Shown here: positions 1 to 64,000 of the stretch, piece after piece
Layout of the letters: every line of letters begins with the position of its first letter
How positions within the stretch are numbered: position 1 is the first letter of the stretch
Source: Candidatus Omnitrophota bacterium
GTDB taxonomy: Bacteria; Omnitrophota; Omnitrophia; Omnitrophales; JACROU01
Assembly: GCA_029261035.1 (NCBI GenBank)
Contig: JAJDCD010000025.1
Span: forward strand, 194,926-258,925
Length of the DNA stretch: 64,000 nt
Direction of reading: 5' to 3'
Translations under genes and position numbers: made by a program
Notes under the pieces: generated by a model
Databases searched by the model: none
Told to the model about the DNA's origin: nothing
Seen by the model: the letters and a program-made list of their open reading frames with translations, nothing else

Positions 1-806
1 CATCATCATCCAACCGCTTAAATTGTGTATGTGGACGCACTTGAACTAAAACAAACAAATTACCTCTTGGACCGCCCCGTTCCCCCGCTTCACCTTCTCC
101 AGATATCTTAAGCCTAGAACCCGATTCCATTCCAGGTGGGATTTTCACTTGAATCTTTCGTGTTTTTTCAGTTCTGCCATTTCCTCGGCACTGCTTACAA
201 GGGTTTGAAATAATCTCTCCTGCACCTTGGCAACGACGGCAAGTTTGAGCAATACTAAAAAAACCTTGAGTCATTCTAACTTGACCGGCCCCTCTACAAT
301 CAGAACATGTCTCCGCTTTAGAACCCGGTTCTGCTCCGCTACCCGTACAAGCATCACAAGTTTCTAATCGAGGTATATTCAAAGTTACTTTCTTCCCATG
401 AAGAACTTCAGTCAATTCTATTTCTAAACTATATTGTAAATCAGAACCTCTAGCGACTCGAGACCCCCCGCCCCTTGCAGAGCCTCCGAAGAAATCTTCA
501 AATAAATCACCAAAAATGTCCCCAAAATCTCTGAAAGAGTCCTGAAAACCTTCAAACCCTGAAAATCCTTGCCCACCCATAGAGTGCCCAAATTGATCAT
601 ACTGAGCTCTTTTACTCGAGTCACTCAGCACAGCATAGGCCTCTGCCGCTTCTTTAAAATTATTTTCCGCTTGTTGATCTCCTGGGTTTCTGTCAGGATG
701 ATATTTTAAAGCTAGCTTTCTATAAGCCTTCTTAATCTCACCTTCAGACGACTCCTTAGTAACTCCTAAAACTTGATAGTAATCTCTCTTTTGTGTATTT
801 GCCATT
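1..806 (-). CDS. dnaJ: Molecular chaperone DnaJ. The N-terminus lies at 806; the C-terminus runs off the window edge.
   Basis: Minus-strand translation from ATG at 804-806 gives [41 protein letters not shown], a J-domain with the HPD motif. This is followed by a Gly/Phe-rich linker and four CxxCxGxG zinc-finger repeats ([32 protein letters not shown]). No stop codon is reached before position 1. Confidence 0.9.
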
Positions 807-809
807 ATC

Positions 810-1388
810 TTATTCCTTTATGTCAACGTCGTTTTGTTCTGGTTTTTTTGATACAACCACTTTCGAAGGCCTTAACAGTTTTCCTTGAAATAAATAGCCC
901 CCCTCAATCTCCTCTAGAATAGTTCCATCTTCTTTTTCAAGATTCTCCAGAGCAGTTAACGCTTCATGAAAGTGAGGATCAAAAGGCTTTTCTAAAACTT
1001 CTAACCTTTCCAAGCCGTGTGCCTTTAAAATATCACACATATGTTTTTTAATTATTTGAACTCCTTCTAAAATTGACTCCTTTGAATCACTGTGTGTTTT
1101 AGCATGAACCAAAGCTCTATCTAAATGATCCAACACAGGAAGAAACTCTTGAATCAATCGTTCATTAGCAAACTTAAGAAATTCAGATTTTTCTTTTTCA
1201 AATCTTTTCTTTACATTTGCATACTCTGCCGCAGTCCGAAGCATCCCATCTTTTAAAGCTTCAAGCTCCTCTATCTTTTTAATCAACTCTTGGTATTCCG
1301 CTTCAGATATTTTTCTTTCTACATTTTCAAGTTTTTCTTTTCGCTTCTTTTCTGATTTTTCACTCTTTTTTTTGGCTTCCTCGCTCAT
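810..1388 (-). CDS. grpE: Nucleotide exchange factor GrpE
   Basis: The 192-aa ORF has a charged, coiled-coil N-terminus and a C-terminal GrpE domain ([18 protein letters not shown] ... [27 protein letters not shown]). It sits between hrcA and dnaJ. Confidence 0.9.
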
Positions 1389-1400
1389 AAACTACCTCCC

Positions 1401-2432
1401 TTAAAATGTCTGTTTTAACAAGCTTTGCATTTCATCAGACATATATTCCACAACTGAAATAATATTTCCGTAATCCATTCGTTTTGGACCTAAAACACCC
1501 AAAAAACCAACCGACTGATCTTTAAGCTTATAACTTGATGTAATGAGAGAACAATCTAAAATAGAATTCAACTGAGTCTCATGACCAATCTGAACTTTCA
1601 AACCTTGTTCTGTTGTAATGTCTCTATCAAATAATTGCAGCAATGAAATTTTATCCTCAAAAAAATCGATGATTGTTCTCGTTTTATTCAAATCATCAAA
1701 TTCCGGATTACTTAAAACATTGGCTGAACCTTCTAATGAAAATTTAAGCTCCTGCAACACAACCATACTTTCTTGAACAATTCTACAAGCCACATCCGAT
1801 AATCGATATAAAGAATCTTTCCTAGATCCCAATTGACTCAATAGTTCTATCTCTAAATTAGAAAATAAGACTCCCTTCAATTCTTGATTTATAAAATTAC
1901 AAATAGTTTTTAATTCTTCTGCTTCTAGAGATTCTTCTATTTCAAGAAACCCTTGCCATACCATACCACTAGCAGAAACCCAAACCACCAGCATACGCAC
2001 ATCATCTATTGGAACCAAATTAACCGACTTAAAATACTGCGACTCTAGTTTAGGATAAAATACCAAACTCGCTTGATTCGTTAAACTAGACAAGATTTTA
2101 GAAGAATTCTGAATAACATCATCAATACTCTGAGCCTTCACACGAAACGAATCCATGACTTGTCCCGCCATATCTTGTGAGACCCGCCCTCTTCTCATTA
2201 AATGATCTACAAAGTAACGGTAGCCTAAATCCGTTGGCAACCTTCCTGCAGACGTATGAGGATGTGTAATATACCCTTTATCTTCTAGAACACCCAGTTC
2301 GTTCCTAATGGTCGCAGGAGAAACTCCCAAACTAGAACTTTGAGCAATCATTTGAGAACTGACTGGAATCACAGAATGAATGTACTCTGTCACAACCAAA
2401 GATAAAATGTTCTTTTGTCTATCTGTTAGCAT
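1401..2432 (-). CDS. hrcA: Heat-inducible transcription repressor HrcA
   Basis: The ORF-track start at 2456 adds eight residues. The conserved HrcA N-terminus MLTDRQKNILSLVVTEYI starts at the ATG at 2430-2432 and is preceded by a GGAG ribosome-binding site. A CIRCE operator lies 28 nt upstream. Confidence 0.9.
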   Translation of the reverse strand: MLTDRQKNILSLVVTEYIHSVIPVSSQMIAQSSSLGVSPATIRNELGVLEDKGYITHPHTSAGRLPTDLGYRYFVDHLMRRGRVSQDMAGQVMDSFRVKAQSIDDVIQNSSKILSSLTNQASLVFYPKLESQYFKSVNLVPIDDVRMLVVWVSASGMVWQGFLEIEESLEAEELKTICNFINQELKGVLFSNLEIELLSQLGSRKDSLYRLSDVACRIVQESMVVLQELKFSLEGSANVLSNPEFDDLNKTRTIIDFFEDKISLLQLFDRDITTEQGLKVQIGHETQLNSILDCSLITSSYKLKDQSVGFLGVLGPKRMDYGNIISVVEYMSDEMQSLLKQTF

Positions 2433-2459
2433 CCACAATCTCCAAAAAAGGGGCATATT

Positions 2460-2486
2460 CTAGCACTCTTTAACTTTGAGTGCTAA
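2460..2486. promoter_or_regulatory. CIRCE operator (HrcA binding site) upstream of hrcA-grpE-dnaJ
   Basis: The sequence cTAGCACTC-tttaacttt-GAGTGCTAA is a 9-bp inverted repeat with a 9-bp spacer. It matches the CIRCE consensus TTAGCACTC-N9-GAGTGCTAA at 17 of 18 positions and lies 28 nt upstream of the hrcA start codon. Confidence 0.85.
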
Positions 2487-2561
2487 TAAAAAGTATTTAG
2501 AAATTAGCTTTTTCTATGGGAAATAGATAGATTAACACCCTAACCTCAGACAGGCTAAGGG

Positions 2562-3980
2562 CTACACAACAGAAGGGAATATATTCTGGAAGTCTGCTTT
2601 TTTTCTTCTAATTTGCTCTAATTGCTGTGTATCCACAAATACTTTCTCGCTCGAAAATGGAAGTTCAATTTCTATTCCAGAAAAATCTTTAAATGAGTAC
2701 GCCCTTAAAACCTTACCTATCAAACGTAATATAGTATCAACATAATAGTTTACATCCTCAGGGTTTTGAGTTCCCACAACTTGAGGAAGTACGTCTGGCA
2801 CAAGACCCTCTTCTAAAGCTGTCTTAAAAGAAAAATAACCTACTTGATCTAAAGCTTCTATAGATTGATCTGTTTTTTCCTCCGGAAGATTATAAACAAT
2901 CTCAGGCTTCACCTTTCCCAAGGTATTCTCAATACGCTCATCCGAAAACATTAAATTTCCGGCACGTCGAGACAATTGTTTTGCCAAAAATCCAGGAAAA
3001 GTTACTTCTTCTAATTCATACTTCGTAGCCCAGTTTTCAAAATTTTCATAAAGCTTTAATTCTTGAGGAAATTTAATCTTCTGCAAATTCCCATCAGGTC
3101 CCTTAAAATCAAAAGGAATCACACGACTTATTTGATATTGATTTCCCTGCTGCACCAACACAAATAAAAACTCAGTTTCATATTCTGACGGAATTAGAAA
3201 CTCATGCTCACTGTACTCTTCTTTAGGTTTAAATTCTTCTTTTAACTTCACATAAACCAAAGCCTGATTTTGTTTAAAAGCAATAGAACGTATATCAACA
3301 ATTTCAGGACCCTCACTTTTTTTAAACTGAGACTCAAGTAAATAAGAATAAAAAAATGGGGAAATCATATTTAAATTTGTTCCAGAAATAAAATATTTAT
3401 CCAAAAGTTCAACAACCTGCAACTGATTCATATCTTTAAATAAGTGCTGAACAGGTCTATTCCATATAACAGCTCGATTAATCTTAAGATCATGAGAAAC
3501 ACGTTCTCTGTATTCACTTCTAGGAATATCCCAAAAACGAACTCTCTTAACATCATCCACATAGCCCAAGAGAACAAGTTCTATTCCCGTCACTTCTGTA
3601 TCAATGGCTTTAAGTAAATAAAAATCAAGATGAGAATCGGTACTCAACATCACTCTGGAAGTTGAAAAAAGAACATCCTCCACCTTTTCCATCGCTTCAG
3701 GAGAAAATTGCAATAAATTTTCTATGTTTTTCACTTTTCCTGTAGCTAAAACATGTTCGAAGTCACTATGAAACAATTGATTCAAAGGAAGAAAAACTCC
3801 TACAGTCTTTCCCTTAATAATCACCTCAACATCTTTAATATCATATTCTTTTAGGCAAATTTCTTTTATTGATTTTTTTACTTTTTCTTCAGGGTAAGTA
3901 GGTCCATCACAAGCAGAAAAAATAAGAGGTAGTAAAACAAGAAAACACGTTGTATATAAAAAAGTTCGGATATAAACCAT
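2562..3980 (-). CDS. Hypothetical lipoprotein (about 472 aa mature) with no recognisable catalytic motifs
   Basis: The long ORF is 2562..4052. The likely start is MVYIRTFLYTTCFLVLLPLIFSAC (ATG at 3978-3980), which gives a signal peptide with an FSAC lipobox. It is co-directional with, and immediately downstream of, the FtsH-like gene. Confidence 0.55.
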   Translation of the reverse strand: MVYIRTFLYTTCFLVLLPLIFSACDGPTYPEEKVKKSIKEICLKEYDIKDVEVIIKGKTVGVFLPLNQLFHSDFEHVLATGKVKNIENLLQFSPEAMEKVEDVLFSTSRVMLSTDSHLDFYLLKAIDTEVTGIELVLLGYVDDVKRVRFWDIPRSEYRERVSHDLKINRAVIWNRPVQHLFKDMNQLQVVELLDKYFISGTNLNMISPFFYSYLLESQFKKSEGPEIVDIRSIAFKQNQALVYVKLKEEFKPKEEYSEHEFLIPSEYETEFLFVLVQQGNQYQISRVIPFDFKGPDGNLQKIKFPQELKLYENFENWATKYELEEVTFPGFLAKQLSRRAGNLMFSDERIENTLGKVKPEIVYNLPEEKTDQSIEALDQVGYFSFKTALEEGLVPDVLPQVVGTQNPEDVNYYVDTILRLIGKVLRAYSFKDFSGIEIELPFSSEKVFVDTQQLEQIRRKKADFQNIFPSVV

Positions 3981-4065
3981 AAGTGCCTTAATTTCATTTA
4001 AAACAAAAAAGCCGTTTCTCCCTATAGATAGAGAAAAACGGCTTTTAAACAATGATTAAAAAAAT

Positions 4066-5739
4066 CTAATTGTCTGAAGCATCTTCTCCAGAAAATGAAT
4101 CTTTCTTCTCTTTACCCGCAGCAAATTCTCTCGGATTTGATTTGCCATATTCATTGAAAATTGCTTCAATTTCATCAAAGTCTAATTCTTGACGACTCAA
4201 AAGCTCTTTAGCGAATCGTTCAAAAAGGTCATTTTCTTTCTTCAATAACTCTTCAACCTCTTTGATACATTCTTGAATAATTCTATTTGACGCTTCATTC
4301 AACTTCAGTTTAAAATCATTCGACAATTGAGCTTCAGGAATTGAGGTGAAATCTCCATACAAACCATCCCCACCCATTCCAAGTCGCCACACCATATTAT
4401 GGGCAATCGCAGTTGCTTGTTTAAAATCACTAGATACCCCTGTCGTTGTCGTTTGAAATTTTAATTTTTCAGCAACATACCCACCCAGAGCCACTTTAAT
4501 ATTAGCAAGTAAAGTATGACTGTCATGACTGAAAAGTTCTTCCCTAGGAGTATGATGAACTACACCTAATGAAGATTTTCTGGGAATAATGGATGCTTTA
4601 AAAACATCGTCCGTAGGGTGAAGTAAATAAGTGGTTATCAAATGACCTGTTTCATGATAAGCCGTCATTGTCTTCTCTCTATCCGTCATCTTAATCTTTT
4701 GTTTAACACCTAATTCAACACGTTCAATTGCTTCGGAAATATCTTTAGCAGAAACAACATCTTTATGGTTTCTTGTTGCAATCAAAGCAGATTCCTTAAC
4801 AAGCATTTCGATGTCAGCAGGGCTTTTTCCCACAGCTTTACGAGCCAAGCGAGAAACATCAATGGACGCATCATGTTTCACTTTACCTAAATAATAACGA
4901 AACAATTTTTCACGTCCGTCTAAACTCGGCTTTGTGATATAAACCTTACGATCAAACCTTCCAGGTCTCAATAACGCTTCGTCCATAGAATCTTCAGGAG
5001 CATTCGTAGCTCCAATCACAATAACATCTTCCAATTTAGAACCAAGACCATCCATTTCTACCAGTAATTGGTTCTGTGTATTATTAGATTCTTGTCCACC
5101 GAATTGATTAAAAGTTCTTTTATGTCCCATTGCATCTAACTCGTCAATAAATACAATGCAACCACCAAAACCATAAGCAAGAGTACGCGCTCTCTTAAAT
5201 AGCTGACGTATTCGCGAAGAACCCACACCCACGAAAACTTCGTTAAATTCACTTGCTGCCATAGAAAGAAAAGGAAGGCCCGCTTCTGTAGCAATTGCTT
5301 TGGCTAAATAGGTTTTTCCACACCCAGGAGGTCCTAACATCAAAATACCTCTTAAGATTTTTCCCCCAATTTTTTTAAGGCGTGCATGATCCTTAATTAA
5401 TTGAACCACTTCCCATGCTTCTTCTTTAGCTTCATCAATTCCAACAACATCAGAAAAACGCACGCTCACATCTTTCCCTTTAATTTCTTTTTTATCTGTC
5501 TTTGTCATTCCTCCACGGAGAACGACTTGATACATAAATACGAAAACAGCAGCATGGACCATACCCAAAAGTAACGATAGTGGCATTTGTGCTAATGTAA
5601 TGTTTCTATAAAAACTCTCCAGAGAATACATACCCCAAATAGATAGGCCAATCAGAACCAAAATTCCTGCAGAAATTAAAATTTTAACTTTATGATTCAT
5701 CCAATACATTTTTGCTCTTCTTAAGTATCTTTTTTCCAT
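4066..5739 (-). CDS. FtsH-family ATP-dependent zinc metalloprotease paralog (AAA+ ATPase plus M41 peptidase) with a minimal periplasmic loop
   Basis: There are two N-terminal transmembrane helices separated by only about 20 residues. The protein has Walker A GPPGCGKT, Walker B IVFIDELDA, the second region of homology, and a zinc-binding HETGH (HExxH) motif. The start is preceded by AAGGAGA. At 557 aa it is shorter than canonical FtsH. Confidence 0.8.
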   Translation of the reverse strand: MEKRYLRRAKMYWMNHKVKILISAGILVLIGLSIWGMYSLESFYRNITLAQMPLSLLLGMVHAAVFVFMYQVVLRGGMTKTDKKEIKGKDVSVRFSDVVGIDEAKEEAWEVVQLIKDHARLKKIGGKILRGILMLGPPGCGKTYLAKAIATEAGLPFLSMAASEFNEVFVGVGSSRIRQLFKRARTLAYGFGGCIVFIDELDAMGHKRTFNQFGGQESNNTQNQLLVEMDGLGSKLEDVIVIGATNAPEDSMDEALLRPGRFDRKVYITKPSLDGREKLFRYYLGKVKHDASIDVSRLARKAVGKSPADIEMLVKESALIATRNHKDVVSAKDISEAIERVELGVKQKIKMTDREKTMTAYHETGHLITTYLLHPTDDVFKASIIPRKSSLGVVHHTPREELFSHDSHTLLANIKVALGGYVAEKLKFQTTTTGVSSDFKQATAIAHNMVWRLGMGGDGLYGDFTSIPEAQLSNDFKLKLNEASNRIIQECIKEVEELLKKENDLFERFAKELLSRQELDFDEIEAIFNEYGKSNPREFAAGKEKKDSFSGEDASDN

Positions 5740-5882
5740 ACAACTATCTCCTTGTCGAGGATACGACTTATCTCTCTAAAACCCTGTTTAGATCGCTAAT
5801 CTTATAACCTTCTTACGTAAAATTATACGATCTGGATTTCAATTTATCGGCATATTATCTCTTAATCTAAATACAAAAAATA

Positions 5883-6221
5883 CTACCACTCGTCATAGTA
5901 CTCATTCCACTCATCCCACTCAGAGCTTCCATCTTGAGATAAGGGACTATCTGTTTCAGAAAAAAAACTGGAAGTATCCCCTACTTGATACTTAACCATG
6001 ACAGGTTTCTCTTCTTCTTTTTTCACATCTGCATTCTTTTGATTTCCGCGGGCTTTTTCTATCCTTTTATGATAGGTCTGAGAATAAGCCTCCTCAGGAA
6101 GGATAAACCCCAATAGAAGGGCAAAAGAAATTATCAAAGTACTTAAGTAATTGATCTGAAATTTAATATTTAACATATTAATGCTCTTATCAGAATTTGT
6201 ATTAAAATAGTTATATTGCAA
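5883..6221 (-). CDS. Small secreted or membrane protein with an acidic, Trp-rich C-terminus (start uncertain; internal ATG at 6176)
   Basis: It has a hydrophobic segment LSTLIISFALLLGFIL and a C-terminus SSEWDEWNEYYDEW. It lies upstream of and co-directional with the FtsH-like gene. No homology is recognised. Confidence 0.4.
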   Translation of the reverse strand: MQYNYFNTNSDKSINMLNIKFQINYLSTLIISFALLLGFILPEEAYSQTYHKRIEKARGNQKNADVKKEEEKPVMVKYQVGDTSSFFSETDSPLSQDGSSEWDEWNEYYDEW

Positions 6222-6406
6222 CTATCTCTAATTAACTATAGCACAATCTGTTACGAAACTCTAAAGAGTTAATCAATACCAACAAATTAATACATTTAAA
6301 AAAGGTTTTAGGACTTAAAATTAGCATATTCTCTATCTATTGTCAAAACCTTATGTTTTCCTATTAGATGTTTAAAAATGACCTAAAATTCAATTGTTTC
6401 AGTAAA

Positions 6407-9256
6407 TCAGCTCTTAGAAGTCACTTTCATACAAGATTTCTTAAGGTACTGAGCTGTATAAGACTCTGAAACTTTAGACAAGTTTTTTTGGGGCCCTGAA
6501 TACAGAACATCTCCACCTTCGTCACCACCCTCTGGACCAAGATCTATAATAAAATCTGCATTTCTTATAATTTCCATATTATGCTCAATAACTAAAAGAG
6601 AATTCCCATTTTGAAGTAATTCATCAAAAGCTTTAATGAGAAACTGAATATCATGGTAATGAAGTCCTGTCGTTGGCTCATCAAATATGTAAAGAACTTC
6701 AGACTTGCAACAATCACTCATCTCTAATGCAAGCTTCAACCGTTGAGCTTCACCTGCTGACAAAGTCGTTGCTGATTGCCCTAATCTTAAATAACCCAAC
6801 CCAACACTTTTCAGCACTCTCAATTTACGAACTAGTTTGTGTTGTTCTTTAAAAAAATCTAAAGCCTCTTCAACTGTTAAACTCAAAACCTCATGAATAT
6901 TCTTGCTTCTGTACTTAATCTCTAAAATGTGCGTTTGATATCGAGTTCCATTACACTGATCGCATTCCACATAGACATCTGCCATAAAGTGCATTTCAAC
7001 ACATATCTTTCCTTCTCCATGACAGCCTTCACAACGCCCACCTGCAACATTAAAAGAAAAAGCTCCAGGCCCCAAATGACGTCTCTGAGCATCTGGCGTT
7101 TTAGAAAATATTTGTCGTATATGATCAAATGCTTTCAAGTAAGTCACTGGATTTGAGCGAGGAGTTCGCCCAATGGGAGACTGGTCAATCAAAATAATAT
7201 CATTCACAAAATCAAAACCTGTCACTTCTTTACAAGCTCCAACATCTGCAACAGACTTCCCTTTAGCTCTAAGATAGTTTTTGTATAGAACATCATAAAC
7301 CAAAGTGCTTTTTCCTGACCCAGAAACACCCGACACAACACAAAATTGTTTAAGAGGAATCTCGACATCAATGTTTTTTAAATTATGTTCTGAAGCACCT
7401 TTAATATGAATACACCCAGCTTCCTCACCTGGCTTAGAAACATACCCTCTCTCAATCTTCTCTTTTCCATTAAGGTACTTGGCCGTCAAAGAATTAGGAT
7501 CTTTTAATAGTTTTTTCATCTCTCCACTAAATATAACTTCTCCTCCATACGCCCCAGCAAAAGGCCCCATATCGATCACTTTATCTGCCATTCGCATCAT
7601 CGAAGCATCATGTTCAACAACAACAACTGTATTTCCCAAACCTCTCAATTCTTGAAGTAGATTAATCAACAATTCATTATCTCGTTCATGCAACCCAATA
7701 CTAGGTTCGTCTAAAACATAAAGGGTATCCACAAGACTAGAACCTAAAGATTTTGCCAAGTTGATTCTTTGACTTTCTCCACCGGATAAATTTCGAGAAA
7801 GACGCCCTAAAGTTAAATACCCTAACCCAACATCATTTAAGAACTTAATCCTCTTGTTTAACTCCAATAAAATAGGCCCTGTAATTTTCTCTTCATGTTC
7901 CGTCAACTTCAATTTGTGAAAAAACTTTTTCAGATGAACCAAAGGGATCTGACATAATTCATCTACATTTTTTTTATTAATTGTCACATTTAAAACACGT
8001 TCCTTTAACCTACTTCCCTTACATTCAGGGCAAACAAAATATCCTCTATACTTACTTAAAAAAATTCGAACATGCATTTTGTATGTTTTCTTTTTTAAGT
8101 ATTCAAAAAATCCTTCCACACTATAAAAGTCATTTTCCTTATCCCCTTCGTGAAGAATAATATCTTTTTGTTTCTGACTTAATTCTTCAAATGGTTTGTC
8201 CCAAGAAATTTTTTTCTTTTTACAGTATTTTTCTAACTGTTCCGCTTCCCAAGCGGCACTCGGTTTGGTCCAAGGCTCAATAACACCTTCACCTAAAGAC
8301 TTTTTAGGGTTCGGTATAACCAAATTCCAATCAATGTCAATAATCCGGCCAAACCCCTGACAGGTTTCACAAGCTCCTAGCGGGCTATTAAAAGAAAACA
8401 TATTGGGGACGGGTTTTTGAAATTCTTGTGTATAAGGCGAACAATTAAATAACCTAGAATAGGTTTTACACTCCCACCCTAAAAAGTCTTTTTGTTCTGA
8501 TGGAAATTTTTCAGAAATATTTGGAGAGACATAAACTGAAAGAAATTCTTTACCAAAGCGATAAGCTGATTCCAAGGACTCAACAACTCGGACTTTTTTT
8601 GAATCTTCCAATAAAATACGATCTGCAATAATGGATAATTTATCTATACATTCATCTTCTAAAATCGATTTTTCCAAAGGAACGATTTGACTCTTCCATA
8701 ATACACGTGTAAAACCTTGTTGCGACATTTCCGACATAAGTTCATCTGGATATGTTCGAACTTTCTCTGAAAGAGGGACATCGAATACGATTATGGCCCA
8801 ATGGCCTTTGTATTGCTTAAACAAATCCTCCACAACATACTGAGGTTCCTCTTCCTGAACTAGTTGATGCGTTTCTGGGCAATAAGTCTTTCCAATACGA
8901 GAGAAAAGGATTCTTAAATAATCATTCACTTCTGTTTGAGTTCCAACGGTAGAACGAGCATTCGAAATTCGATTTTCTGCTTGAATAGCAATGGCAGGTA
9001 AAATTCCAGAAACAGAATCTAAATCAGGTTTTTCCATACGCTCAAGAAATTGGCGCGCATACGAGGACAAAGACTCAACATACCTTCTTTGTCCTTCCGC
9101 ATATAAAGTATCAAAGGCAAGCGAAGACTTTCCAGAACCACTCACTCCTGTAATAACCACTAATTGATTATGCGGAATGGATATATCCAGATTTTTTAAA
9201 TTATGAGTTTTCACTCCCTTAAGAGAAATCTCACCTTGAGACATGCGTATGACCAC
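6407..9256 (-). CDS. uvrA: Excinuclease ABC subunit A
   Basis: The 949-aa protein has two ABC ATPase modules (GVSGSGKSSLAFDTLYAEGQRRY and VSGVSGSGKSTLV), LSGGE signature motifs, and Cys-rich zinc modules (CETCQGFG; CEGCHGEGK). Confidence 0.95.
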   Translation of the reverse strand: MVIRMSQGEISLKGVKTHNLKNLDISIPHNQLVVITGVSGSGKSSLAFDTLYAEGQRRYVESLSSYARQFLERMEKPDLDSVSGILPAIAIQAENRISNARSTVGTQTEVNDYLRILFSRIGKTYCPETHQLVQEEEPQYVVEDLFKQYKGHWAIIVFDVPLSEKVRTYPDELMSEMSQQGFTRVLWKSQIVPLEKSILEDECIDKLSIIADRILLEDSKKVRVVESLESAYRFGKEFLSVYVSPNISEKFPSEQKDFLGWECKTYSRLFNCSPYTQEFQKPVPNMFSFNSPLGACETCQGFGRIIDIDWNLVIPNPKKSLGEGVIEPWTKPSAAWEAEQLEKYCKKKKISWDKPFEELSQKQKDIILHEGDKENDFYSVEGFFEYLKKKTYKMHVRIFLSKYRGYFVCPECKGSRLKERVLNVTINKKNVDELCQIPLVHLKKFFHKLKLTEHEEKITGPILLELNKRIKFLNDVGLGYLTLGRLSRNLSGGESQRINLAKSLGSSLVDTLYVLDEPSIGLHERDNELLINLLQELRGLGNTVVVVEHDASMMRMADKVIDMGPFAGAYGGEVIFSGEMKKLLKDPNSLTAKYLNGKEKIERGYVSKPGEEAGCIHIKGASEHNLKNIDVEIPLKQFCVVSGVSGSGKSTLVYDVLYKNYLRAKGKSVADVGACKEVTGFDFVNDIILIDQSPIGRTPRSNPVTYLKAFDHIRQIFSKTPDAQRRHLGPGAFSFNVAGGRCEGCHGEGKICVEMHFMADVYVECDQCNGTRYQTHILEIKYRSKNIHEVLSLTVEEALDFFKEQHKLVRKLRVLKSVGLGYLRLGQSATTLSAGEAQRLKLALEMSDCCKSEVLYIFDEPTTGLHYHDIQFLIKAFDELLQNGNSLLVIEHNMEIIRNADFIIDLGPEGGDEGGDVLYSGPQKNLSKVSESYTAQYLKKSCMKVTSKS

Positions 9257-9389
9257 CTATAGACTATGAAAATGGGCTAATAACAAACTTACTATTATAA
9301 GGGAAAAGAAGGTCAGAGAAAATAAGAAAAGTTTAAATAGCGGGGTAATTAGCTAATAATATGTGTTTTGTAGGTATTCTTGGGAAGCA

Positions 9390-9788
9390 TTAAGCCGTCG
9401 AACGGTTCATATTACCTTTGATTTCCTTCATCAAATCAGCAACTCCCACTACAGACTGAGAAGATGGAGTTACTCGAACAGAGGTCTTACTACGAGCCAA
9501 ACGCTCTAACCTAAAGTGAACCATTCGTTGATCTATAGGGGCAAAGATATCAGGGTACTTTTCATTAAACGCGGTAATACGCCCTTCCTTCTTTTCCGTC
9601 TCAAACAACGTCCAATCAGGAGTATTCAAAACTGCGTCCATCACACGTAAATAAGTGTAATCTAGAGCTCTGTCAAAAATAAGTGTCTCATCATGAACAG
9701 GCAAAATAGCTTTTTTAGCAGAAGAACATCCAGAAATAGCTACTGCTGTAAAAAGAACAAGAAATGCTATTGAAAGTATTCTACTCAT
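9390..9788 (-). CDS. Small lipoprotein (132 aa), function unknown
   Basis: It has a signal peptide MSRILSIAFLVLFTAVAISGCSS with an ISGC lipobox. It sits immediately downstream of the giant surface-protein gene, separated by 34 nt. Confidence 0.55.
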   Translation of the reverse strand: MSRILSIAFLVLFTAVAISGCSSAKKAILPVHDETLIFDRALDYTYLRVMDAVLNTPDWTLFETEKKEGRITAFNEKYPDIFAPIDQRMVHFRLERLARSKTSVRVTPSSQSVVGVADLMKEIKGNMNRSTA

Positions 9789-9822
9789 ATGTCATCTACC
9801 TCTTCCTCTAATAAATACGGTG

Positions 9823-12800
9823 TTAGAACTCCCCTGTCAAACGAGCGTAAAACCCATTAAATTCATAACCACTATCTGGAGTAATTCCATCATCAAAATT
9901 TGAAAAATCATAACCAATACCTAATCGCATATAATCCATTAATTTACGATCAACCTCAAATAAGAATCCATGCTTACGGTCGTCTGCAGCGCTATCTTGA
10001 TACAACACTCGATACTCAGCAGAAATATCCCACTTACGAGTTACATGAAAATTAACTCTAGAAGCCCAAAGAAAACGATTCACAATAGAATCTTGACCCG
10101 TGTTTAAAGCAAATTTAGAACTTCTCAAAGCAACTTTTTGAACCAATTGGAAATATTTATTTACCTCATAAGCACCTTCAAACGCTACTGTATGAGATTT
10201 TTGCTGAAATGGAATTGCGTTCTGGAAAGCTCTATCAGGACTCTTATCATCTAAATAAGTGTATCGTGAGATAAAATTTAAACGATCAAATTTAATAGGA
10301 CGATAAGCGATTCCAACGTTCAATTCGGTAAAATATGATTCTGTTTGTTGTAGTGATTTACTACGTGTTCTAGAGGTATTCAAACGGCCTTTAAAAGTGA
10401 GGTCATCATTAAATTTAAATGTTGTAGAGTTTTGAAAGGTTATTTGATAACGTTCATTGGATGTAGTATCTTTTCTAAGCTCTGCTTTTGTTGCTGTTTT
10501 TAAACGTTTTCCATCATCATAGGCAACCGTTACAGAACCTGTATTACGTTTATCCGGAATACTCAACTCGTCAATAACACTGCGTTCATAAGTTGCATTA
10601 ACAGCCCATTTATTTGCTAGCTTAATTTCATAACCAAAAACATCTTGTTGATTAATTCCTGTAGAAGCGTAATCCGAATAGCGTTTTTCAGTATAGATAC
10701 GACTACGATCATCTAAAATATGGCTTGTTCCCATAGATGTCAAAAGACTTCTTTGACCATTATGACGATCTACAACAGAAAAGTTATTATAAATTCTAGT
10801 ATTCTCAGACAACTCTCGTTCAACACCAATCAAAACAGAATCCCCAATATTACCAATCATTTGCTCAAACCGAGCCGTGGTTTTATTATCAGGAAGTTTA
10901 ATTTCCGCTCCAACCCCAAACTGATTATTCGAATCTTCTCCACCCAAAGCCCACTGAGCCCGAACATAAGGTTTAAACCAATCATAAACTTGATAGGCTA
11001 CCTTAAGTGCAACTGCATTTTCAAAACGTTCGTTATCCAAAATATCTTCAACAGCTCTAAATGGCGTAGCTACATCAATATCTTGCTTACGATATTCCGC
11101 AATAATATCCCAAGGACCTCTTGCGTAAACAGCCTGCAACATGGTTGTTGTACGTTTCTCAGGATCAAAGAAAATTTGAGGGACAACAGATATTCTAGGA
11201 GCCACAATTTCAGCCTGATCATGTCTGAAACGCGCATGCAAATGATCTGTAATTTTATAACGCACATTCACACCATACTTCAATGTCCCTTGCTGACTCG
11301 CCAAATCTGAAACAGCAAAACCTGGTGTTAATTTCTGGAAATAAGCAGATAATTCTGTTCGTTTTCCAATACGTGTTTGCCCCTTAATTGAATAAGCTTC
11401 ACTTCTCGTTGGAGCACCTGTTTGATTATCTGCAAAGCTCAAACCGCCGTCGAAAGAAACTGCAGCACCGCCAGGGGTATTACTTGTCTCTGCAACTTCA
11501 GCAACAATCTTAGTATTTTCTCCAATACGCAAGGTAGCATCAATTCCTCTAACAATATAATCATCTGCTGTAGACAATGCTGTCTGCCTCACATAAGAAC
11601 CACCAAATTTTAAATTTTCCCCTACATTAGTCCAAGCACGAAGCCCTCTTGAATTAAAATCAAAAATTGCATGTGTTTCATATTCATAATCCGCAATTAA
11701 AATAACTCTATTTCCATTCAAAATATTATTAGAAATAATCGATTGCGAAGATGCCACCGAAAGAAGAGGTTTTGTTAAAATAATTCGGCCTGCCTGGTAA
11801 TCAATTTCATAATCTTGACCTTCAACAAGTTCTGTCTCTGTAATATTAATTCCCTGCACTTTATCCCGAACAACAACCTTTAATTTTTCACTCCCCTCAA
11901 TCACTAAACGATGTCTCAAATAATAAACAGACCCCCCGGTACCCACAAACTCATTATGATCTCCTGCTTGACGAGCACTCGCAGACATCATTGTCACACC
12001 CGCTTTAGCATCACCATATTTCGTCGTTGAAAGGGTTTCGTAATGAGCTTTAACGCCCGACAAAGTCCTGTTATATTGAACCAAATCAGTTTCATCAAAA
12101 TCAGTTTCAAAACTACCGTATTTAAAGAAAGATCTGTCCGCTTCAATCAGTAAATAGAATCGTTCCTGAGAATCCTGTGCACTGTAATCGATCACAGAAC
12201 CATCTCCATAAACAGGATAATAAGAATCTGGGTCTAAATTGGTAAACAGTCGAGAAAGGTTATCGCCCTCAGCACTATCATCCGAATCCATATGAGCTGT
12301 TACCAAGAAACGACCTTTAATCTTCCCTTTTAAATAAAAAGCCACTCTTCCATCTTGGTAGAAAGAGTCTTGAAATTCATCGGAGTCTCCTAAAGTTTCC
12401 GTACTTCCTTCAACTACGTTAAATCCCAATTCTCCTTCAGCAAGACCCACCATAAAAAAGTATCTATCTTTAACATCCACTTCTTTAGAGTAACTTACAG
12501 TAGAACCTTCACGATCGACACTTGCTACTTGAACATTATTAACACCATAAGGCATATACATAAGTTCATTAAAGACCCCTTCGGAGTCCACATTAACCTT
12601 TCGGTCATTAATAACAACATCCCTCTCATCTCCTACAGTTCCTCGAACTTGAACAGGAGCACCATATTTATCAAGGGGAATACTTTGTTTTCCATCTTTC
12701 TGTACGTTAAAGAAGCCCGTGTCACTAAAAGGTTGATCAAAACGCTGACCCTCACCGGTTAATTTATCAATAACTCTAAAGTATTTAAGTACAGTCCAGT

Positions 12801-14484
12801 CAGAAAAATTATCTCGGTCTGAAACAATCATGCGATAAGCATAATCCCCTGGTTCAAGAATTTTTTCATTGTCTCCAATACCCGACCATGGAACTTCTCG
12901 CGGAGGAGAACCTTCTCCATAACCTGTCCAAACCAACTCACCATATTCATTACGAACTTCAATTTTCCAATCAGAAATAAAGCTACCATAGTTTGTATCA
13001 AAATGAAAAACAGGATTTATTTCAAACATCCCCTGTCCTCTCTTTAACTCAAGAGGATTCATGCCAACATTAAGAATAGGATTTGCTTTATCCTGATACT
13101 GAGCCGCATAAACGTTCAACTCATCTTGATATTGTTCAGGAACTTGTCCTTTAGGGAGTTTTACAGCAAAACTAACCTTACTAAGCATCCCAGGAGTCGT
13201 TTTAAAAAGAAAGGTCTCTTCAGTAATAAACTTTGTTCCCTCAGGTAAAGAATGTCCATCTATTTTGATAAGATGCCTATTCGGCTCTAAACCTGGAATG
13301 TTATATTTACCATGATTATCTGTGTAAACAACAAGGCCATCTTCTGTTGCAAGACGAACATTAGGAATACCTTCCTCCCCTTCATCTTGCATCCCATTTT
13401 CATTTTTATCATTAAAAACCTTACCCAACAGAGTTCCTGAATCAAACAAACCATCCGGAATAATACGAATAGGAATTCTTGTAGCAGAACTTAAAATAAT
13501 TGACGTTAACGGGTTTCTTGCGGATATAACAATATCATACACCTCACCAATAGTAACTCCCGAGGTAACGAGAATTTGCATCGAGATAGGTCTAATTTCA
13601 CCTACAGCTAATGCCCCCTGAATTGGAAACGTGTGATTCGGTCCTGATTTTTCTGGAATTACAAGACGGCCATTCAAAAGCGCGGTATTTCTAACAATGT
13701 TTAAACCAAAAGGAATTGTTAAATTAATTTCAGAAGCTGGGATCGCTGCCGCTGTTGTATTTTGAATATTAAAAGAAAGTGTAATTAACTTTCCTGGCCA
13801 AGCTTCAACGTTATTGATACCGGTACTAATACTAATAGGAAAAAGTTTTGGAGCTCCTGTAAAGTTTTGAGTAAAAGCACCTCTAACATTATCAAAAACA
13901 ACGTCTCCAGCACCTAAACCTCCTGCCGCCAAGACTGTTGTTAGTGTAGCACGTGCAAAATTGGTTCCTGCAGGTGCAATCCCCTGTGCTGTAAAAGTAC
14001 CAAAAGCAGCTCCGGTGCTTGCTGTAGTAATTTGAGCGGATTGATAAGCCCCTATTTGAACGCCTCCTGCATTAAAAAACTCAAGACGAACAATGGCAAA
14101 ACCATCCCCCGCACCACCGGCTAAGTTCGGTGTTCTAGCATCCACCGAACAGCTAATATGATCTCCTGCTGTAACCCCTGTAATATTCTGAAAAATACCT
14201 GCCGTGTTTCCACCAAAAGCATTTACTTGAACAGAAGCGATTCCTTGAGTTAAGAATGGGGCTCCTATCGGACCTGGAGCTACAGTCACACGGTTGGCAA
14301 TCGTACCACCACCCGTACTAAATGAAGTCCAATCATTAGCGGTCGTCGCACCCCCAGCTCCAGCAGTTTCAAAGCCGGCATTGGTGACAACATTCGCCCA
14401 TGCACTTGGTGCTGCAAAAGCAAATAGCCCAAAAACGACAAGCCCTAACAAAATGTGATTTAACTTAAAGTTTTTATTCATCAT
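9823..14484 (-). CDS. Giant (1553 aa) putative outer-membrane or surface protein: signal peptide, Gly/Ala/Thr-rich N-terminal region, Cna-B / carboxypeptidase-regulatory-like fold, C-terminal predicted beta-barrel
   Basis: It has a signal peptide MMNKNFKLNHILLGLVVFGLFAFAAPSAWA. The first roughly 250 aa are rich in G/A/T with GGA-type repeats. The segment LGKVFNDKNENGMQDEGEEGIPNVRLATEDGLVVYTDNHGKYNI resembles SdrD-B / Cna-B folds. The last roughly 600 aa show the alternating hydrophobic pattern of beta-strands and end in ...GFYARLTGEF, the terminal Phe signature of outer-membrane proteins. Confidence 0.65.
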   Translation of the reverse strand: MMNKNFKLNHILLGLVVFGLFAFAAPSAWANVVTNAGFETAGAGGATTANDWTSFSTGGGTIANRVTVAPGPIGAPFLTQGIASVQVNAFGGNTAGIFQNITGVTAGDHISCSVDARTPNLAGGAGDGFAIVRLEFFNAGGVQIGAYQSAQITTASTGAAFGTFTAQGIAPAGTNFARATLTTVLAAGGLGAGDVVFDNVRGAFTQNFTGAPKLFPISISTGINNVEAWPGKLITLSFNIQNTTAAAIPASEINLTIPFGLNIVRNTALLNGRLVIPEKSGPNHTFPIQGALAVGEIRPISMQILVTSGVTIGEVYDIVISARNPLTSIILSSATRIPIRIIPDGLFDSGTLLGKVFNDKNENGMQDEGEEGIPNVRLATEDGLVVYTDNHGKYNIPGLEPNRHLIKIDGHSLPEGTKFITEETFLFKTTPGMLSKVSFAVKLPKGQVPEQYQDELNVYAAQYQDKANPILNVGMNPLELKRGQGMFEINPVFHFDTNYGSFISDWKIEVRNEYGELVWTGYGEGSPPREVPWSGIGDNEKILEPGDYAYRMIVSDRDNFSDWTVLKYFRVIDKLTGEGQRFDQPFSDTGFFNVQKDGKQSIPLDKYGAPVQVRGTVGDERDVVINDRKVNVDSEGVFNELMYMPYGVNNVQVASVDREGSTVSYSKEVDVKDRYFFMVGLAEGELGFNVVEGSTETLGDSDEFQDSFYQDGRVAFYLKGKIKGRFLVTAHMDSDDSAEGDNLSRLFTNLDPDSYYPVYGDGSVIDYSAQDSQERFYLLIEADRSFFKYGSFETDFDETDLVQYNRTLSGVKAHYETLSTTKYGDAKAGVTMMSASARQAGDHNEFVGTGGSVYYLRHRLVIEGSEKLKVVVRDKVQGINITETELVEGQDYEIDYQAGRIILTKPLLSVASSQSIISNNILNGNRVILIADYEYETHAIFDFNSRGLRAWTNVGENLKFGGSYVRQTALSTADDYIVRGIDATLRIGENTKIVAEVAETSNTPGGAAVSFDGGLSFADNQTGAPTRSEAYSIKGQTRIGKRTELSAYFQKLTPGFAVSDLASQQGTLKYGVNVRYKITDHLHARFRHDQAEIVAPRISVVPQIFFDPEKRTTTMLQAVYARGPWDIIAEYRKQDIDVATPFRAVEDILDNERFENAVALKVAYQVYDWFKPYVRAQWALGGEDSNNQFGVGAEIKLPDNKTTARFEQMIGNIGDSVLIGVERELSENTRIYNNFSVVDRHNGQRSLLTSMGTSHILDDRSRIYTEKRYSDYASTGINQQDVFGYEIKLANKWAVNATYERSVIDELSIPDKRNTGSVTVAYDDGKRLKTATKAELRKDTTSNERYQITFQNSTTFKFNDDLTFKGRLNTSRTRSKSLQQTESYFTELNVGIAYRPIKFDRLNFISRYTYLDDKSPDRAFQNAIPFQQKSHTVAFEGAYEVNKYFQLVQKVALRSSKFALNTGQDSIVNRFLWASRVNFHVTRKWDISAEYRVLYQDSAADDRKHGFLFEVDRKLMDYMRLGIGYDFSNFDDGITPDSGYEFNGFYARLTGEF

Positions 14485-14506
14485 CTATCTATGTGTGTGT
14501 AAAACG

Positions 14507-16090
14507 TTAAAAACGGTTGAGAGAAACGTTAATGCCTAAACGGTAATCCCTATCGGGAACACTGCTTGGAGGATTTCTCTTACTATATTGAGTTGATCCA
14601 ACACCTTCATATTCAAAAAATAATTTTGTTTTAAATAACCATTGAGAATTTAAAAATCGATAAGATCTAAAAGGCATCAAACGAACACCTGCGCCAACAA
14701 AATAACGGTTTTGAAAAAAGAATCCCGTTCCTGTTGTATTGACATGCTCAAAAAGAAAATAAGGCATCACTACTAACTCATCATTAATAGGATTCTCAGG
14801 CAAAGGAATTCGAGGCCATTTAATACCCATACGAACAGCTGAGTTTAAAACATAAGAATCAAAATCGTCTGTCGAGCCCAAACCTGTTTTAGAGAAGTAA
14901 TAATTTCCAAACCATTCTCCCCATAGAAAACTATCATCATCCCCTTCTTTAGGAAGATCAATACCCCACTCTTTAAAGTAGTCAATACCCACTTGAAGAT
15001 CATGGTCTCTATCGCCAAAGCTAATGTCTTTAATAGGGTCTCGGCGAGTATAAGTCAAATACATACGAATGTTCTTGGCCCATTCGGTCCAAGGAGACTT
15101 TTCTAAGGCTTTATTTAACCTAAAAGGACGATATTCCAAACCACCCGTCCAGTCAATGCTGTTACTAAATGCTCGAGAATTTGTTTCAAAACGAATAATA
15201 CCTTCTACGTATGGATCAATGCTTGATCCAAAAAATTTCAAACCTCTAAAAACAACTCGATTTGAATTAAACCCGGTAACGGCATTAAAACTACGATTAT
15301 CTAAATTAGTATTACGAAAAGTAGCTTCACCGACAGCTTGATATAAAAACCATTCATCTTCGGGATACTTGCCGTAGAATTTATTAAGTTCCAATCCATC
15401 AATAACATCAAAGAAAAATTCTTCTTCATTTTGAAAGTTAGGTTTCTCTCCCAAACCAACTTCTTCTTTGGCCGCTACTTTCTCAGCACCTGTAAAACTC
15501 TGAGAATAATTTTCTGCAACTTCAACGCTATCATCAAAATTTAAATTCTTAGCATCTAATATTTTTTTAATTTTTAAAACAGCTCCCTGAGCTTGTTCTA
15601 AATTTGAGAAAGCCTTTTGGCCAACCCAATACATTTGGTAGTCACTTCCATCTTTCTTTTTTAAGGTCACTTCTAAAATAGACGCGCCTTTATAATCGAT
15701 GCGTTTAGAATTAGACTCAAAATAATCTCGAGCTTCATCAACCGTTTGTACATCTTTTAAAATTCTAGTTTCTAAAATGGATTGATCAAAACCTGTAACA
15801 ACAGAAAAGAAAGAATTCCAATCGTCAACCTCTTGCTTGGTTAAAATAAAACTCAAACAATCATAAGTCGCATATTTCAAGCGCGTCTCATGAGGCATAT
15901 AAAACTGATCTTTAAATTGAGAAATGGAGGAGTCTTGATTAGAAGAATTTGTTTGGGCTAAAACAGAAGGCACACTGATCAGCTGAGCAGCAATAAAAAT
16001 AAACAGAAAGCTACTGAATAAAAAATGTTTCAAAACAGAGTAGTTGTATTTTAAATTTGAAGTAATTTTGGGGTGAATATCCATACTCAC
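14507..16090 (-). CDS. Putative outer-membrane beta-barrel protein (527 aa)
   Basis: An N-terminal hydrophobic signal HFLFSSFLFIFIAAQLISVPSVLAQ is followed by a C-terminal amphipathic beta-strand region ending ...LGINVSLNRF (terminal Phe). It is 22 nt downstream of the giant outer-membrane protein gene on the same strand. Confidence 0.6.
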   Translation of the reverse strand: MSMDIHPKITSNLKYNYSVLKHFLFSSFLFIFIAAQLISVPSVLAQTNSSNQDSSISQFKDQFYMPHETRLKYATYDCLSFILTKQEVDDWNSFFSVVTGFDQSILETRILKDVQTVDEARDYFESNSKRIDYKGASILEVTLKKKDGSDYQMYWVGQKAFSNLEQAQGAVLKIKKILDAKNLNFDDSVEVAENYSQSFTGAEKVAAKEEVGLGEKPNFQNEEEFFFDVIDGLELNKFYGKYPEDEWFLYQAVGEATFRNTNLDNRSFNAVTGFNSNRVVFRGLKFFGSSIDPYVEGIIRFETNSRAFSNSIDWTGGLEYRPFRLNKALEKSPWTEWAKNIRMYLTYTRRDPIKDISFGDRDHDLQVGIDYFKEWGIDLPKEGDDDSFLWGEWFGNYYFSKTGLGSTDDFDSYVLNSAVRMGIKWPRIPLPENPINDELVVMPYFLFEHVNTTGTGFFFQNRYFVGAGVRLMPFRSYRFLNSQWLFKTKLFFEYEGVGSTQYSKRNPPSSVPDRDYRLGINVSLNRF

Positions 16091-16257
16091 CGGGTATCCC
16101 TAAATGGGTTTTGCAAACACTATTAATGAATATTTAACTGCACATAATTGCGGTTATTTTAACCTAATCGTTATTTTTTGGCTATGAACAAGATTTAATA
16201 AAAGCATAAACTATTATAAATAAAGGACTTAGGATTTTGTGAAAATTTGACTTTTTC

Positions 16258-17079
16258 CTATTTCAGCCCTAAAACGTCCTTCATCGTATAAAAGCCCGAT
16301 TTTTTCGAAGACAAAAACTGAGCGGCTCTCAAAGCACCCGAAGCAAAAGAATCTCGACTTGAAGCTCGGTGTGAAATTTCAATCGTTTCTCCCTGCGTTA
16401 AAAAACGAACGGTATGTTCCCCTACAATGTCTCCACCCCGAAGCGCATGAACACCAATACTTCCTTTTTTGCGTTCACCTGTAAAACCTTTTCTACCATA
16501 AACTCCCATTTCATCCAGATCCACTTCTCTGCCCGCAGCAACACGTTTTGCTAATTCCAAAGCAGTGCCACTGGGTGCGTCATTTTTAAAACGATGATGC
16601 GTCTCGATAATCTCAACATCATATTCTTCATCCAATAATTTCCCTAACAATTCAGAAAGTTGAAATACAATATTTACACCCACACTCATATTCGGAGCCA
16701 AAACCACAGGAGTTTTTTTAGAAAGAGTTTGAACTTCTTCTAATTGAGCTTTTGAAAATCCTGTTGTTCCAATAACAATTCCTTTTTTAAATCCAGCTAA
16801 CTCTCGAATATGTTCCATAGTGACATCGGGATGAGTGAAATCAATAACAACTTCTGCATTCCCTATTTGTTCAGAAAGAGAATCTGAAACCTGTACCCCA
16901 TTCGCACTAATACCTGAAATCAGGTTAGGTAACTGAACTCCAATTTGAGGATGCCCTTTTGCTTCAACGGCGCCTACGATATCATACGGGCCTTGATCTG
17001 CTAGCTCAAGAATTCTCATACCCATTCTTCCGCAAGCTCCCGCAACGATAATTTTTGTATTTGAATTTTTTTGACTCAT
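16258..17079 (-). CDS. dapB: 4-hydroxy-tetrahydrodipicolinate reductase
   Basis: The N-terminal Rossmann motif KIIVAGACGRMGMRI and overall DapB-like sequence (EIIETHHRFKNDAPSGTA) support the call. The gene is 12 nt downstream of dapA. Confidence 0.9.
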   Translation of the reverse strand: MSQKNSNTKIIVAGACGRMGMRILELADQGPYDIVGAVEAKGHPQIGVQLPNLISGISANGVQVSDSLSEQIGNAEVVIDFTHPDVTMEHIRELAGFKKGIVIGTTGFSKAQLEEVQTLSKKTPVVLAPNMSVGVNIVFQLSELLGKLLDEEYDVEIIETHHRFKNDAPSGTALELAKRVAAGREVDLDEMGVYGRKGFTGERKKGSIGVHALRGGDIVGEHTVRFLTQGETIEISHRASSRDSFASGALRAAQFLSSKKSGFYTMKDVLGLK

Positions 17080-17091
17080 AACACCATTCCT

Positions 17092-17982
17092 TTACGCTTT
17101 GGCTTTTTTCTTTCGTTTGATCAGACCATGCTTTGTTAACATACTTTTCAACTTTGCCTTATTTGCTTTTTCCATCGTACATAATGGCAATCGAAACTCT
17201 TCTCTAACCATTCCCATTAAAGACAAAGCCGTCTTCACAGGGATTGGGTTCGTCTCTATAAATAAAGATTGAGCCAAGTCATAGATCTGATAATGAATCT
17301 GTTGAGCATCTTCAATATCACCATTCAAGTAAGAATGCACCAATCGAGACATTAAATTAGGAATAATATTAGCCACCACCGAGATCACCCCTCTAGCACC
17401 TACAGAAAGAAGAGGTAAGGTCAACGCATCATCCCCTGAAATAACGGTAATGTCAGAAGATTGTATAATTTCTGTCGCTTGATTCAAACTCCCACTAGCC
17501 TCTTTAATGGCAACTACATTAGGAATTTTAGCCAGTTGAGTCACTGTCTTAACATCCATAGAAACACCCGTACGGCTTGGCACATTATATAAAACAAAAG
17601 GAATATCTACTTTTTTAGCCAAAAACTCAAAATGTTTATACAAACCTATTTGAGTGGGCTTATTATAATAAGGAGTAACCACAAGCACACCATCTGCCTT
17701 AATCTTCTTAGCATGCTTCACAAGCAGCACTGCTTCAGCCGTGTTATTAGACCCCGCCCCACAAATAACAGGAACTTGTTTATTAACAACCTCTGTTACA
17801 TAACTCAGAACATCGCAATGCTCTTTATGAGACATAGTGGCAGCCTCACCCGTCGTACCACAAGGCACAATTACATCCGTTCCATTTTCTAAATGGAACT
17901 CCACTAACCTCTTCAAACCCGGAAAATCAATCTTTCCATTCTTAAGTGGTGTAACCAAAGCCACCATCGATCCCTGGAACAT
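17092..17982 (-). CDS. dapA: 4-hydroxy-tetrahydrodipicolinate synthase
   Basis: MVALVTPLKNGKIDF ... PCGTTGEAATMSHKEH ... VVAIKEASG contains the Schiff-base lysine context. A strong Shine-Dalgarno sequence AAAGGAGA precedes the ATG at 17980-17982. Confidence 0.9.
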   Translation of the reverse strand: MFQGSMVALVTPLKNGKIDFPGLKRLVEFHLENGTDVIVPCGTTGEAATMSHKEHCDVLSYVTEVVNKQVPVICGAGSNNTAEAVLLVKHAKKIKADGVLVVTPYYNKPTQIGLYKHFEFLAKKVDIPFVLYNVPSRTGVSMDVKTVTQLAKIPNVVAIKEASGSLNQATEIIQSSDITVISGDDALTLPLLSVGARGVISVVANIIPNLMSRLVHSYLNGDIEDAQQIHYQIYDLAQSLFIETNPIPVKTALSLMGMVREEFRLPLCTMEKANKAKLKSMLTKHGLIKRKKKAKA

Positions 17983-18148
17983 AAATGTCTCCTTTGTTTA
18001 TAGCTATCGGCCATCAGCTTTTAGCTTCTTCCGCCTGATGCGGATCTGCCAAGCTTTACGGCAGATAATAAATCCTAAACCAACTCTTATAAACAGCAAA
18101 CGCCTTTATCCCTAACACTAAATTAACAGTGCAAATAACAACCACGTA

Positions 18149-18220
18149 TCTCGTTATTAATACATAACGAGACAACATTATACCTAGGAAACAAGAGCCC
18201 TCGATGGCGCTCTTGTTTCC
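18149..18220 (-). promoter_or_regulatory. Structured region upstream of dapA: a 9-bp inverted repeat with a 6-nt loop, a TATAAT-like box, and a perfect 12-bp-stem hairpin
   Basis: There is an inverted repeat tctcgttat-taatac-ataacgaga at 18149-18172. Read on the minus strand, TATAAT is the reverse complement of 18177-18182. The hairpin ggaaacaagagc-N10-gctcttgtttcc spans 18187-18220 and is followed by the GTGAAGG motif. This region is followed by a leader of about 165 nt before dapA. Confidence 0.35.
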
Positions 18221-18264
18221 AACACCTTCACACACTCCCAAAGCGAATAATAGAAGAGGTTAGG

Positions 18265-18330
18265 TAGCGTTCCACGCCGCGAGTTGCGCAGCCCTAAAGG
18301 GCGAGCATGTCTGAGCGCCGGGGAACGCTA
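18265..18330 (-). repeat. REP-like structured 3'-UTR element, copy 1, 22 nt downstream of the dapF stop
   Basis: The sequence is tagcgttcc-aCGCCGCGAGTT-gcgcagccctaaagggcgagcat-GTCTGAGCGCCGg-ggaacgcta. It has a perfect 9-10 bp outer inverted repeat. Its flanks CGCCGCGAGTT and GTCTGAGCGCCGG are shared with copies 2 and 3. A central hairpin gccc-taaa-gggc is present. Confidence 0.6.
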
Positions 18331-18352
18331 CTCAACCTCCAACACATCTCAA

Positions 18353-19162
18353 CTAAGTAACAATCAACTCCCCACGAAAAGAGATATGAGCTTCTCCTTC
18401 CATAAAAACTTCTTTAACATCATCCCCTTCAAGCTCAAAACAAATCTTCAAAACTTCTCCACCCGTAGTAAATACATTCACGGGAGACTTTACTTTATTT
18501 TGAAGCGCTGAAATAAGCGCACTTGCCGTAGATCCAGTACCACAAGCAAACGTTTCAGACTCAACACCTCTCTCGTAAGTTCTAACAGAAATATCATGAG
18601 GGCCTGTTACTTCAACAAAATTAACATTCACACCTAAAGGACTAAACTTCTCGTGAAAACGAATCGCTCCACCAATTTCATTTACAGGAAAGTCTGAAAG
18701 ACTCTCTGGAAAATGAATCACATGAGGAACTCCCGTATTAATAAAGGATAATTCTTTTTTATTTCCATCGACATCCAGTTCAAATGCCGCTTTATAATCT
18801 ATAGGTTTCGTTAGCTGAACTTTAATTTTCTTTTCCGAAATCACCGCAGAAATAATACCTGCTCCTGTTTCAATTCTCATTTTATCTGGAAACTTTAAAA
18901 GCTCATGGGCAAACAAAGCAATACAACGAGAACCATTCCCACACATATCCGCTTCAGATCCATCCGCATTAATAATTCTCATTTTAAAATCTGCATCATC
19001 TGATTTCTCTACCAACAACACGCCATCCGCTCCAACACCGAACTGACGTACACACACATGTTGAGCAAATTCATTCACATCGGTTATAAAGCTCTCTCTG
19101 TGGTCAATGACAACAAAATCATTACCCGATGCTTGCATTTTATAAAAAGTAATTGTATTCAT
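18353..19162 (-). CDS. dapF: Diaminopimelate epimerase
   Basis: MNTITFYKMQASGNDFVVID and the active-site motif MCGNGSRC support the call. The ORF-track start at 19174 is a TTG. The ATG at 19160-19162 gives the canonical N-terminus. Confidence 0.9.
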   Translation of the reverse strand: MNTITFYKMQASGNDFVVIDHRESFITDVNEFAQHVCVRQFGVGADGVLLVEKSDDADFKMRIINADGSEADMCGNGSRCIALFAHELLKFPDKMRIETGAGIISAVISEKKIKVQLTKPIDYKAAFELDVDGNKKELSFINTGVPHVIHFPESLSDFPVNEIGGAIRFHEKFSPLGVNVNFVEVTGPHDISVRTYERGVESETFACGTGSTASALISALQNKVKSPVNVFTTGGEVLKICFELEGDDVKEVFMEGEAHISFRGELIVT

Positions 19163-19220
19163 AATCTTATCCAATCTGTAGCTATAAGCTCTCAGCTAAT
19201 ACCCCTTAGCTAAATCAACG

Positions 19221-19240
19221 ATCATCACACATGTGATGAT
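19221..19240. promoter_or_regulatory. 20-bp palindrome ATCATCACA-CA-TGTGATGAT upstream of dapF; candidate operator
   Basis: It has perfect 9-bp arms around a CA centre and lies 59-78 nt upstream of the dapF ATG. A near-identical palindrome occurs upstream of argF at 24376-24395, with the same flanks aacg...(a/g)ctg and the same upstream partner hairpin plus TTTTGTGAAGT. Confidence 0.5.
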
Positions 19241-19252
19241 GCTGTTACTTCA

Positions 19253-19285
19253 CAAAACAAACGTGCTCGACGTGCTTTTGTTTTG
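19253..19285 (-). terminator. Hairpin (9-bp stem caaaacaaa/tttgttttg, 15-nt loop) between the lysA 3'-UTR element and the dapF promoter region
   Basis: Read on the minus strand, the stem is followed by TTTTGTGAAGT. The positional equivalent upstream of argF (24410-24440) has a 13-bp stem. It may act as a terminator or attenuator between lysA and dapF. Confidence 0.35.
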
Positions 19286-19320
19286 ACCCTCTATCACCAC
19301 CCAAAAACAAATTCCAAAAA

Positions 19321-19403
19321 GGCCAGAGAAAATTCCCCGCCGCGAGTTCACAAAAGCGACTTCACTTTTGTGCTGTCTGAGCGCCGGAGAACTTTCTCTG
19401 GCC
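19321..19403 (-). repeat. REP-like structured 3'-UTR element, copy 2, 28 nt downstream of the lysA stop
   Basis: The sequence is ggccagagaaaattc-CCCGCCGCGAGTTCACAAAAGCGACTTCACTTTTGTGCTGTCTGAGCGCCGG-agaactttctctggcc. The 15-bp outer inverted repeat has one mismatch. The core is about 90% identical to copy 3. An internal hairpin cacaaaag/cttttgtg is present. Confidence 0.6.
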
Positions 19404-19430
19404 ACCCAACTCATATTTACCCCAACATCC

Positions 19431-20690
19431 TTACTTCAAAAAAGAAGGGATTTTTTCTCCTCTAACTAAATCTTCTATGGTTTCCCTCTTACGAATCACT
19501 TCAAACTGATTCCCCTTCACCATAACCTCACACACACGAGGTCGGGTATTGTAATTACTTGCCATGGTAAAACCATAAGCTCCAGCACTCATAATAGCCA
19601 GTAAATCTTTATCTTGAAAATCAGGCACTCTTCGATCTTTTGCAAAGAAATCTCCTGTTTCACAGATAGGGCCAACAATATCCGACTTTATAGATTTCAG
19701 TTTTATATTCTTCATCACAGGCTTAACATCGTGGTAAGCTTCATACAAACTAGGTCTTATCAAGTCGTTCATTGCCCCATCCACAATAATAAAATTTTTA
19801 GCCTCTGTCTTTTTTGTATAAAGAACCTGTGTAACAAAAGCCCCTGCATTCCCTGCAATAAAACGTCCTGGTTCAAAAATAACCTTAAATTTCTTACTTT
19901 TAATCAAAGGTAAAATTTTAGAGGCGTATTCAGCCGCAGTTTGAGGCTTCTCATTATCATAAGTAATTCCAAGCCCACCCCCTAGATTTAAAAATTTTAT
20001 TTTTATCCCCTGGTTCTCTAAGTTCGTTACAAAAATCATTACTTTTCTAAAAGCGCGGACAAAAGGTTCTCCCGTTGTAATTTGAGATCCAATATGAACA
20101 TGGATACCACACATATTGACATAAGGATATCGATTCTTATCTAAGAATAGGGCTCGTGCCGTATCCATATCAATCCCAAACTTACTTTCTTTTTTTCCTG
20201 TTGTAATATAGTCATGCGTATTTGCAGATACGTCTGGATTTACACGAATTGAAATACTTGCTTTCTTTTTTAATTTAGTTGCGACACGATTAATAGCAAC
20301 AACCTCAGCAGCGGACTCCACATTAAAAAGTAAAATCCCTTTCTGAATCGCAAATTTAATTTCTTCATCCGTCTTCCCAACTCCCGCATAAACTATCTTA
20401 TTTGGCTTCACCCCTGCTTTTAATGCTCTGTACAGCTCTCCACCAGAAACAATATCAAGACCAGACCCTTTTTTAACTAACGCTGTAAGCACAGCTATAT
20501 TCGAGTTTGCTTTTGTCGAATAACAAATTAAAGGCTTAATGGATTTAAATGCTTTAGCCAACTCTGTGTAAGAGTCTGTAAAAGACTTATAACTATAAAC
20601 ATAAAAAGGAGTGCCTACTTTTTTTGCTATATCTTTAATAGCAACAGACTCACAATATAAATCATTTTTCTTATAATCAAAATTACGCAC
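19431..20690 (-). CDS. lysA: Diaminopimelate decarboxylase
   Basis: It carries fold-III PLP decarboxylase motifs (CYSTKANSN, GGGLGI, EPGRFIAGNAG, CETGD). It lies 24 nt downstream of argH on the same strand. Confidence 0.85.
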   Translation of the reverse strand: MRNFDYKKNDLYCESVAIKDIAKKVGTPFYVYSYKSFTDSYTELAKAFKSIKPLICYSTKANSNIAVLTALVKKGSGLDIVSGGELYRALKAGVKPNKIVYAGVGKTDEEIKFAIQKGILLFNVESAAEVVAINRVATKLKKKASISIRVNPDVSANTHDYITTGKKESKFGIDMDTARALFLDKNRYPYVNMCGIHVHIGSQITTGEPFVRAFRKVMIFVTNLENQGIKIKFLNLGGGLGITYDNEKPQTAAEYASKILPLIKSKKFKVIFEPGRFIAGNAGAFVTQVLYTKKTEAKNFIIVDGAMNDLIRPSLYEAYHDVKPVMKNIKLKSIKSDIVGPICETGDFFAKDRRVPDFQDKDLLAIMSAGAYGFTMASNYNTRPRVCEVMVKGNQFEVIRKRETIEDLVRGEKIPSFLK

Positions 20691-20714
20691 TTGTTCTTAC
20701 CTTTCTCAAAAAAT

Positions 20715-22115
20715 CTATTTTAATTTATTCTTCCACTTAACTAATTGCTTCTTAACACTAGAAGGAGAAGTACTTCCATGCGTTTTCTTTTTCGTGATAG
20801 AAACCGTTGGATTATAAATTTTATACACACTTTTATCTACTTTACTACACAGCTTCTGATAAACATCCAGTGAAAGTTGGTCCAATTCAAAACCCTCTGA
20901 GATTGCATATTGAACAATCTCCCCAGAAATTCGATGAGCATCAGAAAAAGACAACCCTTTACCCACTAAATAATCCAGCAAATCAGTTGCATACAAAAAA
21001 CTATCCTCGGAACAGATCTGACAATTCAAATGGTTGACTTGAGTTGTTTTAATGGCTCCTTGTAAAACTTCCAGAGTTGCAAACGCCAAATGAAGCGCTG
21101 GAAACAAATCTTCCTTATCCTCTTGAAGATCTCGGTTATAACACAAAGGCAAACCTTTTTGATTCATCAACGCAGACACCAAATGGCCCACAGCTTTACC
21201 GCTTCGCCCTCGAGTCAATTCAAATAAATCAGGGTTCTTTTTTTGCGGCATCAAACTGGAACCCGTAGCATAAGCATCGTCCAAAGTAATAAAATCAAAT
21301 TCGGTTGAATTCCACAAAATCATATCTTCGGATAATCGAGAAAGATGAATATACATTTGCGAAACCCCAGACAACACTTCAATCACATAGTCTCGATCTG
21401 CGGTCGCATCAATGCTATTGTCTGAAACTTTTGAAAAACCTAATAACTTCTTCAAATTATCTCGAGACAAAGAGTAAGTCGCACCACCTAAAGCTCCACT
21501 CCCTAAAGGCAGAACATCGATTCGCTTCAAAGCATCCTGAAAACGTTCCTTATCTCGCTCAAGCATTTCAACATAGGCTAAAATCGCATGAGACATAGAA
21601 ACAACCTGCGCTCGTTGCAAGTGAGTATAACCGGGTATCGTTACCTTTTGATTCTTCTGTGCAAATTGCACAAGCACTTTTTGAAAGTGAGTCACAGACT
21701 TAATCAGCTCCGGTATCACCTTTTTCAAATAGAGTCGCAATGCTGTTGTCACTTGATCATTCCGACTTCGACCTGTTCGAAGCTTCTTGGCTACAGCCCC
21801 TGCTGATTTTTCCAACTCAACCTGAATCAAAGAATGCACATCTTCATGTTCGTAACACAAATCTAAAAACTCTTTCGGCGTTTTATCGATTTCATAATAC
21901 TTCATAAACCGTTTTTTGACAGAGGCTAGGCCTTTGAGCAATTTAGTCTTCTCTGCAGATTTCAAAATCTTAGCTTGGGCCAACACTTTTACCCACGCTT
22001 CATTCAGTTGAATATCTGCTTCAAAAAGCTCAAAATCGGTTGCTAAAGAATAAGAGAAAGCTTTTGCTTCTTCAGCTAATTCTGATTTAAATCTTCCGCC
22101 CCACATTTTTTTCAT
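20715..22115 (-). CDS. argH: Argininosuccinate lyase
   Basis: MKKMWGGRFKSELAEE ... the fumarase/aspartase-family signature GSSLMPQKKNPD. The start at 22113-22115 overlaps the argG 3' end by 29 nt. The ORF-track start at 22163 is an N-terminal over-extension. Confidence 0.9.
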   Translation of the reverse strand: MKKMWGGRFKSELAEEAKAFSYSLATDFELFEADIQLNEAWVKVLAQAKILKSAEKTKLLKGLASVKKRFMKYYEIDKTPKEFLDLCYEHEDVHSLIQVELEKSAGAVAKKLRTGRSRNDQVTTALRLYLKKVIPELIKSVTHFQKVLVQFAQKNQKVTIPGYTHLQRAQVVSMSHAILAYVEMLERDKERFQDALKRIDVLPLGSGALGGATYSLSRDNLKKLLGFSKVSDNSIDATADRDYVIEVLSGVSQMYIHLSRLSEDMILWNSTEFDFITLDDAYATGSSLMPQKKNPDLFELTRGRSGKAVGHLVSALMNQKGLPLCYNRDLQEDKEDLFPALHLAFATLEVLQGAIKTTQVNHLNCQICSEDSFLYATDLLDYLVGKGLSFSDAHRISGEIVQYAISEGFELDQLSLDVYQKLCSKVDKSVYKIYNPTVSITKKKTHGSTSPSSVKKQLVKWKNKLK

Positions 22116-23277
22116 AAGGAAGTCCCCACAATTTAATAAAACCTTCTGCTGATTTATGATCAAACATATCTCCTTCAGAATATGTCGCTAACGCTTCAGA
22201 ATACAAAGCATAAGGAGATTTGCGTCCTGCAATAATCACATGTCCTTGATCTAACTTTAACTTCACAATTCCCGTCACTCGATCTTGGTGCTTTGAAACA
22301 AATGCATCAAAAGCTTCCTTCAAAGGAGTAAACCAAAAACCATCATAAACTAAGTCCGCATACTTCTCGGAAATAAGCTTTTTATAATGGAGGTGCGCTC
22401 GGTCAAATACCAACGCTTCTAACTCTTCATGAGCTGTCATTAATACCGTTCCTGCCGGAGATTCATAAATCTCTCGACTTTTGATCCCCACCACTCGGTT
22501 TTCAATTAAATCGAGCCGACCCACACCATACTTCCCCGCTAAGTCGTTTAGCTTTTCAATCATGGCAACAAGAGGCATCTTCTTGCCATTTAAAGAAACC
22601 GGAATGCCTTTCTTAAATTCCAAAGTCACAGTAGTAGATTTTTTAGGAACCTCAGACAAAGCTCGAGTCATCACGTAAGCATCTTTAGGAGGCTCTACCC
22701 AAGGATCTTCTAGAACACCTGCTTCAATCGCAATACCCCAAATATTTTTATCAATCGAATAAATACTTTTTTTTGTAATATCAATTGGTATTTTATTTTG
22801 CTTTGCATAATCAATCTCTTCTTCACGTGTTTTGAATTCCCACTCCCGTAAAGGAGCAATGATTTTCAATTTAGAATCCAAGCTTCGAATTCCCACTTCA
22901 AGCCGAACCTGGTCATTCCCTTTTCCAGTACAACCATGAGCTACATATTTTGCTTTTTCTTTTTGCGCAATCTGAACCAAATGCTTAGAAATCAAAGGTC
23001 GGCCTAAAGAAGTCGCTAACAAATACTTCCCTTCATACTTAGCATGTGCCTGTAATGCAGGAAGAATAAAATCTTCAGCAAATTCCTTCTTAAGATCTTT
23101 AATATAAACTTTTGAAGCCCCTGATGCTTTTGCCTTTTTTTCTAATGCTTTTTTATCAGGCACTTCCCCTATAAATGCAGAAAAGCAAATAACCTCCACA
23201 TTATATTTATCTTTTAACCACTTGATTGCACATGAAGTATCTAATCCACCTGAGTAAGCTAAAATTACTTTATCCAT
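22087..23277 (-). CDS. argG: Argininosuccinate synthase
   Basis: MDKVILAYSGGLDTS (PP-loop) together with the overall ArgG sequence. Confidence 0.95.
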   Translation of the reverse strand: MDKVILAYSGGLDTSCAIKWLKDKYNVEVICFSAFIGEVPDKKALEKKAKASGASKVYIKDLKKEFAEDFILPALQAHAKYEGKYLLATSLGRPLISKHLVQIAQKEKAKYVAHGCTGKGNDQVRLEVGIRSLDSKLKIIAPLREWEFKTREEEIDYAKQNKIPIDITKKSIYSIDKNIWGIAIEAGVLEDPWVEPPKDAYVMTRALSEVPKKSTTVTLEFKKGIPVSLNGKKMPLVAMIEKLNDLAGKYGVGRLDLIENRVVGIKSREIYESPAGTVLMTAHEELEALVFDRAHLHYKKLISEKYADLVYDGFWFTPLKEAFDAFVSKHQDRVTGIVKLKLDQGHVIIAGRKSPYALYSEALATYSEGDMFDHKSAEGFIKLWGLPYEKNVGRKI

Positions 23278-23302
23278 AACTCTTCCTTTCTCAATTAGCG
23301 GG

Positions 23303-23420
23303 TAGCGTTTAGCGTAGAGCGGATAGGTTCCTTAATCAAAAGATTCTCTTACCAAACCACCCTCTCCTAAGTTCAAGAAATCTAAAAGCTTTTGGCAAAG
23401 GATCTATACGCTAAACGCTA
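23303..23420. repeat. Long-range perfect 14-bp inverted repeat tagcgtttagcgta / tacgctaaacgcta flanking about 90 bp in the argG-argF intergenic region, with reiterated TAGCG and CGCTA pentamers
   Basis: The left arm is 23303-23316 and the right arm is 23407-23420. The right side continues cgcta-tg-cgcta-ta-cgcta. The same tagcg/cgcta units form the outer stem of REP-like copy 1. Confidence 0.5.
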
Positions 23421-23431
23421 TGCGCTATACG

Positions 23432-24346
23432 CTATTTCTTCAACAACCACAAAAGAATCGCTTTTTCTGCATGTAATCGATTCTCTGCTTGATCAAAAAC
23501 AATCGATTTGCTACTTTCCATAATCTCATCCGTTATTTCTTCATCCCGATGAGCCGGCAAACAATGCATAATAAAAGGAGGCTTTTTTGCTTTAGAGAGT
23601 AACTTCTTATTTAGTTGAAACCCTTTAAACTCCGAAAGCTTTTTCTTCTTCAGTTTTTCCTCACCCATACTCACCCAAACATCGGTATAAACAAAGTCTG
23701 CAAATTTAATAGCGCCTTCTGGAGTCGTTTTCTGCTGAATCAAAGCCCCCGATTTTTTAGCTAAAGCCATAATTTCTTTTAAATCCTTTGGATTTACTTG
23801 ATGCTTTTTTGGGCAAACAAAATGAAAATGGCCGCCAATTTTAGCAAATAAATAAAGCAACGACGTTAGTACATTATTTCCGTCACCCACATAAGCAACA
23901 ATAGCCTGTTTCTTTTTACTCTTTTCTATCACCGTTAAATAGTCTGCCAAAGCCTGACACGGATGAGACCAATCACTTAAACCATTAATCACAGGCACTT
24001 TCGAATAGTCCGAAAAATCCTCAATCGTTTTATGCTTAAATGTTCGAAGCACAATAGCATCCCAATATCGAGATAAAACTCGCGCCTCATCATGGAGAGC
24101 TTCTCGAGAACCCAGCTTAATATCGTGAGGACCTAAATACTGAGCTTCTCCACCCATCTGAGTCATAGCAACCTGAAAAGACACACGCGTCCGAGTCGAA
24201 GGCTTTTCAAAAACCAACCCCAAAGACTTTCCTTCTAAATGTCTAAGGTATTTCTTAGGGTGCTTCTTAACCTCAACCGCAATCCCAATAATATCCAAAA
24301 TATCCTTCTTAGATAAATCCTTAATCCCCAACAAATGCTTCATCAA
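23432..24346 (-). CDS. argF: Ornithine carbamoyltransferase
   Basis: It has STRTRVSFQ, HPCQALAD, DVWVSMGEE and HCLPAHR motifs. The ribosome-binding site GAGGGG precedes the ATG. Confidence 0.9.
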   Translation of the reverse strand: MMKHLLGIKDLSKKDILDIIGIAVEVKKHPKKYLRHLEGKSLGLVFEKPSTRTRVSFQVAMTQMGGEAQYLGPHDIKLGSREALHDEARVLSRYWDAIVLRTFKHKTIEDFSDYSKVPVINGLSDWSHPCQALADYLTVIEKSKKKQAIVAYVGDGNNVLTSLLYLFAKIGGHFHFVCPKKHQVNPKDLKEIMALAKKSGALIQQKTTPEGAIKFADFVYTDVWVSMGEEKLKKKKLSEFKGFQLNKKLLSKAKKPPFIMHCLPAHRDEEITDEIMESSKSIVFDQAENRLHAEKAILLWLLKK

Positions 24347-24375
24347 ATCCCCTCTTCTCTACAGCTTCTATAACG

Positions 24376-24395
24376 ATCGTCACACATGTGACGAT
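24376..24395. promoter_or_regulatory. 20-bp palindrome ATCGTCACA-CA-TGTGACGAT upstream of argF; candidate operator overlapping a TATAGA -10-like box
   Basis: It lies 30-49 nt upstream of the argF ATG. The minus-strand reading is ...gtgacgat-cg-TTATAGAag...gagggg-ATG. It is paralogous to the dapF upstream palindrome at 19221-19240. Confidence 0.5.
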
Positions 24396-24409
24396 ACTGC
24401 CAACTTCAC

Positions 24410-24440
24410 AAAAGAAAGTTACTCGATGTAACTTTCTTTT
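24410..24440 (-). terminator. Perfect 13-bp-stem hairpin (aaaagaaagttac-tcgat-gtaactttctttt) between the argD 3'-UTR element and the argF promoter region
   Basis: On the minus strand the stem is followed by ttttgTGAAGTtgg. It is a terminator-like structure with a T-rich 3' arm. Confidence 0.4.
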
Positions 24441-24478
24441 GCCCCTCCACACACACCACCAAGCTTAGTAACTTAAAG

Positions 24479-24562
24479 GCCAGGGATCGTTCCCCGCCGC
24501 GAGTTCACAAAAATAGCTTCACAATTTTTGTGCTGTCTGAGCGCCGGGGAACGATCCCTGGT
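24479..24562 (-). repeat. REP-like structured 3'-UTR element, copy 3, 21 nt downstream of the argD stop
   Basis: The sequence is ggccagggatcgttcc-CCGCCGCGAGTTCACAAAAATAGCTTCACAATTTTTGTGCTGTCTGAGCGCCGG-ggaacgatccctggtc. It has a perfect 14-bp outer inverted repeat. The outer-stem sequences differ between the three copies, but pairing is preserved. Confidence 0.6.
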
Positions 24563-24582
24563 CTCCAACCCACTCCTAAACC

Positions 24583-25803
24583 CTAAAACGCATGACACCA
24601 CTTACTAAGCGCATAATCCAACATATTCATAGCTGTATCAACCTGCTTCTTCGTCACCGTCATCGCAGGTAAAATCCTCAAAATATTTCCTTGAGTCACA
24701 TTAATAATCAACCCCTGCTTGAGACACTCATCCACAACAGGCTTTCCCGTAATAGACAATTCCATCCCTAACATCAAACCACGTCCGCGAATTTCTTTAA
24801 CAACAGGATAACGTCGTTGCAATTTTTCTAAATGAAGTTTTAAATAATCTCCCAACTCCTGAGTCTTTTCTAACAAACTCTCTTTCTTAATGGCCTCAAA
24901 TACGGCCAAGGAAGCTCTGGAAACCAAAGGATTTCCTCCATAAGTAGAACCATGAGATCCTGGAGTTAACACATTTTTCACTTTATTCGAAACAAGCGTA
25001 GCTCCAATAGGGACTCCCCCCCCTAACGATTTCGCCATGGTCATAATATCAGGCTTAACTTTCAAATGTTGAAAAGCAAACATCTTCCCTGTACGCCCCA
25101 TTCCTGTTTGAACCTCATCAAAAATTAATAAAATCTTTTTGTCATTACATAGCTTTCGCAAGTTTTTAACAAACTCCCCTGTAGCCACATGAATACCACC
25201 CTCACCTTGAATTGGTTCTAATAAAATTGCAGCTGTTTTAGAAGTAACTAACTTCTTCACAGAATCAAAGTCGTTAAAAGTTGCATATTTAAACCCCTGC
25301 ACTAATGGTTTAAAACCATCATGCATCACATCTTGTCCTGATGCGGACATCGCAGCATAAGAACGCCCATGAAAAGATTGCTTAAACGTAATGATTTCAG
25401 ATCGTTTTTTCTCAGCCCCAAATTTCTTAGCAAACTTAATAGCAACCTCAACCGCTTCAGCCCCCGAATTACTAAAAAACAATTTACCAGGAAAACTATG
25501 CTCCACAATCGTTTTAGCCAGTCGAGCTTGAGTCAGGTTTAAAAAGTTATTAGGAATATGAATCACCTTTTTGGATTGTTCTTTAATTGCAGAAACAACC
25601 GCAGGATGACAATGACCCAAACCACTAACAGCCCAGCCAGGGAAAAAGTCTAAATACTTCTTTCCCTCCAAGTCCCAAACCCAAGACCCCTTACCCTTCA
25701 CCAAGCAAACAGGTAACTGTGTATACGTTGGCAAAATATAATCAGAGTACATTTTTTGAACATCTTTTGTTTTCAATTTAAATTCCTCAATTAGAGTAGT
25801 CAT
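24583..25803 (-). CDS. argD: Acetylornithine aminotransferase (class III PLP aminotransferase)
   Basis: The typical ArgD N-terminus YILPTYTQLPVCLVKGKGSWVWD and the class-III aminotransferase fold support the call. ArgD enzymes are known to also accept N-succinyl-diaminopimelate. Confidence 0.85.
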   Translation of the reverse strand: MTTLIEEFKLKTKDVQKMYSDYILPTYTQLPVCLVKGKGSWVWDLEGKKYLDFFPGWAVSGLGHCHPAVVSAIKEQSKKVIHIPNNFLNLTQARLAKTIVEHSFPGKLFFSNSGAEAVEVAIKFAKKFGAEKKRSEIITFKQSFHGRSYAAMSASGQDVMHDGFKPLVQGFKYATFNDFDSVKKLVTSKTAAILLEPIQGEGGIHVATGEFVKNLRKLCNDKKILLIFDEVQTGMGRTGKMFAFQHLKVKPDIMTMAKSLGGGVPIGATLVSNKVKNVLTPGSHGSTYGGNPLVSRASLAVFEAIKKESLLEKTQELGDYLKLHLEKLQRRYPVVKEIRGRGLMLGMELSITGKPVVDECLKQGLIINVTQGNILRILPAMTVTKKQVDTAMNMLDYALSKWCHAF

Positions 25804-25807
25804 AAAA

Positions 25808-26662
25808 TTAGATAATTATCTCTGTTCCAATTCCTTTATCTGTAAAAACTTCCAGCAAAAGAGAATGCTTGATCCGCCCATCAATGATATGAGCTTTCTT
25901 AACACCTCCTTGAAGTGCTGTAATAGCTGAGTTCACTTTTGGAATCATTCCAGCAGTAATCACTTTATTCTCGATTAAACCTTCAACCTCATCTACATGC
26001 AAAGAAGAAATTAAAGAGTTTTCATCTTCTGCATTTCTCATAATCCCGTGAACATTCGTTAAGATCAGTATTTTCTGCACATTCATTGCAACAGCAATTT
26101 TAGCCGCCGCCTCATCTGCATTCACGTTATAAGTCTCACCTTTCGAATCAATACCCAAGGGATAGATAGCAGGGATAATATTAAATTCTGTCAACTCTTT
26201 AACAGGCATAATATTCACAGACTCTACATCCCCAACAAAACCAACATCTCCATTTGCTTGATGCTTTGTTACATTCAAAATTTCATTATCATGTCCACTC
26301 AAGCCAATAGCACGCGCACCTAATTGATTAATATCATGCACAATGCTTTTATTCAGCTCGGCAAGCGTTTGATTAACCACATCAATAGTTTCCTGATCCG
26401 TCACGCGTAAACCATTAACAAACTTAGTTTGAATCCCTTTTCGCTTTAGGTTCTCTGTAATCGCAGGCCCCCCACCATGAATCAAAATAGGCTTAATTCC
26501 TACATAATTCATAAATACTAAATCTTCAATCACATTGTGGCGTATTTCAGGATTATCCATTGCGGCACCACCGTACTTAATCAAAACTTCTTTCCCTCGA
26601 AATTTTTTAATGTAAGGCAACGCTTCAATTAAAATATTAGCTTTCTCTACCAATGTTTCCAT
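25808..26662 (-). CDS. argB: Acetylglutamate kinase
   Basis: The amino-acid-kinase family motif VLIKYGGAAM ... ILIHGGGP supports the call. Confidence 0.9.
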   Translation of the reverse strand: METLVEKANILIEALPYIKKFRGKEVLIKYGGAAMDNPEIRHNVIEDLVFMNYVGIKPILIHGGGPAITENLKRKGIQTKFVNGLRVTDQETIDVVNQTLAELNKSIVHDINQLGARAIGLSGHDNEILNVTKHQANGDVGFVGDVESVNIMPVKELTEFNIIPAIYPLGIDSKGETYNVNADEAAAKIAVAMNVQKILILTNVHGIMRNAEDENSLISSLHVDEVEGLIENKVITAGMIPKVNSAITALQGGVKKAHIIDGRIKHSLLLEVFTDKGIGTEIII

Positions 26663-26809
26663 TACCTTCTCCTACCATATTTAATTCAAAAATTTAAAGT
26701 AAAAAGTCTAAACCATAATTAAAAATCCAAAATTTCTTCTTATATCAAAAGATGTTCTTTTTAAATTTTGATTTATGGTTTTTAGCCTTTACTTTTAAAT
26801 TTTTACTTT

Positions 26810-28021
26810 CTAAGTCGTGTATGCTGAGTTAATACGAACGTATTTACTCGTCAAATCAGAAGTTAAAAAAGAAACCTTTGCATTCCCCTGATTTAAAACA
26901 ATTCGCAATTGAAAATGTTTTTTCTTCAATGTTTTTCTCACCAAAGAAAGATGCTTATCAATCCCTTTACCTAGAGAGAAAATAAGATTCTTATCAAAAT
27001 AAATCTCTAGCTTGTCCCAATGAATGTTTTGTTTTGTTGCACCCAAGGCTCCAATCACACGCCCCCAATTGGGGTCCGCCCCCGTCAACATCGTCTTCAC
27101 CAACATCGAATTGGCTACTTGCCGTGCAAAAATTTCAGCACCCTTCTCTGTAGCTGCTTTCTCGACAACAACATCACAAACGCGAGTTACGCCCTCACCA
27201 TCTTCCACAAGTTTTAAAGAAACCTCTTTACAAAACTCTATAAGAATTTCAACAAACTTTAAATACTCCGGACCTTTATTTTGAATTGTCTTATTTTTAG
27301 CTAAACCATTCGACAAAATAAAAACCGTATCATTTGTACTCATATCATTATCAATGGCTATTCGATTAAAAGTTTTTGAAACAGCCTCTTTCAACGCTGA
27401 CTGCAACAGCGTTTTCTTAATACTTAAATCTGTTGTTATAAAACAAAGCATGGTTGCCATATTGGGATGCACCATACCCGCACCTTTAGCAATTGCGCCC
27501 AAACGCACTTTTTTTCCATTGAAGAGAAATTCAATAGAAAGCTCTTTCGTTAGCTTATCTGTAGTCAGTATCCCCAAAGCCGCATCTTGATCCCCAGCAC
27601 GAGATAGTTGATTTACCAACTTAGGAATTCCTCGTTGAAATTTAGGCCAAGGAAAAGTCCTCCCAATAACTCCTGTAGAACAAACTAATATTTCTTTTTC
27701 CTTGATCTTCAACTGCGAAGCTAGTTTTTTTACAGACTCTTTAACCGTCTTCTGACCTATAGCGCCATTAAAACAATTAGCATTTCCACTATTACAAAGA
27801 ATAGCCTTATGCGTCTTCCCTTTAATTGCTTTCATAGAATAAAGAACAGGCCATGCCTTTGCTTTGTTGGTTGTGAAAACAGCAGCAGAAACACAAGGCG
27901 TCTCTGAATAAATCAAAGAAGCATCCATTTTGCGTTTCTTTATTCCACAATGAATTCCAGAAGCCAAAAATCCTTTCGCAACCGAAACACTCCCTTTACT
28001 ACGCCAGTCAAATTTTGCCAT
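26810..28021 (-). CDS. argJ: Bifunctional ornithine acetyltransferase / N-acetylglutamate synthase
   Basis: It has the ArgJ family autoproteolysis motif ATML (MVHPNMATMLCFITTD) and a conserved C-terminal half. Confidence 0.9.
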   Translation of the reverse strand: MAKFDWRSKGSVSVAKGFLASGIHCGIKKRKMDASLIYSETPCVSAAVFTTNKAKAWPVLYSMKAIKGKTHKAILCNSGNANCFNGAIGQKTVKESVKKLASQLKIKEKEILVCSTGVIGRTFPWPKFQRGIPKLVNQLSRAGDQDAALGILTTDKLTKELSIEFLFNGKKVRLGAIAKGAGMVHPNMATMLCFITTDLSIKKTLLQSALKEAVSKTFNRIAIDNDMSTNDTVFILSNGLAKNKTIQNKGPEYLKFVEILIEFCKEVSLKLVEDGEGVTRVCDVVVEKAATEKGAEIFARQVANSMLVKTMLTGADPNWGRVIGALGATKQNIHWDKLEIYFDKNLIFSLGKGIDKHLSLVRKTLKKKHFQLRIVLNQGNAKVSFLTSDLTSKYVRINSAYTT

Positions 28022-28022
28022 T

Positions 28023-29048
28023 TTAAACGAGTCCTAATGTTTCATCATATCCAAATCGGATATTCATATTTTGAACAGCTTGACCACTAGCACCTTTTAC
28101 TAAGTTATCAATAGCGCTAATCACAATCACTTCTTTAGATCGAGCAGAAGACCAAATACCAATATCACAAAAATTGGTTCGAACCACATCTTTAATAGAA
28201 GGAAACGTTCCCAATGGCTTCACTCGTACAAAAGGCTCATCTTTGTATGCTTCTTTATAAGCCTTCAAAATCTTTTGAGGGGTAACGCCTTTAGCTTTCT
28301 TCAAATAAATCGTCGACAAAATCCCACGTTCAATAGGTAATAAATGGGGAACAAAAGCGATACTTACTTTCTTTCCCGAAAACTTCTTTAACAAAGCTTC
28401 TACTTCCGGCATATGTTGATGTTGGTTTACCTTGTATGCTTTAAAGTCTCCGTCTACGGTACAAAAGTGTGTCGCTTCAGACAGTTTCTTACCGGCACCA
28501 CTCACTCCCGACTTTGAATCAACTACAATAGATTCAAAATCAACAAGTTTATTTTCAAGGGCTGGTTTCAACCCCAACAAAATACTTGTAGGATAACACC
28601 CAGGATTAGCGATGAGCTTTGCTTTTTTCAGCTTAGACCGAAACACCTCCGGTAATCCATAAACAGCATCTCCCAACAAAAGCTTTTTAGTGTGCTTTTT
28701 CCCATACCAGATTTCATAAAGCTGAGCATCTTTAATTCGGAAGTCTGCCGAAAGATCAATTACCGTCTTCCCTTTTTTATATAAATCATAAGCCAAATCC
28801 ATTGCCTGTGTGTGTGGTAATGCAAGAAAAACCACATCCGATTCTTTTACAACTTTATTCAACTTAAACGTTTCCAAAGTAAGCCCATGATTTTTAGGTA
28901 AAGTAGGAATAATTTCCTCAATATCCTTTGGGTCTTTACTTCGTGTTGTTAAAGAAGTAATTTTTACATTAGGATGTTGTTGTAAGATCCGAACGAGCTC
29001 AATTCCCGTATAACCCGTAGCACCTACAACAGAAACACGAATCATCAT
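28023..29048 (-). CDS. argC: N-acetyl-gamma-glutamyl-phosphate reductase
   Basis: It has the N-terminal Rossmann motif VSVVGATGYTGIELVRIL and the active-site cysteine context NPGCYPTS. Confidence 0.9.
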   Translation of the reverse strand: MMIRVSVVGATGYTGIELVRILQQHPNVKITSLTTRSKDPKDIEEIIPTLPKNHGLTLETFKLNKVVKESDVVFLALPHTQAMDLAYDLYKKGKTVIDLSADFRIKDAQLYEIWYGKKHTKKLLLGDAVYGLPEVFRSKLKKAKLIANPGCYPTSILLGLKPALENKLVDFESIVVDSKSGVSGAGKKLSEATHFCTVDGDFKAYKVNQHQHMPEVEALLKKFSGKKVSIAFVPHLLPIERGILSTIYLKKAKGVTPQKILKAYKEAYKDEPFVRVKPLGTFPSIKDVVRTNFCDIGIWSSARSKEVIVISAIDNLVKGASGQAVQNMNIRFGYDETLGLV

Positions 29049-29519
29049 TTTCTCCTCTTAAGTTCTATGAACTTTCAATCATGATACTGCTAAACAACTT
29101 ATAACTATTCCAAAGACAAAAAAACCAGAAACTATGCCTAGGGTTTAGAACCCTTTAGAAAGGATTAGCTTCTGGTAGTCCAAGTTTCTCTTAGGTATCA
29201 AAATTTCATTCGATACAATTATCCTTCGTTATCCAAAGGTACTGGAGCAAAAAATGCCCCCTAAAGAAAAGAGCCAATTATAGAGGAAAAAACCCAAGAA
29301 ATCAAACATCCATACATCCTAGCTCAATTCAATACTAATTCCCTAAGGGAGATCTTCGTCTTAAGTTCAAAATAGAGGCTCTTCCACAAAGCTTTCTCTC
29401 GTAGAGAAAGGAGCTGTAATTCAGGCTAAATACTATTAAATTTTAGCCCTACCGCTTGTATCTCATGCTATATTATGCGCTTACTTGCTTTGCTGTAGCC
29501 ATTCGTAGAAAGGTACCTA

Positions 29520-30434
29520 ATGATACAAAAGCTTAAGAAACACGTCGATTGGAAAAAATTAGAGAAAAGTTTAGGGGTTAAGCTTAAGAATCACAAATTT
29601 GCTCTTGCAGCATTAACCCACCCATCTTACCGAAACGAAATGAGACTGCACAATTTACTCTGTTTCGAAAGAATGGAATTCTTAGGAGATTCTATTTTAA
29701 ACTTTACCATCAGTGAAATCTTATATGAAAAATATAAAGATGGTGATGAAGGAATGCTCTCTAAACTAAAATCCATCCTCGTATCCGGGAAAATTCTAGC
29801 AAAAATAGCTAAGAAATTAAAACTAAGACAATTCATGATTTTAGGAAGAAGTGAACGTCATCATCCTGATTTGGAAAGAGCAAAAATTATGGCGGATACT
29901 TTCGAAGCTATTCTAGCTGCTATTTATTTTGATCGAGGGCTTCCAACAGCACAACGTTTCATAAAAAAACAATTTAAATTTTATTTCAGCCCTAAACGCC
30001 TCCACACTATTGGCGTCAGCCCAAAAACAATCCTGCAAGAATTATCACAAAAACATTTAAAAATTTTACCACAATACCAATCAGAGTTAAAAAAAGGTCT
30101 TTTTCATTGTACTGTGAGCTTAAAAAAAATCGGAAAAACAAAAGGTTCAGGGAGAACAAAAAAAGATGGTGAAGAAGCGGCCGCAAAACTGCTTATTGAA
30201 AAATTTGAATCCACAAAAGTTCCAACTACAATCACTTCAAGAATTCAAAGAAAAACAGAACCCAAGTCAAATTCCACAACAACGGATGCCCCTAAAAAGA
30301 AAATAGTTTTAAAAAAATCGAAAAAGAAAGCATCTCCTAAAAAGCCTACTTTAAAGACAAGCGTCAAAAAGAAAACTACAACTTCCAAAAAACCAGTTTC
30401 TAAATCAAAGAGTCCTGCTAAAAAGAAGAAATAA
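29520..30434 (+). CDS. rnc: Ribonuclease III with an unusual ~70-aa lysine-rich, histone-H1-like C-terminal extension
   Basis: It has the RNase III signature ERMEFLGDSILNF, a dsRBD (ILQELSQKH...GSGRTKKDGEEAAAKLLIEKF) and a tail TTTDAPKKKIVLKKSKKKASPKKPTLKTSVKKKTTTSKKPVSKSKSPAKKKK. Confidence 0.9.
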   Translation: MIQKLKKHVDWKKLEKSLGVKLKNHKFALAALTHPSYRNEMRLHNLLCFERMEFLGDSILNFTISEILYEKYKDGDEGMLSKLKSILVSGKILAKIAKKLKLRQFMILGRSERHHPDLERAKIMADTFEAILAAIYFDRGLPTAQRFIKKQFKFYFSPKRLHTIGVSPKTILQELSQKHLKILPQYQSELKKGLFHCTVSLKKIGKTKGSGRTKKDGEEAAAKLLIEKFESTKVPTTITSRIQRKTEPKSNSTTTDAPKKKIVLKKSKKKASPKKPTLKTSVKKKTTTSKKPVSKSKSPAKKKK

Positions 30435-30439
30435 AGTTT

Positions 30440-33124
30440 CTACCCAAAAATAGAGCTGATAATTTTAGAAGCTTGGTCCACGGTATCCTGCATAGAGCTA
30501 TCTTCAGAACCTCCACTAAAAATTGAGCCTATTTTACTAATGATGGCACGTCCAATAGCCCTTTTATCAACTGAAACCTTAGGGTCTGAAATCGTTCCAC
30601 TCAGCCTAAAAGGAACAACTACAGCATTTGTTTCGGAGGGTGTTTGTTGCAACTCAAATTCTGAGATTTCGCCAAGTTGAGCCTTAGAATGAAAATCTAT
30701 ATTCTCATCAAAATCTACGATACCTTCACTGGTTACGTATAATTTATTTGAAAGCAAATAAGTGTCTGCAAATTTCACCTTTCGATCTGCAATCTGAATA
30801 CGTCCTTTGAGATTTCGAAAGCTCGTAAATTTAACTAAAGGATCACTTAAATTAAAACTCACCAATTCCGGCAAAGTTGAAAAAGCCCCTAATAAATTTA
30901 CCCCATAAATTTCCCCGTTACTAATATCAAAAGCACCTTGGCCAATAATCGTTTCTTCCAACTGATCCCGACCCCCTATTTCCCCTTGAACATTTAAGCT
31001 AGCGTTAAGAAGCCCCGACATAATTTTTTTCTCAAATTTCTGAAATAGGATTTCCATCGGCACGTTAACACTATCCAACTTCAAAACATAACGAGGAGGA
31101 AGAGAATCGAAAGACGCCTTTCCTACTACTTCCACAGAACCCTGGCCTGCTCTTATTTTTAAAGTTTGAATATCCGCCTTTCCATTATCAAACTGAATTA
31201 CTCCTTTCAAATCCGTCAACGAAATACCTTGAAACAAAACTTCTTTAAGGCTGATATTAATATTGCCTGTCGCTTTTCTTAAAGGCTCGGGCAAACTGTT
31301 TGTGACCCGAGAGGAATCCGGAGAAGCTAAAAGGGAGTCAAAGGAAATTAGAGAAGAAGCCTCTTCTGCATAAGCGGTTCTTTCCCAAAAAGAAGATCTT
31401 GCTGTTTTAATAGCTTGAGTTTGCGCTTGAGCGATCGTAGGATTTTGAATTTCTTTAACAGTGTCTATAAGTGAGATAAAATCATCAACCACAAATTTAT
31501 CCGATTGAATATCCATTTCAAATTGAGGAGCCAAAGGATCATTTAAAGCTAAATTCATTTTAAGATCCGTGTCATTCAATTTTAGCAATACTTCCTGAAA
31601 GGCTATTCGATCCGAATTAAAATCAAAAGAACCGGACAAATGCCGCACCAACACCTTATCTCCAGAAGACAAGGTTACGGAATCCAAAATAGTATGCGTC
31701 CCATATTTAGATTGTTTAAAATCTGTCAACTTCCCTTTTAAAGTAGCCAATAGCTTCGCTTCACCCTCCAAAGTTAAGCCCTTCATAGGAACAAAAACTC
31801 CATCAAAATCACTAAGAGGAAATTTATTAGATATAAAGTTTACGTCTCCCTCAAGAGTCTCTAGACTCAACCTTGCACTCGTACCTTTCACATTCATACT
31901 TCCAAAACGGATATTAAATTCCACATCTTCTAACTCTTCCGAAGCAATTTTAGACTGTAATGAAGCTGAAAAACTTTGCCCTGACTTCTTCTTTAAAACT
32001 TGAGGCACTTCCAGTAGAGCTTCTTTTAAATCGACATCTAAACTCACCGCTAGATTATCCGCAGGACCTTTCACAATAACCGAAGCAGCGGCATTCCCTT
32101 CAGCAGTCCAATTTGAGAGATAACCTATCTCAGCCAATAAATTCGAAGGTAATTGTGGGATGAATTCGTTTAAATTAAGGTCTCGGATACGTAATGTAAA
32201 ATCAATTTGAGGTTGTTCACTCATGCTCACACTGCCAAAACTAACCCCCTCAAGACCTAGGCCAGTAATATTCATGTTATCCATTTGAAAAGTTTGATTA
32301 GCTTGAGTCCAACTGTAATCCGTCTCAAACTTAAGAGGAATAGAAAAAGGCAGCGACTCAACAACCTCCCCTTCCACTACCGTCTTAATTGTATTTAATT
32401 TACCTTCACCATAATCCAAATCTTGAAAAGTTAATATAGAGGTCCCATTCACATCCTGAGATGTAGAATTAAACGAAACAACCCCTTGTGAACCCAACAT
32501 CAAAGATCGGATTGGCAACGAAGTTCTAATCAACCCCGACTTCACTAGTACTGCCCAATCTAACTGAGAAACATCATAACGCATACTCATTTCATTAAAT
32601 TCAAACTTACCTTCATCAAGAGATAAAAAAGCATCTCCTTCCACTTCAAAAGTACTATCTGTTTCAAATAAATGTCCTTCAAAAGAAAATCTCGAAGGGG
32701 TTTTAAAATCAACCGACTTCACCCTTCCTTCCACATCCGTTAATTGAATAAAAGCTTTCTTTCCCTTTTCCACCCATTCATAGTAAACATCAACACCTTT
32801 CATCTGAACAGAACTCGCTTCAATATTTTTAAAAATTAATGGGAATAATTTCAAAAATACTTTTGCTTTTTTTGCTTTTAATACAGGAATTTCCTTTGAG
32901 GATTTAGGAGAGTAAACAACAACATTAGAAACCTCAATAAATGCAGATGGAATAAACCCTACACCAATTTCACCAATTTCAAATTGGTCCCCTGCACGAG
33001 CTTTTATTTGAGATGTAAGATAGTCTTGAATATCAGAATTTGAAACAAATAAAGGAAGAGCAAAAATAACAGCAGCAACAATTAGAACAATAACAATAAG
33101 AAGAATGCTAATAACTTTTTTCAT
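30440..33124 (-). CDS. AsmA-family-like large envelope protein (894 aa; N-terminal transmembrane anchor)
   Basis: It has a single N-terminal transmembrane helix ISILLIVIVLIVAAVIFALPLF followed by a long, repetitive, beta-rich periplasmic region typical of AsmA/TamB-like proteins. The assignment rests on architecture only. Confidence 0.5.
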   Translation of the reverse strand: MKKVISILLIVIVLIVAAVIFALPLFVSNSDIQDYLTSQIKARAGDQFEIGEIGVGFIPSAFIEVSNVVVYSPKSSKEIPVLKAKKAKVFLKLFPLIFKNIEASSVQMKGVDVYYEWVEKGKKAFIQLTDVEGRVKSVDFKTPSRFSFEGHLFETDSTFEVEGDAFLSLDEGKFEFNEMSMRYDVSQLDWAVLVKSGLIRTSLPIRSLMLGSQGVVSFNSTSQDVNGTSILTFQDLDYGEGKLNTIKTVVEGEVVESLPFSIPLKFETDYSWTQANQTFQMDNMNITGLGLEGVSFGSVSMSEQPQIDFTLRIRDLNLNEFIPQLPSNLLAEIGYLSNWTAEGNAAASVIVKGPADNLAVSLDVDLKEALLEVPQVLKKKSGQSFSASLQSKIASEELEDVEFNIRFGSMNVKGTSARLSLETLEGDVNFISNKFPLSDFDGVFVPMKGLTLEGEAKLLATLKGKLTDFKQSKYGTHTILDSVTLSSGDKVLVRHLSGSFDFNSDRIAFQEVLLKLNDTDLKMNLALNDPLAPQFEMDIQSDKFVVDDFISLIDTVKEIQNPTIAQAQTQAIKTARSSFWERTAYAEEASSLISFDSLLASPDSSRVTNSLPEPLRKATGNINISLKEVLFQGISLTDLKGVIQFDNGKADIQTLKIRAGQGSVEVVGKASFDSLPPRYVLKLDSVNVPMEILFQKFEKKIMSGLLNASLNVQGEIGGRDQLEETIIGQGAFDISNGEIYGVNLLGAFSTLPELVSFNLSDPLVKFTSFRNLKGRIQIADRKVKFADTYLLSNKLYVTSEGIVDFDENIDFHSKAQLGEISEFELQQTPSETNAVVVPFRLSGTISDPKVSVDKRAIGRAIISKIGSIFSGGSEDSSMQDTVDQASKIISSIFG

Positions 33125-33157
33125 CGATGACCCCAGAATACTTCTAGTAAGAATAGA

Positions 33158-33346
33158 TTAATATCCAGAAGGACTATAAGCTCCATAGCTTGAAAACGGG
33201 TCTCTAGACCCAGAAGAACTCGCATCCGATTGCGCTGCCGCAAGCCCCCCAGAACCATAGGAGTAGTCCTCAAAGAACTCTGCACAACCAGAAACAATAA
33301 GAGATGAAAATAGAATCATAATTACAAACATGAGTTTAAAATTCAT
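33158..33346 (-). CDS. Small Ser/Gly/Tyr-rich lipoprotein (62 aa)
   Basis: It has a signal peptide MNFKLMFVIMILFSSLIVSGC with a VSGC lipobox. A ribosome-binding site AGAAGG lies 6 nt upstream of the ATG. The gene is directly upstream of the AsmA-like gene. Confidence 0.45.
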   Translation of the reverse strand: MNFKLMFVIMILFSSLIVSGCAEFFEDYSYGSGGLAAAQSDASSSGSRDPFSSYGAYSPSGY

Positions 33347-33367
33347 AATAACCTTCTAAAATAAAAA

Positions 33368-33398
33368 AGGTGACATAAAACCTATGTCACCTTTTTTG
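33368..33398 (-). terminator. Rho-independent (bidirectional) terminator after rpsI
   Basis: It has a perfect 10-bp stem aggtgacata / tatgtcacct with a 5-nt loop, flanked by an A-run on one side and TTTTTT on the other. On the minus strand the stem is followed by TTTTTTATTTT. Confidence 0.6.
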
Positions 33399-33427
33399 AG
33401 CTTAAACTTAAAACTAAATAATAAATA

Positions 33428-33835
33428 TTAACGTTTTACGAATTGGAACTTACGACGAGCACCCTTTTGTCCAAACTTTTTACGTTCTTTTTCTCTAGGG
33501 TCTCGTGTTAAAAATCCGAATTTTCTTAAAGATGCCTTTAAATCTGGATTCCACTCTACAAGAGCACGGGAAATCCCCAACTGAAGAGCTCCTGCTTGCC
33601 CACTAAGCCCTCCGCCATTTAAAGTTGCTTTAACTTTAAACTGATTGATTGTTTTAGACTCTTCAAGGGGTTGACGAATTAACATGATTTGAATTGGAGT
33701 GAAATTATTTGCTTCTAACGGCTTTCCATCTACCTCAAATCCAGATTCTCCTTCTTCTAACCAAACGCGAGCAACAGCTGATTTTCTTCTTCCTGTTGCG
33801 TAATATTTCTTTGTTTCTTTTGTAGCAGCTGACAT
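33428..33835 (-). CDS. rpsI: 30S ribosomal protein S9
   Basis: The conserved S9 sequence ends GGGLSGQAGALQLGISRALVEW ... and has a basic C-terminus ...KFQFVKR. Confidence 0.95.
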   Translation of the reverse strand: MSAATKETKKYYATGRRKSAVARVWLEEGESGFEVDGKPLEANNFTPIQIMLIRQPLEESKTINQFKVKATLNGGGLSGQAGALQLGISRALVEWNPDLKASLRKFGFLTRDPREKERKKFGQKGARRKFQFVKR

Positions 33836-33861
33836 ATTTAAAATCTCCTTAAACGAACGGG

Positions 33862-34338
33862 CTATTTAATTTCAAAAATTTCCGGATTCTGTGCTTGATG
33901 TTTATGAGCACTATCAGGATAAACAAGTAATCTTTTTAACATTCTGGAACCCAACTTATTCTTTGGAAGCATTCCCTTTACCGCTTTGGTAAGAGCTGCT
34001 GTAGGTTTTTTTTCCATCAAAGTTTCTAAACTATACTCTTTAAGACCGCCTTGATAACCGGTGTAATAAGAATACACTTTATCTTTTACTTTTCTTCCTG
34101 TAACCAAAACATCTTTAGCATTAAGAACAACAACATGATCTCCATTATCCCAATGAGGAACATATGTTTTTTTGTTCTTTCCAATTAGCTTGCCAGCAAT
34201 TTGTACTGCCGCACGCCCTAAAACCTTGCCTTTAACATCAACAACAAACCACTTACCTTCATCAAGGGTTCCACGTGTTGCCGCAAGTCTAACTTCACCT
34301 TTTTTCTTTATACCTGTAATTGTTTTAGCTTCTGACAT
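33862..34338 (-). CDS. rplM: 50S ribosomal protein L13
   Basis: The L13 family sequence WFVVDVKGKVLGRAAVQIAGKL ... supports the call. The gene is in the canonical rplM-rpsI order. Confidence 0.95.
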   Translation of the reverse strand: MSEAKTITGIKKKGEVRLAATRGTLDEGKWFVVDVKGKVLGRAAVQIAGKLIGKNKKTYVPHWDNGDHVVVLNAKDVLVTGRKVKDKVYSYYTGYQGGLKEYSLETLMEKKPTAALTKAVKGMLPKNKLGSRMLKRLLVYPDSAHKHQAQNPEIFEIK

Positions 34339-34484
34339 GACTCTTTAAGACTCCTAATTCGTATTCGTTTTATCTTAATAAAGGGTATTTTCCCCATAGA
34401 AAAGGCTCGAAGTATAGCATAAAGCTCTAGTTGAAGGAAAGTTTTTTTACCCAAATACCCCTTAGTTTTTTTAGGTAAAACAAC

Positions 34485-34513
34485 CCTAAGTTATTTAATT
34501 AATATAACTTAGG
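34485..34513 (-). terminator. Candidate terminator hairpin after truA
   Basis: The hairpin cctaagttat-ttaattaat-ataacttagg has a perfect 10-bp stem. On the minus strand it is followed by the T-rich gttgttttacc. Confidence 0.4.
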
Positions 34514-34576
34514 AAAATTAAAAATTATTCTCCTTAAGCACCCCACCGTCACAACGCTATACCCACTGAGGTTTAT

Positions 34577-35323
34577 CTAATACTTCACCCTAATCAAACA
34601 AAGTCCTTTTCCGGGAACGTTCGGACCCGCTTTTTTCCGGTCTTTTGCCTTTAAAATAGTTCTCAATTCTTTAATATCAATTTTTTCAAGGCCAACCCAA
34701 ATCAAGGTGCCTACAATATTTCTTACCATATTATACAAAAACCCATTTGCTTCTAAAGTAAAATAAATCAAAGCTCCTTTTTTCTGAATGCTCAATCGAG
34801 TTAAATTACGTACAGTACTCATCTCTTTATTTCCACCACTGGACTGAAACGATTTAAAATCATGGCGTCCAATCAAAACTTTAGCCGCTGCTTTCATTTT
34901 AGAAACATTCAAAGGCATAATGTAATGATAAACAGTACGATCTTGAAGTGGAGTTCTTAACCGAGAGTTCCAAACAGAGTATCGATACACTTTTCCTTTA
35001 GCATCATAGCGCGCATGAAAGTCATCTTTAACTTTTTCCAGTTTCTTAATCACAATATCTTTGGAAAGGTTTGCATTTATTGCTCGTTGCAAATCATTCA
35101 ACTTCATTTTGTCAGGAACTTTTACATGAGCTGTTTGAGCTAAAGCATGAACCCCACTATCTGTTCTTCCAGCACCCGACACTTTAATGGGCTTCTGAAA
35201 GATCTTGGAGAATGCCTTCTCCAAGTCCTCCTGAACCGTACGGTGCTTCTTTTGTATCTGAAACCCATACAAGCGGGTCCCATCATATTCCATCGTTAAT
35301 TTTAAAGTATGGACTTTAATCAT
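34577..35323 (-). CDS. truA: tRNA pseudouridine(38-40) synthase
   Basis: It has the catalytic motif GAGRTDSGVHA. The N-terminal LKLTMEYDGTRLYGFQIQ is typical of TruA. Confidence 0.9.
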   Translation of the reverse strand: MIKVHTLKLTMEYDGTRLYGFQIQKKHRTVQEDLEKAFSKIFQKPIKVSGAGRTDSGVHALAQTAHVKVPDKMKLNDLQRAINANLSKDIVIKKLEKVKDDFHARYDAKGKVYRYSVWNSRLRTPLQDRTVYHYIMPLNVSKMKAAAKVLIGRHDFKSFQSSGGNKEMSTVRNLTRLSIQKKGALIYFTLEANGFLYNMVRNIVGTLIWVGLEKIDIKELRTILKAKDRKKAGPNVPGKGLCLIRVKY

Positions 35324-35338
35324 AAGTTAAGTTTCGCG

Positions 35339-35382
35339 GTGACTGTCACGCGGATTCAAAGACCGAAGGATGTGACTGTCAC
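35339..35382. promoter_or_regulatory. Two direct copies of the near-palindromic box GTGACTGTCAC, 33 nt apart, upstream of truA
   Basis: The boxes are at 35339-35349 and 35372-35382 (GTGAC-T-GTCAC). They lie 16-59 nt upstream of the truA start and downstream of the asd stop. Confidence 0.3.
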
Positions 35383-35402
35383 GGACCAACCCCACAGCCC
35401 CA

Positions 35403-36401
35403 TCACAGGTTTTCTGCAATTTGAACTGCGTTTAAAGCAGCTCCTTTGCGAAGATTATCTGAAACAAGCCACAAGTTAATGCTCGAAGGATGAGAAACAT
35501 CCTCTCGGATTCGTCCTACAAAAGTTTCATCTCGACCTGCCAAATCATATGGCATGGGATACTGATTGTTTTCAGGATCATCAAGCAAACAGATTCCAGG
35601 AGCAGAAGACAACAACTCTTTAACTTCTGCTGCACTCAACTTCTTCTCAGTCTCAATCGTTAAACTTTCAGAATGCGCAAAGAAGACAGGAACACGCACA
35701 CAAGTAGCCGTTACTTGTATGGAATCATCCCCAAGAATTTTTTTAGTTTCTTCTACCATTTTCATTTCTTCTTTGGTATATCCGTTATCCATAAAAACAT
35801 CAATATGTGGGATACAATTAAAAGCTATGGGATGTTGGAATTTATCAACAACAAGGTCTTTCCCATCCACCCAATCTTTAACTTGAGTTTTTAACTCCTC
35901 TATCGCAGTAGCTCCGGCTCCCGAAACAGACTGATAGGTGCTCACCACAACTCTCTTAATTTTTGCCACTTGATGAATCGGGTTTAACGCCAATACCATT
36001 CCGATAGTAGAACAATTAGGATTTGCAATAATCCCTTTATGCTTTTCTATATCCGCTGCATTCACTTCAGGAACCACTAGAGGAACATTCGGGTCCATGC
36101 GAAATTGACTCGTATTATCTACAACAACAGCACCCGCTGCAGCAGCTATTGGCGCAAATTCTTTACTCCGAGCGGCACCGGCACTGAATAAAGCAATATC
36201 AATTCCTTGAAAAGAATCTTTGTTTAAAGCCTCAACGGTTAATTCTTGTCCTAAAAAAGATATTTTTTTACCTGCAGATCTTTCTGAAGCAAGCAAACGA
36301 ATACTGTTAAAAGGAAAATTCCTCTGCTCCAAAACTTCTAACATTTTTTGTCCTACAGCACCTGTAGCCCCTACAACAGCAATATTTTTCTTCTCCATCA
36401 C
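35403..36401 (-). CDS. asd: Aspartate-semialdehyde dehydrogenase
   Basis: It has the Rossmann motif NIAVVGATGAVGQKM and the active-site motif NPNCSTI. Confidence 0.9.
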   Translation of the reverse strand: MMEKKNIAVVGATGAVGQKMLEVLEQRNFPFNSIRLLASERSAGKKISFLGQELTVEALNKDSFQGIDIALFSAGAARSKEFAPIAAAAGAVVVDNTSQFRMDPNVPLVVPEVNAADIEKHKGIIANPNCSTIGMVLALNPIHQVAKIKRVVVSTYQSVSGAGATAIEELKTQVKDWVDGKDLVVDKFQHPIAFNCIPHIDVFMDNGYTKEEMKMVEETKKILGDDSIQVTATCVRVPVFFAHSESLTIETEKKLSAAEVKELLSSAPGICLLDDPENNQYPMPYDLAGRDETFVGRIREDVSHPSSINLWLVSDNLRKGAALNAVQIAENL

Positions 36402-36419
36402 TCTTCCCCTTCCAAACTT

Positions 36420-37490
36420 CTAGTCTAAATTCTTAATAACCTGCTCTCCCATTTCGGTGCAACTAACCAATTGACAACCTTCAGACATGATATCTGGGGT
36501 TCTAAAACCTGCCTCTAACACTTTCTCTACCGCTTTCTCAATACTATCAGCAAGTTCCGGAAGATTCAAAGTATAGCGCATCATCATTCCAACAGAAAGA
36601 ATAGTAGCTAAAGGATTAGCCTTGTTCTGCCCTTCAATATCAGGAGCACTTCCATGAACAGGTTCATACATCGCATGCTTCTCTCCCAAACTCGCAGATG
36701 GCAACATCCCAATCGACCCCGTCAACATAGCTGCCTCATCACTCAAAATATCTCCAAATAGATTGGTCGTCACAATCACATCAAACTGTTTTGGATTCCG
36801 AATCAACTGCATTGCACAGTTATCCACATACATGTGGTCTAACTCTACATCTTTATAATCTTTAGCAACATCAACAACCGTATTCCTCCACAACTCTGAA
36901 GACTCTAGAACATTTGCTTTATCGACAGAAAGAACTTTTTTTCTTCTTTTGCGTGCAAGCTCAAAAGCTTTATGGGCAATTCTTTCCACTTCTGGCGTTG
37001 TGTATACTTCTGTATTAACACCTTTCTGTGTCCCATCAGGTAAAGTCTCAACCCCCTTAGGTTCCCCAAAATAAATTCCACCAATCAATTCACGTAGAAC
37101 CATCAAATCAATTCCATCCACAATTTCCGGCTTCAATGTACTTGCATGAACCAAACTCGAGAAAACTTTCACGGGTCTTAAATTAGCAAACAAACCCAAC
37201 TCTTCTCTTAATTTTAAAAGCGCTCTTTCAGGACGAATAGCATAATCCAAACCTTCCCACTTCGGGCCTCCCACAGCTCCCAAAAGAACAACGTCTGCGG
37301 CTTTAGCTTTGTTTAAAACTTGATCGGTAATCGGAACACCATGAGCATCAATAGACGTACCGCCAACAATATCTTCCTCAAGCTCAAAAACGAGGTGATG
37401 TTTTTCAGCAAGCGCTTGAATCAATTTAACCGCTTCAACAGTTACTTCTTTTCCAATCCCATCTCCAGGCAATACACAAATCTTATACAT
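36420..37490 (-). CDS. leuB: 3-isopropylmalate dehydrogenase family (LeuB-type beta-decarboxylating dehydrogenase)
   Basis: It has [17 protein letters not shown] and [27 protein letters not shown] motifs. There is no leuA/leuCD neighbourhood, so homoisocitrate or tartrate dehydrogenase cannot be excluded. Confidence 0.75.
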
Positions 37491-37522
37491 TGCATTCTCC
37501 TTTTATAACAAACATCAAAAAA

Positions 37523-38302
37523 TTATTTTATCGCTAACCCTTCTTGAGGGCTAGAAGCGGAAGCGTATTCTTTCATTGGAATACGACCAGCAAAAAAAGC
37601 ATTTCTTCCTGCTAAAACACCTTGCTTCATTGCTTCAGCCATCAGTGTGGCATCATCCGCAAGAGCAATTGCTGTATTCATCAACACGCCGTCCACACCC
37701 AACTCCATACAAACAGCAGCGTCTGAAGCCGTGCCGACTCCGGCATCCACAATTACAGGACAACTTACTGCTTCTTTAATAAACTTAATATTCAATGGGT
37801 TTTGAATTCCTCTTCCAGAACCAATCGGAGCTGCTAAAGGCATGACACAAGCCGCACCCGCATCTTCTAACTTCTTTGCCATAATTAAATCATCATTAGT
37901 ATAAGGCATTACCGTAAAACCTTCTTTAACCAATACTTTCGTAGCTTCTAAAAGCCCTTCAGTGTCGGGTAATAATGTTTTCTTATCTCCAATAACTTCC
38001 AATTTAACTAAATCTCCAACCCCTGCGGCACGCGCTAAACGAGAAATGCGAATAGCATCCTCCGCTGTATAAGCACCTGCTGTATTAGGCAACAATGTAA
38101 ACTGATCCCGGTCAATAAAATCCAGAATTGTTTTTTCATCTTTAGACTCTAAATTTACTCGCCCAATAGCAACCGTAACCAGATCTGCACCTGAAGCAGC
38201 TAAAGCAGAAACCATTTCTTCATTTGTTCTGTACTTCCCTGTCCCTATAATTAATCGAGATTTAAATGTATATTCCCCTATTTTAAGCATATCGTCTTTC
38301 AT
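37523..38302 (-). CDS. thiG: Thiazole synthase
   Basis: It has the ThiG motifs [10 protein letters not shown] and [15 protein letters not shown] and a (beta/alpha)8 barrel sequence. No other thi genes are adjacent. Confidence 0.8.
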
Positions 38303-38336
38303 CTTTTTCTCCTTATATAAATATTGAACAAAAGTT

Positions 38337-39797
38337 CTATTCTAAAACCGTTTTTCTTTTTGCATTTTTATAAAGCTCAATATATTTCTGTGCTGTCTTC
38401 TGAACCGAAAAATCACTATTCATCGCATTATGTATTAACTGATTCCACTCAGCTTTGTTTCTATAAGCTTCAACAGCTTCATCCAATTTAGACAAAAACG
38501 CTTCAGATGTATTTTCTAAAAATACAAAACCATTCCCTTCTCCCGTCGCTGTATCGTAGTTCGTTACTGTGTCTGCCAACCCGCCTATTTCACGAACAAG
38601 AGGAATTGTTCCGTAACGCATAGAAATAATTTGCCCTAAACCGCAAGGTTCAAAAACAGAAGGCATCAAAAAGATATCTGAAGATGCATAAATTCGACGC
38701 GCTAACTTTTCATCAAATTTTAAATTAAAGCTAAAGCTTCCTGCATATTTTTGAGCTACTTTCATCAATTCATTGTGATAACGATTCATTCCTTTTCCCA
38801 AAAGCACAAATTGCAAATTGCGCTTATGAATTTTTTCCAAAGAAGCTAAAAGCAAATCAATCCCCTTTTGATCGACAAGCCGTGTCACAATTCCAAGCAA
38901 AGGAATCTGAGGATCAACCGTCAAATGAAATTCTTTTTGCAGCGCAGCTTTATTAACCGCCTTAGCTTCCATGTTTGAACTAGAAAAAGGAGTTTCCAAC
39001 TCTTTATCCGTTTCCGGATTCCATAAGTCAAAATCAATCCCATTCAAAATCCCATACAAATCTTCATTACGCCTTTGAAGCACTCCTTCAAGCCCGCACC
39101 CAAACTCTTCTGTCTGAATCTCTTTAGCATAAGTCTCACTTACGGTAGTAACCACATCCGAGTACACAAGCCCTGTTTTTAAAAAACTAAATTTCCCATA
39201 AAACTCCATACGCTGCATTGAAAACTCTTTCCAGTCAAAACCGGACAAAGCCAAAGTGTCTGGCGGGAAATTACCCTGATACGCCAAATTATGAATCGTA
39301 AAAAATGATTTTGTCTTCTGAAACGCTGCCTTATCTTGATAATCAAGCTTCAAGAAAGCCGGGACTAATCCTGTTTGCCAATCATGACAATGAATAATAT
39401 CTGGCTTTATCCCTAGAAGTTTTAGTAATTCTAGAGAAGCCTTAGAGAACATAATAAAACGTTTATCATTATCTTCATAGTCTCCCAAGCTCGTTCCGTA
39501 AATACCTTCTCGGTCAAAAAAATAAGGATGCTCCAAAAAGAAAACTTCAAGACGTTCTGATAATCGAGAACTCTTAACCGACAACTTCTCTGTTTCTTGT
39601 CCTAAAGAAACTTCAACAAACTCGCCTAATTTCTTTAACGAAAATTTACGGCCATCAACACAATGATAACGTGGCAAAACCACATATACTTGATGCCCTA
39701 ACTCTGCAATCTTATTTGGAAGATCCCCCAAGACATCTGCCAAACCACCTACCTTAGCAAAAGGAGACATCTCCGCTGCAACAAAAACTATTTTCAT
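38337..39797 (-). CDS. glgA: Glycogen synthase
   Basis: It has the classic GlgA N-terminus [22 protein letters not shown] and a GT5 C-terminal domain. Confidence 0.95.
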
Positions 39798-39842
39798 GAA
39801 TCAATAACCCTTATGAGTATAAGTATTAATTAGGAAGGACTC

Positions 39843-40106
39843 TTATCTGACAACTAACACATTATTAAATGTGCCTACATGATTAGGAACGATCTCATTA
39901 TTATTCTGATCATTTTCCCAGTTACCATCAACGACAAAGCGATATTCATACCTTCCTGGCTCTAATTGATAACCTGCATTCCAATAACCTTCTTCATCCT
40001 TCTTCAAAGCCCACTCTTCCGGCTTCCATTCATTAAAGGAACCCGCAACACAAACTGTTAACGCTAAAGGAGCAAAATAAGAAAACTTCACTTTTTTTAA
40101 ACTCAT
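39843..40106 (-). CDS. Stand-alone CBM48 / glycogen-binding domain protein (AMPK-beta-like)
   Basis: KVKFSYFAPLALTVCVAGSFNEWKPE...YEYRFVVDGNWENDQNN matches the CBM48 / isoamylase N-domain pattern. The likely start MSLKK is at the ATG at 40104-40106, preceded by the Shine-Dalgarno sequence AAGAGGTG. The ORF-track start at 40190 adds 28 residues. Confidence 0.65.
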   Translation of the reverse strand: MSLKKVKFSYFAPLALTVCVAGSFNEWKPEEWALKKDEEGYWNAGYQLEPGRYEYRFVVDGNWENDQNNNEIVPNHVGTFNNVLVVR

Positions 40107-40253
40107 TTCTTCACCTCTTTCTCCAATAGACCTGCTAATCAGGTCTACTGAGAGCTGACCAGTATAGCTCAAGACATAGAATTCTTCCATGATTTTTACC
40201 CTAAGTCAGATCTCAAAGTTGAACGGTAGCTTCAAATCTACCCGTCTATTATT

Positions 40254-40300
40254 GGCACACTATAGTTTAGGACCAAGTGTGCCGGGTCAACGACCTGGCA
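40254..40300 (-). repeat. Hairpin leader motif copy A (TGCCAGGTC-N4-GACCCGGCACAC...) between the DegT gene and the CBM48-glgA genes
   Basis: The reverse complement reads tgccaggtc-gttg-gacccggcacac-ttggtcc-taaactatagtgtgcc. Its first 25 nt are identical to copy B at 48145-48169 except for the 4-nt loop, including a conserved A.C mismatch in the 8-bp stem. Confidence 0.45.
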
Positions 40301-40364
40301 AGACAAATAGATAGATATTCTGATTAAATTAAATAGGAATTAACAAACAAACTTACACTGCCCA

Positions 40365-41450
40365 TTAGGAGGTTAATTTGTTGATGGTATTAGCCACTAT
40401 CTCAATATCCTCGTGATTCAGATAGGGGTGTATAGGAAGAGCAACAATACGGTTTGCCAACGACTCAGACACAGATAAGGTCTCAGAGGACTCAAAGCAA
40501 GGCTGTTTATTTAACGGAATAGGATAATGAACAGCAGACTGCACGCCCTCATCTTTCAGCTGCTGAACAAACTCATCACGAGAAACATTCAATTTGTCGA
40601 GTTGTAAACCAATAGAAAAATAATTATAACTTGGATTAGAATCACTAGTTTCTTTTTGTAATTGAATAGCAGGGTTGTTTTTAAAACTCTCAATATAATA
40701 CTGAGCAACTTGTTTTCTTTTAGCTATGAATTGCTGAACCTTCTCTAATTGAAAAATTCCTAACACCGCTTGTAAATCAGTAATTCGATAATTAAAACCT
40801 ACAGAGGGGTGTTGATACCGGTCCGACTCTCCATGAGATTTTAATGCTCTGATCTTTTGAGCCAATTCATCCGAGTCCGTCGTAATCATCCCACCCTCAC
40901 CCGTTGTCATATTTTTTGTAGGATAAAAAGAAAAACAAGCTATGTCGGCATATGAAGCCACTGATTTCCCTTTATACTGGGAGCCTAATGCTTGAGCCGC
41001 GTCCCAAATCACACTCAATTTGTTTTGTTGAGCAAAAGATTGAATCGATTGAATATCACAAGAATTTCCAAATAAATGAACTGGAGCAACTGCTTTCGTT
41101 CTTTCTGTTTTCTTTCTTTCACATTCTTCCACAGATAAAGTCCAAGTATCTGGATCAATATCACAAAAAACCGGTTTGGCGCCTGAAAGCATAACCATGC
41201 TCGCAGTGGAAATAAATGTAAAGGCAGGAACTAAAACCTCATCCCCTGGCTCCAATAGAGAAAAATAAGCTAAGTGAAGCGCTGCCGTACCCGAAGTGAC
41301 GCTAATCGCATGCTTCACTCCCATCATAGTAGCGAACTGATCCTCAAATTGACGTGTCTTCTCTCCCTCACGCAAATTACCCGAACGGAGAACATCACAG
41401 CAAGCTTGAATCTCGTCTTCAGTTAGCCTAACTTGGCATATAGGTATCAT
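40365..41450 (-). CDS. DegT/DnrJ/EryC1/StrS-family PLP-dependent sugar aminotransferase
   Basis: It shows the family pattern MIPICQVRLTEDEIQACCDVLRSGNL ... TSGTAALHLA ... DAAQALGS ... FSFYPTKNMTTGEGG. The probable start is MIPI at the ATG at 41448-41450. Confidence 0.85.
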   Translation of the reverse strand: MIPICQVRLTEDEIQACCDVLRSGNLREGEKTRQFEDQFATMMGVKHAISVTSGTAALHLAYFSLLEPGDEVLVPAFTFISTASMVMLSGAKPVFCDIDPDTWTLSVEECERKKTERTKAVAPVHLFGNSCDIQSIQSFAQQNKLSVIWDAAQALGSQYKGKSVASYADIACFSFYPTKNMTTGEGGMITTDSDELAQKIRALKSHGESDRYQHPSVGFNYRITDLQAVLGIFQLEKVQQFIAKRKQVAQYYIESFKNNPAIQLQKETSDSNPSYNYFSIGLQLDKLNVSRDEFVQQLKDEGVQSAVHYPIPLNKQPCFESSETLSVSESLANRIVALPIHPYLNHEDIEIVANTINKLTS

Positions 41451-41512
41451 ATTCTTTGCTTTCATAGATAAAGATTGTAACAAATCTGGATAAAAGAAGA
41501 TAGAGGGTTATA

Positions 41513-42358
41513 TTAAGCTTTTTCCCCAATTAGAACCAACGCGTAACCAAAGGTATCGTCTAAAAAAGTGTGCGGGTCGTAAGAATAATAACGAAATCGA
41601 TTCTTAAGAGCAGGAGCCGGCTTTTTGTTTTTTTTAAAGAACTTATGCTTAAGTTTATCGAATAAATGCGCCGGCAGATGGATCAGCCGTTGAATGAGCC
41701 AAAAATTAAGCGTATCTCCTACAACTCCAGAACCTATTACTTTCCAATTTTTTAATTGAAGCCTTTTCGCTATTTTTTTCTTCTCAGATTTATAATAAGG
41801 CACTTCTAAACCGAGCATCCATTTATTCATTTTACTCAAAACCCACTTTCCAATACGGTAAGGCAGAAATGCGGCATTAGGAACACTGATAACAAGCAAC
41901 CCTCCAGGTTTGAGCAGTTTTTTATGCGCTTCATAAATATCATATCGTTCGGGATACAAAAAGTGTTCAGTAAAACCATAAGACATAACAACGTCGTATT
42001 GCCCCACTAAGTTTTCAGGTATATTAAATATGTCGGCTAAGACAGGTTCAAATTTCTTTCCCCACTGCCCAAAGAGTTGCCCCGCTTTATCCAAAGCAAT
42101 TTGGTTATTATCTAAAAGAGATGTCTGAACACCTTCCAAGTTGAGAATCATCGAATAAATTCCTCGACCCGCTCCTACCTCAATCACTTTAAGGTCTTTA
42201 AACGAACCGAATCGATCCAAAATAGATTGTTTAATTTTTTTAGCCCGAACCGTTTTAGCTTCTCTTTCAATATCTAGCTTATTTTCTTCAAACTGAAAAT
42301 CACGATCCCAAACTTGTGTCCAAGCATTCTCATTGGGTGTATTCGAATTATACTTCAT
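41513..42358 (-). CDS. Class I SAM-dependent methyltransferase
   Basis: It has the SAM-binding motif VIEVGAGRGIYS and an acidic residue after beta2 (LLDNN). Confidence 0.7.
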   Translation of the reverse strand: MKYNSNTPNENAWTQVWDRDFQFEENKLDIEREAKTVRAKKIKQSILDRFGSFKDLKVIEVGAGRGIYSMILNLEGVQTSLLDNNQIALDKAGQLFGQWGKKFEPVLADIFNIPENLVGQYDVVMSYGFTEHFLYPERYDIYEAHKKLLKPGGLLVISVPNAAFLPYRIGKWVLSKMNKWMLGLEVPYYKSEKKKIAKRLQLKNWKVIGSGVVGDTLNFWLIQRLIHLPAHLFDKLKHKFFKKNKKPAPALKNRFRYYSYDPHTFLDDTFGYALVLIGEKA

Positions 42359-42559
42359 AATTTAGATTATCCCTTTTTGAAAAAAATGATACCTTTACCT
42401 CAAATTCTATAGGTAAAATCTTATTTTGACACCGGAAGACTCTTTCGTCAATCCTTGGATGTACGTAAATCTCTCTTTGTAAGGCCTTAACACCCCCTTA
42501 AAAGATCAAATCTCTTTCCGTTGCCGGATACCTAAAAACAGTCTATAATACCTTCTTTT

Positions 42560-43414
42560 ATGGACCTCAAAAAAAATATACCTATGCTAAAAACTACGGA
42601 ACAAATTCAAATTAAGCCTTCAAAAGGCTGGGTTTCTCTAAATCTCAAAGAAATTTGGAAATTTAGGGAATTGCTTTACTTTCTAACCTGGAGAGATATC
42701 AAGGTTAGGTACAAGCAAACAGCCATTGGTGTAATGTGGGTTCTATTACAACCCTTATTTACGATGCTCTTATTCAGTCTTATTTTTGGACGCTTAGCAA
42801 AAATTCCTTCTGATGGTATTCCCTATCCCGCGTTTATTTTTTCAGGATTATTACCCTGGCTTCTATTTGCAAAAGCACTCACAGACGCCAGTACAAGTTT
42901 GGTTTCCAATGAACAGATTATTACAAAGGTCTATTTCCCAAGAGTCATTGTGCCCACATCTGCTGTTCTCGCAGGAGTTATGGACTTCCTAATTGCATCT
43001 TGTTTACTGCTTGGACTTTTATTATTTTATGGAATTGTTCCTAACTGGAATATTTTAGCACTCCCTTTCTTTGTCCTCATGACTATTTTATGCGCTTTAG
43101 GTGTTGGTTTTTGGCTGTGTGCCTTAGATGTAGTTTACAGAGATGTTCGCTACACAATTCCCTTCTTAACTCAACTCTGGTTTTTTGGGACACCTATTGT
43201 TTACCCCTCTAGCCTCATTCCAGATCAATGGAAATTATTATTTGGAATGAACCCAATGGCTGGAGTTATTGAGGGGTTTCGCTGGTCTCTCCTAGGCAAA
43301 GAAGATTTTCCTTTTTTAATTATTCTTTCATCTTCTATTACTGTCATTTTTCTTTTCACGACAGGCTTGTACTATTTTAGAAGAATGGAAAAAAACTTTT
43401 CGGATATCATTTAA
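42560..43414 (+). CDS. wzm: ABC-2 type polysaccharide exporter permease
   Basis: It has six predicted transmembrane helices and the ABC-2 family sequence ELLYFLTWRDIKVRYKQTAIGVMWVLLQP. It is followed 1 nt later by the ATPase gene. Confidence 0.85.
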   Translation: MDLKKNIPMLKTTEQIQIKPSKGWVSLNLKEIWKFRELLYFLTWRDIKVRYKQTAIGVMWVLLQPLFTMLLFSLIFGRLAKIPSDGIPYPAFIFSGLLPWLLFAKALTDASTSLVSNEQIITKVYFPRVIVPTSAVLAGVMDFLIASCLLLGLLLFYGIVPNWNILALPFFVLMTILCALGVGFWLCALDVVYRDVRYTIPFLTQLWFFGTPIVYPSSLIPDQWKLLFGMNPMAGVIEGFRWSLLGKEDFPFLIILSSSITVIFLFTTGLYYFRRMEKNFSDII

Positions 43415-43415
43415 A

Positions 43416-44711
43416 ATGACAACCAAAGTTATTGAAGTTAGCAAAATTGCAAAGCGTTATCGGATTGGTGGACTCGAACCCTACAAAGCGTTCAGAGACA
43501 CTTTAACTTCTTTTCTAAAAAACCCGTTCACCTCAAAAAAAACTGCAAAAGACTCTAAAGTACACTGGGCCCTTGATGATGTTTCTTTTGATGTAAACCA
43601 AGGGGATGTTTTAGGGATTATTGGAAGAAATGGTTCGGGTAAAACAACGCTTCTCAAGGTGTTATCTCGAGTTACCTCCCCTACTCGAGGGAAAGCTTTG
43701 ATTAAAGGAAATGTAGCTGCCTTGTTAGAAGTCGGCACTGGATTCCATCCCGAACTTACAGGAAGAGAAAACATATATTTAAGTGGCGCAATTTTAGGGA
43801 TGAAACGAAAAGAAATTAAAAGAAAATTTGACGAAATCGTAGCATTCTCTGAGGTAGAAAAATTTATCGATACTCCTTTAAAACGTTATTCCACTGGAAT
43901 GAAAGTAAGGCTCGCCTTTGCCGTTCCAGCTCACTTAGAATCTGAAATTCTATTTATCGATGAAGTATTAGCCGTGGGTGACAACAATTTTCAAAAAAAA
44001 TGTCTTGGCAAAATGGAAAATGCCAGCAAAGAAGGTAAAACAGCTCTCTTTGTCTCTCACAGTATGCCTGCAGTGCTTAGACTCTGTAACCGAGTGATTT
44101 TATTAAATAATGGAAAGTTAATTAAAGACGGACCTTCTAATGAAGTCATTAGATCCTATTTAGAATCTGAAATGGGAAGCACAGCAAAACGATCTTGGAA
44201 TAATTTTAATGAAGCACCTGGGGACGATATCGCACGAATCAAATCTATTCAAGTTTTAAATCAAGAAGGAGTAAATACGGAAACTTTAGATATAACAAAA
44301 CCTTTTTCAGTAGAAGTGGAATATTGGAAAAATAACCCTAGAAGCAATCCTTCCGCTCTTCTATCGATATACAATCAAGAAGGAATTTGTCTTTTTACTA
44401 CCAGCGAACTGATTCATGATGAATGGAAAAAACAACCGAATGAATCTAGTTTAGTAAAAAGCACCTGCCACATTCCTGGAAACTTTTTTGCAGAAGGGCA
44501 ATTTTCTATAACGCTTATACTAGGTTCGTTTAACCCTAATTTAGCACACGCATGTGAAAAGGATGCCGTTGCGTTTCAAATAGTAGATAAAAATGACGGA
44601 AACAGCGTGCGTGGTGAGTATGCAAATGAATGGGCCGGTGTTGTTCGTCCTTGTTTACAATGGAACACAAAATATGAACCCCTTAAAAAACAGGTTGATT
44701 GTATCCAATAA
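43416..44711 (+). CDS. wzt: Polysaccharide ABC exporter ATP-binding protein with a C-terminal extension (Wzt-like)
   Basis: It has Walker A GRNGSGKTT, signature YSTGMKVRLAFA and Walker B ILFIDEVLAVGD. An extra C-terminal domain of about 180 aa, in the position of the Wzt glycan-terminus-binding domain, brings the total to 431 aa. Confidence 0.85.
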   Translation: MTTKVIEVSKIAKRYRIGGLEPYKAFRDTLTSFLKNPFTSKKTAKDSKVHWALDDVSFDVNQGDVLGIIGRNGSGKTTLLKVLSRVTSPTRGKALIKGNVAALLEVGTGFHPELTGRENIYLSGAILGMKRKEIKRKFDEIVAFSEVEKFIDTPLKRYSTGMKVRLAFAVPAHLESEILFIDEVLAVGDNNFQKKCLGKMENASKEGKTALFVSHSMPAVLRLCNRVILLNNGKLIKDGPSNEVIRSYLESEMGSTAKRSWNNFNEAPGDDIARIKSIQVLNQEGVNTETLDITKPFSVEVEYWKNNPRSNPSALLSIYNQEGICLFTTSELIHDEWKKQPNESSLVKSTCHIPGNFFAEGQFSITLILGSFNPNLAHACEKDAVAFQIVDKNDGNSVRGEYANEWAGVVRPCLQWNTKYEPLKKQVDCIQ

Positions 44712-45709
44712 TGAAACAGTTCATTCCCTTAGAACACAAAATAGCAAATGGCATAGAGTATTTAAGAAGAAATTTGCCTGAGGCTATTAGAAAAGCAACT
44801 CCTCGCTGGGTCAAAGATAAAATTATTGACATAGAATGGTTTTTGTTTCGCTTTAAATACAAAAAAGCAAAAACAGAACTTAACAAACCCAAAAAACCAA
44901 TCATTGTGATTAGCATTCCAAAAAACGGCACTAACCTCATTAAAATGTTTCTTCTGTCTATACCAGGAATGTCCTCTAGAACTCACTTTCCAAGTGGAAT
45001 CCAATCTATTTCTAATCTAAAAACGACTATGGATTCTAACAAAAAAATCCTTTTAAAAGCAAAACCAGGAGAAGTTTATAGTTGGCACTTACCTTATGAT
45101 AAAGAATTCTCTAAATGGCTAGATGATCATAATTTTAAAAAAATATTTATCTATAGAGACCCTAGAGATTACGCAGTTTCTTTGCTTCACTTTATTATGA
45201 ATAACCCTCCCCACTTACCTCCTTACCCTTTTTTAGATATGTTTTCTAAACTAAACTCCGATGACGAAAGACTGATGGCTTGCATCTGTGGTTATGGAGA
45301 AAATGCAGAAAAATCAATAATCACCGAAAACCACCTCCCCAATATAAAACAAATTTACAATCAATATATGGGTTGGATTAATGATGACAATACCTTTTGC
45401 CTTAAATACGAAGAGCTCTGTTATAGCGAAACAAGTAAGGAGCAAATGTTTAAAACTTCATCAAACATACTCCACTTCCTTGGACTTAACCCTAAAATTA
45501 CATCCGATGAAACGCTCCAAGAACTTTTAACAACGGGTTTAGACCATAAAAAATCTCCTACGTTTCGATCTGGAAAAATTGGTGCGTGGAAAAAATGCTT
45601 TAGCCCGAATCACATAGAAGCATTCCATCAGATTTCTGGCAGCTTATTAAATCAACTGAATTATAAAGAAGAGGAAACGAACTCAAAAAATGAATATTCT
45701 AGGACTTAA
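44699..45709 (+). CDS. Sulfotransferase-family protein (PAPS-dependent fold)
   Basis: It has a 5'-PSB-like loop ISIPKNGTNL and a 3'-PB-like motif IYRDPRDYAVS. It overlaps the wzt 3' end by 13 nt. Confidence 0.65.
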   Translation: MYPIMKQFIPLEHKIANGIEYLRRNLPEAIRKATPRWVKDKIIDIEWFLFRFKYKKAKTELNKPKKPIIVISIPKNGTNLIKMFLLSIPGMSSRTHFPSGIQSISNLKTTMDSNKKILLKAKPGEVYSWHLPYDKEFSKWLDDHNFKKIFIYRDPRDYAVSLLHFIMNNPPHLPPYPFLDMFSKLNSDDERLMACICGYGENAEKSIITENHLPNIKQIYNQYMGWINDDNTFCLKYEELCYSETSKEQMFKTSSNILHFLGLNPKITSDETLQELLTTGLDHKKSPTFRSGKIGAWKKCFSPNHIEAFHQISGSLLNQLNYKEEETNSKNEYSRT

Positions 45710-47417
45710 TGCTTATCATGGGGATGCTTCCGCATGTATCGTAAAAGATGGTAAAGTTATCTCTGCTTGCGAAGAAGAACGTTTAAATCGAATTAAACAT
45801 TGTGCAGGGTTCCCGTCCCTCGCTATTCAAAGTTGTTTAAAAGAATCCAATCTAACCATAGATGATATTGATTTCATTAGCATATCCAGAAACCCAAAAG
45901 CAAACTTATCAAAAAAGATTTTTTTTACTATTAAAAAAGGGGCTGGGCTATCCCATTTAATTAAATCCAGAATTAAAAATGCTGCTCGCATCATTAGTCT
46001 TAAAGACGAAATCAAAAATGCGCTTAACCTCTCTTCTCCTCCAAGAGCTAAAATAGAAAATGTGGAGCATCATCTAGCTCATATGGCGAGCGCTTTCTAC
46101 CCTTCTCCTTTCGATCAAGCTGCTATTCTTTCTATTGATGGTTTTGGCGATTTTGTTAGCACCAAATGGGGTGTTGGAAACCAAGAAGACATTCAAGTTT
46201 TGGGGCAAGTAGAGTTTCCTCACTCAATGGGAGTACTTTATACTGCAATCACACAATACCTTGGTTTTCCTCATTATGGGGATGAATACAAAGTAATGGG
46301 GCTAGCCTCTTACGGCAAACCTCTTTACATGGAACAATTTAAAGACATTGTTAAAATTGATGAAAAAAAAGGATTTGAACTTAACCTAGATTATTTTATC
46401 CACCATACCGAAGGTGTGGAAATGAATTGGGAAAAAGGCTATCCAGAACTAAGTACGTGCTTCTCTTCAAAGCTCGTTGAAATTTTTGGCCCTTCCCGAA
46501 AACCCAAAGAAGAAACAACCGACCATCACAGGAACATTGCCTCTTCTTTACAAAAAACGTTCGAAGAAGTTTATTTCCATATTCTCAATATGCTCTATGA
46601 AAAAACTCAAACTAAAAATTTATGTCTCGCTGGTGGTTGCGCGCTCAATGGAGTTGCTAATGGCCAGATTCATGAAAAAACACCTTTTGAAAATATTTAC
46701 ATTCAACCTGCCGCAGCAGATTCGGGCACATCTATAGGATCCGCTCTCTATGTCGAACACGCTATTTTAAAGAACAAGAGAAAAAACCAAATGAAACACG
46801 CTTATCTTGGACCTGCTTTTTCCTCCGAACAAATTAAAAAAACCTTAGAAGAAAACAATCTCACTTATAAAGAGTTTGATAATGATAGTATGCTGGAAAA
46901 AACAGCCCAATCTCTTTCCGAAGGAAAAATCATTGGTTGGTTTCAAGACGAAATGGAATTTGGCCCACGTGCTTTAGGAAACCGAAGTCTTATTGCAGAT
47001 CCTAGAAAAAAAGAAATGAAAGATATCTTAAATTCGCGTATTAAACGTAGAGAAGGCTTTAGACCTTTCGCACCCTCCATCCTAGAGGAAAATATTAATG
47101 ATTACTTCGAACACAATCACCTCGTTCCTTTTATGACTCAGGTTTATAAAGTCAAAAAAGAAAAAAGAGAGCAAATACCTGCTGTAACTCATATTGATGG
47201 AACAGGAAGACTTCAAACAGTAAACAAAGAAACAAACCCTAAATACTGGAATCTTATTAATACGTTCAAAGAACTAACAGGCGTTCCTGTGCTCCTCAAC
47301 ACCTCTTTTAACGAAAACGAGCCTATTGTTTGTACTCCTCAAGATGCCATCAACTGTTTTCAACGCGCGGATATGGACTGCTTAGCCATCGATCACTTTT
47401 GGGTCGAAAAATCTTAG
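45690..47417 (+). CDS. Carbamoyltransferase (NodU/CmcH family)
   Basis: MNILGLNAYHGDASACIVKDGKVISACEEERLNRIKH is the conserved N-terminus of NodU/NovN/TobZ-type carbamoyltransferases. The full length is about 575 aa. Confidence 0.85.
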   Translation: MNILGLNAYHGDASACIVKDGKVISACEEERLNRIKHCAGFPSLAIQSCLKESNLTIDDIDFISISRNPKANLSKKIFFTIKKGAGLSHLIKSRIKNAARIISLKDEIKNALNLSSPPRAKIENVEHHLAHMASAFYPSPFDQAAILSIDGFGDFVSTKWGVGNQEDIQVLGQVEFPHSMGVLYTAITQYLGFPHYGDEYKVMGLASYGKPLYMEQFKDIVKIDEKKGFELNLDYFIHHTEGVEMNWEKGYPELSTCFSSKLVEIFGPSRKPKEETTDHHRNIASSLQKTFEEVYFHILNMLYEKTQTKNLCLAGGCALNGVANGQIHEKTPFENIYIQPAAADSGTSIGSALYVEHAILKNKRKNQMKHAYLGPAFSSEQIKKTLEENNLTYKEFDNDSMLEKTAQSLSEGKIIGWFQDEMEFGPRALGNRSLIADPRKKEMKDILNSRIKRREGFRPFAPSILEENINDYFEHNHLVPFMTQVYKVKKEKREQIPAVTHIDGTGRLQTVNKETNPKYWNLINTFKELTGVPVLLNTSFNENEPIVCTPQDAINCFQRADMDCLAIDHFWVEKS

Positions 47418-47420
47418 AAC

Positions 47421-48104
47421 ATGTTTCAATCCTTTAGGTTTAATCTAAGAAGATTTTTTTCTCGATCCCCTTTTCTTTTCCATGCTATTTATGCGTTAGC
47501 CCCATACAACAAAATCCGAATGGTTCAAGAAAAAACAGATATTGTTATTGAAGGCTTTCCTCGTTCCGGAAATACATTTACTGTATTTGCATTCAAGCAA
47601 GCTCAAATAAAAGAACCCTTCATCTCTCACCATCTACATTCTCAATCTCAAATTATTAAAGCCTGCAAAAACAATGTGCCAACATGCGTTCTCATCAGAA
47701 ATCCCAAAGATGCCGTCTCATCCTTAGTAATTAAATATCCCCAAATTTCTCCAAAAGATGCTTTAAAAGCTTACATTGAATTTTACAAAGATATACTCCC
47801 CTTTAAAAATCAATTTGTAATCGCTCCTTACGAAAAGGCCATTCATCAATTGGATCAAGTGATTAAACAGATTAACCAAAAATTTAAGACAGAATTTATT
47901 CCCTTTGAACATTCCACAGAAAAGCTTACTGAAGTTAAAAAAACAATACTGGAAATAGATCAAAAGGTTAATAAGAATAGGGAAAACAAAAGAACAGAGC
48001 CTTCTCCTATAAAAGAAAAGCTGAAAAAGGAGCTCTCCTTTGCCCCGTACCGGGAGGAGCTACAGGAAGCAGAGAGTATCTATTATGAATATGTATCAAG
48101 CTAA
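47421..48104 (+). CDS. Second sulfotransferase-fold protein
   Basis: It has a PSB-like loop GFPRSGNTF and a 3'-PB-like motif LIRNPKDAVSS. It is 3 nt downstream of the carbamoyltransferase gene. Confidence 0.55.
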   Translation: MFQSFRFNLRRFFSRSPFLFHAIYALAPYNKIRMVQEKTDIVIEGFPRSGNTFTVFAFKQAQIKEPFISHHLHSQSQIIKACKNNVPTCVLIRNPKDAVSSLVIKYPQISPKDALKAYIEFYKDILPFKNQFVIAPYEKAIHQLDQVIKQINQKFKTEFIPFEHSTEKLTEVKKTILEIDQKVNKNRENKRTEPSPIKEKLKKELSFAPYREELQEAESIYYEYVSS

Positions 48105-48144
48105 TCTCAACAACTTATAGTCTTATAATCTTTGCGCTCTTGTA

Positions 48145-48192
48145 TGCCAGGTCTAAAGACCCGGCACACCGGGTACATAACTTAGTAGCGCC
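48145..48192 (+). repeat. Hairpin leader motif copy B (TGCCAGGTC-N4-GACCCGGCACAC...) in the 5' leader of the epimerase-ugd operon
   Basis: The sequence is tgccaggtc-taaa-gacccggcacac-cgggtac-ataacttagtagcgcc. A TATAAT box at 48124-48129 lies 15 nt upstream of it. A second nested hairpin cccgg-caca-ccggg is present. Confidence 0.45.
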
Positions 48193-48310
48193 GTAATAAG
48201 GCATAACGATATGAAGCATACTTTTTTGTGCGGGCTCAAAATAGGGCTAGAAATATAACTATAAACACTTATAATAGTCCCATCTTTTTACATAATTGGA
48301 GGTAAATACA

Positions 48311-49378
48311 ATGTCTTTTTGGGAAAATAGAAAAGTTTTAGTAACAGGTGGTGCTTCTTTTATAGGCTCTAATTTAGCCGATTCTTTAGTATCTAAAGGA
48401 GCTCAAGTACGGGTTGTGGATAACTTATCCAGCGGCCAATTAGAAAACATACAACACCTTATAGATGCAGGTTCTGTCGAATTCTTAGAGGGTGACCTTC
48501 TAGAACCTTCTGTTGCTCAGCAAGCTGTTAAAGGTATTAATACCGTTTTTCATCTAGCTGCTGACCATGGGGGTAGAGGCTATGTTGATTTAAAACAAGT
48601 TCAGTGTTCAACCAATCTTATCTTAGATGGCCTTCTTTTCAAAGAAGCTCATAAGGCGGGTGTTGAAAAGGTCGTATTCGCCTCTTCCGGTTGTGCTTAT
48701 CCAAATTACATTCAAACGGACCCAAAAGAAATGCTTTACCTTACTGAAGATAAAGTAGGTCCTCCCTATGACGCAGATAATATGTATGGCTGGGCAAAAC
48801 TAATGGCTGAACTGACTTTGCAATATTATCACAAGCAGTATGGTATGAAAGCAGCTTCTTGTCGTTACTTTACCGTTTATGGACCTCGCGGAAAAGAAAA
48901 TCATGCTGTTATCGCTATGATTGCTCGTTCCTTTATCGGAGAAAACCCGTATGAAGTATGGGGTAATGGCGAGCAAATTAGAAACTGGACTTATGTGGAT
49001 GACATCGTAGAAGGCACGATATTAGCAGGTGAAAAAATTGATGATGGTACCGCTGTTAACTTGGGAACGATGGAACGTATTCGAGTTTTAGATGCCGTTC
49101 AAATGGTTTTTGAAATGACAGGTCATCAAGCAGACATCAAACTTCTAAAAGATATGCCTACGGGCCCTCTCAATCGTGTTGCGGATAACAGCCTAGCAAA
49201 ACAACTCCTCGGCTGGGAACCAAAATACACCTTTAAAGACGGCTTAAAGAAAACCATCGATTGGTATTTTTCTACAAAAAATAAAGAAACGGTTAAAGCA
49301 ACCTTAAGCGAAACCCTCATTGAAAGAAAGCACGATAAGGGACAAGAAAAACTCGTTAGTTCATCGGAGGCAAAATAA
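48311..49378 (+). CDS. NAD-dependent epimerase/dehydratase (extended SDR; UDP-sugar 4-epimerase or UDP-glucuronate decarboxylase-like)
   Basis: It has VLVTGGASFIGSNL and the YxxxK motif (NMYGWAK). The ATG at 48311 is preceded by GGAGG. The ORF-track start at 48296 is a TTG. Confidence 0.85.
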   Translation: MSFWENRKVLVTGGASFIGSNLADSLVSKGAQVRVVDNLSSGQLENIQHLIDAGSVEFLEGDLLEPSVAQQAVKGINTVFHLAADHGGRGYVDLKQVQCSTNLILDGLLFKEAHKAGVEKVVFASSGCAYPNYIQTDPKEMLYLTEDKVGPPYDADNMYGWAKLMAELTLQYYHKQYGMKAASCRYFTVYGPRGKENHAVIAMIARSFIGENPYEVWGNGEQIRNWTYVDDIVEGTILAGEKIDDGTAVNLGTMERIRVLDAVQMVFEMTGHQADIKLLKDMPTGPLNRVADNSLAKQLLGWEPKYTFKDGLKKTIDWYFSTKNKETVKATLSETLIERKHDKGQEKLVSSSEAK

Positions 49379-50727
49379 TGAAATTATCGGTTATCGGTTT
49401 AGGAAAGCTAGGACTTCCCCTTTCTGTGGCCTTAGCACAAAAAGGTCATGAAGTCATTGGTGTTGATATCTCACCTTCCGTTATTGAGAAACTCAACCAA
49501 GGCATTCCTCATCTTGAAGAACCTCAAGTTGAAGTTCTTTTAAAAGAAGCTGTGGAAAATAAAAAATTTACAGCAACCGACAACTTTGAAGAAGCAATTC
49601 AAAATACAGAAATGAGTTTTATTTGTGTTAACACACCCGATAAAAACGATTTCGAAATGGATTTATCTCAACTTTCTTCTTCCTGTGAAATGCTTGGCTC
49701 TGCCTTAAAGAACAAAAATGATTTTCATACCTTTGTAATCAACTCTACCATTGTTCCTGAAACAGCAGATCAAGTAGCCATTCCAACTTTAGAAAAATTT
49801 TCTGATAAGAAACTAGGAGAAGGCTTTGGACTTTGCGTTAACCCTGTCTTTATTGCTCTCAGTACGGTAGTTAAAGACTTACTTCACCCTCCGGTTGTCA
49901 CTTTGGGTTCTTCAGATAAAAAAACAGCTTCTTTTATGGAAGCTTTCTATAAATCGTTTAATGAAAATGGCGCAAAGGTAATACAGACAACCCCTATTAT
50001 GGCTGAAATTATTAAACTAGCGCATAATGCCTATTGCACCTCAAAAATGGCTTTTATCAATGAGATCTCAGCTTTATGCTCCAATACCCCAGGGGCAGAT
50101 GTCAGCGCTATGAGTGAGTTTTTTAGAGCAGGCGGAGAGCGAACAGGCCGTTTCTTAGAAGCAGGAATGGGTTTTGGTGGTCCTTGCTTCCCTCGTGATT
50201 TAAAATTCTTCATCAAATATATCCAAGATAAAGTTTCAGCAAGTCCTTTAATTGAAGCTATTGATACATCCAATAGTGGTTACGCTGTTCGAATTGTAGA
50301 ACTCATAGAACAAGAGCTAGGCTCTTTAAAAAACAAAACGGTCTCTGTTCTAGGGCTCGCTTATAAAGTAAATGCTGACATTACCGAGCGTTCTTTTTCT
50401 CTTAGATTGATCGAAGTCCTGCACGAAAAAGGAGCTACTATAAAATCTTTTGATCCTAGAGTAAAACAAGTTCCAGAAATTCATTGTCAAACCCCTTTCG
50501 AAATTAATAATTCTGTTGAGGGTTCTTTAAAGGATGCTAGTTTTTGCATCATTGCCACCGCATGGCAAGATTTTAAAGACCTAAATCCAGAAATTTTCAA
50601 ACAGCATATGAGTGAAGCAAACCTCTTTGATCCTTGGAGACTATTTAACACTCCAGAGGCTAAACAACACTTTAACCAATACGTAGGACTTGGAGTAAAA
50701 CAAGAACTCAGTTTAGCTTCCATCTAA
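49378..50727 (+). CDS. ugd: UDP-glucose/GDP-mannose 6-dehydrogenase family nucleotide-sugar dehydrogenase
   Basis: It has an N-terminal NAD-binding motif KLSVIGLGKLGLPLSVALA and the catalytic-cysteine motif GFGGPCFPRD. TAATG overlaps the upstream stop. Confidence 0.85.
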   Translation: MKLSVIGLGKLGLPLSVALAQKGHEVIGVDISPSVIEKLNQGIPHLEEPQVEVLLKEAVENKKFTATDNFEEAIQNTEMSFICVNTPDKNDFEMDLSQLSSSCEMLGSALKNKNDFHTFVINSTIVPETADQVAIPTLEKFSDKKLGEGFGLCVNPVFIALSTVVKDLLHPPVVTLGSSDKKTASFMEAFYKSFNENGAKVIQTTPIMAEIIKLAHNAYCTSKMAFINEISALCSNTPGADVSAMSEFFRAGGERTGRFLEAGMGFGGPCFPRDLKFFIKYIQDKVSASPLIEAIDTSNSGYAVRIVELIEQELGSLKNKTVSVLGLAYKVNADITERSFSLRLIEVLHEKGATIKSFDPRVKQVPEIHCQTPFEINNSVEGSLKDASFCIIATAWQDFKDLNPEIFKQHMSEANLFDPWRLFNTPEAKQHFNQYVGLGVKQELSLASI

Positions 50728-50749
50728 CCTACGATTTCCTTCTAAGCTT

Positions 50750-51529
50750 ATGGAATCTCTTAAAAATAAAGTTATGGATTTTTGGAATGAAACTCCTTGT
50801 AGTTTGAGAAACAAAGGAGCTAATTCTGAAGGAAGCAAAGAAAGCTTTCAACTGATAGCTGAGGATCGTTATCAAGGCGATTCTTTTATGAAAGACGTTG
50901 TGCCTTTTCATGCCATGAAAGGATTAAAAACCTTAGAAGTAGGCTGTGGTTTAGGAACCGACCTCGTTCAATTCGCTAAAGCAGAAGCGAACACTTACGC
51001 TCTTGATTTAAGCAAAAACTCCCTCTATCTTGCAAAACAAAACTTAGCAAACCACAACCTCTCTTCGAAGCTAATTCATGCAGATGCAGAAAACATCCCC
51101 TATGAAGATGCGTCTTTTGACCTTATCTATTCCTGGGGCTGTCTTCACCATACAGAGACTCCAGAAAAAGCTTTCAAAGAGCTTTATCGCATTCTCAAAC
51201 CTGGCGGAAAAATACTGATTATGCTGTATCACAAGTATTCTCTTGTCACTCTTCAGGCCTATTTACTGTACGGGCTTTTTAAAGGGAAACCTTTCTGTTC
51301 CTTAGATGAGATTCTAGCAAATCATATAGAAAGTCCAGGAACTAAAGCTTATAGTATGAATCAAATAAAAAAATTATTTGCCGCATTTACTGCTTTAGAG
51401 GTGAAACCGATTATCACTCGTTATGATTTAAGGTACGGTAGATTCAGCTACCTCCCTTCATGGGTAGGGAAATGCCTTCCTCCGCGATGGGGATGGAATC
51501 TGATTATTTCTGGAGAAAAATTAAAATAA
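50750..51529 (+). CDS. Class I SAM-dependent methyltransferase (Methyltransf_11-like)
   Basis: It has LEVGCGLGTDLVQF ... LDLS ... FDLIYSWGCLHH ... LKPGGKILI. Confidence 0.75.
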   Translation: MESLKNKVMDFWNETPCSLRNKGANSEGSKESFQLIAEDRYQGDSFMKDVVPFHAMKGLKTLEVGCGLGTDLVQFAKAEANTYALDLSKNSLYLAKQNLANHNLSSKLIHADAENIPYEDASFDLIYSWGCLHHTETPEKAFKELYRILKPGGKILIMLYHKYSLVTLQAYLLYGLFKGKPFCSLDEILANHIESPGTKAYSMNQIKKLFAAFTALEVKPIITRYDLRYGRFSYLPSWVGKCLPPRWGWNLIISGEKLK

Positions 51530-51532
51530 ACT

Positions 51533-52738
51533 ATGAAGCTTCTCGTCCTCCATCAGTCTTTCTACCCCGATATTTCAGGTTCGAGCATTCGTCTTTCCGA
51601 AGTCATGTCCGGACTCCAAGAAAAGGGTTTTGATATCACGGTCCTTACAGGGCTCCCCGAAGTTGAAGATATAAATAAAATTCCAAAAGTAGAAATTTAC
51701 AACAACATACGTATTATTCGATTAGGTAGAATCCCTTTCAATAAAAACAAAAAATTAGGGCGCATCCTTCGAGCTTTAAGCTTCTTTACCTCTACATTTT
51801 TTAGAGTGCTCTTTTCTGACAGAAAGACCCTTGTCTACATTGGCTCAGACCCACCTTTTCTATGCATTGTTGGATGGTTAATCAAAGTGCTTAAAAATCA
51901 AAACTACGTTCTTCACATTGCAGACCTTTACCCCGATATTGCCATTGAACTTGGTTATATAAAGGAAAAAAGTTTTTTGCATAAAATTTGGAAAGCTCTA
52001 AACAAACTTGCCTACTCTAAAGCGGAAAAAATAATTACCTTAGGTGAATGCATGAAAAGCAAGATTCTTCCGTATAGTCAAAAAAATGAAATTTCGATCA
52101 TAAAAAATTGGGAAAACTCAGAACTCATATCTCCAATCCACAAAGATCAAAACTGGTTTATCCAAGAACATAATCTCAACAAAAAAATGAACGTTCTCTA
52201 TTCAGGAAATATGGGGTTAGCCCATGATTTAAAGAGTATTATCTTAGCTGCAGAAATATTAAAGACTGAAAAAGAACTTTCATTTCTATTTATTGGAGGG
52301 GGCGGCCAAAAGGAGTATTTAAAAAACCTCGTAGAAGAAAAAAAACTCTCAAACGTTACCTTTCTTCCCTATCAACCAAAAGAAGCTATGCCTTATAGCT
52401 TAAACTCGGGGGACATACAAATTATCACCATGAAACCCGGAACAGAAGGTCTGTGCATCCCGGGTAAATTTTACACCGCCCTAGCAAGCAGCTCAGCAAT
52501 TATCGCTCTAGTCCCTGAAACGACAGAAGTTGCCAAAGCGATAAAAGAGCACCAATGCGGCGTTGTTTTAGCTCCTTACCAACCAGAAGCATTATCAGAT
52601 AGCATTCTACAGTTATTGAATGACCCAAATCTTTTAAAAGAATACCAACTGAATGCTCGCAAGGCTTTTGAAAATTATTACACTGAAAAAAGAGCCGTAG
52701 AAGAATATACTCAACTCTTAGAGCACCTTACAACATGA
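51533..52738 (+). CDS. Glycosyltransferase family 4 (GT-B, WbuB-like)
   Basis: It has the N-terminus KLLVLHQSFYPDISGSSIRLSEV and a C-terminal GT1/GT4 domain. Confidence 0.8.
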   Translation: MKLLVLHQSFYPDISGSSIRLSEVMSGLQEKGFDITVLTGLPEVEDINKIPKVEIYNNIRIIRLGRIPFNKNKKLGRILRALSFFTSTFFRVLFSDRKTLVYIGSDPPFLCIVGWLIKVLKNQNYVLHIADLYPDIAIELGYIKEKSFLHKIWKALNKLAYSKAEKIITLGECMKSKILPYSQKNEISIIKNWENSELISPIHKDQNWFIQEHNLNKKMNVLYSGNMGLAHDLKSIILAAEILKTEKELSFLFIGGGGQKEYLKNLVEEKKLSNVTFLPYQPKEAMPYSLNSGDIQIITMKPGTEGLCIPGKFYTALASSSAIIALVPETTEVAKAIKEHQCGVVLAPYQPEALSDSILQLLNDPNLLKEYQLNARKAFENYYTEKRAVEEYTQLLEHLTT

Positions 52739-53877
52739 AAATCTTACACATTATCCCAAGTAGTGCTCCAGAACATGGGGGGCCTGCAACAGCCATCCAA
52801 GAAATCTGCCATCATCAAGTGAGCAAAGGACATTCCGTTGAAGTATTTACAACAGCGTTACAAGCTTCTACAGAAGATAAGAATGGTTTCAAAATACATC
52901 ACTTTAAAAGAGAATTTCCTTACAACTACTTTTATAGCTCTTCCCTAAAAACGGCCTTATCCGAAAAAGTTTCCAATTTTGATATCCTTCACATTCACAC
53001 ACTCTGGCTCTACCCTACGTGGATAGGAAGTCAACTAGCCTTAAAACATAAAATCCCTTACATAGTACGACCTTGCGGAATGTTAGACCAATACTGTTTG
53101 AATCAGAAAAAGCTAAAAAAATATTTATACGGAATGTTAAGAGAAAGAAAAGTTTTAAATCATGCACAATCGATTCATTTCACCTCTGTTTTTGAACAAA
53201 ATGAAGCGAAACGTTTTGGTATTTCAAGACCGAGCAACATCTGTCCATTAGGGATTACAGTTAATGATGATACATCCCCTCAAGCATCCCCTTTATTTCC
53301 TGAATTAAAAGAAAAACAAAACATTCTCTTCCTGGGGCGATTAAACCCCATTAAAGGTTTAGATCTGCTTATAAAAGCATTTGCACAAATAGCCCAAGGT
53401 CACCCTAAAGCTCATTTAGTTCTAGCCGGCCCCGATGAAAACAATTACAAAAAAAGCCTTTTAAGTTTGATTCAAAAATTTGATTTAATAGACAGAGTCA
53501 CCTTTACCGGAATGCTCAATGCTTCAGAAAAAAAAGCGCTCTATCGCCAATCTCAGATTTTTTGCCTACCTTCTTATCATGAAAGCTTCAGCATCACTTG
53601 CCTGGAAGCAATGAACGAGTCCTTGCCTGTAATCCTCTCGGATCAAGTCGGAATTGGTGATTCCGTTGAAAAAGGAAATGCTGGAATTATAGTTCCTTGC
53701 AAAGAAGACTCTTTAGCTCTCGCTATAAGAAAGCTTTTAGATTCAAAGGATTTAAGAAAAAATATGGGGGGAAACGCTTCAACCCTGACCCAGAATTATT
53801 TTAGCTGGGATAAAGCAATCACTGCAATGGATGAAATGTATCAAGCTGCTTTAAATCAAGTATCAACTCACGCTTAG
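52735..53877 (+). CDS. Glycosyltransferase family 4
   Basis: It has the N-terminus KILHIIPSSAPEHGGPATAIQE and the C-terminal motif E-x7-E (SFSITCLEAMNESLPVILSD). It overlaps the previous GT by 4 nt. Confidence 0.8.
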   Translation: MKILHIIPSSAPEHGGPATAIQEICHHQVSKGHSVEVFTTALQASTEDKNGFKIHHFKREFPYNYFYSSSLKTALSEKVSNFDILHIHTLWLYPTWIGSQLALKHKIPYIVRPCGMLDQYCLNQKKLKKYLYGMLRERKVLNHAQSIHFTSVFEQNEAKRFGISRPSNICPLGITVNDDTSPQASPLFPELKEKQNILFLGRLNPIKGLDLLIKAFAQIAQGHPKAHLVLAGPDENNYKKSLLSLIQKFDLIDRVTFTGMLNASEKKALYRQSQIFCLPSYHESFSITCLEAMNESLPVILSDQVGIGDSVEKGNAGIIVPCKEDSLALAIRKLLDSKDLRKNMGGNASTLTQNYFSWDKAITAMDEMYQAALNQVSTHA

Positions 53878-55746
53878 TTAGATGCTTGTCCCTATTTTTT
53901 TCTTGGAACAATAAGCGTTTAAAATAAATAAACTCCAAGGCAAAGACCAATGAAGTTCTCCTTTTAAAAATTGAGCCCAAATCTTTTCGATCTCTTTTTT
54001 AGAAATAAAATCGAAGCCTTCCTCTAAAAGAACCTGCTCCACTCTGGATTTCAAAACTCCTCGCATCCATTGATCTAAAGGAAAAGTAAACCCCTGCTTC
54101 TTCCTAAAAACACTTTTATCAGGCAATTCACTTCCTACAAGATCATAAAGTAATTTTTTTGGCACCTTAGGATCGAAACGATATTTATAATTTAATTGAA
54201 GCACATTTTCAATGAGGGTGTGATCCAAAAAAGGCACTCGCATTTCAATCGAGTGTGCCATACTCATCACATCCGCATCTTTAAGGAGCTGATCCTGAAG
54301 ATAGCGATCAAATTCCAAATAAACGGCCTTATCCATATACGAAGATAATGCATTTGCATCTAAGCTAAGAGCGGGCTGAACCCTGTCAACATTACAATTC
54401 AACAACTGAGCTATCTGCTCTTTAGAAAAAACACCCCTATAAACTCGGTACATACTTTCAAACGAAGTGTCCATCAAATAGGAAAGCCGTCCGAACCCCT
54501 TGAGATTTCTATTTCTGGCAATCCATGTTAAACAATTAAGAATTGGCGGATGAAATCCTTTTGGACAAAATTCTAATACCTTTTTAGCCGTATTTAAATA
54601 ATGAATCAATTTAAAATGAGAGTAGCCTCCAAAAAGCTCATCTCCTCCAAGCCCTGACAACAAGACCTTTATCCCTTGTTCTTTTGCTACCTGCGTCACA
54701 ACAAAGGTATTTAGGCCATCTACAGAAGGTTGATCTAAATGATTCAGAAACGCGTCAAAATACTTTAAAATATCCTCTTCTAATAACAAACATTCATAGT
54801 GCTCCGTATTAAACTTCTCACTCACTTGTTTTGCATATAAAGACTCATCAAAATCTTTTTCCGCAAATGAAATATTCAAAGTTTTTAGTTTAATATCAGG
54901 GTTAGATGCTGAAAAGGCAACTAAAGCAGAAGAGTCCATACCCCCACTCAAAAGAATAGCTAGAGGGACATCACTCACTAAATGTTTATTGACTACGTTT
55001 TGGATAATTTTTTTTAAGTCTTTTATCTCTGGAGATTTTTTTATATTTTTATTAAGAATCTTTGCCAAACTCCAGTAAGGATGCTCCTTAAGCTCTCTCC
55101 CCTCTAGAGTCATATAATGGCCTGGCGTCAGTGTTTTAATATTAGAAAATATTGTATTAGGACTTGAAACAGCTCCGTATTGCAAAAAATGAGACACAGC
55201 TGTAAGGTCATACTCACCCTCTTCACCCAGAGCTTCTTTCAAAGGTAAGACCTCTGAAGAGAACATAAACACTTGAGTCTCTTCCTCAAAAGAATAATAG
55301 AGTGGTTTTATCCCCAAACGATCCCGTGCCAAAAAAAGCTTTTGTTTTTTATCATCCCATAGAGCAAAAGCAAACATTCCTTCCAAGAAATCCACACATT
55401 TTTCATCATACTCTTCATATAAATGAAGAATCACTTCCGAGTCTGACTCCGACTTAAAGGTATGTCCTTTCTGAATTAAATCTTCTCTTAACGGAACAAA
55501 GTTATAGATTTCGCCATTATATGTTAGCCAAACAGTATCGTCTTCATTCGACATAGGCTGTTTTGCACTATCTGACAAATCTATAATCGAGAGCCGTTTA
55601 TGCCCCAAAAAAAGTTGGTCATTCTGATAAAAGCCCTCATTGTCAGGACCTCGATGATCTAGTTTTGAAAGAATTTGATTACAGGAGAGAATTTCTTTAT
55701 CTAAAAGTTTTCTTTGAGAAGCAAAGATACCAGCGATTCCACACAT
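53878..55746 (-). CDS. asnB: Asparagine synthetase B-type glutamine amidotransferase (class II GATase plus PP-loop synthetase)
   Basis: It has the catalytic N-terminus MCGIAGIF (ATG at 55744-55746), a PP-loop SGGMDSS, and is about 620 aa. The ORF-track start at 55836 adds a spurious 30-aa extension overlapping the upstream gene. Confidence 0.85.
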   Translation of the reverse strand: MCGIAGIFASQRKLLDKEILSCNQILSKLDHRGPDNEGFYQNDQLFLGHKRLSIIDLSDSAKQPMSNEDDTVWLTYNGEIYNFVPLREDLIQKGHTFKSESDSEVILHLYEEYDEKCVDFLEGMFAFALWDDKKQKLFLARDRLGIKPLYYSFEEETQVFMFSSEVLPLKEALGEEGEYDLTAVSHFLQYGAVSSPNTIFSNIKTLTPGHYMTLEGRELKEHPYWSLAKILNKNIKKSPEIKDLKKIIQNVVNKHLVSDVPLAILLSGGMDSSALVAFSASNPDIKLKTLNISFAEKDFDESLYAKQVSEKFNTEHYECLLLEEDILKYFDAFLNHLDQPSVDGLNTFVVTQVAKEQGIKVLLSGLGGDELFGGYSHFKLIHYLNTAKKVLEFCPKGFHPPILNCLTWIARNRNLKGFGRLSYLMDTSFESMYRVYRGVFSKEQIAQLLNCNVDRVQPALSLDANALSSYMDKAVYLEFDRYLQDQLLKDADVMSMAHSIEMRVPFLDHTLIENVLQLNYKYRFDPKVPKKLLYDLVGSELPDKSVFRKKQGFTFPLDQWMRGVLKSRVEQVLLEEGFDFISKKEIEKIWAQFLKGELHWSLPWSLFILNAYCSKKKIGTSI

Positions 55747-55748
55747 AG

Positions 55749-57389
55749 TTAAAAATAAACTTTCCCTATAACAATACCCATAAAAAAGAGTAAAGGAACA
55801 GTTAAAATAACAGCTAAGAAAATAAATGCATTCCACCTTTTCTTTGAGTGAATTGAAAGCTGCTGAATAGCCTTTTGAACACTTACTTGGAAATGAGTAT
55901 AATTAATAGGCTTAGTCAAAACATCCAAAACAGAAGAGTCCATTGTCTTAGCAATCTCTTTAAATTGATCAGGATAAGCCATTAATAGAAATTGCGAATG
56001 AGGGCTATATGTTTTAAGTGTTTGGTGAAACAAAGAGTCTGTTTCCGATTTTAAAACATAATCAGAAATGATAATTGGAAAGGTTCCTTGCGAACAAAGC
56101 TTCAAAGCTTCATCTTCACTTCGAGTACAACTGATATTTAAATAACTATCAAACTCATTCCAATTCACACCCTCCCCTGTTAAATGATCCTTATTTTCAA
56201 AAACCAATACTCGAGGTCGGTTTTCTCTTTCTGGTATAGGAAGAATAAAATCTTTAACACCTTCATTTGGAGCTGCATCTTTCTGGGTGGAAAATGGCAT
56301 CTGAGTCGCCGGAAATTTTCTGAAAGCAATAAAGAAAATAGCTCCCATATAGACTAAAATAAGTGCCACATATTGATATCGGGTTGCCGTCAAAATAAAA
56401 CCAATAAGTCCAAAACCTAAAGAAAGAATATAAAGCAGGATTACGGCTTTTCGCTTTGTCATTCCTTGAGCAAGCAATCTATGATGGATATGATTTCGAT
56501 CAGCAAAAAACACTCTAGTCCATGAAAACATCTTTTGGTAAAACGTTTTTGATTGCACCCATTGGTTATACCACCTTCTGTAGACCGTAGAAAGGGTATC
56601 CAGTATAGGCAGTCCTAATACCGCAATAGGAATCGCAATAGCCACAGCAGTTGAGCTCTTCTGTGAACTCATTATAGATAAAGTAGCTAACATAAAGCCC
56701 AAGAACAAACTCCCTGTATCCCCCATAAAGATCGAGGCTGGAGAAAAATTATATCTTAAAAATCCTATAATGCTTCCTGCCAAAACCACAGAAATAACGG
56801 CACCTTGTATATTCCCTAGATACAGTGCGATAACAAAAATAGTTAAACTTGCAATAAGAGCAATGCCCGCCGCTAAACCATCCACCCCATCTATCAGATT
56901 AATTGCATTAATAATGAAGACAAACCAAAAAACAGTCACAGGAACACTGAAATAACCCAATAAAACTGTTTCGCTATTCCATGGATTAGTAATACCTTCA
57001 ATCACAAAACCAAAATGAACCATAATCAAGGCTGAAAGAATTTGCACAATCAGTTTAAATTTATAATTCACATGATACTTATCATCTATAATGCCACAAA
57101 CAATTAATGGCAGAGCTCCTAACAACAAATAAACGCCTTTAATACTAGGCATTAAGGGTTGTTGATTCCAAACATAAAAAATTAGAGTGCTAAATCCAAT
57201 CGTTAAGAAAAAGGATACAAAAATAGCAAGTCCACCCATGGACGGAAATTCCCCTTCGTGAGATTTTCTGTCACTCGGCCTATCCACAACCTGGAAATGA
57301 AGGGCTAACTTCAATACAAAAGGTGTTAAGACAAAAGAAATACCTGCTGCAATCAAAAAAGGAAATCCATAATAAAATAACTGATTCAT
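55749..57389 (-). CDS. WecA/MraY-family polyprenyl-phosphate N-acetylhexosamine-1-phosphate transferase with an additional C-terminal cytoplasmic domain and terminal transmembrane helix
   Basis: It has 10-11 transmembrane helices with DDxxD-like DDKYH and the conserved VDGVDGLAAG motif. These are followed by an extra ~150-aa soluble region (RPRVLVFENKDHLTGEG ... PIIISDYVLKSETD ... LDVLTKP) and a final transmembrane helix. Confidence 0.75.
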   Translation of the reverse strand: MNQLFYYGFPFLIAAGISFVLTPFVLKLALHFQVVDRPSDRKSHEGEFPSMGGLAIFVSFFLTIGFSTLIFYVWNQQPLMPSIKGVYLLLGALPLIVCGIIDDKYHVNYKFKLIVQILSALIMVHFGFVIEGITNPWNSETVLLGYFSVPVTVFWFVFIINAINLIDGVDGLAAGIALIASLTIFVIALYLGNIQGAVISVVLAGSIIGFLRYNFSPASIFMGDTGSLFLGFMLATLSIMSSQKSSTAVAIAIPIAVLGLPILDTLSTVYRRWYNQWVQSKTFYQKMFSWTRVFFADRNHIHHRLLAQGMTKRKAVILLYILSLGFGLIGFILTATRYQYVALILVYMGAIFFIAFRKFPATQMPFSTQKDAAPNEGVKDFILPIPERENRPRVLVFENKDHLTGEGVNWNEFDSYLNISCTRSEDEALKLCSQGTFPIIISDYVLKSETDSLFHQTLKTYSPHSQFLLMAYPDQFKEIAKTMDSSVLDVLTKPINYTHFQVSVQKAIQQLSIHSKKRWNAFIFLAVILTVPLLFFMGIVIGKVYF

Positions 57390-57393
57390 AATT

Positions 57394-58722
57394 CTATTTA
57401 AGCTCCATACTCATTTTTAAAAGTGCTGCAAATAGTATCCAATAAACAAAACAAAAAGCATTCCCGATCGAATAAATCCAACTTTCAAAGAAAGCTAAAC
57501 ATAGACCCACAATCACAGAGGAAAGCAAAGACAAAAAAAGTAAGAAATCTGAATGTCGGCGAAAGCGATACAATGAAAAAGCACTTTTTACAACAAACAA
57601 AAAGATTGGGAAAAAGAAAAGGAGAGCTCCTAGCAAACCTAGCTGACTTACGAGCCCCAAATAAGAATTATGTGCATAAGCACCAGAATGTTCTTCGAAA
57701 ATAATATCAAACTTAAAAAATATTTGATCTTCCGTGCCAAACCCATATCCCAGCCAAGGACGATAAGCAATTAATCTTAAAATTTCGTCCCACGCTTCTA
57801 GACGTCCACTCCCAGAGCTCAGGGTGTCCATTCGCACAATTTGAGCTATAAGGGAAGCCCCAAAAAGCTCTAAATAGAGCATAAACAGGCCCGCAACAAA
57901 AAATATAATAGTTAAAACAACATGTTTTTTGTTCTCAAAATAGTGCCAAAGAAAAAAACCCAAGCCTATTGCAGCGCTTAAAAAGCCTGACCTTGATTGA
58001 CTTAGAACAAGAGATAAAAGTAGAACTCCTAAAAAAATGAGTGCCCATTTTTTTCTTGTTGTTAAATAGAAGTATAAAGCCACAGGAGACAAAACAGCGG
58101 ACAAAAGTGCCACTGAATTAGGATTCGTGAAAATGCCTAAAAACCGGCCTCCCCCAACAAAAAAGAACCCAATGACAAAGACAACGAAAACAATTTTTAA
58201 TATATCACTAAGAATTAATTTAATTTTATCTGTACTATCCATATATTGCCAAACGGCAATAAAGATAGAAAAGTAGAAGAGTAGAATAGAAATACTTCTT
58301 TGAAAAGTAAGCTCTGGATCTATTGAGTAAACCTGAGAGTAAAAAGCTAAAGCAATAAAATTAAGGCCTAAAACATCCAACAATCTCACCTTTACTGATT
58401 TAACATCAGACAAAACCATTGAAATTGCTTTCAAAGAAACCACACCTAAAAACACCCATCTTAAATTAAGAAAAGCAGCTTGGATAGATAAGTGTGCACT
58501 CGATGCTAGCATAAATGCCAATGCTGTAGCTGCAATTAAATAGCGCAGGTCTAAAAAATATAAGACCACCAAAACGATTCCCAAAACCATAGCACCCATC
58601 ATCTGCCAGTTACTAGCAGCTATAGTCGTGCCTAGATAATAAGGCGCTAAAATAAGAGCCACTCCAAATAAGCAAACCCAAGTGAGTGACAAAATAACTG
58701 ATTTCGAACCAAATGTTTGCAT
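57394..58722 (-). CDS. O-antigen ligase / Wzy-like polytopic membrane protein
   Basis: It has about 12 transmembrane helices and a large periplasmic loop near the C-terminal third (GASLIAQIVRMDTLSSGSGRLEAWDE), as in WaaL/O-antigen-ligase family proteins. Confidence 0.6.
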   Translation of the reverse strand: MQTFGSKSVILSLTWVCLFGVALILAPYYLGTTIAASNWQMMGAMVLGIVLVVLYFLDLRYLIAATALAFMLASSAHLSIQAAFLNLRWVFLGVVSLKAISMVLSDVKSVKVRLLDVLGLNFIALAFYSQVYSIDPELTFQRSISILLFYFSIFIAVWQYMDSTDKIKLILSDILKIVFVVFVIGFFFVGGGRFLGIFTNPNSVALLSAVLSPVALYFYLTTRKKWALIFLGVLLLSLVLSQSRSGFLSAAIGLGFFLWHYFENKKHVVLTIIFFVAGLFMLYLELFGASLIAQIVRMDTLSSGSGRLEAWDEILRLIAYRPWLGYGFGTEDQIFFKFDIIFEEHSGAYAHNSYLGLVSQLGLLGALLFFFPIFLFVVKSAFSLYRFRRHSDFLLFLSLLSSVIVGLCLAFFESWIYSIGNAFCFVYWILFAALLKMSMELK

Positions 58723-58728
58723 GTAATC

Positions 58729-59901
58729 CTACTCTTTAGAACTCAAAGTAAATTCTTCTATATTTAAAGATTCAATCGTTTCCAAAAAACCTTCAGCACA
58801 TATCTCGGGAGAGTTTTGTGCTATTATTTCCAAGGACTTTTCTCCCATCTTTGAACACAAATCACGATCATTTATTAGTAATTTTATTTTCGCTAACAAC
58901 TGAGATACATCCCCCGGTTTAAATAAATACCCATTTTGACCTTCAAGAACCAAATCTGGCGCAGACCCTATATCTTCAGAAACAATTACAGGTAAACCAC
59001 AAGCCATAGCCTCATTAAGAACTAAACCCCACTCGTCTCTAAACGAAGGCATGATAAAAACATCAGAAATTCCATAATAAAAAGGGAGTTCTTCTTGCTG
59101 CTTAAAACCTTCAAAAAACACGTTTTTCAAATTATTTTTCTTACAATACTGCTTAAACTCTTCTTCATCCGGCCCATCTCCAACTAATACAAGCCCTATG
59201 CTTTCCTTATCCTTTAATTTTTCATACGCCTCTATTAGCGTCATGAAACCTTTGTAATGCAATAAACGGCCCACAGATACTAATATTCTTTTAGGATAAC
59301 CTCTGTTTTGCTTAATCTCTTCCTTAGTTTTTCGAACTTCAATTACCTTATTAGAAAATAATTCGTTATCTACAGCATTTCTTGCCGTTTTTATCTTCTC
59401 TTCTGGAATACCAAAGCTCTTCATATATTGAAAAGAGCTTTTCCCAGGAACAATACAACGACTCGCTTTTTTTGAAATGTATTTCCTATAAAATTGTGCG
59501 AGGGGCCATTTTACACGAACACTCTTTTCATGACTCTCACACCAAAGAATAAATTTTTTCTTAAATAATTTACAATACAAAAAAGCAACCAAATAAGAAG
59601 GATGTTGATATCCTCCACAGATAACCACATCCGGATTCCCTTGTGTCAAAAGCTTCCAAAGAGATGGGTTGAAAAAAATAGGAAATCTCAAAGGTAGACT
59701 CAATTTAAAACCTCTGATAATCTCATAATCAAAATCCATATCTTCTTCATGCATTTGCCATTTTCTCCCACCTGATATTCCGGAAAGAAATAGGACTTTA
59801 AAATCAAACTGATTCTCTTTTGCAATATGATTAAATACAGGGACTCTATAGGGAGAGACGATCTCTGTTAATAAAAACACCTTCTTTTCTTTATTATTCA
59901 T
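58729..59901 (-). CDS. Glycosyltransferase family 4
   Basis: It has the GT1/GT4 C-terminal domain GRLLHYKGF ... PSFRDEWGLVLNEAMACGLPVIVSE. Confidence 0.8.
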   Translation of the reverse strand: MNNKEKKVFLLTEIVSPYRVPVFNHIAKENQFDFKVLFLSGISGGRKWQMHEEDMDFDYEIIRGFKLSLPLRFPIFFNPSLWKLLTQGNPDVVICGGYQHPSYLVAFLYCKLFKKKFILWCESHEKSVRVKWPLAQFYRKYISKKASRCIVPGKSSFQYMKSFGIPEEKIKTARNAVDNELFSNKVIEVRKTKEEIKQNRGYPKRILVSVGRLLHYKGFMTLIEAYEKLKDKESIGLVLVGDGPDEEEFKQYCKKNNLKNVFFEGFKQQEELPFYYGISDVFIMPSFRDEWGLVLNEAMACGLPVIVSEDIGSAPDLVLEGQNGYLFKPGDVSQLLAKIKLLINDRDLCSKMGEKSLEIIAQNSPEICAEGFLETIESLNIEEFTLSSKE

Positions 59902-59916
59902 TTAATATCCCAAACA

Positions 59917-61035
59917 TCAATTTACAACCTGTTCTATTGAATCTAAAATTTGATGAGCCGTTCTACTCCAATTAAATGTCGCAGCTCTCTCTATCCCTTT
60001 TCTTCTTAAATCATTCTTAAATTCAGAATTTGAAAAAAGATGACACAATGTATCCGAATAAGCTTCTACGTCCATGGGGTCATGTAATATTCCAGCATCT
60101 CCAACCACCTCAGGAATCGAAGTAACATTGGACGCAATTAACGGGACTCCTGAAGCCATCGCTTCCAGCAACTGAAATCCAAACCCTTCAAATAAAGACG
60201 GGTCCAAATAAGCACTAGCTCCTTGATATAAGCGAATCAGCTCCTCTCCCACCGCAAACTTTCTAAAGAGTATAGAGGAATCCTCTTCAATGCCTAACTG
60301 CTCTGCAGTAGTTCCAACAATTACGAGCATTACCTGTAAACTTGTTTTTTTTCTAAATTGTCGATAAGCACGAATAACTGTTTCTGTATTATCTCTTAAA
60401 TCTCCTGTCGAAAAATGTAAGACATACTCCTGCCCCCCACTCACTTCTTCTCTAATCTTCTGAAGATTATCTAGATTATCTTCAAATACAAACTCTCTAT
60501 CCTGAGCAGCCTGAACAACCCTAATCTGATCAGATGCAATGCCGTATTTTTCTACCAAGTCTTGTTTGGTAAAGTCCGAGCTCGTTACAACCAACTTTGT
60601 TTTTCTGATGCTTTTTGGAAATATTCGTTCTAAATAAACCCTAGCCACTGAGCGAAGCAAACTAAATTTCTTTTGTTTCGCTCTATCCAATTGAATCCGG
60701 TAATCAGGAACTTCAAAAAGATAAATGATAAAGGGAGTATCTCCAATCAAGGGGATACAATCATAAGCTGTATGAACAATATCTAACTTATGCTTCCTTA
60801 TAAGCAAAGGAAGTTGAAACTGTTCCCAAACAGACCTCATCATCATCGAAACACCAACGCACTGCCAGTTCGGTTTATTTATATTAAAGCGTTCTGACAA
60901 AGATGAATTATAAAAAACAACAAACTCATGATTCGATGCAAGTTCTGATAAGGCTTCAACGATATTTTTTTGATAGCGTGTAATCCCTTTTCCTTGCGAC
61001 AAAAGACTTGTTGCGTCTATCCCTATACGTGCCAT
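59917..61035 (-). CDS. Glycosyltransferase family 4
   Basis: It has ARIGIDATSL ... PSLFEGFGFQLLEAMASGVPLIASN. Confidence 0.8.
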   Translation of the reverse strand: MARIGIDATSLLSQGKGITRYQKNIVEALSELASNHEFVVFYNSSLSERFNINKPNWQCVGVSMMMRSVWEQFQLPLLIRKHKLDIVHTAYDCIPLIGDTPFIIYLFEVPDYRIQLDRAKQKKFSLLRSVARVYLERIFPKSIRKTKLVVTSSDFTKQDLVEKYGIASDQIRVVQAAQDREFVFEDNLDNLQKIREEVSGGQEYVLHFSTGDLRDNTETVIRAYRQFRKKTSLQVMLVIVGTTAEQLGIEEDSSILFRKFAVGEELIRLYQGASAYLDPSLFEGFGFQLLEAMASGVPLIASNVTSIPEVVGDAGILHDPMDVEAYSDTLCHLFSNSEFKNDLRRKGIERAATFNWSRTAHQILDSIEQVVN

Positions 61036-61038
61036 GAG

Positions 61039-62112
61039 TTACTTATTCACCGCATTCAGTTCGGCATTTTTAGTAAACACATCCAAATGATCTTGAATCC
61101 AGGTCACAAGCTGGTGAACTCCAGCTTCCGGAGAAGTAGTTGGAGACCAATTTAATTCTTTTTTTGCTTTATTTATATTAGAAATATAAACTTTTTGATC
61201 ATTAGGACGCCAATCCCCATACTCCACTTGGATTTTTTTACTGAGCTGTTGCTCCAAAACCTCTTTCAACTCTAAAAGAGAAATGGTGTTTTCTTCACCC
61301 CCACCCATATTTACAACTAAACTCTTCTCGGAATTTTGAATAAAAGCATCAAAGGCATTAACAAGATCCGTAACAAACAAAATATCTCTCACTTGCTTTC
61401 CATCTCCATAGAAATTAATTGTTTTATCTAAAAGTGCTGCAATAGAAAACCAAGCTAACCAACCCTGATCTTCAAGCCCAAATTGACGCGTCCCATAAAT
61501 GCAAGACATGCGAAAAACGCCCACTTTCAAGCCGTAGTACGAGGCATAGTCTTGCATGTAAATATCTGCAGCAAGTTTAGAACACCCGTAAGGAGATCTC
61601 TCACAATGATCAATGCTAAACTCTTCTGGAATCCCCTCTTTATACCGCTTATCCGAAAACTGATAACGAGTCCCACACTCCTCTAGAGCAATATCATTAA
61701 CGTTTTTCCCGTAAACCTTGTTCGTTGAACAAAAAACAATCGAAGGCTTTTTTTCTTGCTTTCGAGCTGCTTCTAATACTTGAAACGAGCCTAATGCATT
61801 AATTTTGAAATCCACATCAGGTTGTTCGTAAGAAGAAGTCACAGCCGTCTGTCCTGCGGTATGAACGACAGCATCTGCGCCCTTCATCGAAACCTCCAGA
61901 AGATCTTGATCTAAAATATCTCCTTGGATCAAATGAACATTATCAAATTGCTTTAAGTAGTCCCAATTGAAGTTATATTGCAAATTCTTTTGCCCAAGCA
62001 AATGCATTCGAGAAAGGTTGTCATAAACAACAACTTCAACTCCTTTTTTAGCATAAAATTCGGCTACATGACTTCCTATAAATCCAGCCCCGCCTGTAAT
62101 AAATATTTTCAC
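61039..62112 (-). CDS. NAD-dependent epimerase/dehydratase (extended SDR)
   Basis: It has KIFITGGAGFIGSHV and YxxxK (YGCSKLAAD). Confidence 0.85.
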   Translation of the reverse strand: MKIFITGGAGFIGSHVAEFYAKKGVEVVVYDNLSRMHLLGQKNLQYNFNWDYLKQFDNVHLIQGDILDQDLLEVSMKGADAVVHTAGQTAVTSSYEQPDVDFKINALGSFQVLEAARKQEKKPSIVFCSTNKVYGKNVNDIALEECGTRYQFSDKRYKEGIPEEFSIDHCERSPYGCSKLAADIYMQDYASYYGLKVGVFRMSCIYGTRQFGLEDQGWLAWFSIAALLDKTINFYGDGKQVRDILFVTDLVNAFDAFIQNSEKSLVVNMGGGEENTISLLELKEVLEQQLSKKIQVEYGDWRPNDQKVYISNINKAKKELNWSPTTSPEAGVHQLVTWIQDHLDVFTKNAELNAVNK

Positions 62113-63248
62113 GATTTCGACCCCTTTATATTCATTTGATCATATAATTTTAAAATCTTATCAACCATTTGACTCTCTGAAAAAAAATCTTTTACTCTTT
62201 GATATCCACGCAGACCCATCTCAGTCCCTTTAGGGGCATCACCTCCTATTTGGGTGATGGCTTTACACAAAGAGGAAACATCGTTAGGAGGAATCAAGAG
62301 ACCCGTTTCTTTGTCTGCAACTAATTCGCAAACACCTCCCACATCCGTAGCAACAACGGGCTTTTTTAAAGCCATTGCCTCTAGTATCGTAATTGGAAGA
62401 CCCTCTAACTTTGACGGTAAAACAAAACAATTAAAAGAGTTCATCAGATCATAAATATCAGATCGATGCCCTGTAAAGAAAATGCAAGAATTTAGATTTA
62501 ACTGCGAAACCAAATCTCTTAACTCTTTTTCATAAGCTCCATTTTCTTCAAGATCTTTTCCTACAATAATAAACCGGTAATCTTTATTCTGCTTTATCAA
62601 CTGACTCGCTGCCAGTATAAATTCTTTCTGCCCTTTAATGGGACATAAGCGCCCAACAGTTCCAATCACCTTACAATCCACCTCAATGCCAAACTCCTCT
62701 AACACTGCTTCTCTAGATCTTAGAAACTGACATTTGTTCAAATCAATTCCATTATGGATCACATCAACACGATCTTTAGATATTCCCTGAACATCCAAGT
62801 CTTCACGCGTCGAATGAGAAATAGTTATGATTTTCTTGCACAAATACGCTGTTAAATTATCAAACAGACGTTGATATACTTGAATTAAAAAATGATCTCT
62901 AAATTTATTGGGTATATGTATATGAGCTATAATTGGCACCCCCGCAAGCGTTGCTCCCAACCTTGCTTGAATGTTAGCCGAAACCATAGCGTGCGTATGT
63001 ACTAAATCAATGTTCTCTTTCTTAAGCAAAGAAGAAAACTTGAATGCGTTACTAAAATGGTATGTCTTTTTAAAGGGAATGTAATAAACAGGAATTCCTT
63101 CTTTTAATAAGATTTGAGTAAAATCCCCATCATAAGGGGATACAACAACAATCTCATCTCCTCTTTTTATTGAAGCATCGATAATTTGCTTACAAACCTT
63201 TTGACCTCCAGAAACATCTCCACCAACAATCAAATGAGCTATCTTCAT
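62109..63248 (-). CDS. Glycosyltransferase family 4
   Basis: It has KIAHLIVGGDVSGGQKV ... PSKLEGLPITILEAMALKKPVVATDVGG. Confidence 0.8.
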   Translation of the reverse strand: MKIAHLIVGGDVSGGQKVCKQIIDASIKRGDEIVVVSPYDGDFTQILLKEGIPVYYIPFKKTYHFSNAFKFSSLLKKENIDLVHTHAMVSANIQARLGATLAGVPIIAHIHIPNKFRDHFLIQVYQRLFDNLTAYLCKKIITISHSTREDLDVQGISKDRVDVIHNGIDLNKCQFLRSREAVLEEFGIEVDCKVIGTVGRLCPIKGQKEFILAASQLIKQNKDYRFIIVGKDLEENGAYEKELRDLVSQLNLNSCIFFTGHRSDIYDLMNSFNCFVLPSKLEGLPITILEAMALKKPVVATDVGGVCELVADKETGLLIPPNDVSSLCKAITQIGGDAPKGTEMGLRGYQRVKDFFSESQMVDKILKLYDQMNIKGSKS

Positions 63249-63252
63249 TAAA

Positions 63253-63999
63253 TCAATTCACCTTTTTGGGTTTCTTACAAATCCCAATAATATAATCCGC
63301 ACGTTTAAAATCATTTTCCAAAAAACTAAAATCAGAAATATCCATATCACTAAAAGGGGTTGTTCCTACCGCTTTTACAACTGGGTTCGTCCACTTTAAG
63401 AGGTTGAACTTATGTCTTAATTTAAAGAAATCCAGTTTCTGCAATATCTGGTGAAATCGACTTTGTTTTCTTTGTTGTCCAAACAAACTAATTTCAGAAA
63501 AGTAATTTTGTAATAATAACTCAAAATCTTTAGGGGACCATTCTTGAATATGATAGGGGTTTTCAGGAGATAAAGTTGTCTTAGAAACGTAAGGAGAAGA
63601 AACAATGTATACCCCTTCATCTTTCAAGACATTCACAATATTTTTTAGGTAAGGCTCTACGGATGGTAAATGTTCTATCGTTTCGAAAGAACAAGCCACA
63701 TCAAACGGACCCCCCTCTATTTGTAGTTTACATGCATCTTGAGCAAAGAATTGAATATTATCTCTCTGATATCTCTTCTGCGCGTATTGTACGGCCTCCT
63801 CAGAAAGATCCACACCAACAACCTGTTCAGAGAATTGAGACAAATATTCACTCCCATACCCTACACCACAAGCAACATCCAAAACTCTTTTTCCCTCACA
63901 GTGATTTCGGGCAAACTCATATCGTGCTAAATGAATAGAAATAATCCCTTTAGGGGTTTTGTCTGGAATGATTCTTTCGTCAAAATCCGCTTTATTCAC
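63253..63999 (-). CDS. Class I SAM-dependent methyltransferase (the N-terminus may extend beyond the window edge)
   Basis: It has the SAM-binding motif VLDVACGVGYGSEYL ... VDLS ... FDVACSFETIEHL. The listed start at 63997-63999 is a GTG, 1 nt from the window end. Confidence 0.7.
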   Translation of the reverse strand: MNKADFDERIIPDKTPKGIISIHLARYEFARNHCEGKRVLDVACGVGYGSEYLSQFSEQVVGVDLSEEAVQYAQKRYQRDNIQFFAQDACKLQIEGGPFDVACSFETIEHLPSVEPYLKNIVNVLKDEGVYIVSSPYVSKTTLSPENPYHIQEWSPKDFELLLQNYFSEISLFGQQRKQSRFHQILQKLDFFKLRHKFNLLKWTNPVVKAVGTTPFSDMDISDFSFLENDFKRADYIIGICKKPKKVN

Positions 64000-64000
64000 T

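Follow-up and report, generated by a model that had tools for sequence, protein, structure and literature searches.

Based on exact core matches, folding, covariance models and comparisons to homologous loci, we propose that three hairpin-forming elements in an amino-acid biosynthesis operon probably belong to a new, dispersed and multicopy family of long palindromes similar to REP, BIME and Rickettsia palindromic elements (RPE), which would originate at the DNA level and affect mRNA as 3' hairpins. The elements, found in a 64-kb window (the whole stretch of DNA analysed), are real copies of a repeat that occurs across phyla and has an invariant, off-centre core.

Three copies within one operon

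In the window, the pattern CGCCGCGAGTT-N(10-40)-GTCTGAGCGCCGG matches exactly three times and never in 100 shuffles, and CGCCGCGAGTT or GTCTGAGCGCCGG alone recovers the same three places only, even with one to two mismatches allowed. The covariance model, run with filters off, assigns these copies 59-71 bits and detects no credible fourth copy in the 64 kb. All three lie in a single operon (Table 1). As the minus strand is the coding strand for all flanking genes, the elements are located downstream of the argD, lysA and dapF stop codons; the exact core matches and the gene strands thereby bear out the initial annotation, which had placed three paralogous elements there. Its measures require correction, as the stem bases lie ~13, 27 and 18 nt from the stop codons in the three copies, and not 21-28 nt, and the outer repeats comprise 23-25 nt at 84-92% complementarity instead of 9-15 bp.

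Table 1 Elements, hairpin modules and flanking genes in the window (parts in plus-strand positions).
Feature	Position	Strand	Parts	Evidence
Element copy 3 (argD/argF)	24472..24569	-	outer arms 24477-24500 and 24541-24564; core 24495-24547	exact core match; inverted repeat of 24 nt, 92% complementary; fold -62 kcal/mol, z = -9.8; covariance model 71.4 bits
Element copy 2 (lysA/dapF)	19315..19409	-	arms 19321-19343 and 19381-19403; core 19338-19387	exact core match; inverted repeat; fold; covariance model 64.9 bits
Element copy 1 (dapF/dapA)	18252..18343	-	arms 18256-18280 and 18315-18339; core 18275-18321	core match; inverted repeat; -49 kcal/mol; covariance model 59 bits
Module 2, argD-argF region	24403..24447	-	A/U-rich 14-bp hairpin, loop AUCGA	perfect 14-nt inverted repeat
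Module 2, lysA-dapF region	19247..19291	-		homologous to 24403-24447; direct repeat, 78% identity
Module 3, argD-argF region	24372..24399	-	palindrome GATCGTCACATGTGTGACGATC	30 nt upstream of argF start
Module 3, lysA-dapF region	19217..19244	-	palindrome ATCATCACATGTGTGATGAT	47 nt upstream of dapF start
Diverged modules 2 and 3, dapF-dapA region	18147..18220	-	GGAAACAAGAGC..GCTCTTGTTTCC at 18187-18220; TGTCTCGTTAT..ATAACGAGATA at 18147-18174	alignment; sequence read directly
argD	24583-25803	-		
argF	23432-24346	-		
lysA	19431-20690	-		
dapF	18353-19174	-		
dapA	17092-17982	-		

On the minus, i.e. sense, strand each window copy is a hairpin of ~95 nt, with an outer stem of 19-24 bp that is unlike between copies, an asymmetric, off-centre core that is identical in all three (CCGGCGCUCAGACA / AACUCGCGGCGG), and an inner hairpin beyond the core that is variable in each copy. 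The core consists of a 5-bp helix, in which one position is a G.G mismatch, together with a UCA bulge, a GA:UC step and a 3x3 loop. What had been described as mirror-image core flanks is merely this helix (GGCGC/GCGGC, one G.G mismatch), followed by UC on each strand. The inner hairpin of copy 1 is of the UGCUCG...CUGCGC type, resembling the GUCCUCG...CUGCGG type of several phyla. The three copies fold with -49 to -62 kcal/mol (z = -5.8 to -9.8); copy 2 is more stable on the sense strand (-55.1 vs -41.6 kcal/mol for the plus strand) due to two G.U pairs.

A constant core in variable stems across phyla

The exact 22-nt core with its spacer occurs at at least 102 loci, mostly in Atopobiaceae, and also in Omnitrophota, the phylum of the window, and Eisenbacteria; among the matches listed, single loci each derive from Planctomycetota, Longimicrobiales, Gammaproteobacteria and Fibrobacterota. 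In total the core is found in at least seven bacterial phyla. Several genomes are multicopy, with at least 8-10 copies in single genomes, and in Omnitrophota Bin_214 the element forms one module of longer mosaic repeats. The family unit measures 86-105 nt and combines an outer stem of any sequence, paired over ~20-23 bp, with the 5-bp core helix and the inner hairpin; in 100 of 107 copies, the core is enclosed by at least 8 bp of outer stem free of gaps. The most constant nucleotides are those of the bulge and the loop (GC-UCA-RA-CAG / RAAC-U), and in L031 a C-G pair of the core helix is swapped to G-C. Conservation is lowest at the unit ends, the reverse of what transposase-recognised elements show, which counts against reading the element as an inserted repeat.

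The Rfam comparison suggested earlier was run and no known family matches the elements: with Rfam 15, no family reaches the gathering threshold in the window and nothing falls on the elements at E up to 10, no match covers the elements in 15 loci of seven phyla, and a dimer yields only far sub-threshold miRNA-hairpin matches. No existing name for the repeat family was found, and the core has no matches in viral contigs or plasmids. Searches of 8-kb loci turned up neither a transposase nor a RAYT close to any of the copies, tblastn with approximate IS200 TnpA and E. coli RayT queries gave no match with E <0.7, and transposase families are absent from 116 neighbouring ORFs; the genes adjoining the copies are unrelated housekeeping genes. 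The initial view of the window copies as REP-like members of a real family, without coding role, is supported.

Family copies are typically located ~10 nt past stop codons. Among the matches listed, the core follows the stop of a long ORF by 22-45 nt (mode 31-33) in ~50 cases, while in ~13 such a stop is on the other side, and singletons adjoining stop codons are in sense orientation at ~4:1. Approximately one third of the copies is antisense to both neighbours, and each dimer includes one antisense copy. Adjacent copies are invariably arranged '+ -', i.e. tail-to-tail (21 of 21 pairs), and the partner is usually the second core subtype; in L032, L034, L049, L067, L083 and L094, the CCCCGTGCTCAAACAG...AACTGCGCGCGGG subtype accompanies the canonical core. 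Among 17 dimers with determinable flanks, 16 are found between co-directional genes, one between convergent genes and none between divergent genes.

Insertion and turnover

In four Atopobiaceae (L010, L043, L064 and L080) gltB, encoding glutamate synthase, carries a translated in-frame copy, adding ~28 residues to an interdomain linker that are missing in B. subtilis GltA and in homologues of 60-76% identity. The empty site of L185 reads DP|GD, while L184 has a palindrome without the core at the same position. Here, the base of the left arm is ancestral coding sequence and the base of the right arm is an inverted copy of it, and paired changes maintain the stem even within the coding sequence. 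Deletions of the palindrome centre are observed in L184 and at inner hairpin tips. In relatives of the window genome (L104, L187, L188 and L189) synteny is kept and the element is absent; the lysA/dapF/dapA junctions overlap or span 27-30 nt in L187-L189, and the three intergenic regions of L104 measure 72-129 nt. Where seven genomes share an orthologous site, its mid-stem differs blockwise on both arms between identical flanks, a pattern that fits co-conversion or cassette exchange rather than stepwise compensatory substitution.

Origin of the stem covariation

Paired changes on both sides occur at 24 of 30 counted pairs, i.e. the 24 outer-stem pairs, in 87 family members, with 87% of the cells paired vs 61% when shuffled, so that the claim of outer stems with differing sequence and preserved pairing holds across the family. 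The conclusion previously drawn from it, namely that covariation proves selection on RNA structure and excludes an insertion, is not borne out, and the observations point in the opposite direction: the operon of relatives is without the element, the in-frame insertion in gltB is missing in close homologues, and the seven-genome site differs by blocks on both arms. As both arms differ as blocks with identical flanks, selection on RNA structure is not required to explain the 'covarying stems'. Moreover, outside one special position G.U wobbles are as frequent as A.C (82 vs 75), indicating no strand preference across the family. A practical warning follows, as covariation alone is no evidence for a functional RNA in multicopy palindromes.

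A dedicated structured RNA appears unlikely to us, whether as an element for processing or stability in a 3'-UTR or between cistrons, as a motif bound by a protein or as a ribozyme not yet described; in this reading the invariant internal loop would be functional, the stems under RNA-folding selection and the multicopy spread secondary. The equal frequency of G.U and A.C, the blockwise stem differences, the copies antisense to both neighbours (one in every dimer), the unrelated housekeeping neighbours, the orthologous junctions of relatives without the element, the translation of one copy and the lack of Rfam matches in the window and other phyla all speak against it, despite several features that it would explain well: a core invariant across phyla within freely variable helices, the constancy of the bulge and loop nucleotides, the base-pair swap in L031, the predominantly sense orientation of stop-adjoining copies, the G.U pairs of copy 2 on the sense strand only and the stem-preserving changes in gltB. 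To our knowledge, REP families are mostly lineage-specific and an identical core across distant phyla is unusual; such a core might instead point to a functional RNA whose partner is conserved, and it may represent a small RNA motif of a new kind that cleaves itself or binds a protein.

We regard as very improbable that the elements serve as transcription terminators or insulators, where a GC-rich hairpin or symmetric dimer would stop or pause RNA polymerase and the core would hitch-hike or bind a factor. The intrinsic (Rho-independent) class was rejected since no U-run directly follows the hairpin: a U-tract is absent in high-GC and low-GC genomes alike, the mean T count over 12 nt past the stem being 2.6 and 3.4, respectively, and not above the A count. 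A terminator consensus scan does not call the full window elements, and within them it marks only a short hairpin of 6 bp, which lies in copy 2's right arm and precedes a T-run. Location ~10 nt past stops, between co-directional or convergent but never divergent genes, very stable hairpins and dimers whose symmetry would permit bidirectional action are as expected for terminators; however, the window copies reside inside an operon that is compact in relatives, one copy lies within an essential-looking coding sequence, and termination needs no invariant asymmetric core.

Single-strand recombinases read extrahelical bases, as in attC and IS200/IS605 ends. The conserved off-centre bulge resembles such bases, but a DNA-level binding or recombination site with host function (for a nucleoid protein, gyrase, site-specific recombinase or HUH nuclease), for which RNA folding would be irrelevant, is equally improbable overall: the wobble pairs without strand asymmetry, the strictly symmetric dimers and the palindrome-centre deletions in L184 and at inner hairpin tips are set against the lack of a linked recombinase or nuclease gene in 8-kb loci, of attC consensus boxes and of viral-contig or plasmid matches, and absence from close relatives is not what a host function would lead one to expect.

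Proposed mechanism

For the REP-like palindrome family we favour, we propose the following course. A composite repeat, consisting of the element and two smaller hairpin modules, would have been inserted at three junctions of a presumably otherwise compact operon (argB-argD-argF-argG-argH-lysA-dapF-dapA-dapB), and was likely duplicated between at least two of them. The invariant core may be the recognition site of a candidate trans-acting enzyme operating on folded single-stranded DNA or RNA. Complementary stems would be kept and diversified at the DNA level, by other copies co-converting both arms and by the flank being copied in inverted orientation. Once transcribed, the hairpin (-49 to -62 kcal/mol, 13-27 nt past the stop) would present a barrier to 3' exonucleases or a substrate for a double-strand RNase, possibly uncoupling the stabilities of the upstream and downstream cistrons, by analogy to E. 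coli REPs.

It is a rather doubtful extension that the core (GC-UCA-RA-CAG / RAAC-U with the mismatched helix) is the module of a widespread candidate ssDNA/RNA-processing enzyme, making the family a new class of mobile element. Such an element may have no conserved ends and exchange a ~70-nt central cassette, and the sequence at the gltB site suggests that it builds its own stem base by inverted copying of the target flank.

REP-type repeats are common, yet for most of them neither the mode of movement nor the reason for their persistence is settled. The present family is an exceptionally clean starting point, as the same 22-nt asymmetric core occurs in gut Actinobacteria, uncultured Omnitrophota and Eisenbacteria, is set in freely varying stems, and has filled, empty and centre-deleted alleles at the same site. 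With it, phylogenetic profiling could be used to look for the cognate enzyme, DNA-level conversion could be tested directly against RNA-level selection as the process that keeps the stems of palindromic repeats, and it could be tested how hairpins of this kind reshape cistron expression in an amino-acid biosynthesis operon.

Relation to known elements

Di Nocera et al. 2013 (PMC3733652) describe the same genomic habits for REPs in general: REP, REPIN and BIME, including the GTAG and CGTC superfamilies, are likewise multicopy and extragenic, lie at most ~20 nt past the upstream ORF where the neighbouring genes are co-directional or convergent, form mosaics with other modules, have occasional in-frame intragenic copies and reach distant phyla. 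REPs comprise 20-40 nt with 5-13 bp stems, as compared to ~95 nt with a 25-30 bp helix here. REPIN and BIME are also inverted dimers of fixed orientation, often of two subtypes, as are the 21 tail-to-tail pairs of this family. In contrast, the GTAG or CGTC end tag of REPs is absent here, with at most 0.17 bit of information in the 10 nt adjoining the stem base at each end, GTAG in 6 and CGTC in 8 of 105 upstream flanks; frequent upstream TAG is due to the stop codon only, TAG representing 60% of stops in those genomes. Furthermore, stem sequence defines a REP family, whereas here the stems are hypervariable and the internal asymmetric loop is conserved. A single-copy RAYT (Y1 HUH) gene flanked by the repeats would be expected of REPs and REPINs; no RAYT was found in the 8-kb loci. 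We know of no transposase for CGTC REPs. REP elements and their dimers are reportedly treated by Bertels and Rainey 2011.

A MITE was rejected, as the termini are the most variable part and no target-site duplication was detected, direct repeats of 3-5 nt flanking at most 2 of 107 copies. RPEs are similar by behaviour, i.e. palindromic, in-frame in ORFs and translated like the gltB copy; they are conserved over their full length and are not known outside Rickettsia and relatives, and the element here is mostly extragenic. The attC and IS200/IS605 subterminal hairpins, folded single-strand recombination sites, are also imperfect hairpins that directly follow an ORF; conserved bases, extrahelical or bulged, adjoin a terminal structure that varies, and the asymmetry encodes strand or orientation. 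However, they have no counterpart to the outer 20-bp variable stem, and no integrase, cassette array or transposase is nearby in the 8-kb loci here. Integron attC boxes are RYYYAAC / GTTRRRY; attC was rejected, since the sole GTT of the element is in GAGTTC/GAGTTG, followed by C or G and no RRR. Phage T7 and E. coli RNase III hairpins and the malE-malF REP stabiliser are likewise long intercistronic hairpins with an internal loop in polycistronic operons, a functional analogy only, for the mode that would be expected of the transcribed window copies; RNase III substrates are not known to show cross-phylum sequence conservation, unlike the element core.

Further hairpin modules

The repeat unit as initially reported was too small: the element is followed by two more hairpin modules in the lysA-dapF and argD-argF regions, which align over ~215 nt. 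The two copies of module 3 form a direct repeat with 89% identity, and exact TCACACATGTGA is present only at these two sites. In the terminator scan, the module 3 copy upstream of dapF is terminator-like on both strands, and a further terminator-like match is located at 18174-18147 in the dapF-dapA region.

Anatomy of the repeat unit

The hairpin elements of the arg-lys-dap operon (Table) belong to a family of dispersed palindromic repeats whose genomic habits are those known from REPs. The core termini quoted in the initial annotation occur exactly three times in the window, with no occurrence expected by chance. A covariance model built from 87 family members scores the three copies, which lie 3' of dapF, lysA and argD (copies 1, 2 and 3), at 59-71 bits, and with filters off it detects no further credible copy in the 64 kb. 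The window contains no tRNA or tmRNA.

Folded on the sense strand, each unit has an outer stem of 19-24 bp, different in sequence in each window copy, which encloses the helix GGCGC/GCGGC, interrupted by a single G.G mismatch. Further in lie a bulge of three bases (UCA), the pairs GA:UC, an internal loop of 3x3 nt (CAG/AAC in copies 2 and 3, CAU/AAC in copy 1) and, innermost, a variable inner hairpin. The outer inverted repeats, first put at 9-15 bp, are in fact 23-25 nt long with 84-92% complementarity, while the "mirror-image" core flanks described at the same time are present and correspond to the mismatched helix GGCGC/GCGGC plus UC on each strand. Fold energies are -49, -55 and -62 kcal/mol (z -5.8 to -9.8), and copy 2 folds better on the sense strand by 13.5 kcal/mol because of two G.U pairs.

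The repetition itself is confirmed, and it extends further than first described. Two more modules come after the element in the lysA-dapF and argD-argF regions, first an A/U-rich hairpin (loop UCGAG/AUCGA) and then a palindrome, (G)ATC(A/G)TCACATGTGTGA(T/C)GAT(C), and as a result of these shared modules the two regions align over ~215 nt at 78-89% identity. Diverged counterparts of both extra modules are present in the dapF-dapA region.

Positions of the operon genes, repeat elements and further features in the window and in comparison loci
Sequence	Feature	Position	Strand
Window	argC, argJ, argB		minus
Window	argJ-argB junction, inverted repeat	26683-26808	
Window	argD	24583-25803	minus
Window	Core, copy 3	24495-24547	+ coordinates
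Window	argF	23432-24346	minus
Window	argF-argG junction, inverted repeat	23296-23427	
Window	argG, argH		minus
Window	lysA	19431-20690	minus
Window	Core, copy 2	19338-19387	+ coordinates
Window	dapF	18353-19174	minus
Window	Core, copy 1	18275-18321	+ coordinates
Window	dapA	17092-17982	minus
Window	dapB		minus
L104	Different repeat, same three junctions	1796-1873, 6872-7006, 7808-7937	
L080	In-frame gltB copy	2584-2680	
L184	Core-less palindrome at gltB site	2245-2287	
L100	Dimer	4385-4615	

Other junctions of the same operon are filled as well. An unrelated inverted repeat, TAGCGGGTAGCGTTTAGCGTAGAG / CTATACGCTAAACGCTATGCGCTA, occupies the argF-argG junction (arms of 24 nt, 88% complementary, 84 nt between them), and the A/T-rich inverted repeat at the argJ-argB junction is the longest in the 64 kb (arms of 50 nt, 74% complementary, 26 nt between them). 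The arg-lys-dap junctions hold most of the window's long local inverted repeats.

Occupancy of the operon in relatives

The gene order of the operon is kept in four relatives (L104, L187, L188 and L189), none of which carries the element. Here lysA and dapF overlap in L187 and L189, and the dapF-dapA gap measures 27-30 nt in L187 and L188. Since these relatives are compact and lack the element, the intergenic regions of the window, 236-370 nt long, represent lineage-specific additions. In L104, whose DapF is 75% identical, the three corresponding intergenic regions (72, 129 and 124 nt) hold a different repeat. Insertion boundaries could not be derived from comparison of the window with L104, as their intergenic sequences differ too strongly and another repeat is present in L104.

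In L104, the closest relative, the repeat consists of GC-rich arms, GCGGAATG(T/C)GAATTGCGCA ... TGCGCAATTCGCATTCCGC, flanking an A/T-rich hairpin, and argD-argF of L189 contains yet another repeat, GTGCACCG/CGGTGCAC. The junctions of this operon seem to act as a sink for palindromic repeats. A 1,609-nt short-read contig with an identical lysA (L001, Logan) stops 68 nt past the lysA stop, inside copy 2, as expected if the repeat breaks assemblies; this hints at more copies in that genome.

Spread and variation of the family

Scanning one genome per species with the pattern GGCGCTCAGACA-N(12-42)-AACTCGCGGC yielded at least 102 loci; our calculation puts the matches expected by chance in 596 Gb at a handful. 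Among the matches listed, Atopobiaceae (Olsenella, Thermophilibacter) form the majority, Omnitrophota and Eisenbacteria contribute several loci each, Planctomycetota, Longimicrobiales and Fibrobacterota one apiece, and Gammaproteobacteria two, one of them (L079) almost without an outer stem. Individual genomes hold at least 8-10 copies. The window itself belongs to Omnitrophota, and its DapF has its nearest named homologues in Candidatus Omnitrophica/Omnitrophota.

An outer stem of 8 bp or more, free of gaps, adjoins the core in 100 of 107 copies among the matches listed, and in most of these 107 it spans 19-30 bp. In a set of 87 non-redundant units, 30 pairs were counted; the 24 of the outer stem vary on both sides, and the six of the core helix show no variation. 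Paired cells amount to 87% in these 87 units, compared to 61% after shuffling and 41-44% with the partner slid. The three stem pairs next to the core are nearly fixed (YCC-core-GGR), in 27 of 108 copies the fourth pair outwards is A.C (on either arm), stem conservation declines over ~10 pairs, and pairing fades beyond ~22 pairs. At the fourth position the pair is otherwise G-C or C-G, and no other stem position has an A.C excess. In diverged copies the most constant parts are GC-UCA-RA-CAG and, on the opposite strand, RAAC-U; these copies also include a second core subtype, CCCCGTGCTCAAACAG...GAACTGCGCGCGGG, and a C-G to G-C swap within the core helix.

Genomic position

Gene calls in GC-rich loci were based on codon-position GC. 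In ~50 cases the core is preceded on its own strand by the end of a long ORF, at a distance of 22-45 nt (mode 31-33) that places the stop ~10 nt before the stem base. Equally near a stop codon, ~13 copies have the opposite orientation, and a third group, 134-177 nt from the stop, consists of copies that come second in a pair. Adjacent copies are arranged tail-to-tail in all 21 pairs. The flanking genes could be determined for 17 of these dimers and are co-directional in 16, convergent in one and divergent in none. As such a dimer is symmetric, a sense orientation of its first copy is a matter of geometry and is uninformative on transcription. Neighbours are ordinary housekeeping genes, and no recurrent transposase was seen among them. 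Family copies have no T-run 3' of the stem, no target-site duplication and no conserved tag at either unit end.

An in-frame gltB copy and replacement of the stem

Four Atopobiaceae (L080, L010, L043 and L064) carry an in-frame copy inside the gene for the large subunit of glutamate synthase (gltB), where it encodes ...DP[VKVRRSDSFAAQGAAAELAADLDGVGRS]GD... in an interdomain linker. The insert is absent from B. subtilis GltA and from homologues of 60-76% identity, and in the empty site of L185 DP is directly followed by GD. Its 84 nt comprise GTCAAGGTCC, then the core with its inner hairpin (49 nt), GGACCTTGAC and GGGGTCGGGCGCTCC. Compared to an outgroup at 80% identity, the base of the left arm (GCG CCC GAC CCC) is ancestral coding sequence and that of the right arm an inverted copy of it, in this single case. 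Between species, changes in the gltB copy come in pairs that keep the stem and alter the amino acids encoded by both arms.

At the same site, L184, at 90% identity, carries a perfect palindrome of 15 bp that lacks the core, CCTGACAAAGGTGCC-A-GGCACCTTTGTCAGG, and is best read as a deletion of the centre. The site is frameshifted, either through pseudogene formation or an assembly error, and the called protein is back in frame ~40 codons on.

At an orthologous 3' site in seven Atopobiaceae, the gene's last 50 nt, the core, the base of the stem and the flank 3' of it are identical, while the mid-stem reads AGGCGATGAGG, CGAAAGGCGAGG or TGGGAACAAGG with the other arm changed complementarily. So many paired differences within otherwise near-identical sequences indicate that both arms were replaced together as a block, the product that a conversion tract from the shared core would give. 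In Omnitrophota Bin_214, recent copies are built as modules into longer repeats of mosaic structure, in which the 3' module is one of two alternatives.

Interpretation and alternatives

In PMC3733652, REPs are described as lying near ORF 3' ends, forming inverted dimers (often hetero-dimers), having in-frame intragenic copies and occurring in distant phyla, and the element family is alike in 3'-end location, inverted dimers, in-frame copies and presence in distant phyla. It differs from the tagged REP superfamilies in having a unit 2-3 times longer, in lacking a GTAG or CGTC tag and in conserving an internal asymmetric loop instead of the stem, and is placed outside them.

Alternatively, the elements could have an RNA role, in agreement with the remarkable constancy of the core, the mostly sense orientation of singletons beside stops and the preference of copy 2 for the sense strand. 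As proof of selection on RNA structure, the covariation invoked initially fails in a multicopy palindrome; family-wide, G.U and A.C are equally frequent outside the fourth pair (82 versus 75). The functional strand can likewise not be read from wobble pairs, as an apparent excess of A.C over G.U derives from the fourth pair alone.

For the repeat family, we propose that the core is read by a putative trans-acting factor, and that stem complementarity may be kept by co-conversion and fold-back copying, the latter modelled on one site. In the window, the transcribed hairpins would be putative 3' barriers or double-strand RNase substrates between cistrons.

Of the known families suggested at the outset for comparison, REPs agree in habits, while an Rfam match, a GTAG/CGTC tag and MITE ends were not found. 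Rfam 15 gave no match in the window at gathering thresholds, none on the elements at E up to 10, none on family members from seven phyla and, on a dimer, miRNA-hairpin matches alone, far below threshold. A riboswitch or leader for the downstream gene is rejected, as in other genomes that gene is forward in 27 cases and reverse in 34, with unrelated functions. An intrinsic terminator is rejected for the absence of a U-run, and a MITE for its unconserved ends and the absence of a target-site duplication. TAG or GTAG as part of the element, or recoding, is also dismissed: TAG makes up 65% of stops beside elements versus 60% genome-wide in those loci, its presence upstream reflecting the commonest stop codon of those genomes, and the stem base has no tag. 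By eye, the core lacks the nucleotides that a K-turn, loop E, bulge-helix-bulge or hammerhead would require. No linked transposase was found by tblastn of 8-kb flanks with Y1 query sequences, or by Pfam among 116 neighbours. No copy was found in viral contigs, in plasmids or in E. coli (the best plasmid match, in Rhizobium gallicum, is a partial chance match of 14 bits within GC-rich sequence), and literature searches by sequence string and by organism returned nothing relevant.

In the high-GC loci (L002-L103, mostly Atopobiaceae), more long ORFs end in TAG (156 of 262) than in any other stop, which is unusual for GC-rich bacteria. The L100 dimer folds as three abutting hairpins, i.e. unit, 7-bp spacer hairpin and unit, with zero unpaired nucleotides between them (-152 kcal/mol, z = -9.8). 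Directly 3' of the element, seven loci (L030, L056, L059, L061, L065, L066 and L074) share a conserved flank, CCGCCGCGAGTCGTCTC, whose reverse complement is ACTCGCGGCGG and which begins as an antisense copy does; it probably remains as a stump from a dimer partner that was lost, and could pair with the 3' strand of the core.

Follow-up and report, generated by a model that had tools for sequence, protein, structure and literature searches.

[quoted passage not shown] The DEAD-box RNA chaperones Mss116 and CYT-19 have basic tails that tether the core to structured RNA. Lysine-rich tails are also found on bacterial DNA-binding proteins, such as chlamydial Hc1 and Hc2, mycobacterial HupB, and actinobacterial topoisomerase I, and S/TPKK-type motifs occur in the tails of histone H1. 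Among ribonucleases, RNase R has a disordered K-rich C-terminal domain that is reported to strengthen binding to RNA, to be needed for ribosome recruitment (PMC3949413), and to bind polyphosphate (PMC12345225). The enzyme described here, which is encoded in a stretch of 64,000 nucleotides from a Candidatus Omnitrophota genome (referred to as the window), has the same domains as class 1 RNase III, shares all of its catalytic acidic residues, and aligns over its full length with the solved structures. However, while the solved enzymes mostly end 2 to 5 residues after the dsRBD, the window enzyme adds about 70 residues that are polycationic and predicted to be disordered.

Architecture of the window enzyme

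The rnc open reading frame starts with ATG and ends with a TAA stop codon at positions 30432 to 30434, and its 304-amino-acid product is identical to P0001, an NCBI entry in the public protein collection that lies on a 388-kb contig. The features of the locus are as follows, with the supporting evidence in parentheses.

29520..30434, forward strand: rnc gene, encoding a 304-amino-acid RNase III with a C-terminal lysine-rich extension (open reading frame list, TIGR02191, identity with P0001)
29592..29975, forward strand: RNase III catalytic domain, amino acids 25 to 152 (PF14622, PF00636, alignment, PDB, AlphaFold2)
30021..30212, forward strand: dsRBD, amino acids 168 to about 231, with an α-β-β-β-α order of elements (Pfam dsrm, AlphaFold2 model)
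30213..30224, forward strand: conserved junction KVPT, amino acids 232 to 235 (tail-less relatives end right after KVPT)
30225..30431, forward strand: polycationic low-complexity tail, amino acids 236 to 304 (composition, AlphaFold2, frame openness, codon use, alignment with the locus L001)
30435..30439, no strand: 5-bp spacer to the stop codon of the convergent gene, with no hairpin (compared with hairpins in L003 and L006)
30440..33124, reverse strand: convergent AsmA-family gene, 894 amino acids (Pfam AsmA on the L001 and L003 orthologues)

The core of this protein is that of a canonical RNase III, as the sequence-only reading had proposed from an ERMEFLGDS signature and a dsRBD. The NCBIfam equivalog model TIGR02191 ("ribonuclease III") matched with 189 bits, above its curated cutoff of 166.25 bits, with amino acids 14 to 228 spanning 218 of the 219 model positions. 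Pfam placed Ribonucleas_3_3 (PF14622) at amino acids 25 to 152 (E = 3e-33), Ribonuclease_3 (PF00636) at amino acids 50 to 140 (E = 3e-24), and a single C-terminal dsrm domain (PF00035) at amino acids 168 to 228 (E = 3.6e-7, above the cutoff). Within the catalytic domain, the FERMEFLGDS signature occupies amino acids 49 to 58, and E53, D57, E77, D126, and E129 are invariant columns in a 44-sequence RNase III alignment; we take these residues to be the equivalents of E. coli E41, D45, E65, D114, and E117. Solved bacterial RNase III structures align with amino acids 12 to 231 (1o0w, E = 1e-36), and an AlphaFold2 model built on the 44-sequence alignment is confident over amino acids 1 to 231 (pLDDT of about 90), with the dsRBD made up of helix 168-179, strands 185-191, 194-201, and 205-211, and helix 214-231. 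When homologues were compared by eye, no clear pattern linked weak dsRBD Pfam scores to the presence of a tail. The window protein is thus a full-length class 1 bacterial RNase III with intact catalytic residues, in which every testable defining feature is present. Because its core is that of an ordinary RNase III, the enzyme presumably processes pre-rRNA and other double-stranded RNA, as its family does.

Since the solved structures align only to amino acid 231, with most of the solved chains stopping 2 to 5 residues past the dsRBD, the residues beyond about this position are extra. In agreement with the earlier description of a lysine-rich extension of roughly 70 amino acids made up mostly of K, T, S, and P, 69 residues follow KVPT in frame. 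They comprise 24 lysines (35%), 12 threonines, 10 serines, 6 prolines (9%), only 3 alanines (4%), and 2 acidic residues, giving a net charge of about +23, and they include the stretch PKKKIVLKK...SPAKKKK, with one SPKK and one SPAKK. The tail is predicted to be disordered: its pLDDT in the AlphaFold2 model is about 46 to 63, with one short helix at amino acids 237 to 245 and no structure beyond. Its best 40-residue stretch contains 19 lysines, whereas none of the other 49 window open reading frames of at least 120 amino acids has more than 11, and among the approximately 50 window open reading frames and 11 genes of L001, such a K-rich stretch is found in rnc only. Neither a small histone-like basic open reading frame nor a widespread habit of K-rich tails was seen in the 64-kb window. 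The suggestion that such a tail is new for bacterial RNase III agrees with the searchable literature, largely outside the subscription journals, in which no description of one was found.

To place the tail among its relatives, residues beyond the position of amino acid 228 were counted in the 120 nearest RNase III homologues; all named homologues are from Candidatus Omnitrophota metagenome-assembled genomes. At least 15 residues lie beyond the dsRBD in 59 of the 120 proteins and at least 20 in 30 of them, and the net charge of this region is +4 or higher in 84. More than 60 residues or a charge above +13 is seen only in the window protein and in P0002, its nearest relative. From these counts, a basic appendage after the dsRBD is normal in Omnitrophota RNase III, with the window tail at the extreme of the trend. 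The other tails share the position after the last dsRBD helix and the positive charge; however, they are 10 to 41 residues long, carry +4 to +12, and are often R/K mixed, as opposed to 69 to 76 residues and about +24 for the window's. A motif, SSG[RK]KL, is present in 18 of the other tails and absent from the window tail, which has no detectable sequence relationship to them. As an observation in its own right, these 18 more distant homologues (P0014, P0016, P0020, P0024, P0025, P0028, P0034, and others) carry ...[KR][KR]xSSG[RK]KL[RV][KR]T[FS] just past the dsRBD, and the SSG[RK]KL peptide, within a tail of about 22 amino acids, looks like a short linear motif beyond mere basic composition.

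Reality and origin of the tail

The nearest relative of the window enzyme, P0002 (296 amino acids, 84% identity in the core), has a tail as well and is present in assemblies from JGI, Logan, and ENA. This tail of 60 residues with a net charge of +30 begins at the same junction (KVPTTISN... compared with KVPTTITS... in the window), and the tail DNAs of the window and of L001, the corresponding locus, align end to end. L001/L002, taken from independent assemblies (JGI and Logan), share with the window both this junction and the context of the stop codon, ...AAGAAATAAAG. The tail sequences themselves have diverged: that of the window is rich in K, T, S, and P, whereas that of P0002/L001 consists largely of K and V and has no S/TPKK motif. 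Tandem Repeats Finder resolved the L001 tail into tandem 15/63-nt repeats encoding KKKVV units and found no DNA repeats in the window tail. What is conserved between the two is therefore positive charge and length rather than motif. Retention of length and charge without sequence is the pattern expected if charge, and not a fold, is under selection, an argument that, with two tail-bearing sequences known, amounts to one comparison. Searches of genome and metagenome contigs returned only tail-less relatives (75 to 77% identity) and distant RNase III proteins, with no further tail-bearing relative.

As the window DNA is from a metagenome-assembled genome, as homopolymeric A-runs are prone to errors, and as nine close relatives stop exactly at the KVPT junction, the tail could be imagined to result from a sequencing or assembly error, that is, a frameshift or missed stop codon near position 30220 that joins downstream sequence, or a separate small basic gene, to RNase III, a possibility raised in the sequence-only reading. 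We consider such an artifact very improbable. The alignment continues through KVPT into the tail with the frame unchanged, an independent species has this architecture too, and the remaining five frames over the window tail are closed, carrying 1 to 9 stop codons each. There is also nothing to fuse: in the tail-less relatives, rnc is followed by a hairpin or a short spacer and then directly by the convergent gene, with no small basic open reading frame in between. The continuous frame, the L001 relative, the closed frames, and the missing partner together rule out an origin of the tail by frameshift or fusion.

Several properties of the DNA point to genuine coding sequence. In mononucleotide shuffles that keep base composition, the tail frame was open in only 0.7% of cases for the window (P = 0.007) and in 0.16% for L001 (P = 0.0016). 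The choice of Lys, Ser, Thr, and Pro codons in the window tail is like that of the other window genes and thus coherent with the genome. For the L001 tail, AAG makes up 19 of the 31 lysine codons, against 32% in neighboring genes (p = 8e-4) and 2 of 34 lysine codons in the rnc core, an enrichment inflated because one repeat unit is duplicated in tandem. A-runs reach at most 5 in the L001 tail, where 11.6 would be expected, and 7 in the window tail compared with an expected 10 (P = 0.05); this avoidance of long A-runs by the lysine codons is consistent with translated tails. Taken together, these comparisons indicate that the window tail is real and very probably translated. Two observations had been named earlier as speaking against it, a lack of the tail in close relatives and incoherent codon use. 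The former holds for nine relatives but not for the closest one, and the latter was not found.

A neighbor-joining tree of the core groups P0001 and P0002 in a clade that is sister to nine tail-less proteins, P0003 to P0011. These sister-clade proteins end in ...KKVPT(A) followed by the stop codon, and the outgroups are tail-less or short-tailed; a single gain of the tail in the common ancestor of the window genome and its closest relative is therefore the most parsimonious reading of the tree. In L003, one of the tail-less loci, the TAA stop codon aligns with the first codon of the window tail. The GC content is 37% in the window and 36% in L001 compared with about 50% in the tail-less relatives. 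The gene order argC, rnc, and convergent asmA-like gene is common to the window and L001, and the asmA-like neighbor is kept in L003. We read the DNA 3' of rnc in three tail-less relatives: L003 has a 56-bp spacer (positions 6712 to 6767) with a perfect hairpin resembling a bidirectional terminator, L006 also shows a terminator-like hairpin, and the spacer of L005 is short, C-rich, and free of hairpins. Of the tail-bearing genomes, the window has a stop-to-stop gap of 5 bp between rnc and the convergent gene (30432 to 30442) and L001 one of 11 bp (6889 to 6905), with no hairpin. As a side observation, the 3' ends of the rnc and asmA-like mRNAs in these genomes probably overlap, which would create a double-stranded RNA that RNase III itself could cut.

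In the scenario that we propose, the ancestral stop codon right after KVPT was lost and the C terminus was extended by about 70 disordered residues. Because tandem 15/63-nt repeats are still visible in L001, the tail most likely grew by expansion of A-rich, lysine-coding repeats. It would have taken the position of the terminator-like hairpin present in two of the three tail-less relatives, and its sequence would then have diverged freely while length and charge were retained.

Possible roles of the tail

In the sequence-only reading, the tail was likened to those of eukaryotic H1 and of the chlamydial proteins Hc1 and Hc2. With regard to charge and disorder this comparison stands, as the H1 C-terminal domain and Hc1/Hc2 are lysine-rich and disordered like the window tail, which also has occasional S/TPKK-type motifs. 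It does not extend to homology. Linker_histone (PF00538), Hc1 (PF07432), and HC2 (PF07382) gave no match in Pfam searches with the whole protein (E ≤ 1) or with both tails (E ≤ 10), and the single Pfam match to the tails at the latter threshold was noise (DUF5760, E = 0.37). An exhaustive phmmer search with the tail alone returned 0 matches at E ≤ 1e-3 among 1.84 billion representative proteins, in a setting in which the composition correction would hide purely compositional look-alikes. This null result rules out a conserved, mobile tail module. A tail-only word-index search of 5.8 billion proteins yielded 7 candidates, none of which scored; as low-complexity words are probably uninformative, this second null result says nothing on recurrence. 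The window protein also differs from H1 in having no winged-helix globular domain. Its tail, which an RNA enzyme carries, is poor in alanine (3 of 69 residues), in contrast to the C-terminal domains of H1, and its SPKK-type motifs are not conserved in the relative. On this evidence, the likeness to H1 and Hc1 appears to be one of composition only, and the window protein would fall outside the H1, Hc1/Hc2, and RNase R K-rich families.

[quoted passage not shown] However, RNase R belongs to the RNB exoribonuclease family whereas the core of the window enzyme is RNase III, and the two tails have no sequence homology. The function of the RNase R domain further depends on E740/K741, K749/K750, and tmRNA-SmpB, and nothing comparable can be identified in the window tail. 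The idea of an RNA-acting core tethered nonspecifically to large structured RNAs by an unstructured basic C-terminal tail is also illustrated by Mss116 and CYT-19, but they belong to an unrelated protein family, and the likeness is by analogy only.

A tail with a charge of about +23 next to the dsRBD should add salt-sensitive, nonspecific affinity for polyanions, whether RNA, DNA, or polyphosphate. A tether to RNA or ribosomes is at least as plausible as one to the nucleoid, and we favor RNA or ribosomes as the target because the enzyme's own substrates are RNA, because shorter basic tails recur in its relatives, and because of the RNase R precedent. The explanation that we prefer, to which we give about an even chance of being right as a whole, is that of a genuine and, as predicted from its residues, catalytically competent RNase III with a once-gained, disordered polycationic tail that acts as an electrostatic RNA tether. 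The tail would form a flexible tether beside the dsRBD and raise the nonspecific affinity for structured RNA, such as pre-rRNA, ribosomes, or long double-stranded RNA, and this higher affinity would increase the local concentration and dwell time of the enzyme. We infer both the binding to RNA or ribosomes and a fitness benefit. As the sister clade works without it, the tail is dispensable for core RNase III function.

Two other readings have to be weighed against an RNA tether. In one, proposed in the sequence-only reading, the tail would bind chromosomal DNA nonspecifically in the manner of H1 or Hc1, localize RNase III to the nucleoid, and couple cotranscriptional processing of rRNA and mRNA to the chromosome. 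The polycationic, disordered character of the tail with its one SPKK and one SPAKK fits this proposal, as do the known lysine-rich tails of Hc1/Hc2, HupB, and topoisomerase I, and proximity to the nucleoid would be sensible for an enzyme whose pre-rRNA processing is cotranscriptional. [quoted passage not shown]

The other reading, which we consider possible though clearly less probable than an RNA tether, is that the stop codon was lost and A-rich repeats grew by slippage in an AT-rich genome, leaving a neutral or near-neutral by-product that is tolerated and has no specific function. Lysine-rich low-complexity extensions can build up almost neutrally in AT-rich genomes, where they are no surprise in themselves, and the tail is confined to an AT-rich subclade. 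The tail of the relative visibly consists of tandem repeats, the two tails have diverged almost completely save for their lysine content, and the ribosomal protein S9 of the relative, but not that of the window, has an EVKA-repeat extension. A near-neutral origin is credible because the sister clade is tail-less, because S9 provides a second repeat-born extension, and because there are only two tail-bearing sequences. On the other hand, similar length, charge, junction, and stop codon have been kept across a core divergence of about 16%, and the frame is open in both lineages against a chance expectation of 0.2 to 0.7%. Long poly-A runs are avoided, AT pressure makes stop codons and does not remove them, the stretch is the only one of its kind among the genes compared, and basic tails recur across Omnitrophota RNase III.

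A far more speculative proposal, which we regard as a long shot, is that in this ultrasmall Omnitrophota lineage a de novo, repeat-born polylysine region of 70 residues, arising at the site of an intergenic terminator, relocates the only RNase III of the cell, either by docking it to the nucleoid or nascent rRNA or by drawing it into RNA-dependent condensates like the BR-bodies of RNase E. The enzyme could then possibly also cut the overlapping 3' ends of the rnc and asmA-like mRNAs, whose terminator would have disappeared with the birth of the tail.

A functional tail, whether an RNA tether or otherwise, would be a clean natural case in which low-complexity sequence born de novo gave a housekeeping enzyme of RNA processing a new module for targeting or affinity, and the tail-less, short-tailed, and long-tailed sister species would form a ready set for comparison. 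The principle established for RNase R, that bacterial ribonucleases are guided to ribosomes or other polyanions by lysine-rich disordered tails, would then also apply to RNase III. A neutral tail would show AT-biased genomes growing tolerated poly-Lys appendages and losing intergenic terminators. In either case, the knowledge of RNase III catalysis is unchanged.

Other features of the neighborhood

The divergent gap between argC and rnc is 470 bp long and contains blocks that are conserved with the relative (window positions 29049 to 29330, reverse strand; L001 positions 5631 to 5900). Read on the reverse strand, it provides a leader of about 230 nt for the arg operon (argC, argJ, argB, argD, and argF). 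This leader has a promoter-like TTGATT, 17 nt, TATAAT arrangement, a small hairpin and subsequent U-run at positions 29274 to 29256, and a long hairpin (CCAGAAGC...GUUUCUGG) with U7 after it, all of which precede the Shine-Dalgarno sequence of argC. The fold z-score of the leader is -2.5, and a search of it against Rfam gave a noise match only. It could represent an attenuator or a riboswitch-like leader of a kind not yet described.

On the other side of rnc, the S9 protein of L001 (positions 9866 to 10411, reverse strand) has 181 amino acids, with an N-terminal EVKA/EEVKA repeat extension ending in KKPAKKK, whereas the S9 protein of the window (positions 33428 to 33835) has 135 amino acids and no such extension. 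The S9 extension is the second case in the lineage of low-complexity sequence born from repeats on an RNA-associated protein. Between the asmA-like gene and rpsI lies a small conserved open reading frame (window positions 33125 to 33427, reverse strand; L001 positions 9658 to 9843), which encodes a lipoprotein-like signal sequence with a cysteine (...SGCAEF...) followed by a low-complexity tail rich in G, S, and Y; the window copy follows a clean terminator-like hairpin (GGTGACATAGGTTTTATGTCACC and then T6). In L003, the arg operon is replaced by an open reading frame of more than 2,442 amino acids directly upstream of rnc (positions 1 to 5836, reverse strand) that has no Pfam annotation. The window itself contains a 1,553-amino-acid open reading frame at positions 9823 to 14484 on the reverse strand, likewise without Pfam annotation.

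Follow-up and report, generated by a model that had tools for sequence, protein, structure and literature searches.

The ABC-transporter-dependent Wzm-Wzt O-antigen systems of E. coli O9a/O8 and Aquifex aeolicus, whose chains end in a cap, share an ABC-2 permease, a Wzt_C beta-sandwich domain, and WecA-type initiation, and a modifying enzyme is encoded directly after wzt. The A. aeolicus Wzt domain (8DKY) has 3-O-methyl-mannose as its ligand. The same arrangement occurs in a glycan locus of an uncultured Candidatus Omnitrophota bacterium within the window, the 64,000-nt stretch of DNA analyzed here, but here wzt is followed by genes for two sulfotransferases and a carbamoyltransferase, and the locus contains neither a WbdD-like kinase/methyltransferase with a coiled coil nor a WbbB-like Kdo-transferase. 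A second point of comparison is Nod-factor decoration, in which sulfation, carbamoylation, and methylation (NodH/NoeE, NodU/NolO, and NodS) are likewise combined with an ABC-2 exporter (NodIJ). The original prediction drew attention to this likeness, and while the three chemistries are common to both, it does not extend beyond resemblance: the carbamoyltransferase (CT), though of the same superfamily as NodU, reaches 172 bits against a cut-off of 1000 on the NodU model, Wzt reaches 87 bits against 521 on the NodI model, and no NodABC-like genes were found in the window. The Nod factor is also a lipochitooligosaccharide, whereas the substrate in the window would be a polyprenol-linked polymer built by five GT4 glycosyltransferases.

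The locus begins at 40365 and continues past 64000, where it is cut by the right edge of the window, giving a length of at least 24 kb; the interval originally proposed (42560-63999) is too short at both ends. Housekeeping genes lie to its left (a CBM48 ORF, glgA, thiG, and leuB), and its GC content is 36.8% compared to 37.4% in the remainder of the window. The best named matches of UvrA are Candidatus Omnitrophica MAGs at 62-67% identity, and each of the proteins tested from the window was a singleton when clustered at 90% identity. The gene inventory first proposed is essentially borne out, for the most part by Pfam, with some corrections. The DegT/PseC-like sugar aminotransferase (40365..41483, minus strand; PF01041, 3e-119) is present but sits outside the proposed interval, in a left arm divergent from wzm, and the class-I SAM methyltransferases number three and not four, with two inside the interval (MT1 and MT2) and one upstream (MT0, 41513..42358, minus strand; Methyltransf_23/25/11). 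The best NCBIfam matches of the DegT protein (PseC and ArnB) are under their cut-offs, and its homologues recur in related Wzm/Wzt loci. The 201-nt divergent intergenic region (42359..42559) holds a promoter-like site just upstream of wzm (42521-42549), for which position alone is suggestive; promoter-like sites are in no excess over chance. Genes are closely spaced, as had been claimed, but the actual overlaps are 1, 20, 1, 4, and 4 nt and not uniformly 4-20 nt; elsewhere, neighboring genes are separated by 1-22 nt, except at two larger gaps of 191 and 201 nt. The plus- and minus-strand arms converge, with adjoining stop codons.

The exporter consists of the ABC-2 permease Wzm (42560..43414, plus strand; PF01061, ABC2_membrane, 1e-17) and the ATPase Wzt (43416..44711, plus strand; ABC_tran and Wzt_C). 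The nucleotide-binding domain of Wzt is 50-60% similar to Wzt of the O9a/O8/A. aeolicus type, and in sequence comparison with the PDB it matches A. aeolicus Wzt best (3e-60). The C-terminal carbohydrate-binding domain (residues about 252-431) has no PDB match at the sequence level and shares 8-14% identity with solved domains. Pfam assigns Wzt_C to residues 269-393 (38.5 bits, cut-off 30.4), and a model of the domain, of low confidence, has 8DKY, 6O14, 2R5O, and 5HNO as its top Foldseek matches. The Pfam assignment and the fold of the low-confidence model agree with the proposal that this extension is of the glycan-recognition type, and the identity of the region as a Wzm/Wzt-type glycan locus is supported.

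ST1, CT, and ST2 are located in the first transcription unit together with wzm and wzt. ST1 (44711..45709, plus strand; 332 aa) is a PAPS-type sulfotransferase (Sulfotransfer_1, 1e-16) whose start codon shares bases with the stop codon of wzt (TAATG). The motifs PKxGT, an invariant His, RDPRDxxVS, and FRSGKxGxW (PKNGT70, H126, RDPRD149, and FRSGKIGAW285) are invariant among 16 aligned family members, and the family profile matches SULT2A1 at 8e-15, with the match to cytosolic SULTs including the RKGxxGDWK region. Every PAPS-binding motif is intact in ST1. ST2 (47421..48104, plus strand; 227 aa) is a minimal sulfotransferase-fold protein belonging to a large unannotated family for which there is no Pfam model. 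It has no significant match to Pfam (E 0.024), but its family profile reaches SULT2A1 (E 6e-5) and its AlphaFold model (pLDDT 94) has PAPS sulfotransferases as all 50 of its 50 best PDB matches, at TM-scores of only 0.4-0.47; profile, model, and structure matches thus agree on the second sulfotransferase-fold protein predicted at this position. Its motifs are PRSGNT and RNPKDAVSS, with R48, S49, H73, R93, and P95 invariant. Among proteins of solved structure, eukaryotic cytosolic SULTs (SULT2A1 and relatives) are closest to ST1 and ST2. Both have the 5'-PSB loop, 3'-PB motif, and catalytic His in common with these enzymes, and ST1 also has the RKGxxGxWK region. They differ from ST1 in its N-terminal extension of ~60 aa, which is conserved and specific to the CT-linked subfamily, and from ST2 in its minimal form.

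The assignment of CT (45690..47417, plus strand) to the NodU/CmcH family is upheld by both Pfam domains (Carbam_trans_N and Carbam_trans_C) and by full-length matches to the characterized O-carbamoyltransferases 7xb6 (5e-95), NovN, GdmN, and TobZ. The Kae1-like and YrdC-like architecture is shared with TobZ/NovN/GdmN over the full length (E 1e-75 to 5e-95), as is the HxxxH metal motif (HHLAH at residue 127). The substrates of those enzymes are small-molecule aglycones/aminoglycosides, whereas the context of CT points to a polymer- or lipid-linked sugar.

The plus-strand arm continues with SDR1 (48296..49378; Pfam), an NDP-sugar epimerase or decarboxylase, a Ugd-type nucleotide-sugar 6-dehydrogenase (49378..50727; TIGR03026, 342 bits, cut-off 190), MT1 (50750..51529; Pfam), the WcaI-like glycosyltransferase GT4a (51533..52738), and GT4b (52735..53877). 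The minus-strand arm contains an AsnB-type glutamine amidotransferase (53878..55746), a WecA/MraY-family polyprenol-phosphate sugar-phosphate transferase extended by ~190 aa at its C terminus (55749..57389; PF00953, 7e-42; TIGR02380 138 bits, under cut-off), a Wzy_C-domain membrane protein (57394..58722; PF04932, 79.5 bits), GT4c (58729..59901), GT4d (59917..61035), SDR2 (61039..62112), GT4e (62109..63248), and MT2 (63253..63999; Pfam). MT2 starts right at the edge of the window, beyond which the locus probably extends. For the amidotransferase, a start at GTG 55836 was rejected in favor of the true start, MCGIAG, at 55746. All five predicted GT4 enzymes are confirmed by Pfam (Glycos_transf_1). 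The suggestion that Ugd and the two SDR proteins supply UDP-GlcA-derived sugars holds in part, as SDR2 resembles a CDP-tyvelose 2-epimerase (PDB 9rl0, 6e-78; 1orr, 2.5e-64). For the Wzy_C protein, three roles are conceivable: WaaL-type ligase, O-oligosaccharyltransferase, or polymerase.

The informative contexts of close ST1 relatives are three uncharacterized loci from uncultured bacteria (L002, GCA_023247075.1 contig JAHFHD010000005; L004, CAYJTB010000019; and L164, an SRR22388044 contig), and every one contains CT, an SDR, and a GT4. Identity to the window is 38-46% for ST1, 61-62% for CT, and up to 70% for SDR1 (the SDR at the same cassette position in L004), while GT4a is 46-48% identical to the cassette GT4 of L002 and L164 and 27% to that of L004. 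Gene order is kept in L002 and L004, but a Polysacc_synt (Wzx) flippase replaces Wzm/Wzt. Unlike the window, the three loci have a cassette without ST2, Ugd, and MT1, and they carry PMT_2, GDSL, and radical-SAM genes. ST1-CT-SDR-GT4a is a conserved cassette, and in the window ST1-CT-(ST2)-SDR1-(Ugd-MT1)-GT4a probably forms a transferable unit for the addition and decoration of a single sugar.

The reading we favor, at a probability of about 60%, is that of an ABC-transporter-dependent chromosomal surface-glycan cassette in which sulfate and carbamate are most likely internal or side-chain decorations and not the export signal. Gene content, intact cofactor motifs, folds, and cassette synteny are shown by the analysis, whereas the enzymes' substrates, the sequence in which they act, the acceptor, and the sulfation of the product are inferred. 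The WecA-like enzyme would initiate the chain on polyprenol phosphate, and the five GT4 enzymes would extend it in the cytoplasm using precursors from Ugd, SDR1, SDR2, and DegT. While the chain is still cytoplasmic, ST1 and ST2 would add sulfate from PAPS, CT would use carbamoyl phosphate and ATP to install an O-carbamoyl group, methyl groups would come from the class-I methyltransferases, and AsnB would probably amidate a uronic acid; enzymes for all four modifications are credibly predicted. Wzm/Wzt would then export the finished polymer, with the Wzt C-terminal domain binding some feature of it, and the Wzy_C protein would probably perform the final transfer to the acceptor. An internal or side-chain placement is favored because GT4a would add one residue that ST1 and CT then modify, and most likely sulfate and carbamate are placed on the same residue.

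There is a small but real chance that the two arms are unrelated adjacent pathways, with an ABC-dependent plus-strand unit (wzm to GT4b) beside a separate exopolysaccharide pathway of the Wzy-dependent or exosortase type on the minus strand (AsnB, WecA-like, Wzy_C, three GT4s, SDR2, and MT2) that runs past 64000. The convergence of the arms would fit this, as would a Wzy_C protein acting as a polymerase and a window that stops inside the locus. Minus-arm proteins also score best on PEP-CTERM/XrtA-associated NCBIfam models (amidotransferase, 451 bits; stp2 glycosyltransferase, 187 bits; and an exosortase-associated ligase), but all of these scores are far under the curated cut-offs. Further, Pfam/profile searches found no Wzx flippase among the window proteins, and the plus arm itself encodes no initiating enzyme, since the single one in the window belongs to the minus arm. 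A single pathway is favored because homologues from both arms (GT4b, GT4c, GT4d, and MT2) flank the cassette in L004 and L164; GT4c shares 50% identity with a protein of L004 in which GT4 and GT2 are fused.

It was also proposed that a decorating enzyme is the chain terminator read by Wzt, such that ST1, CT, or ST2 would cap the non-reducing end, stop polymerization, and create the group that the Wzt domain binds to license export. A terminal-capping role retains some plausibility because ST1 follows wzt directly, which is the position of WbdD in E. coli O9a, and it is consistent with the tight wzm-wzt-ST1-CT-ST2 unit and a Wzt domain that is genuinely of the carbohydrate-binding type. An ST1-like gene also occurs right after wzt in L005, L006, L007, and L136 and slightly further downstream in L034 (as a group, from Myxococcota, Anaerolineales, Gammaproteobacteria, Pseudomonadales, and a soil metagenome), and the Wzt C-terminal domains of L005, L006, L007, and L034 are 31-35% identical to that of the window. 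In the O-antigen cluster of A. salmonicida, wzt is likewise followed by an ORF with a sulfotransferase domain, but no sulfate was detected in the O-antigen (PMC4483657). Related loci offer the proposal no positive support. It is weakened because the ST1-CT cassette, including the closest ST1 relatives, all CT-linked, also occurs in the Wzx-flippase loci L002 and L004 without Wzt, and because the Wzt domain type is widespread (359 metagenome relatives) and unlinked to sulfotransferases: among 53 informative loci with this domain type, the gene after wzt is ST1-like in one and an NTP-transferase in 31. Homologues of the sulfotransferases and the carbamoyltransferase are absent from the loci of the nearest Wzt relatives (L084 and L085; C-terminal domains 48% identical). 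A methyl cap is no less plausible, considering the methylated ligand of 8DKY and the MT1/MT2 homologues right after wzt in L153, L155, and L157 (37% identity for the MT1 homologue in L153). A sulfate or carbamate terminator thus appears unlikely.

That the sulfotransferase-fold proteins are inactive, or act on a lipid, small molecule, or protein so that the exported polymer is unsulfated, is improbable. The 64-kb window contains no PAPS synthesis genes, the C-terminal GxxGxxK region of classical sulfotransferases is missing from ST2, and the unsulfated A. salmonicida product is a precedent; against this, every PAPS-contacting motif is conserved in ST1, as is the catalytic His, the invariant residues of ST2 argue for purifying selection on the P-loop site, and both families recur in glycan loci. 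An N-sulfocarbamoyl group, made by ST1 sulfating the carbamate set by CT in parallel to SxtI and SxtN of saxitoxin biosynthesis, would take the place of two independent O-modifications. It has a precedent in SxtN, which uses PAPS to N-sulfate a carbamoyl group (PMC7290730), and would fit the co-location of ST1 and CT in every informative close-relative context and their 20-nt overlap in the window, but it derives purely from a linkage that two modifications on the same residue explain equally well and is very improbable. N-sulfocarbamoyl groups are not known in polysaccharides.

The rarity of sulfated bacterial surface glycans, part of the original case for this locus, was overstated at the gene level because sulfotransferases are common in the hypervariable glycan islands of environmental bacteria, and in Pelagibacter they are listed as typical of the hypervariable region for surface polysaccharides. 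The set of sulfate, carbamoyl, methyl, and amide decorations is nevertheless unusual for a surface-glycan cassette, and the Omnitrophota locus is most likely an ordinary ABC-transporter-dependent glycan cassette that carries it.

The locus that runs from 40365 to beyond the end of the window at 64000 most likely represents a conventional ABC-transporter-dependent glycan assembly system with unusual decorations, in which a standard assembly line would yield a polymer carrying an uncommon set of cytoplasmic modifications. ORF listing combined with Pfam and NCBIfam scans revealed a compact gene arrangement. A short divergent arm carries a sugar aminotransferase (DegT, 40365-41483) and a class-I SAM methyltransferase (MT0, 41513-42358). 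The plus-strand arm (42560-53877) consists of wzm, wzt, the sulfotransferase-fold protein ST1 (44711-45709), the O-carbamoyltransferase CT (45690-47417), the second sulfotransferase-fold protein ST2 (47421-48104), a 191-nt gap, the NDP-sugar SDR enzyme SDR1, ugd, a second methyltransferase (MT1), and the glycosyltransferases GT4a and GT4b. The convergent minus-strand arm, read from 63999 down to 53878, encodes MT2, GT4e, SDR2, GT4d, GT4c, a Wzy_C protein, a WecA-like enzyme, and AsnB, which starts with MCGIAG at position 55746. The stop codons of GT4b (plus) and AsnB (minus) abut at 53877/53878 with zero intergenic bases, and there is therefore no space for a terminator between these arms. It is unlikely that the region is made up of two independent pathways that adjoin one another. 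The original prediction's inventory of the locus was mostly right, with the corrections that DegT lies outside the interval in which it had been placed and that two methyltransferases, rather than three, lie inside it. The genes had also been described as overlapping tightly by 4-20 nt; the actual overlaps are 1, 20, 1, 4, and 4 nt, and the remaining junctions are gaps of 1-22 nt. The start of ST1 is the ATG at 44711, in a TAATG junction with wzt.

To the left of the locus the genes are housekeeping in nature (a CBM48 ORF, glgA, thiG, leuB, asd, ribosomal proteins, and arginine and lysine biosynthesis), and the CBM48 ORF at the border (39843-40190) is a stand-alone CBM48/AMPK-type glycogen-binding module of 115 aa directly beside glgA. 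The GC content of the locus (36.8%) is close to that of the remainder of the window (37.4%), and a recent horizontal acquisition was rejected on this composition. No NCBIfam model named a locus protein specifically at its curated cut-off, Rfam and tRNA scans of the whole window returned no matches, and a scan for promoters and terminators found sites at the level expected by chance. At 90% identity all of the tested proteins cluster as singletons, and the best named relatives of UvrA (62-67% identity) come from Candidatus Omnitrophica/Omnitrophota MAGs. Large unannotated surface-type proteins are a reported trait of the Omnitrophota. Elsewhere in the window, a 1,553-aa protein (9823-14484) has only weak matches to SdrD_B and Glucodextran_B, and neighboring ORFs of 527 and 496 aa (14507-16090 and 2562-4052) belong to no family. 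A preprint describes Omnitrophota polysaccharide cassettes that vary between populations, one of them ~25 kb in length, and the locus fits this description.

The exporter is encoded as an ABC-2 permease (PF01061) together with a Wzt/TagH-type ATPase (PF00005) whose best match among solved structures is the Wzt of A. aeolicus (3e-60). No Wzx flippase (Polysacc_synt protein) was found in the window, beyond whose end the locus continues, and the Wzy_C protein could be either a ligase or a polymerase. The C-terminal 180 residues of Wzt score 38.5 bits against Wzt_C (cut-off 30.4). The original prediction had proposed that this domain be compared with solved carbohydrate-binding domains. At the sequence level neither the single sequence nor a 40-sequence profile matched, while the top Foldseek matches of a poor, low-confidence single-sequence model (pLDDT 53) were 8DKY, 6O14, 2R5O, and 5HNO, the Wzt carbohydrate-binding domains of A. 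aeolicus, E. coli O9a, and Raoultella O12. The Wzt_C score and the fold matches thus point to a C-terminal domain predicted to be of the cap-reading kind. Its subfamily is widespread, with 359 relatives in a metagenome scan, and residues W10, P17, D41, N105, D140, G144, R148, G149, R160, and P161 are invariant within it. Candidate contacts to the ligand are R148, R160, W10, and W165, the last likewise invariant.

ST1 is a member of Sulfotransfer_1 (61 bits against a Pfam cut-off of 22). Its PAPS motifs, PKNGT70 of the 5'-phosphosulfate loop, the catalytic H126, RDPRD149..S157 at the 3'-phosphate, and the C-terminal FRSGKIGAW285, vary little or not at all when ST1 is aligned with 15 homologues (the third as RDPRDxxVS), and the family profile aligns to cytosolic sulfotransferases over the same motifs. 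Loss of the PAPS-contacting residues had been named beforehand as an outcome that would speak against a sulfated product; because ST1 keeps these motifs, no such loss is seen. No PAPS synthesis genes (ATP sulfurylase and APS kinase) occur within the 64-kb window. The ST1 family is rare, with 41 matches among 5.8 billion proteins. Close relatives of ST1 (38-46% identity) are accompanied by a carbamoyltransferase, an SDR, and a GT4 in all three informative contexts, namely L002 (GCA_023247075.1, contig JAHFHD010000005), L004 (CAYJTB010000019), and L164 (an SRR22388044 contig). Identity of these neighbors to the proteins of the window is 61-62% for CT and reaches 70% for SDR1; for GT4a it is 46-48% in L002 and L164 and 27% in L004. 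The order ST1-CT-SDR-GT4 is the same as in the window in L002 and L004, and in L164 ST1 is found ~6 kb downstream of the CT-SDR-GT4 block. A Wzx-type flippase takes the place of Wzm/Wzt in L002 and L004, and the module is therefore independent of export route. The four genes are best read as a cassette that would add a residue and decorate it, and the residue that GT4a adds is probably the one that carries the sulfate and carbamate.

The carbamoyltransferase-linked ST1 relatives also share a basic N-terminal extension of ~60 residues (ST1 residues 1-60, 44711-44890; consensus ..RR.SP.W.RK..PRW.KD..ID.EW.LYR), which is missing from the more distant ST1-like proteins encoded after wzt and might serve in membrane or partner binding.

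The original prediction further proposed that a decorating enzyme caps the non-reducing end of the chain and that this cap is read by the C-terminal domain of Wzt. In favor of such a model, the adjacency of wzt and a sulfotransferase recurs: in L005, L006, L007, and L136 the gene immediately after wzt is a more distant ST1-like one (31-35% identity, without the N-terminal extension), and in L034 such a gene lies shortly downstream. A precedent that has no explanation is the wb cluster of Aeromonas salmonicida A450, in which wzt is followed by a 216-aa sulfotransferase-domain ORF and then WbbB (PMC4483657); the O-antigen was not found to contain sulfate (PMC4483657). The model is weakened by the occurrence of the ST1-CT cassette in Wzx-type loci and by the genes that accompany Wzt proteins with the same C-terminal domain. 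Of the best 80 loci among the 359 metagenome relatives, 53 show a sizeable ORF downstream of wzt: a 256-aa nucleotidyltransferase (NTP-transferase) in 31, where it comes directly after wzt and frequently overlaps it by 4 nt; a methyltransferase in several, with homologues of MT1 and MT2 among them; and an ST1-like gene in just one. The lineage of this C-terminal domain is thus not tied to sulfation, and the nearest Wzt relatives have no homologue of the sulfotransferases or the carbamoyltransferase in their loci. An initial signal of co-evolution, from four loci in which an ST1-like gene neighbors wzt and the Wzt C-terminal domains are 31-51% identical, was gone in the 80 loci, where a single sulfotransferase followed wzt, and co-evolution was rejected. 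Genes for DegT and a C-methyltransferase are frequent in loci with this domain (L084-L163, L005-L007, and L034).

The comparative data on the contexts of ST1 and of the Wzt domain do not favor sulfate as the chain terminator, and the terminator model of the original prediction is distinctly unlikely. The candidates for such a role are ST1, CT, ST2, MT0, MT1, and MT2; synteny favors none of them, and a methyl cap is no less plausible than one of sulfate. In E. coli O8/O9a the terminator WbdD, a kinase and/or methyltransferase domain joined to a coiled-coil ruler, is encoded after wzt, whereas here that position is occupied by a sulfotransferase and no kinase domain was found in the locus. The more specific proposal, that ST1, CT, and ST2 form an anionic non-reducing-end cap (sulfate or N-sulfocarbamoyl) that is both terminator and ligand for a new specificity class of Wzt domain, is somewhat more doubtful still; if true, it would make sulfation an 'export licence' of a kind not known before for glycans assembled by the ABC-transporter-dependent route.

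ST2 falls outside the curated sulfotransferase families (Sulfotransfer_1 E 0.024, 14.4 bits where the cut-off is 22; no NCBIfam match). Its family profile reaches SULT2A1 (E 6e-5), and an AlphaFold model built from 36 homologues (pLDDT 94) has PAPS sulfotransferases as all of its best 50 PDB matches, with modest TM-scores of 0.4-0.47. ST2 retains PRSGNT and RNPKDAVSS, with R48, S49, H73, R93, and P95 invariant in the family, and profile-profile comparison with ST1 is weak (probability 12-44%) and confined to the surroundings of the 3'-PB motif. An exhaustive search returned 4,238 matches at E<=1e-3; at the stricter E<=1e-30 there were 2,247 clusters. ST2 and its relatives P0051-P0381 measure ~215-275 aa, and neither Pfam nor NCBIfam has a model for them. 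ST2 therefore belongs to a large family that annotation does not cover, with a predicted minimal PAPS-sulfotransferase fold, and this family is a candidate for a new group of sulfotransferases. Relatives occur in glycan loci of Nitrospira, where a Sulfotransfer_1/3 gene is adjacent, and of Stanieria, a cyanobacterium, and they adjoin ST1-like genes in three Planctomycetota loci. With such motifs and neighbors, it is improbable that the sulfotransferases are inactive or act on a non-glycan substrate. The Stanieria sp. NIES-3757 locus (AP017375.1, 1393833-1410585) is of cyanobacterial EPS type, with a Wzm homologue 48% identical to that of the window and, ~3.6 kb downstream, an ST2 homologue (37% identical); between them lies a family-less 422-aa ORF and no recognizable Wzt.

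CT has the NodU/CmcH/TobZ-type architecture of a Kae1-like N-terminal and a YrdC-like C-terminal domain (Carbam_trans_N 214 bits, Carbam_trans_C 249 bits), aligns from end to end with the O-carbamoyltransferases TobZ, NovN, and GdmN, and keeps the HxxxH metal site (HHLAH at residue 127). That CT and ST1 act in succession to build an N-sulfocarbamoyl group, by analogy with SxtI and SxtN, is very improbable. The likeness to Nod-factor decoration drawn in the original prediction extends to the chemistries alone. A Nod-factor system is defined by the acyltransferase NodA, the deacetylase NodB, the chitin-oligomer synthase NodC, and the exporter NodIJ, whereas none of these families was found in a scan of the ORFs of at least 90 aa, all but a few short ones that for the most part are nested within larger genes. 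The scores of CT against the NodU equivalog (172 bits, NCBIfam cut-off 1000) and of Wzt against NodI (87 bits, cut-off 521) fall far short. Of the sugar enzymes, SDR2 resembles CDP-tyvelose-2-epimerase (6e-78), and SDR1 may be a 4-epimerase, a UDP-GlcA decarboxylase, or a UDP-GlcA epimerase. The WecA/MraY-family initiating enzyme (55749-57389, 546 aa) has a C-terminal extension of ~190 aa with only a weak Response_reg match (E 0.003, residues 414-500), a fusion unusual for the family.

The chassis and every enzyme family of the locus are already known, and sulfotransferases are listed among the typical genes of the hypervariable surface-polysaccharide region of Pelagibacter. In the literature searched, no description was found of sulfation together with carbamoylation on a Wzm/Wzt system, of the ST1-CT-SDR-GT4a cassette, of the ST2 family, or of Omnitrophota surface chemistry, nor any paper on a sulfate cap read by Wzt or on a polysaccharide locus combining a sulfotransferase with a carbamoyltransferase.

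The Omnitrophota are an uncultured phylum of ultra-small cells that are probably host-dependent. The terminator hypothesis would be of interest to the O-antigen field, although the comparative data do not favor it. Of more use in practice than a polymer blueprint are the conserved ST1-CT-SDR-GT4a cassette, which moves between Wzx- and Wzm/Wzt-type loci and would represent a putative 'sulfo-carbamoyl sugar' module, and the ST2 family, which current annotation pipelines miss. Should the product prove to be sulfated and carbamoylated, the locus would provide a gene-level blueprint of an anionic surface polymer in the Omnitrophota.
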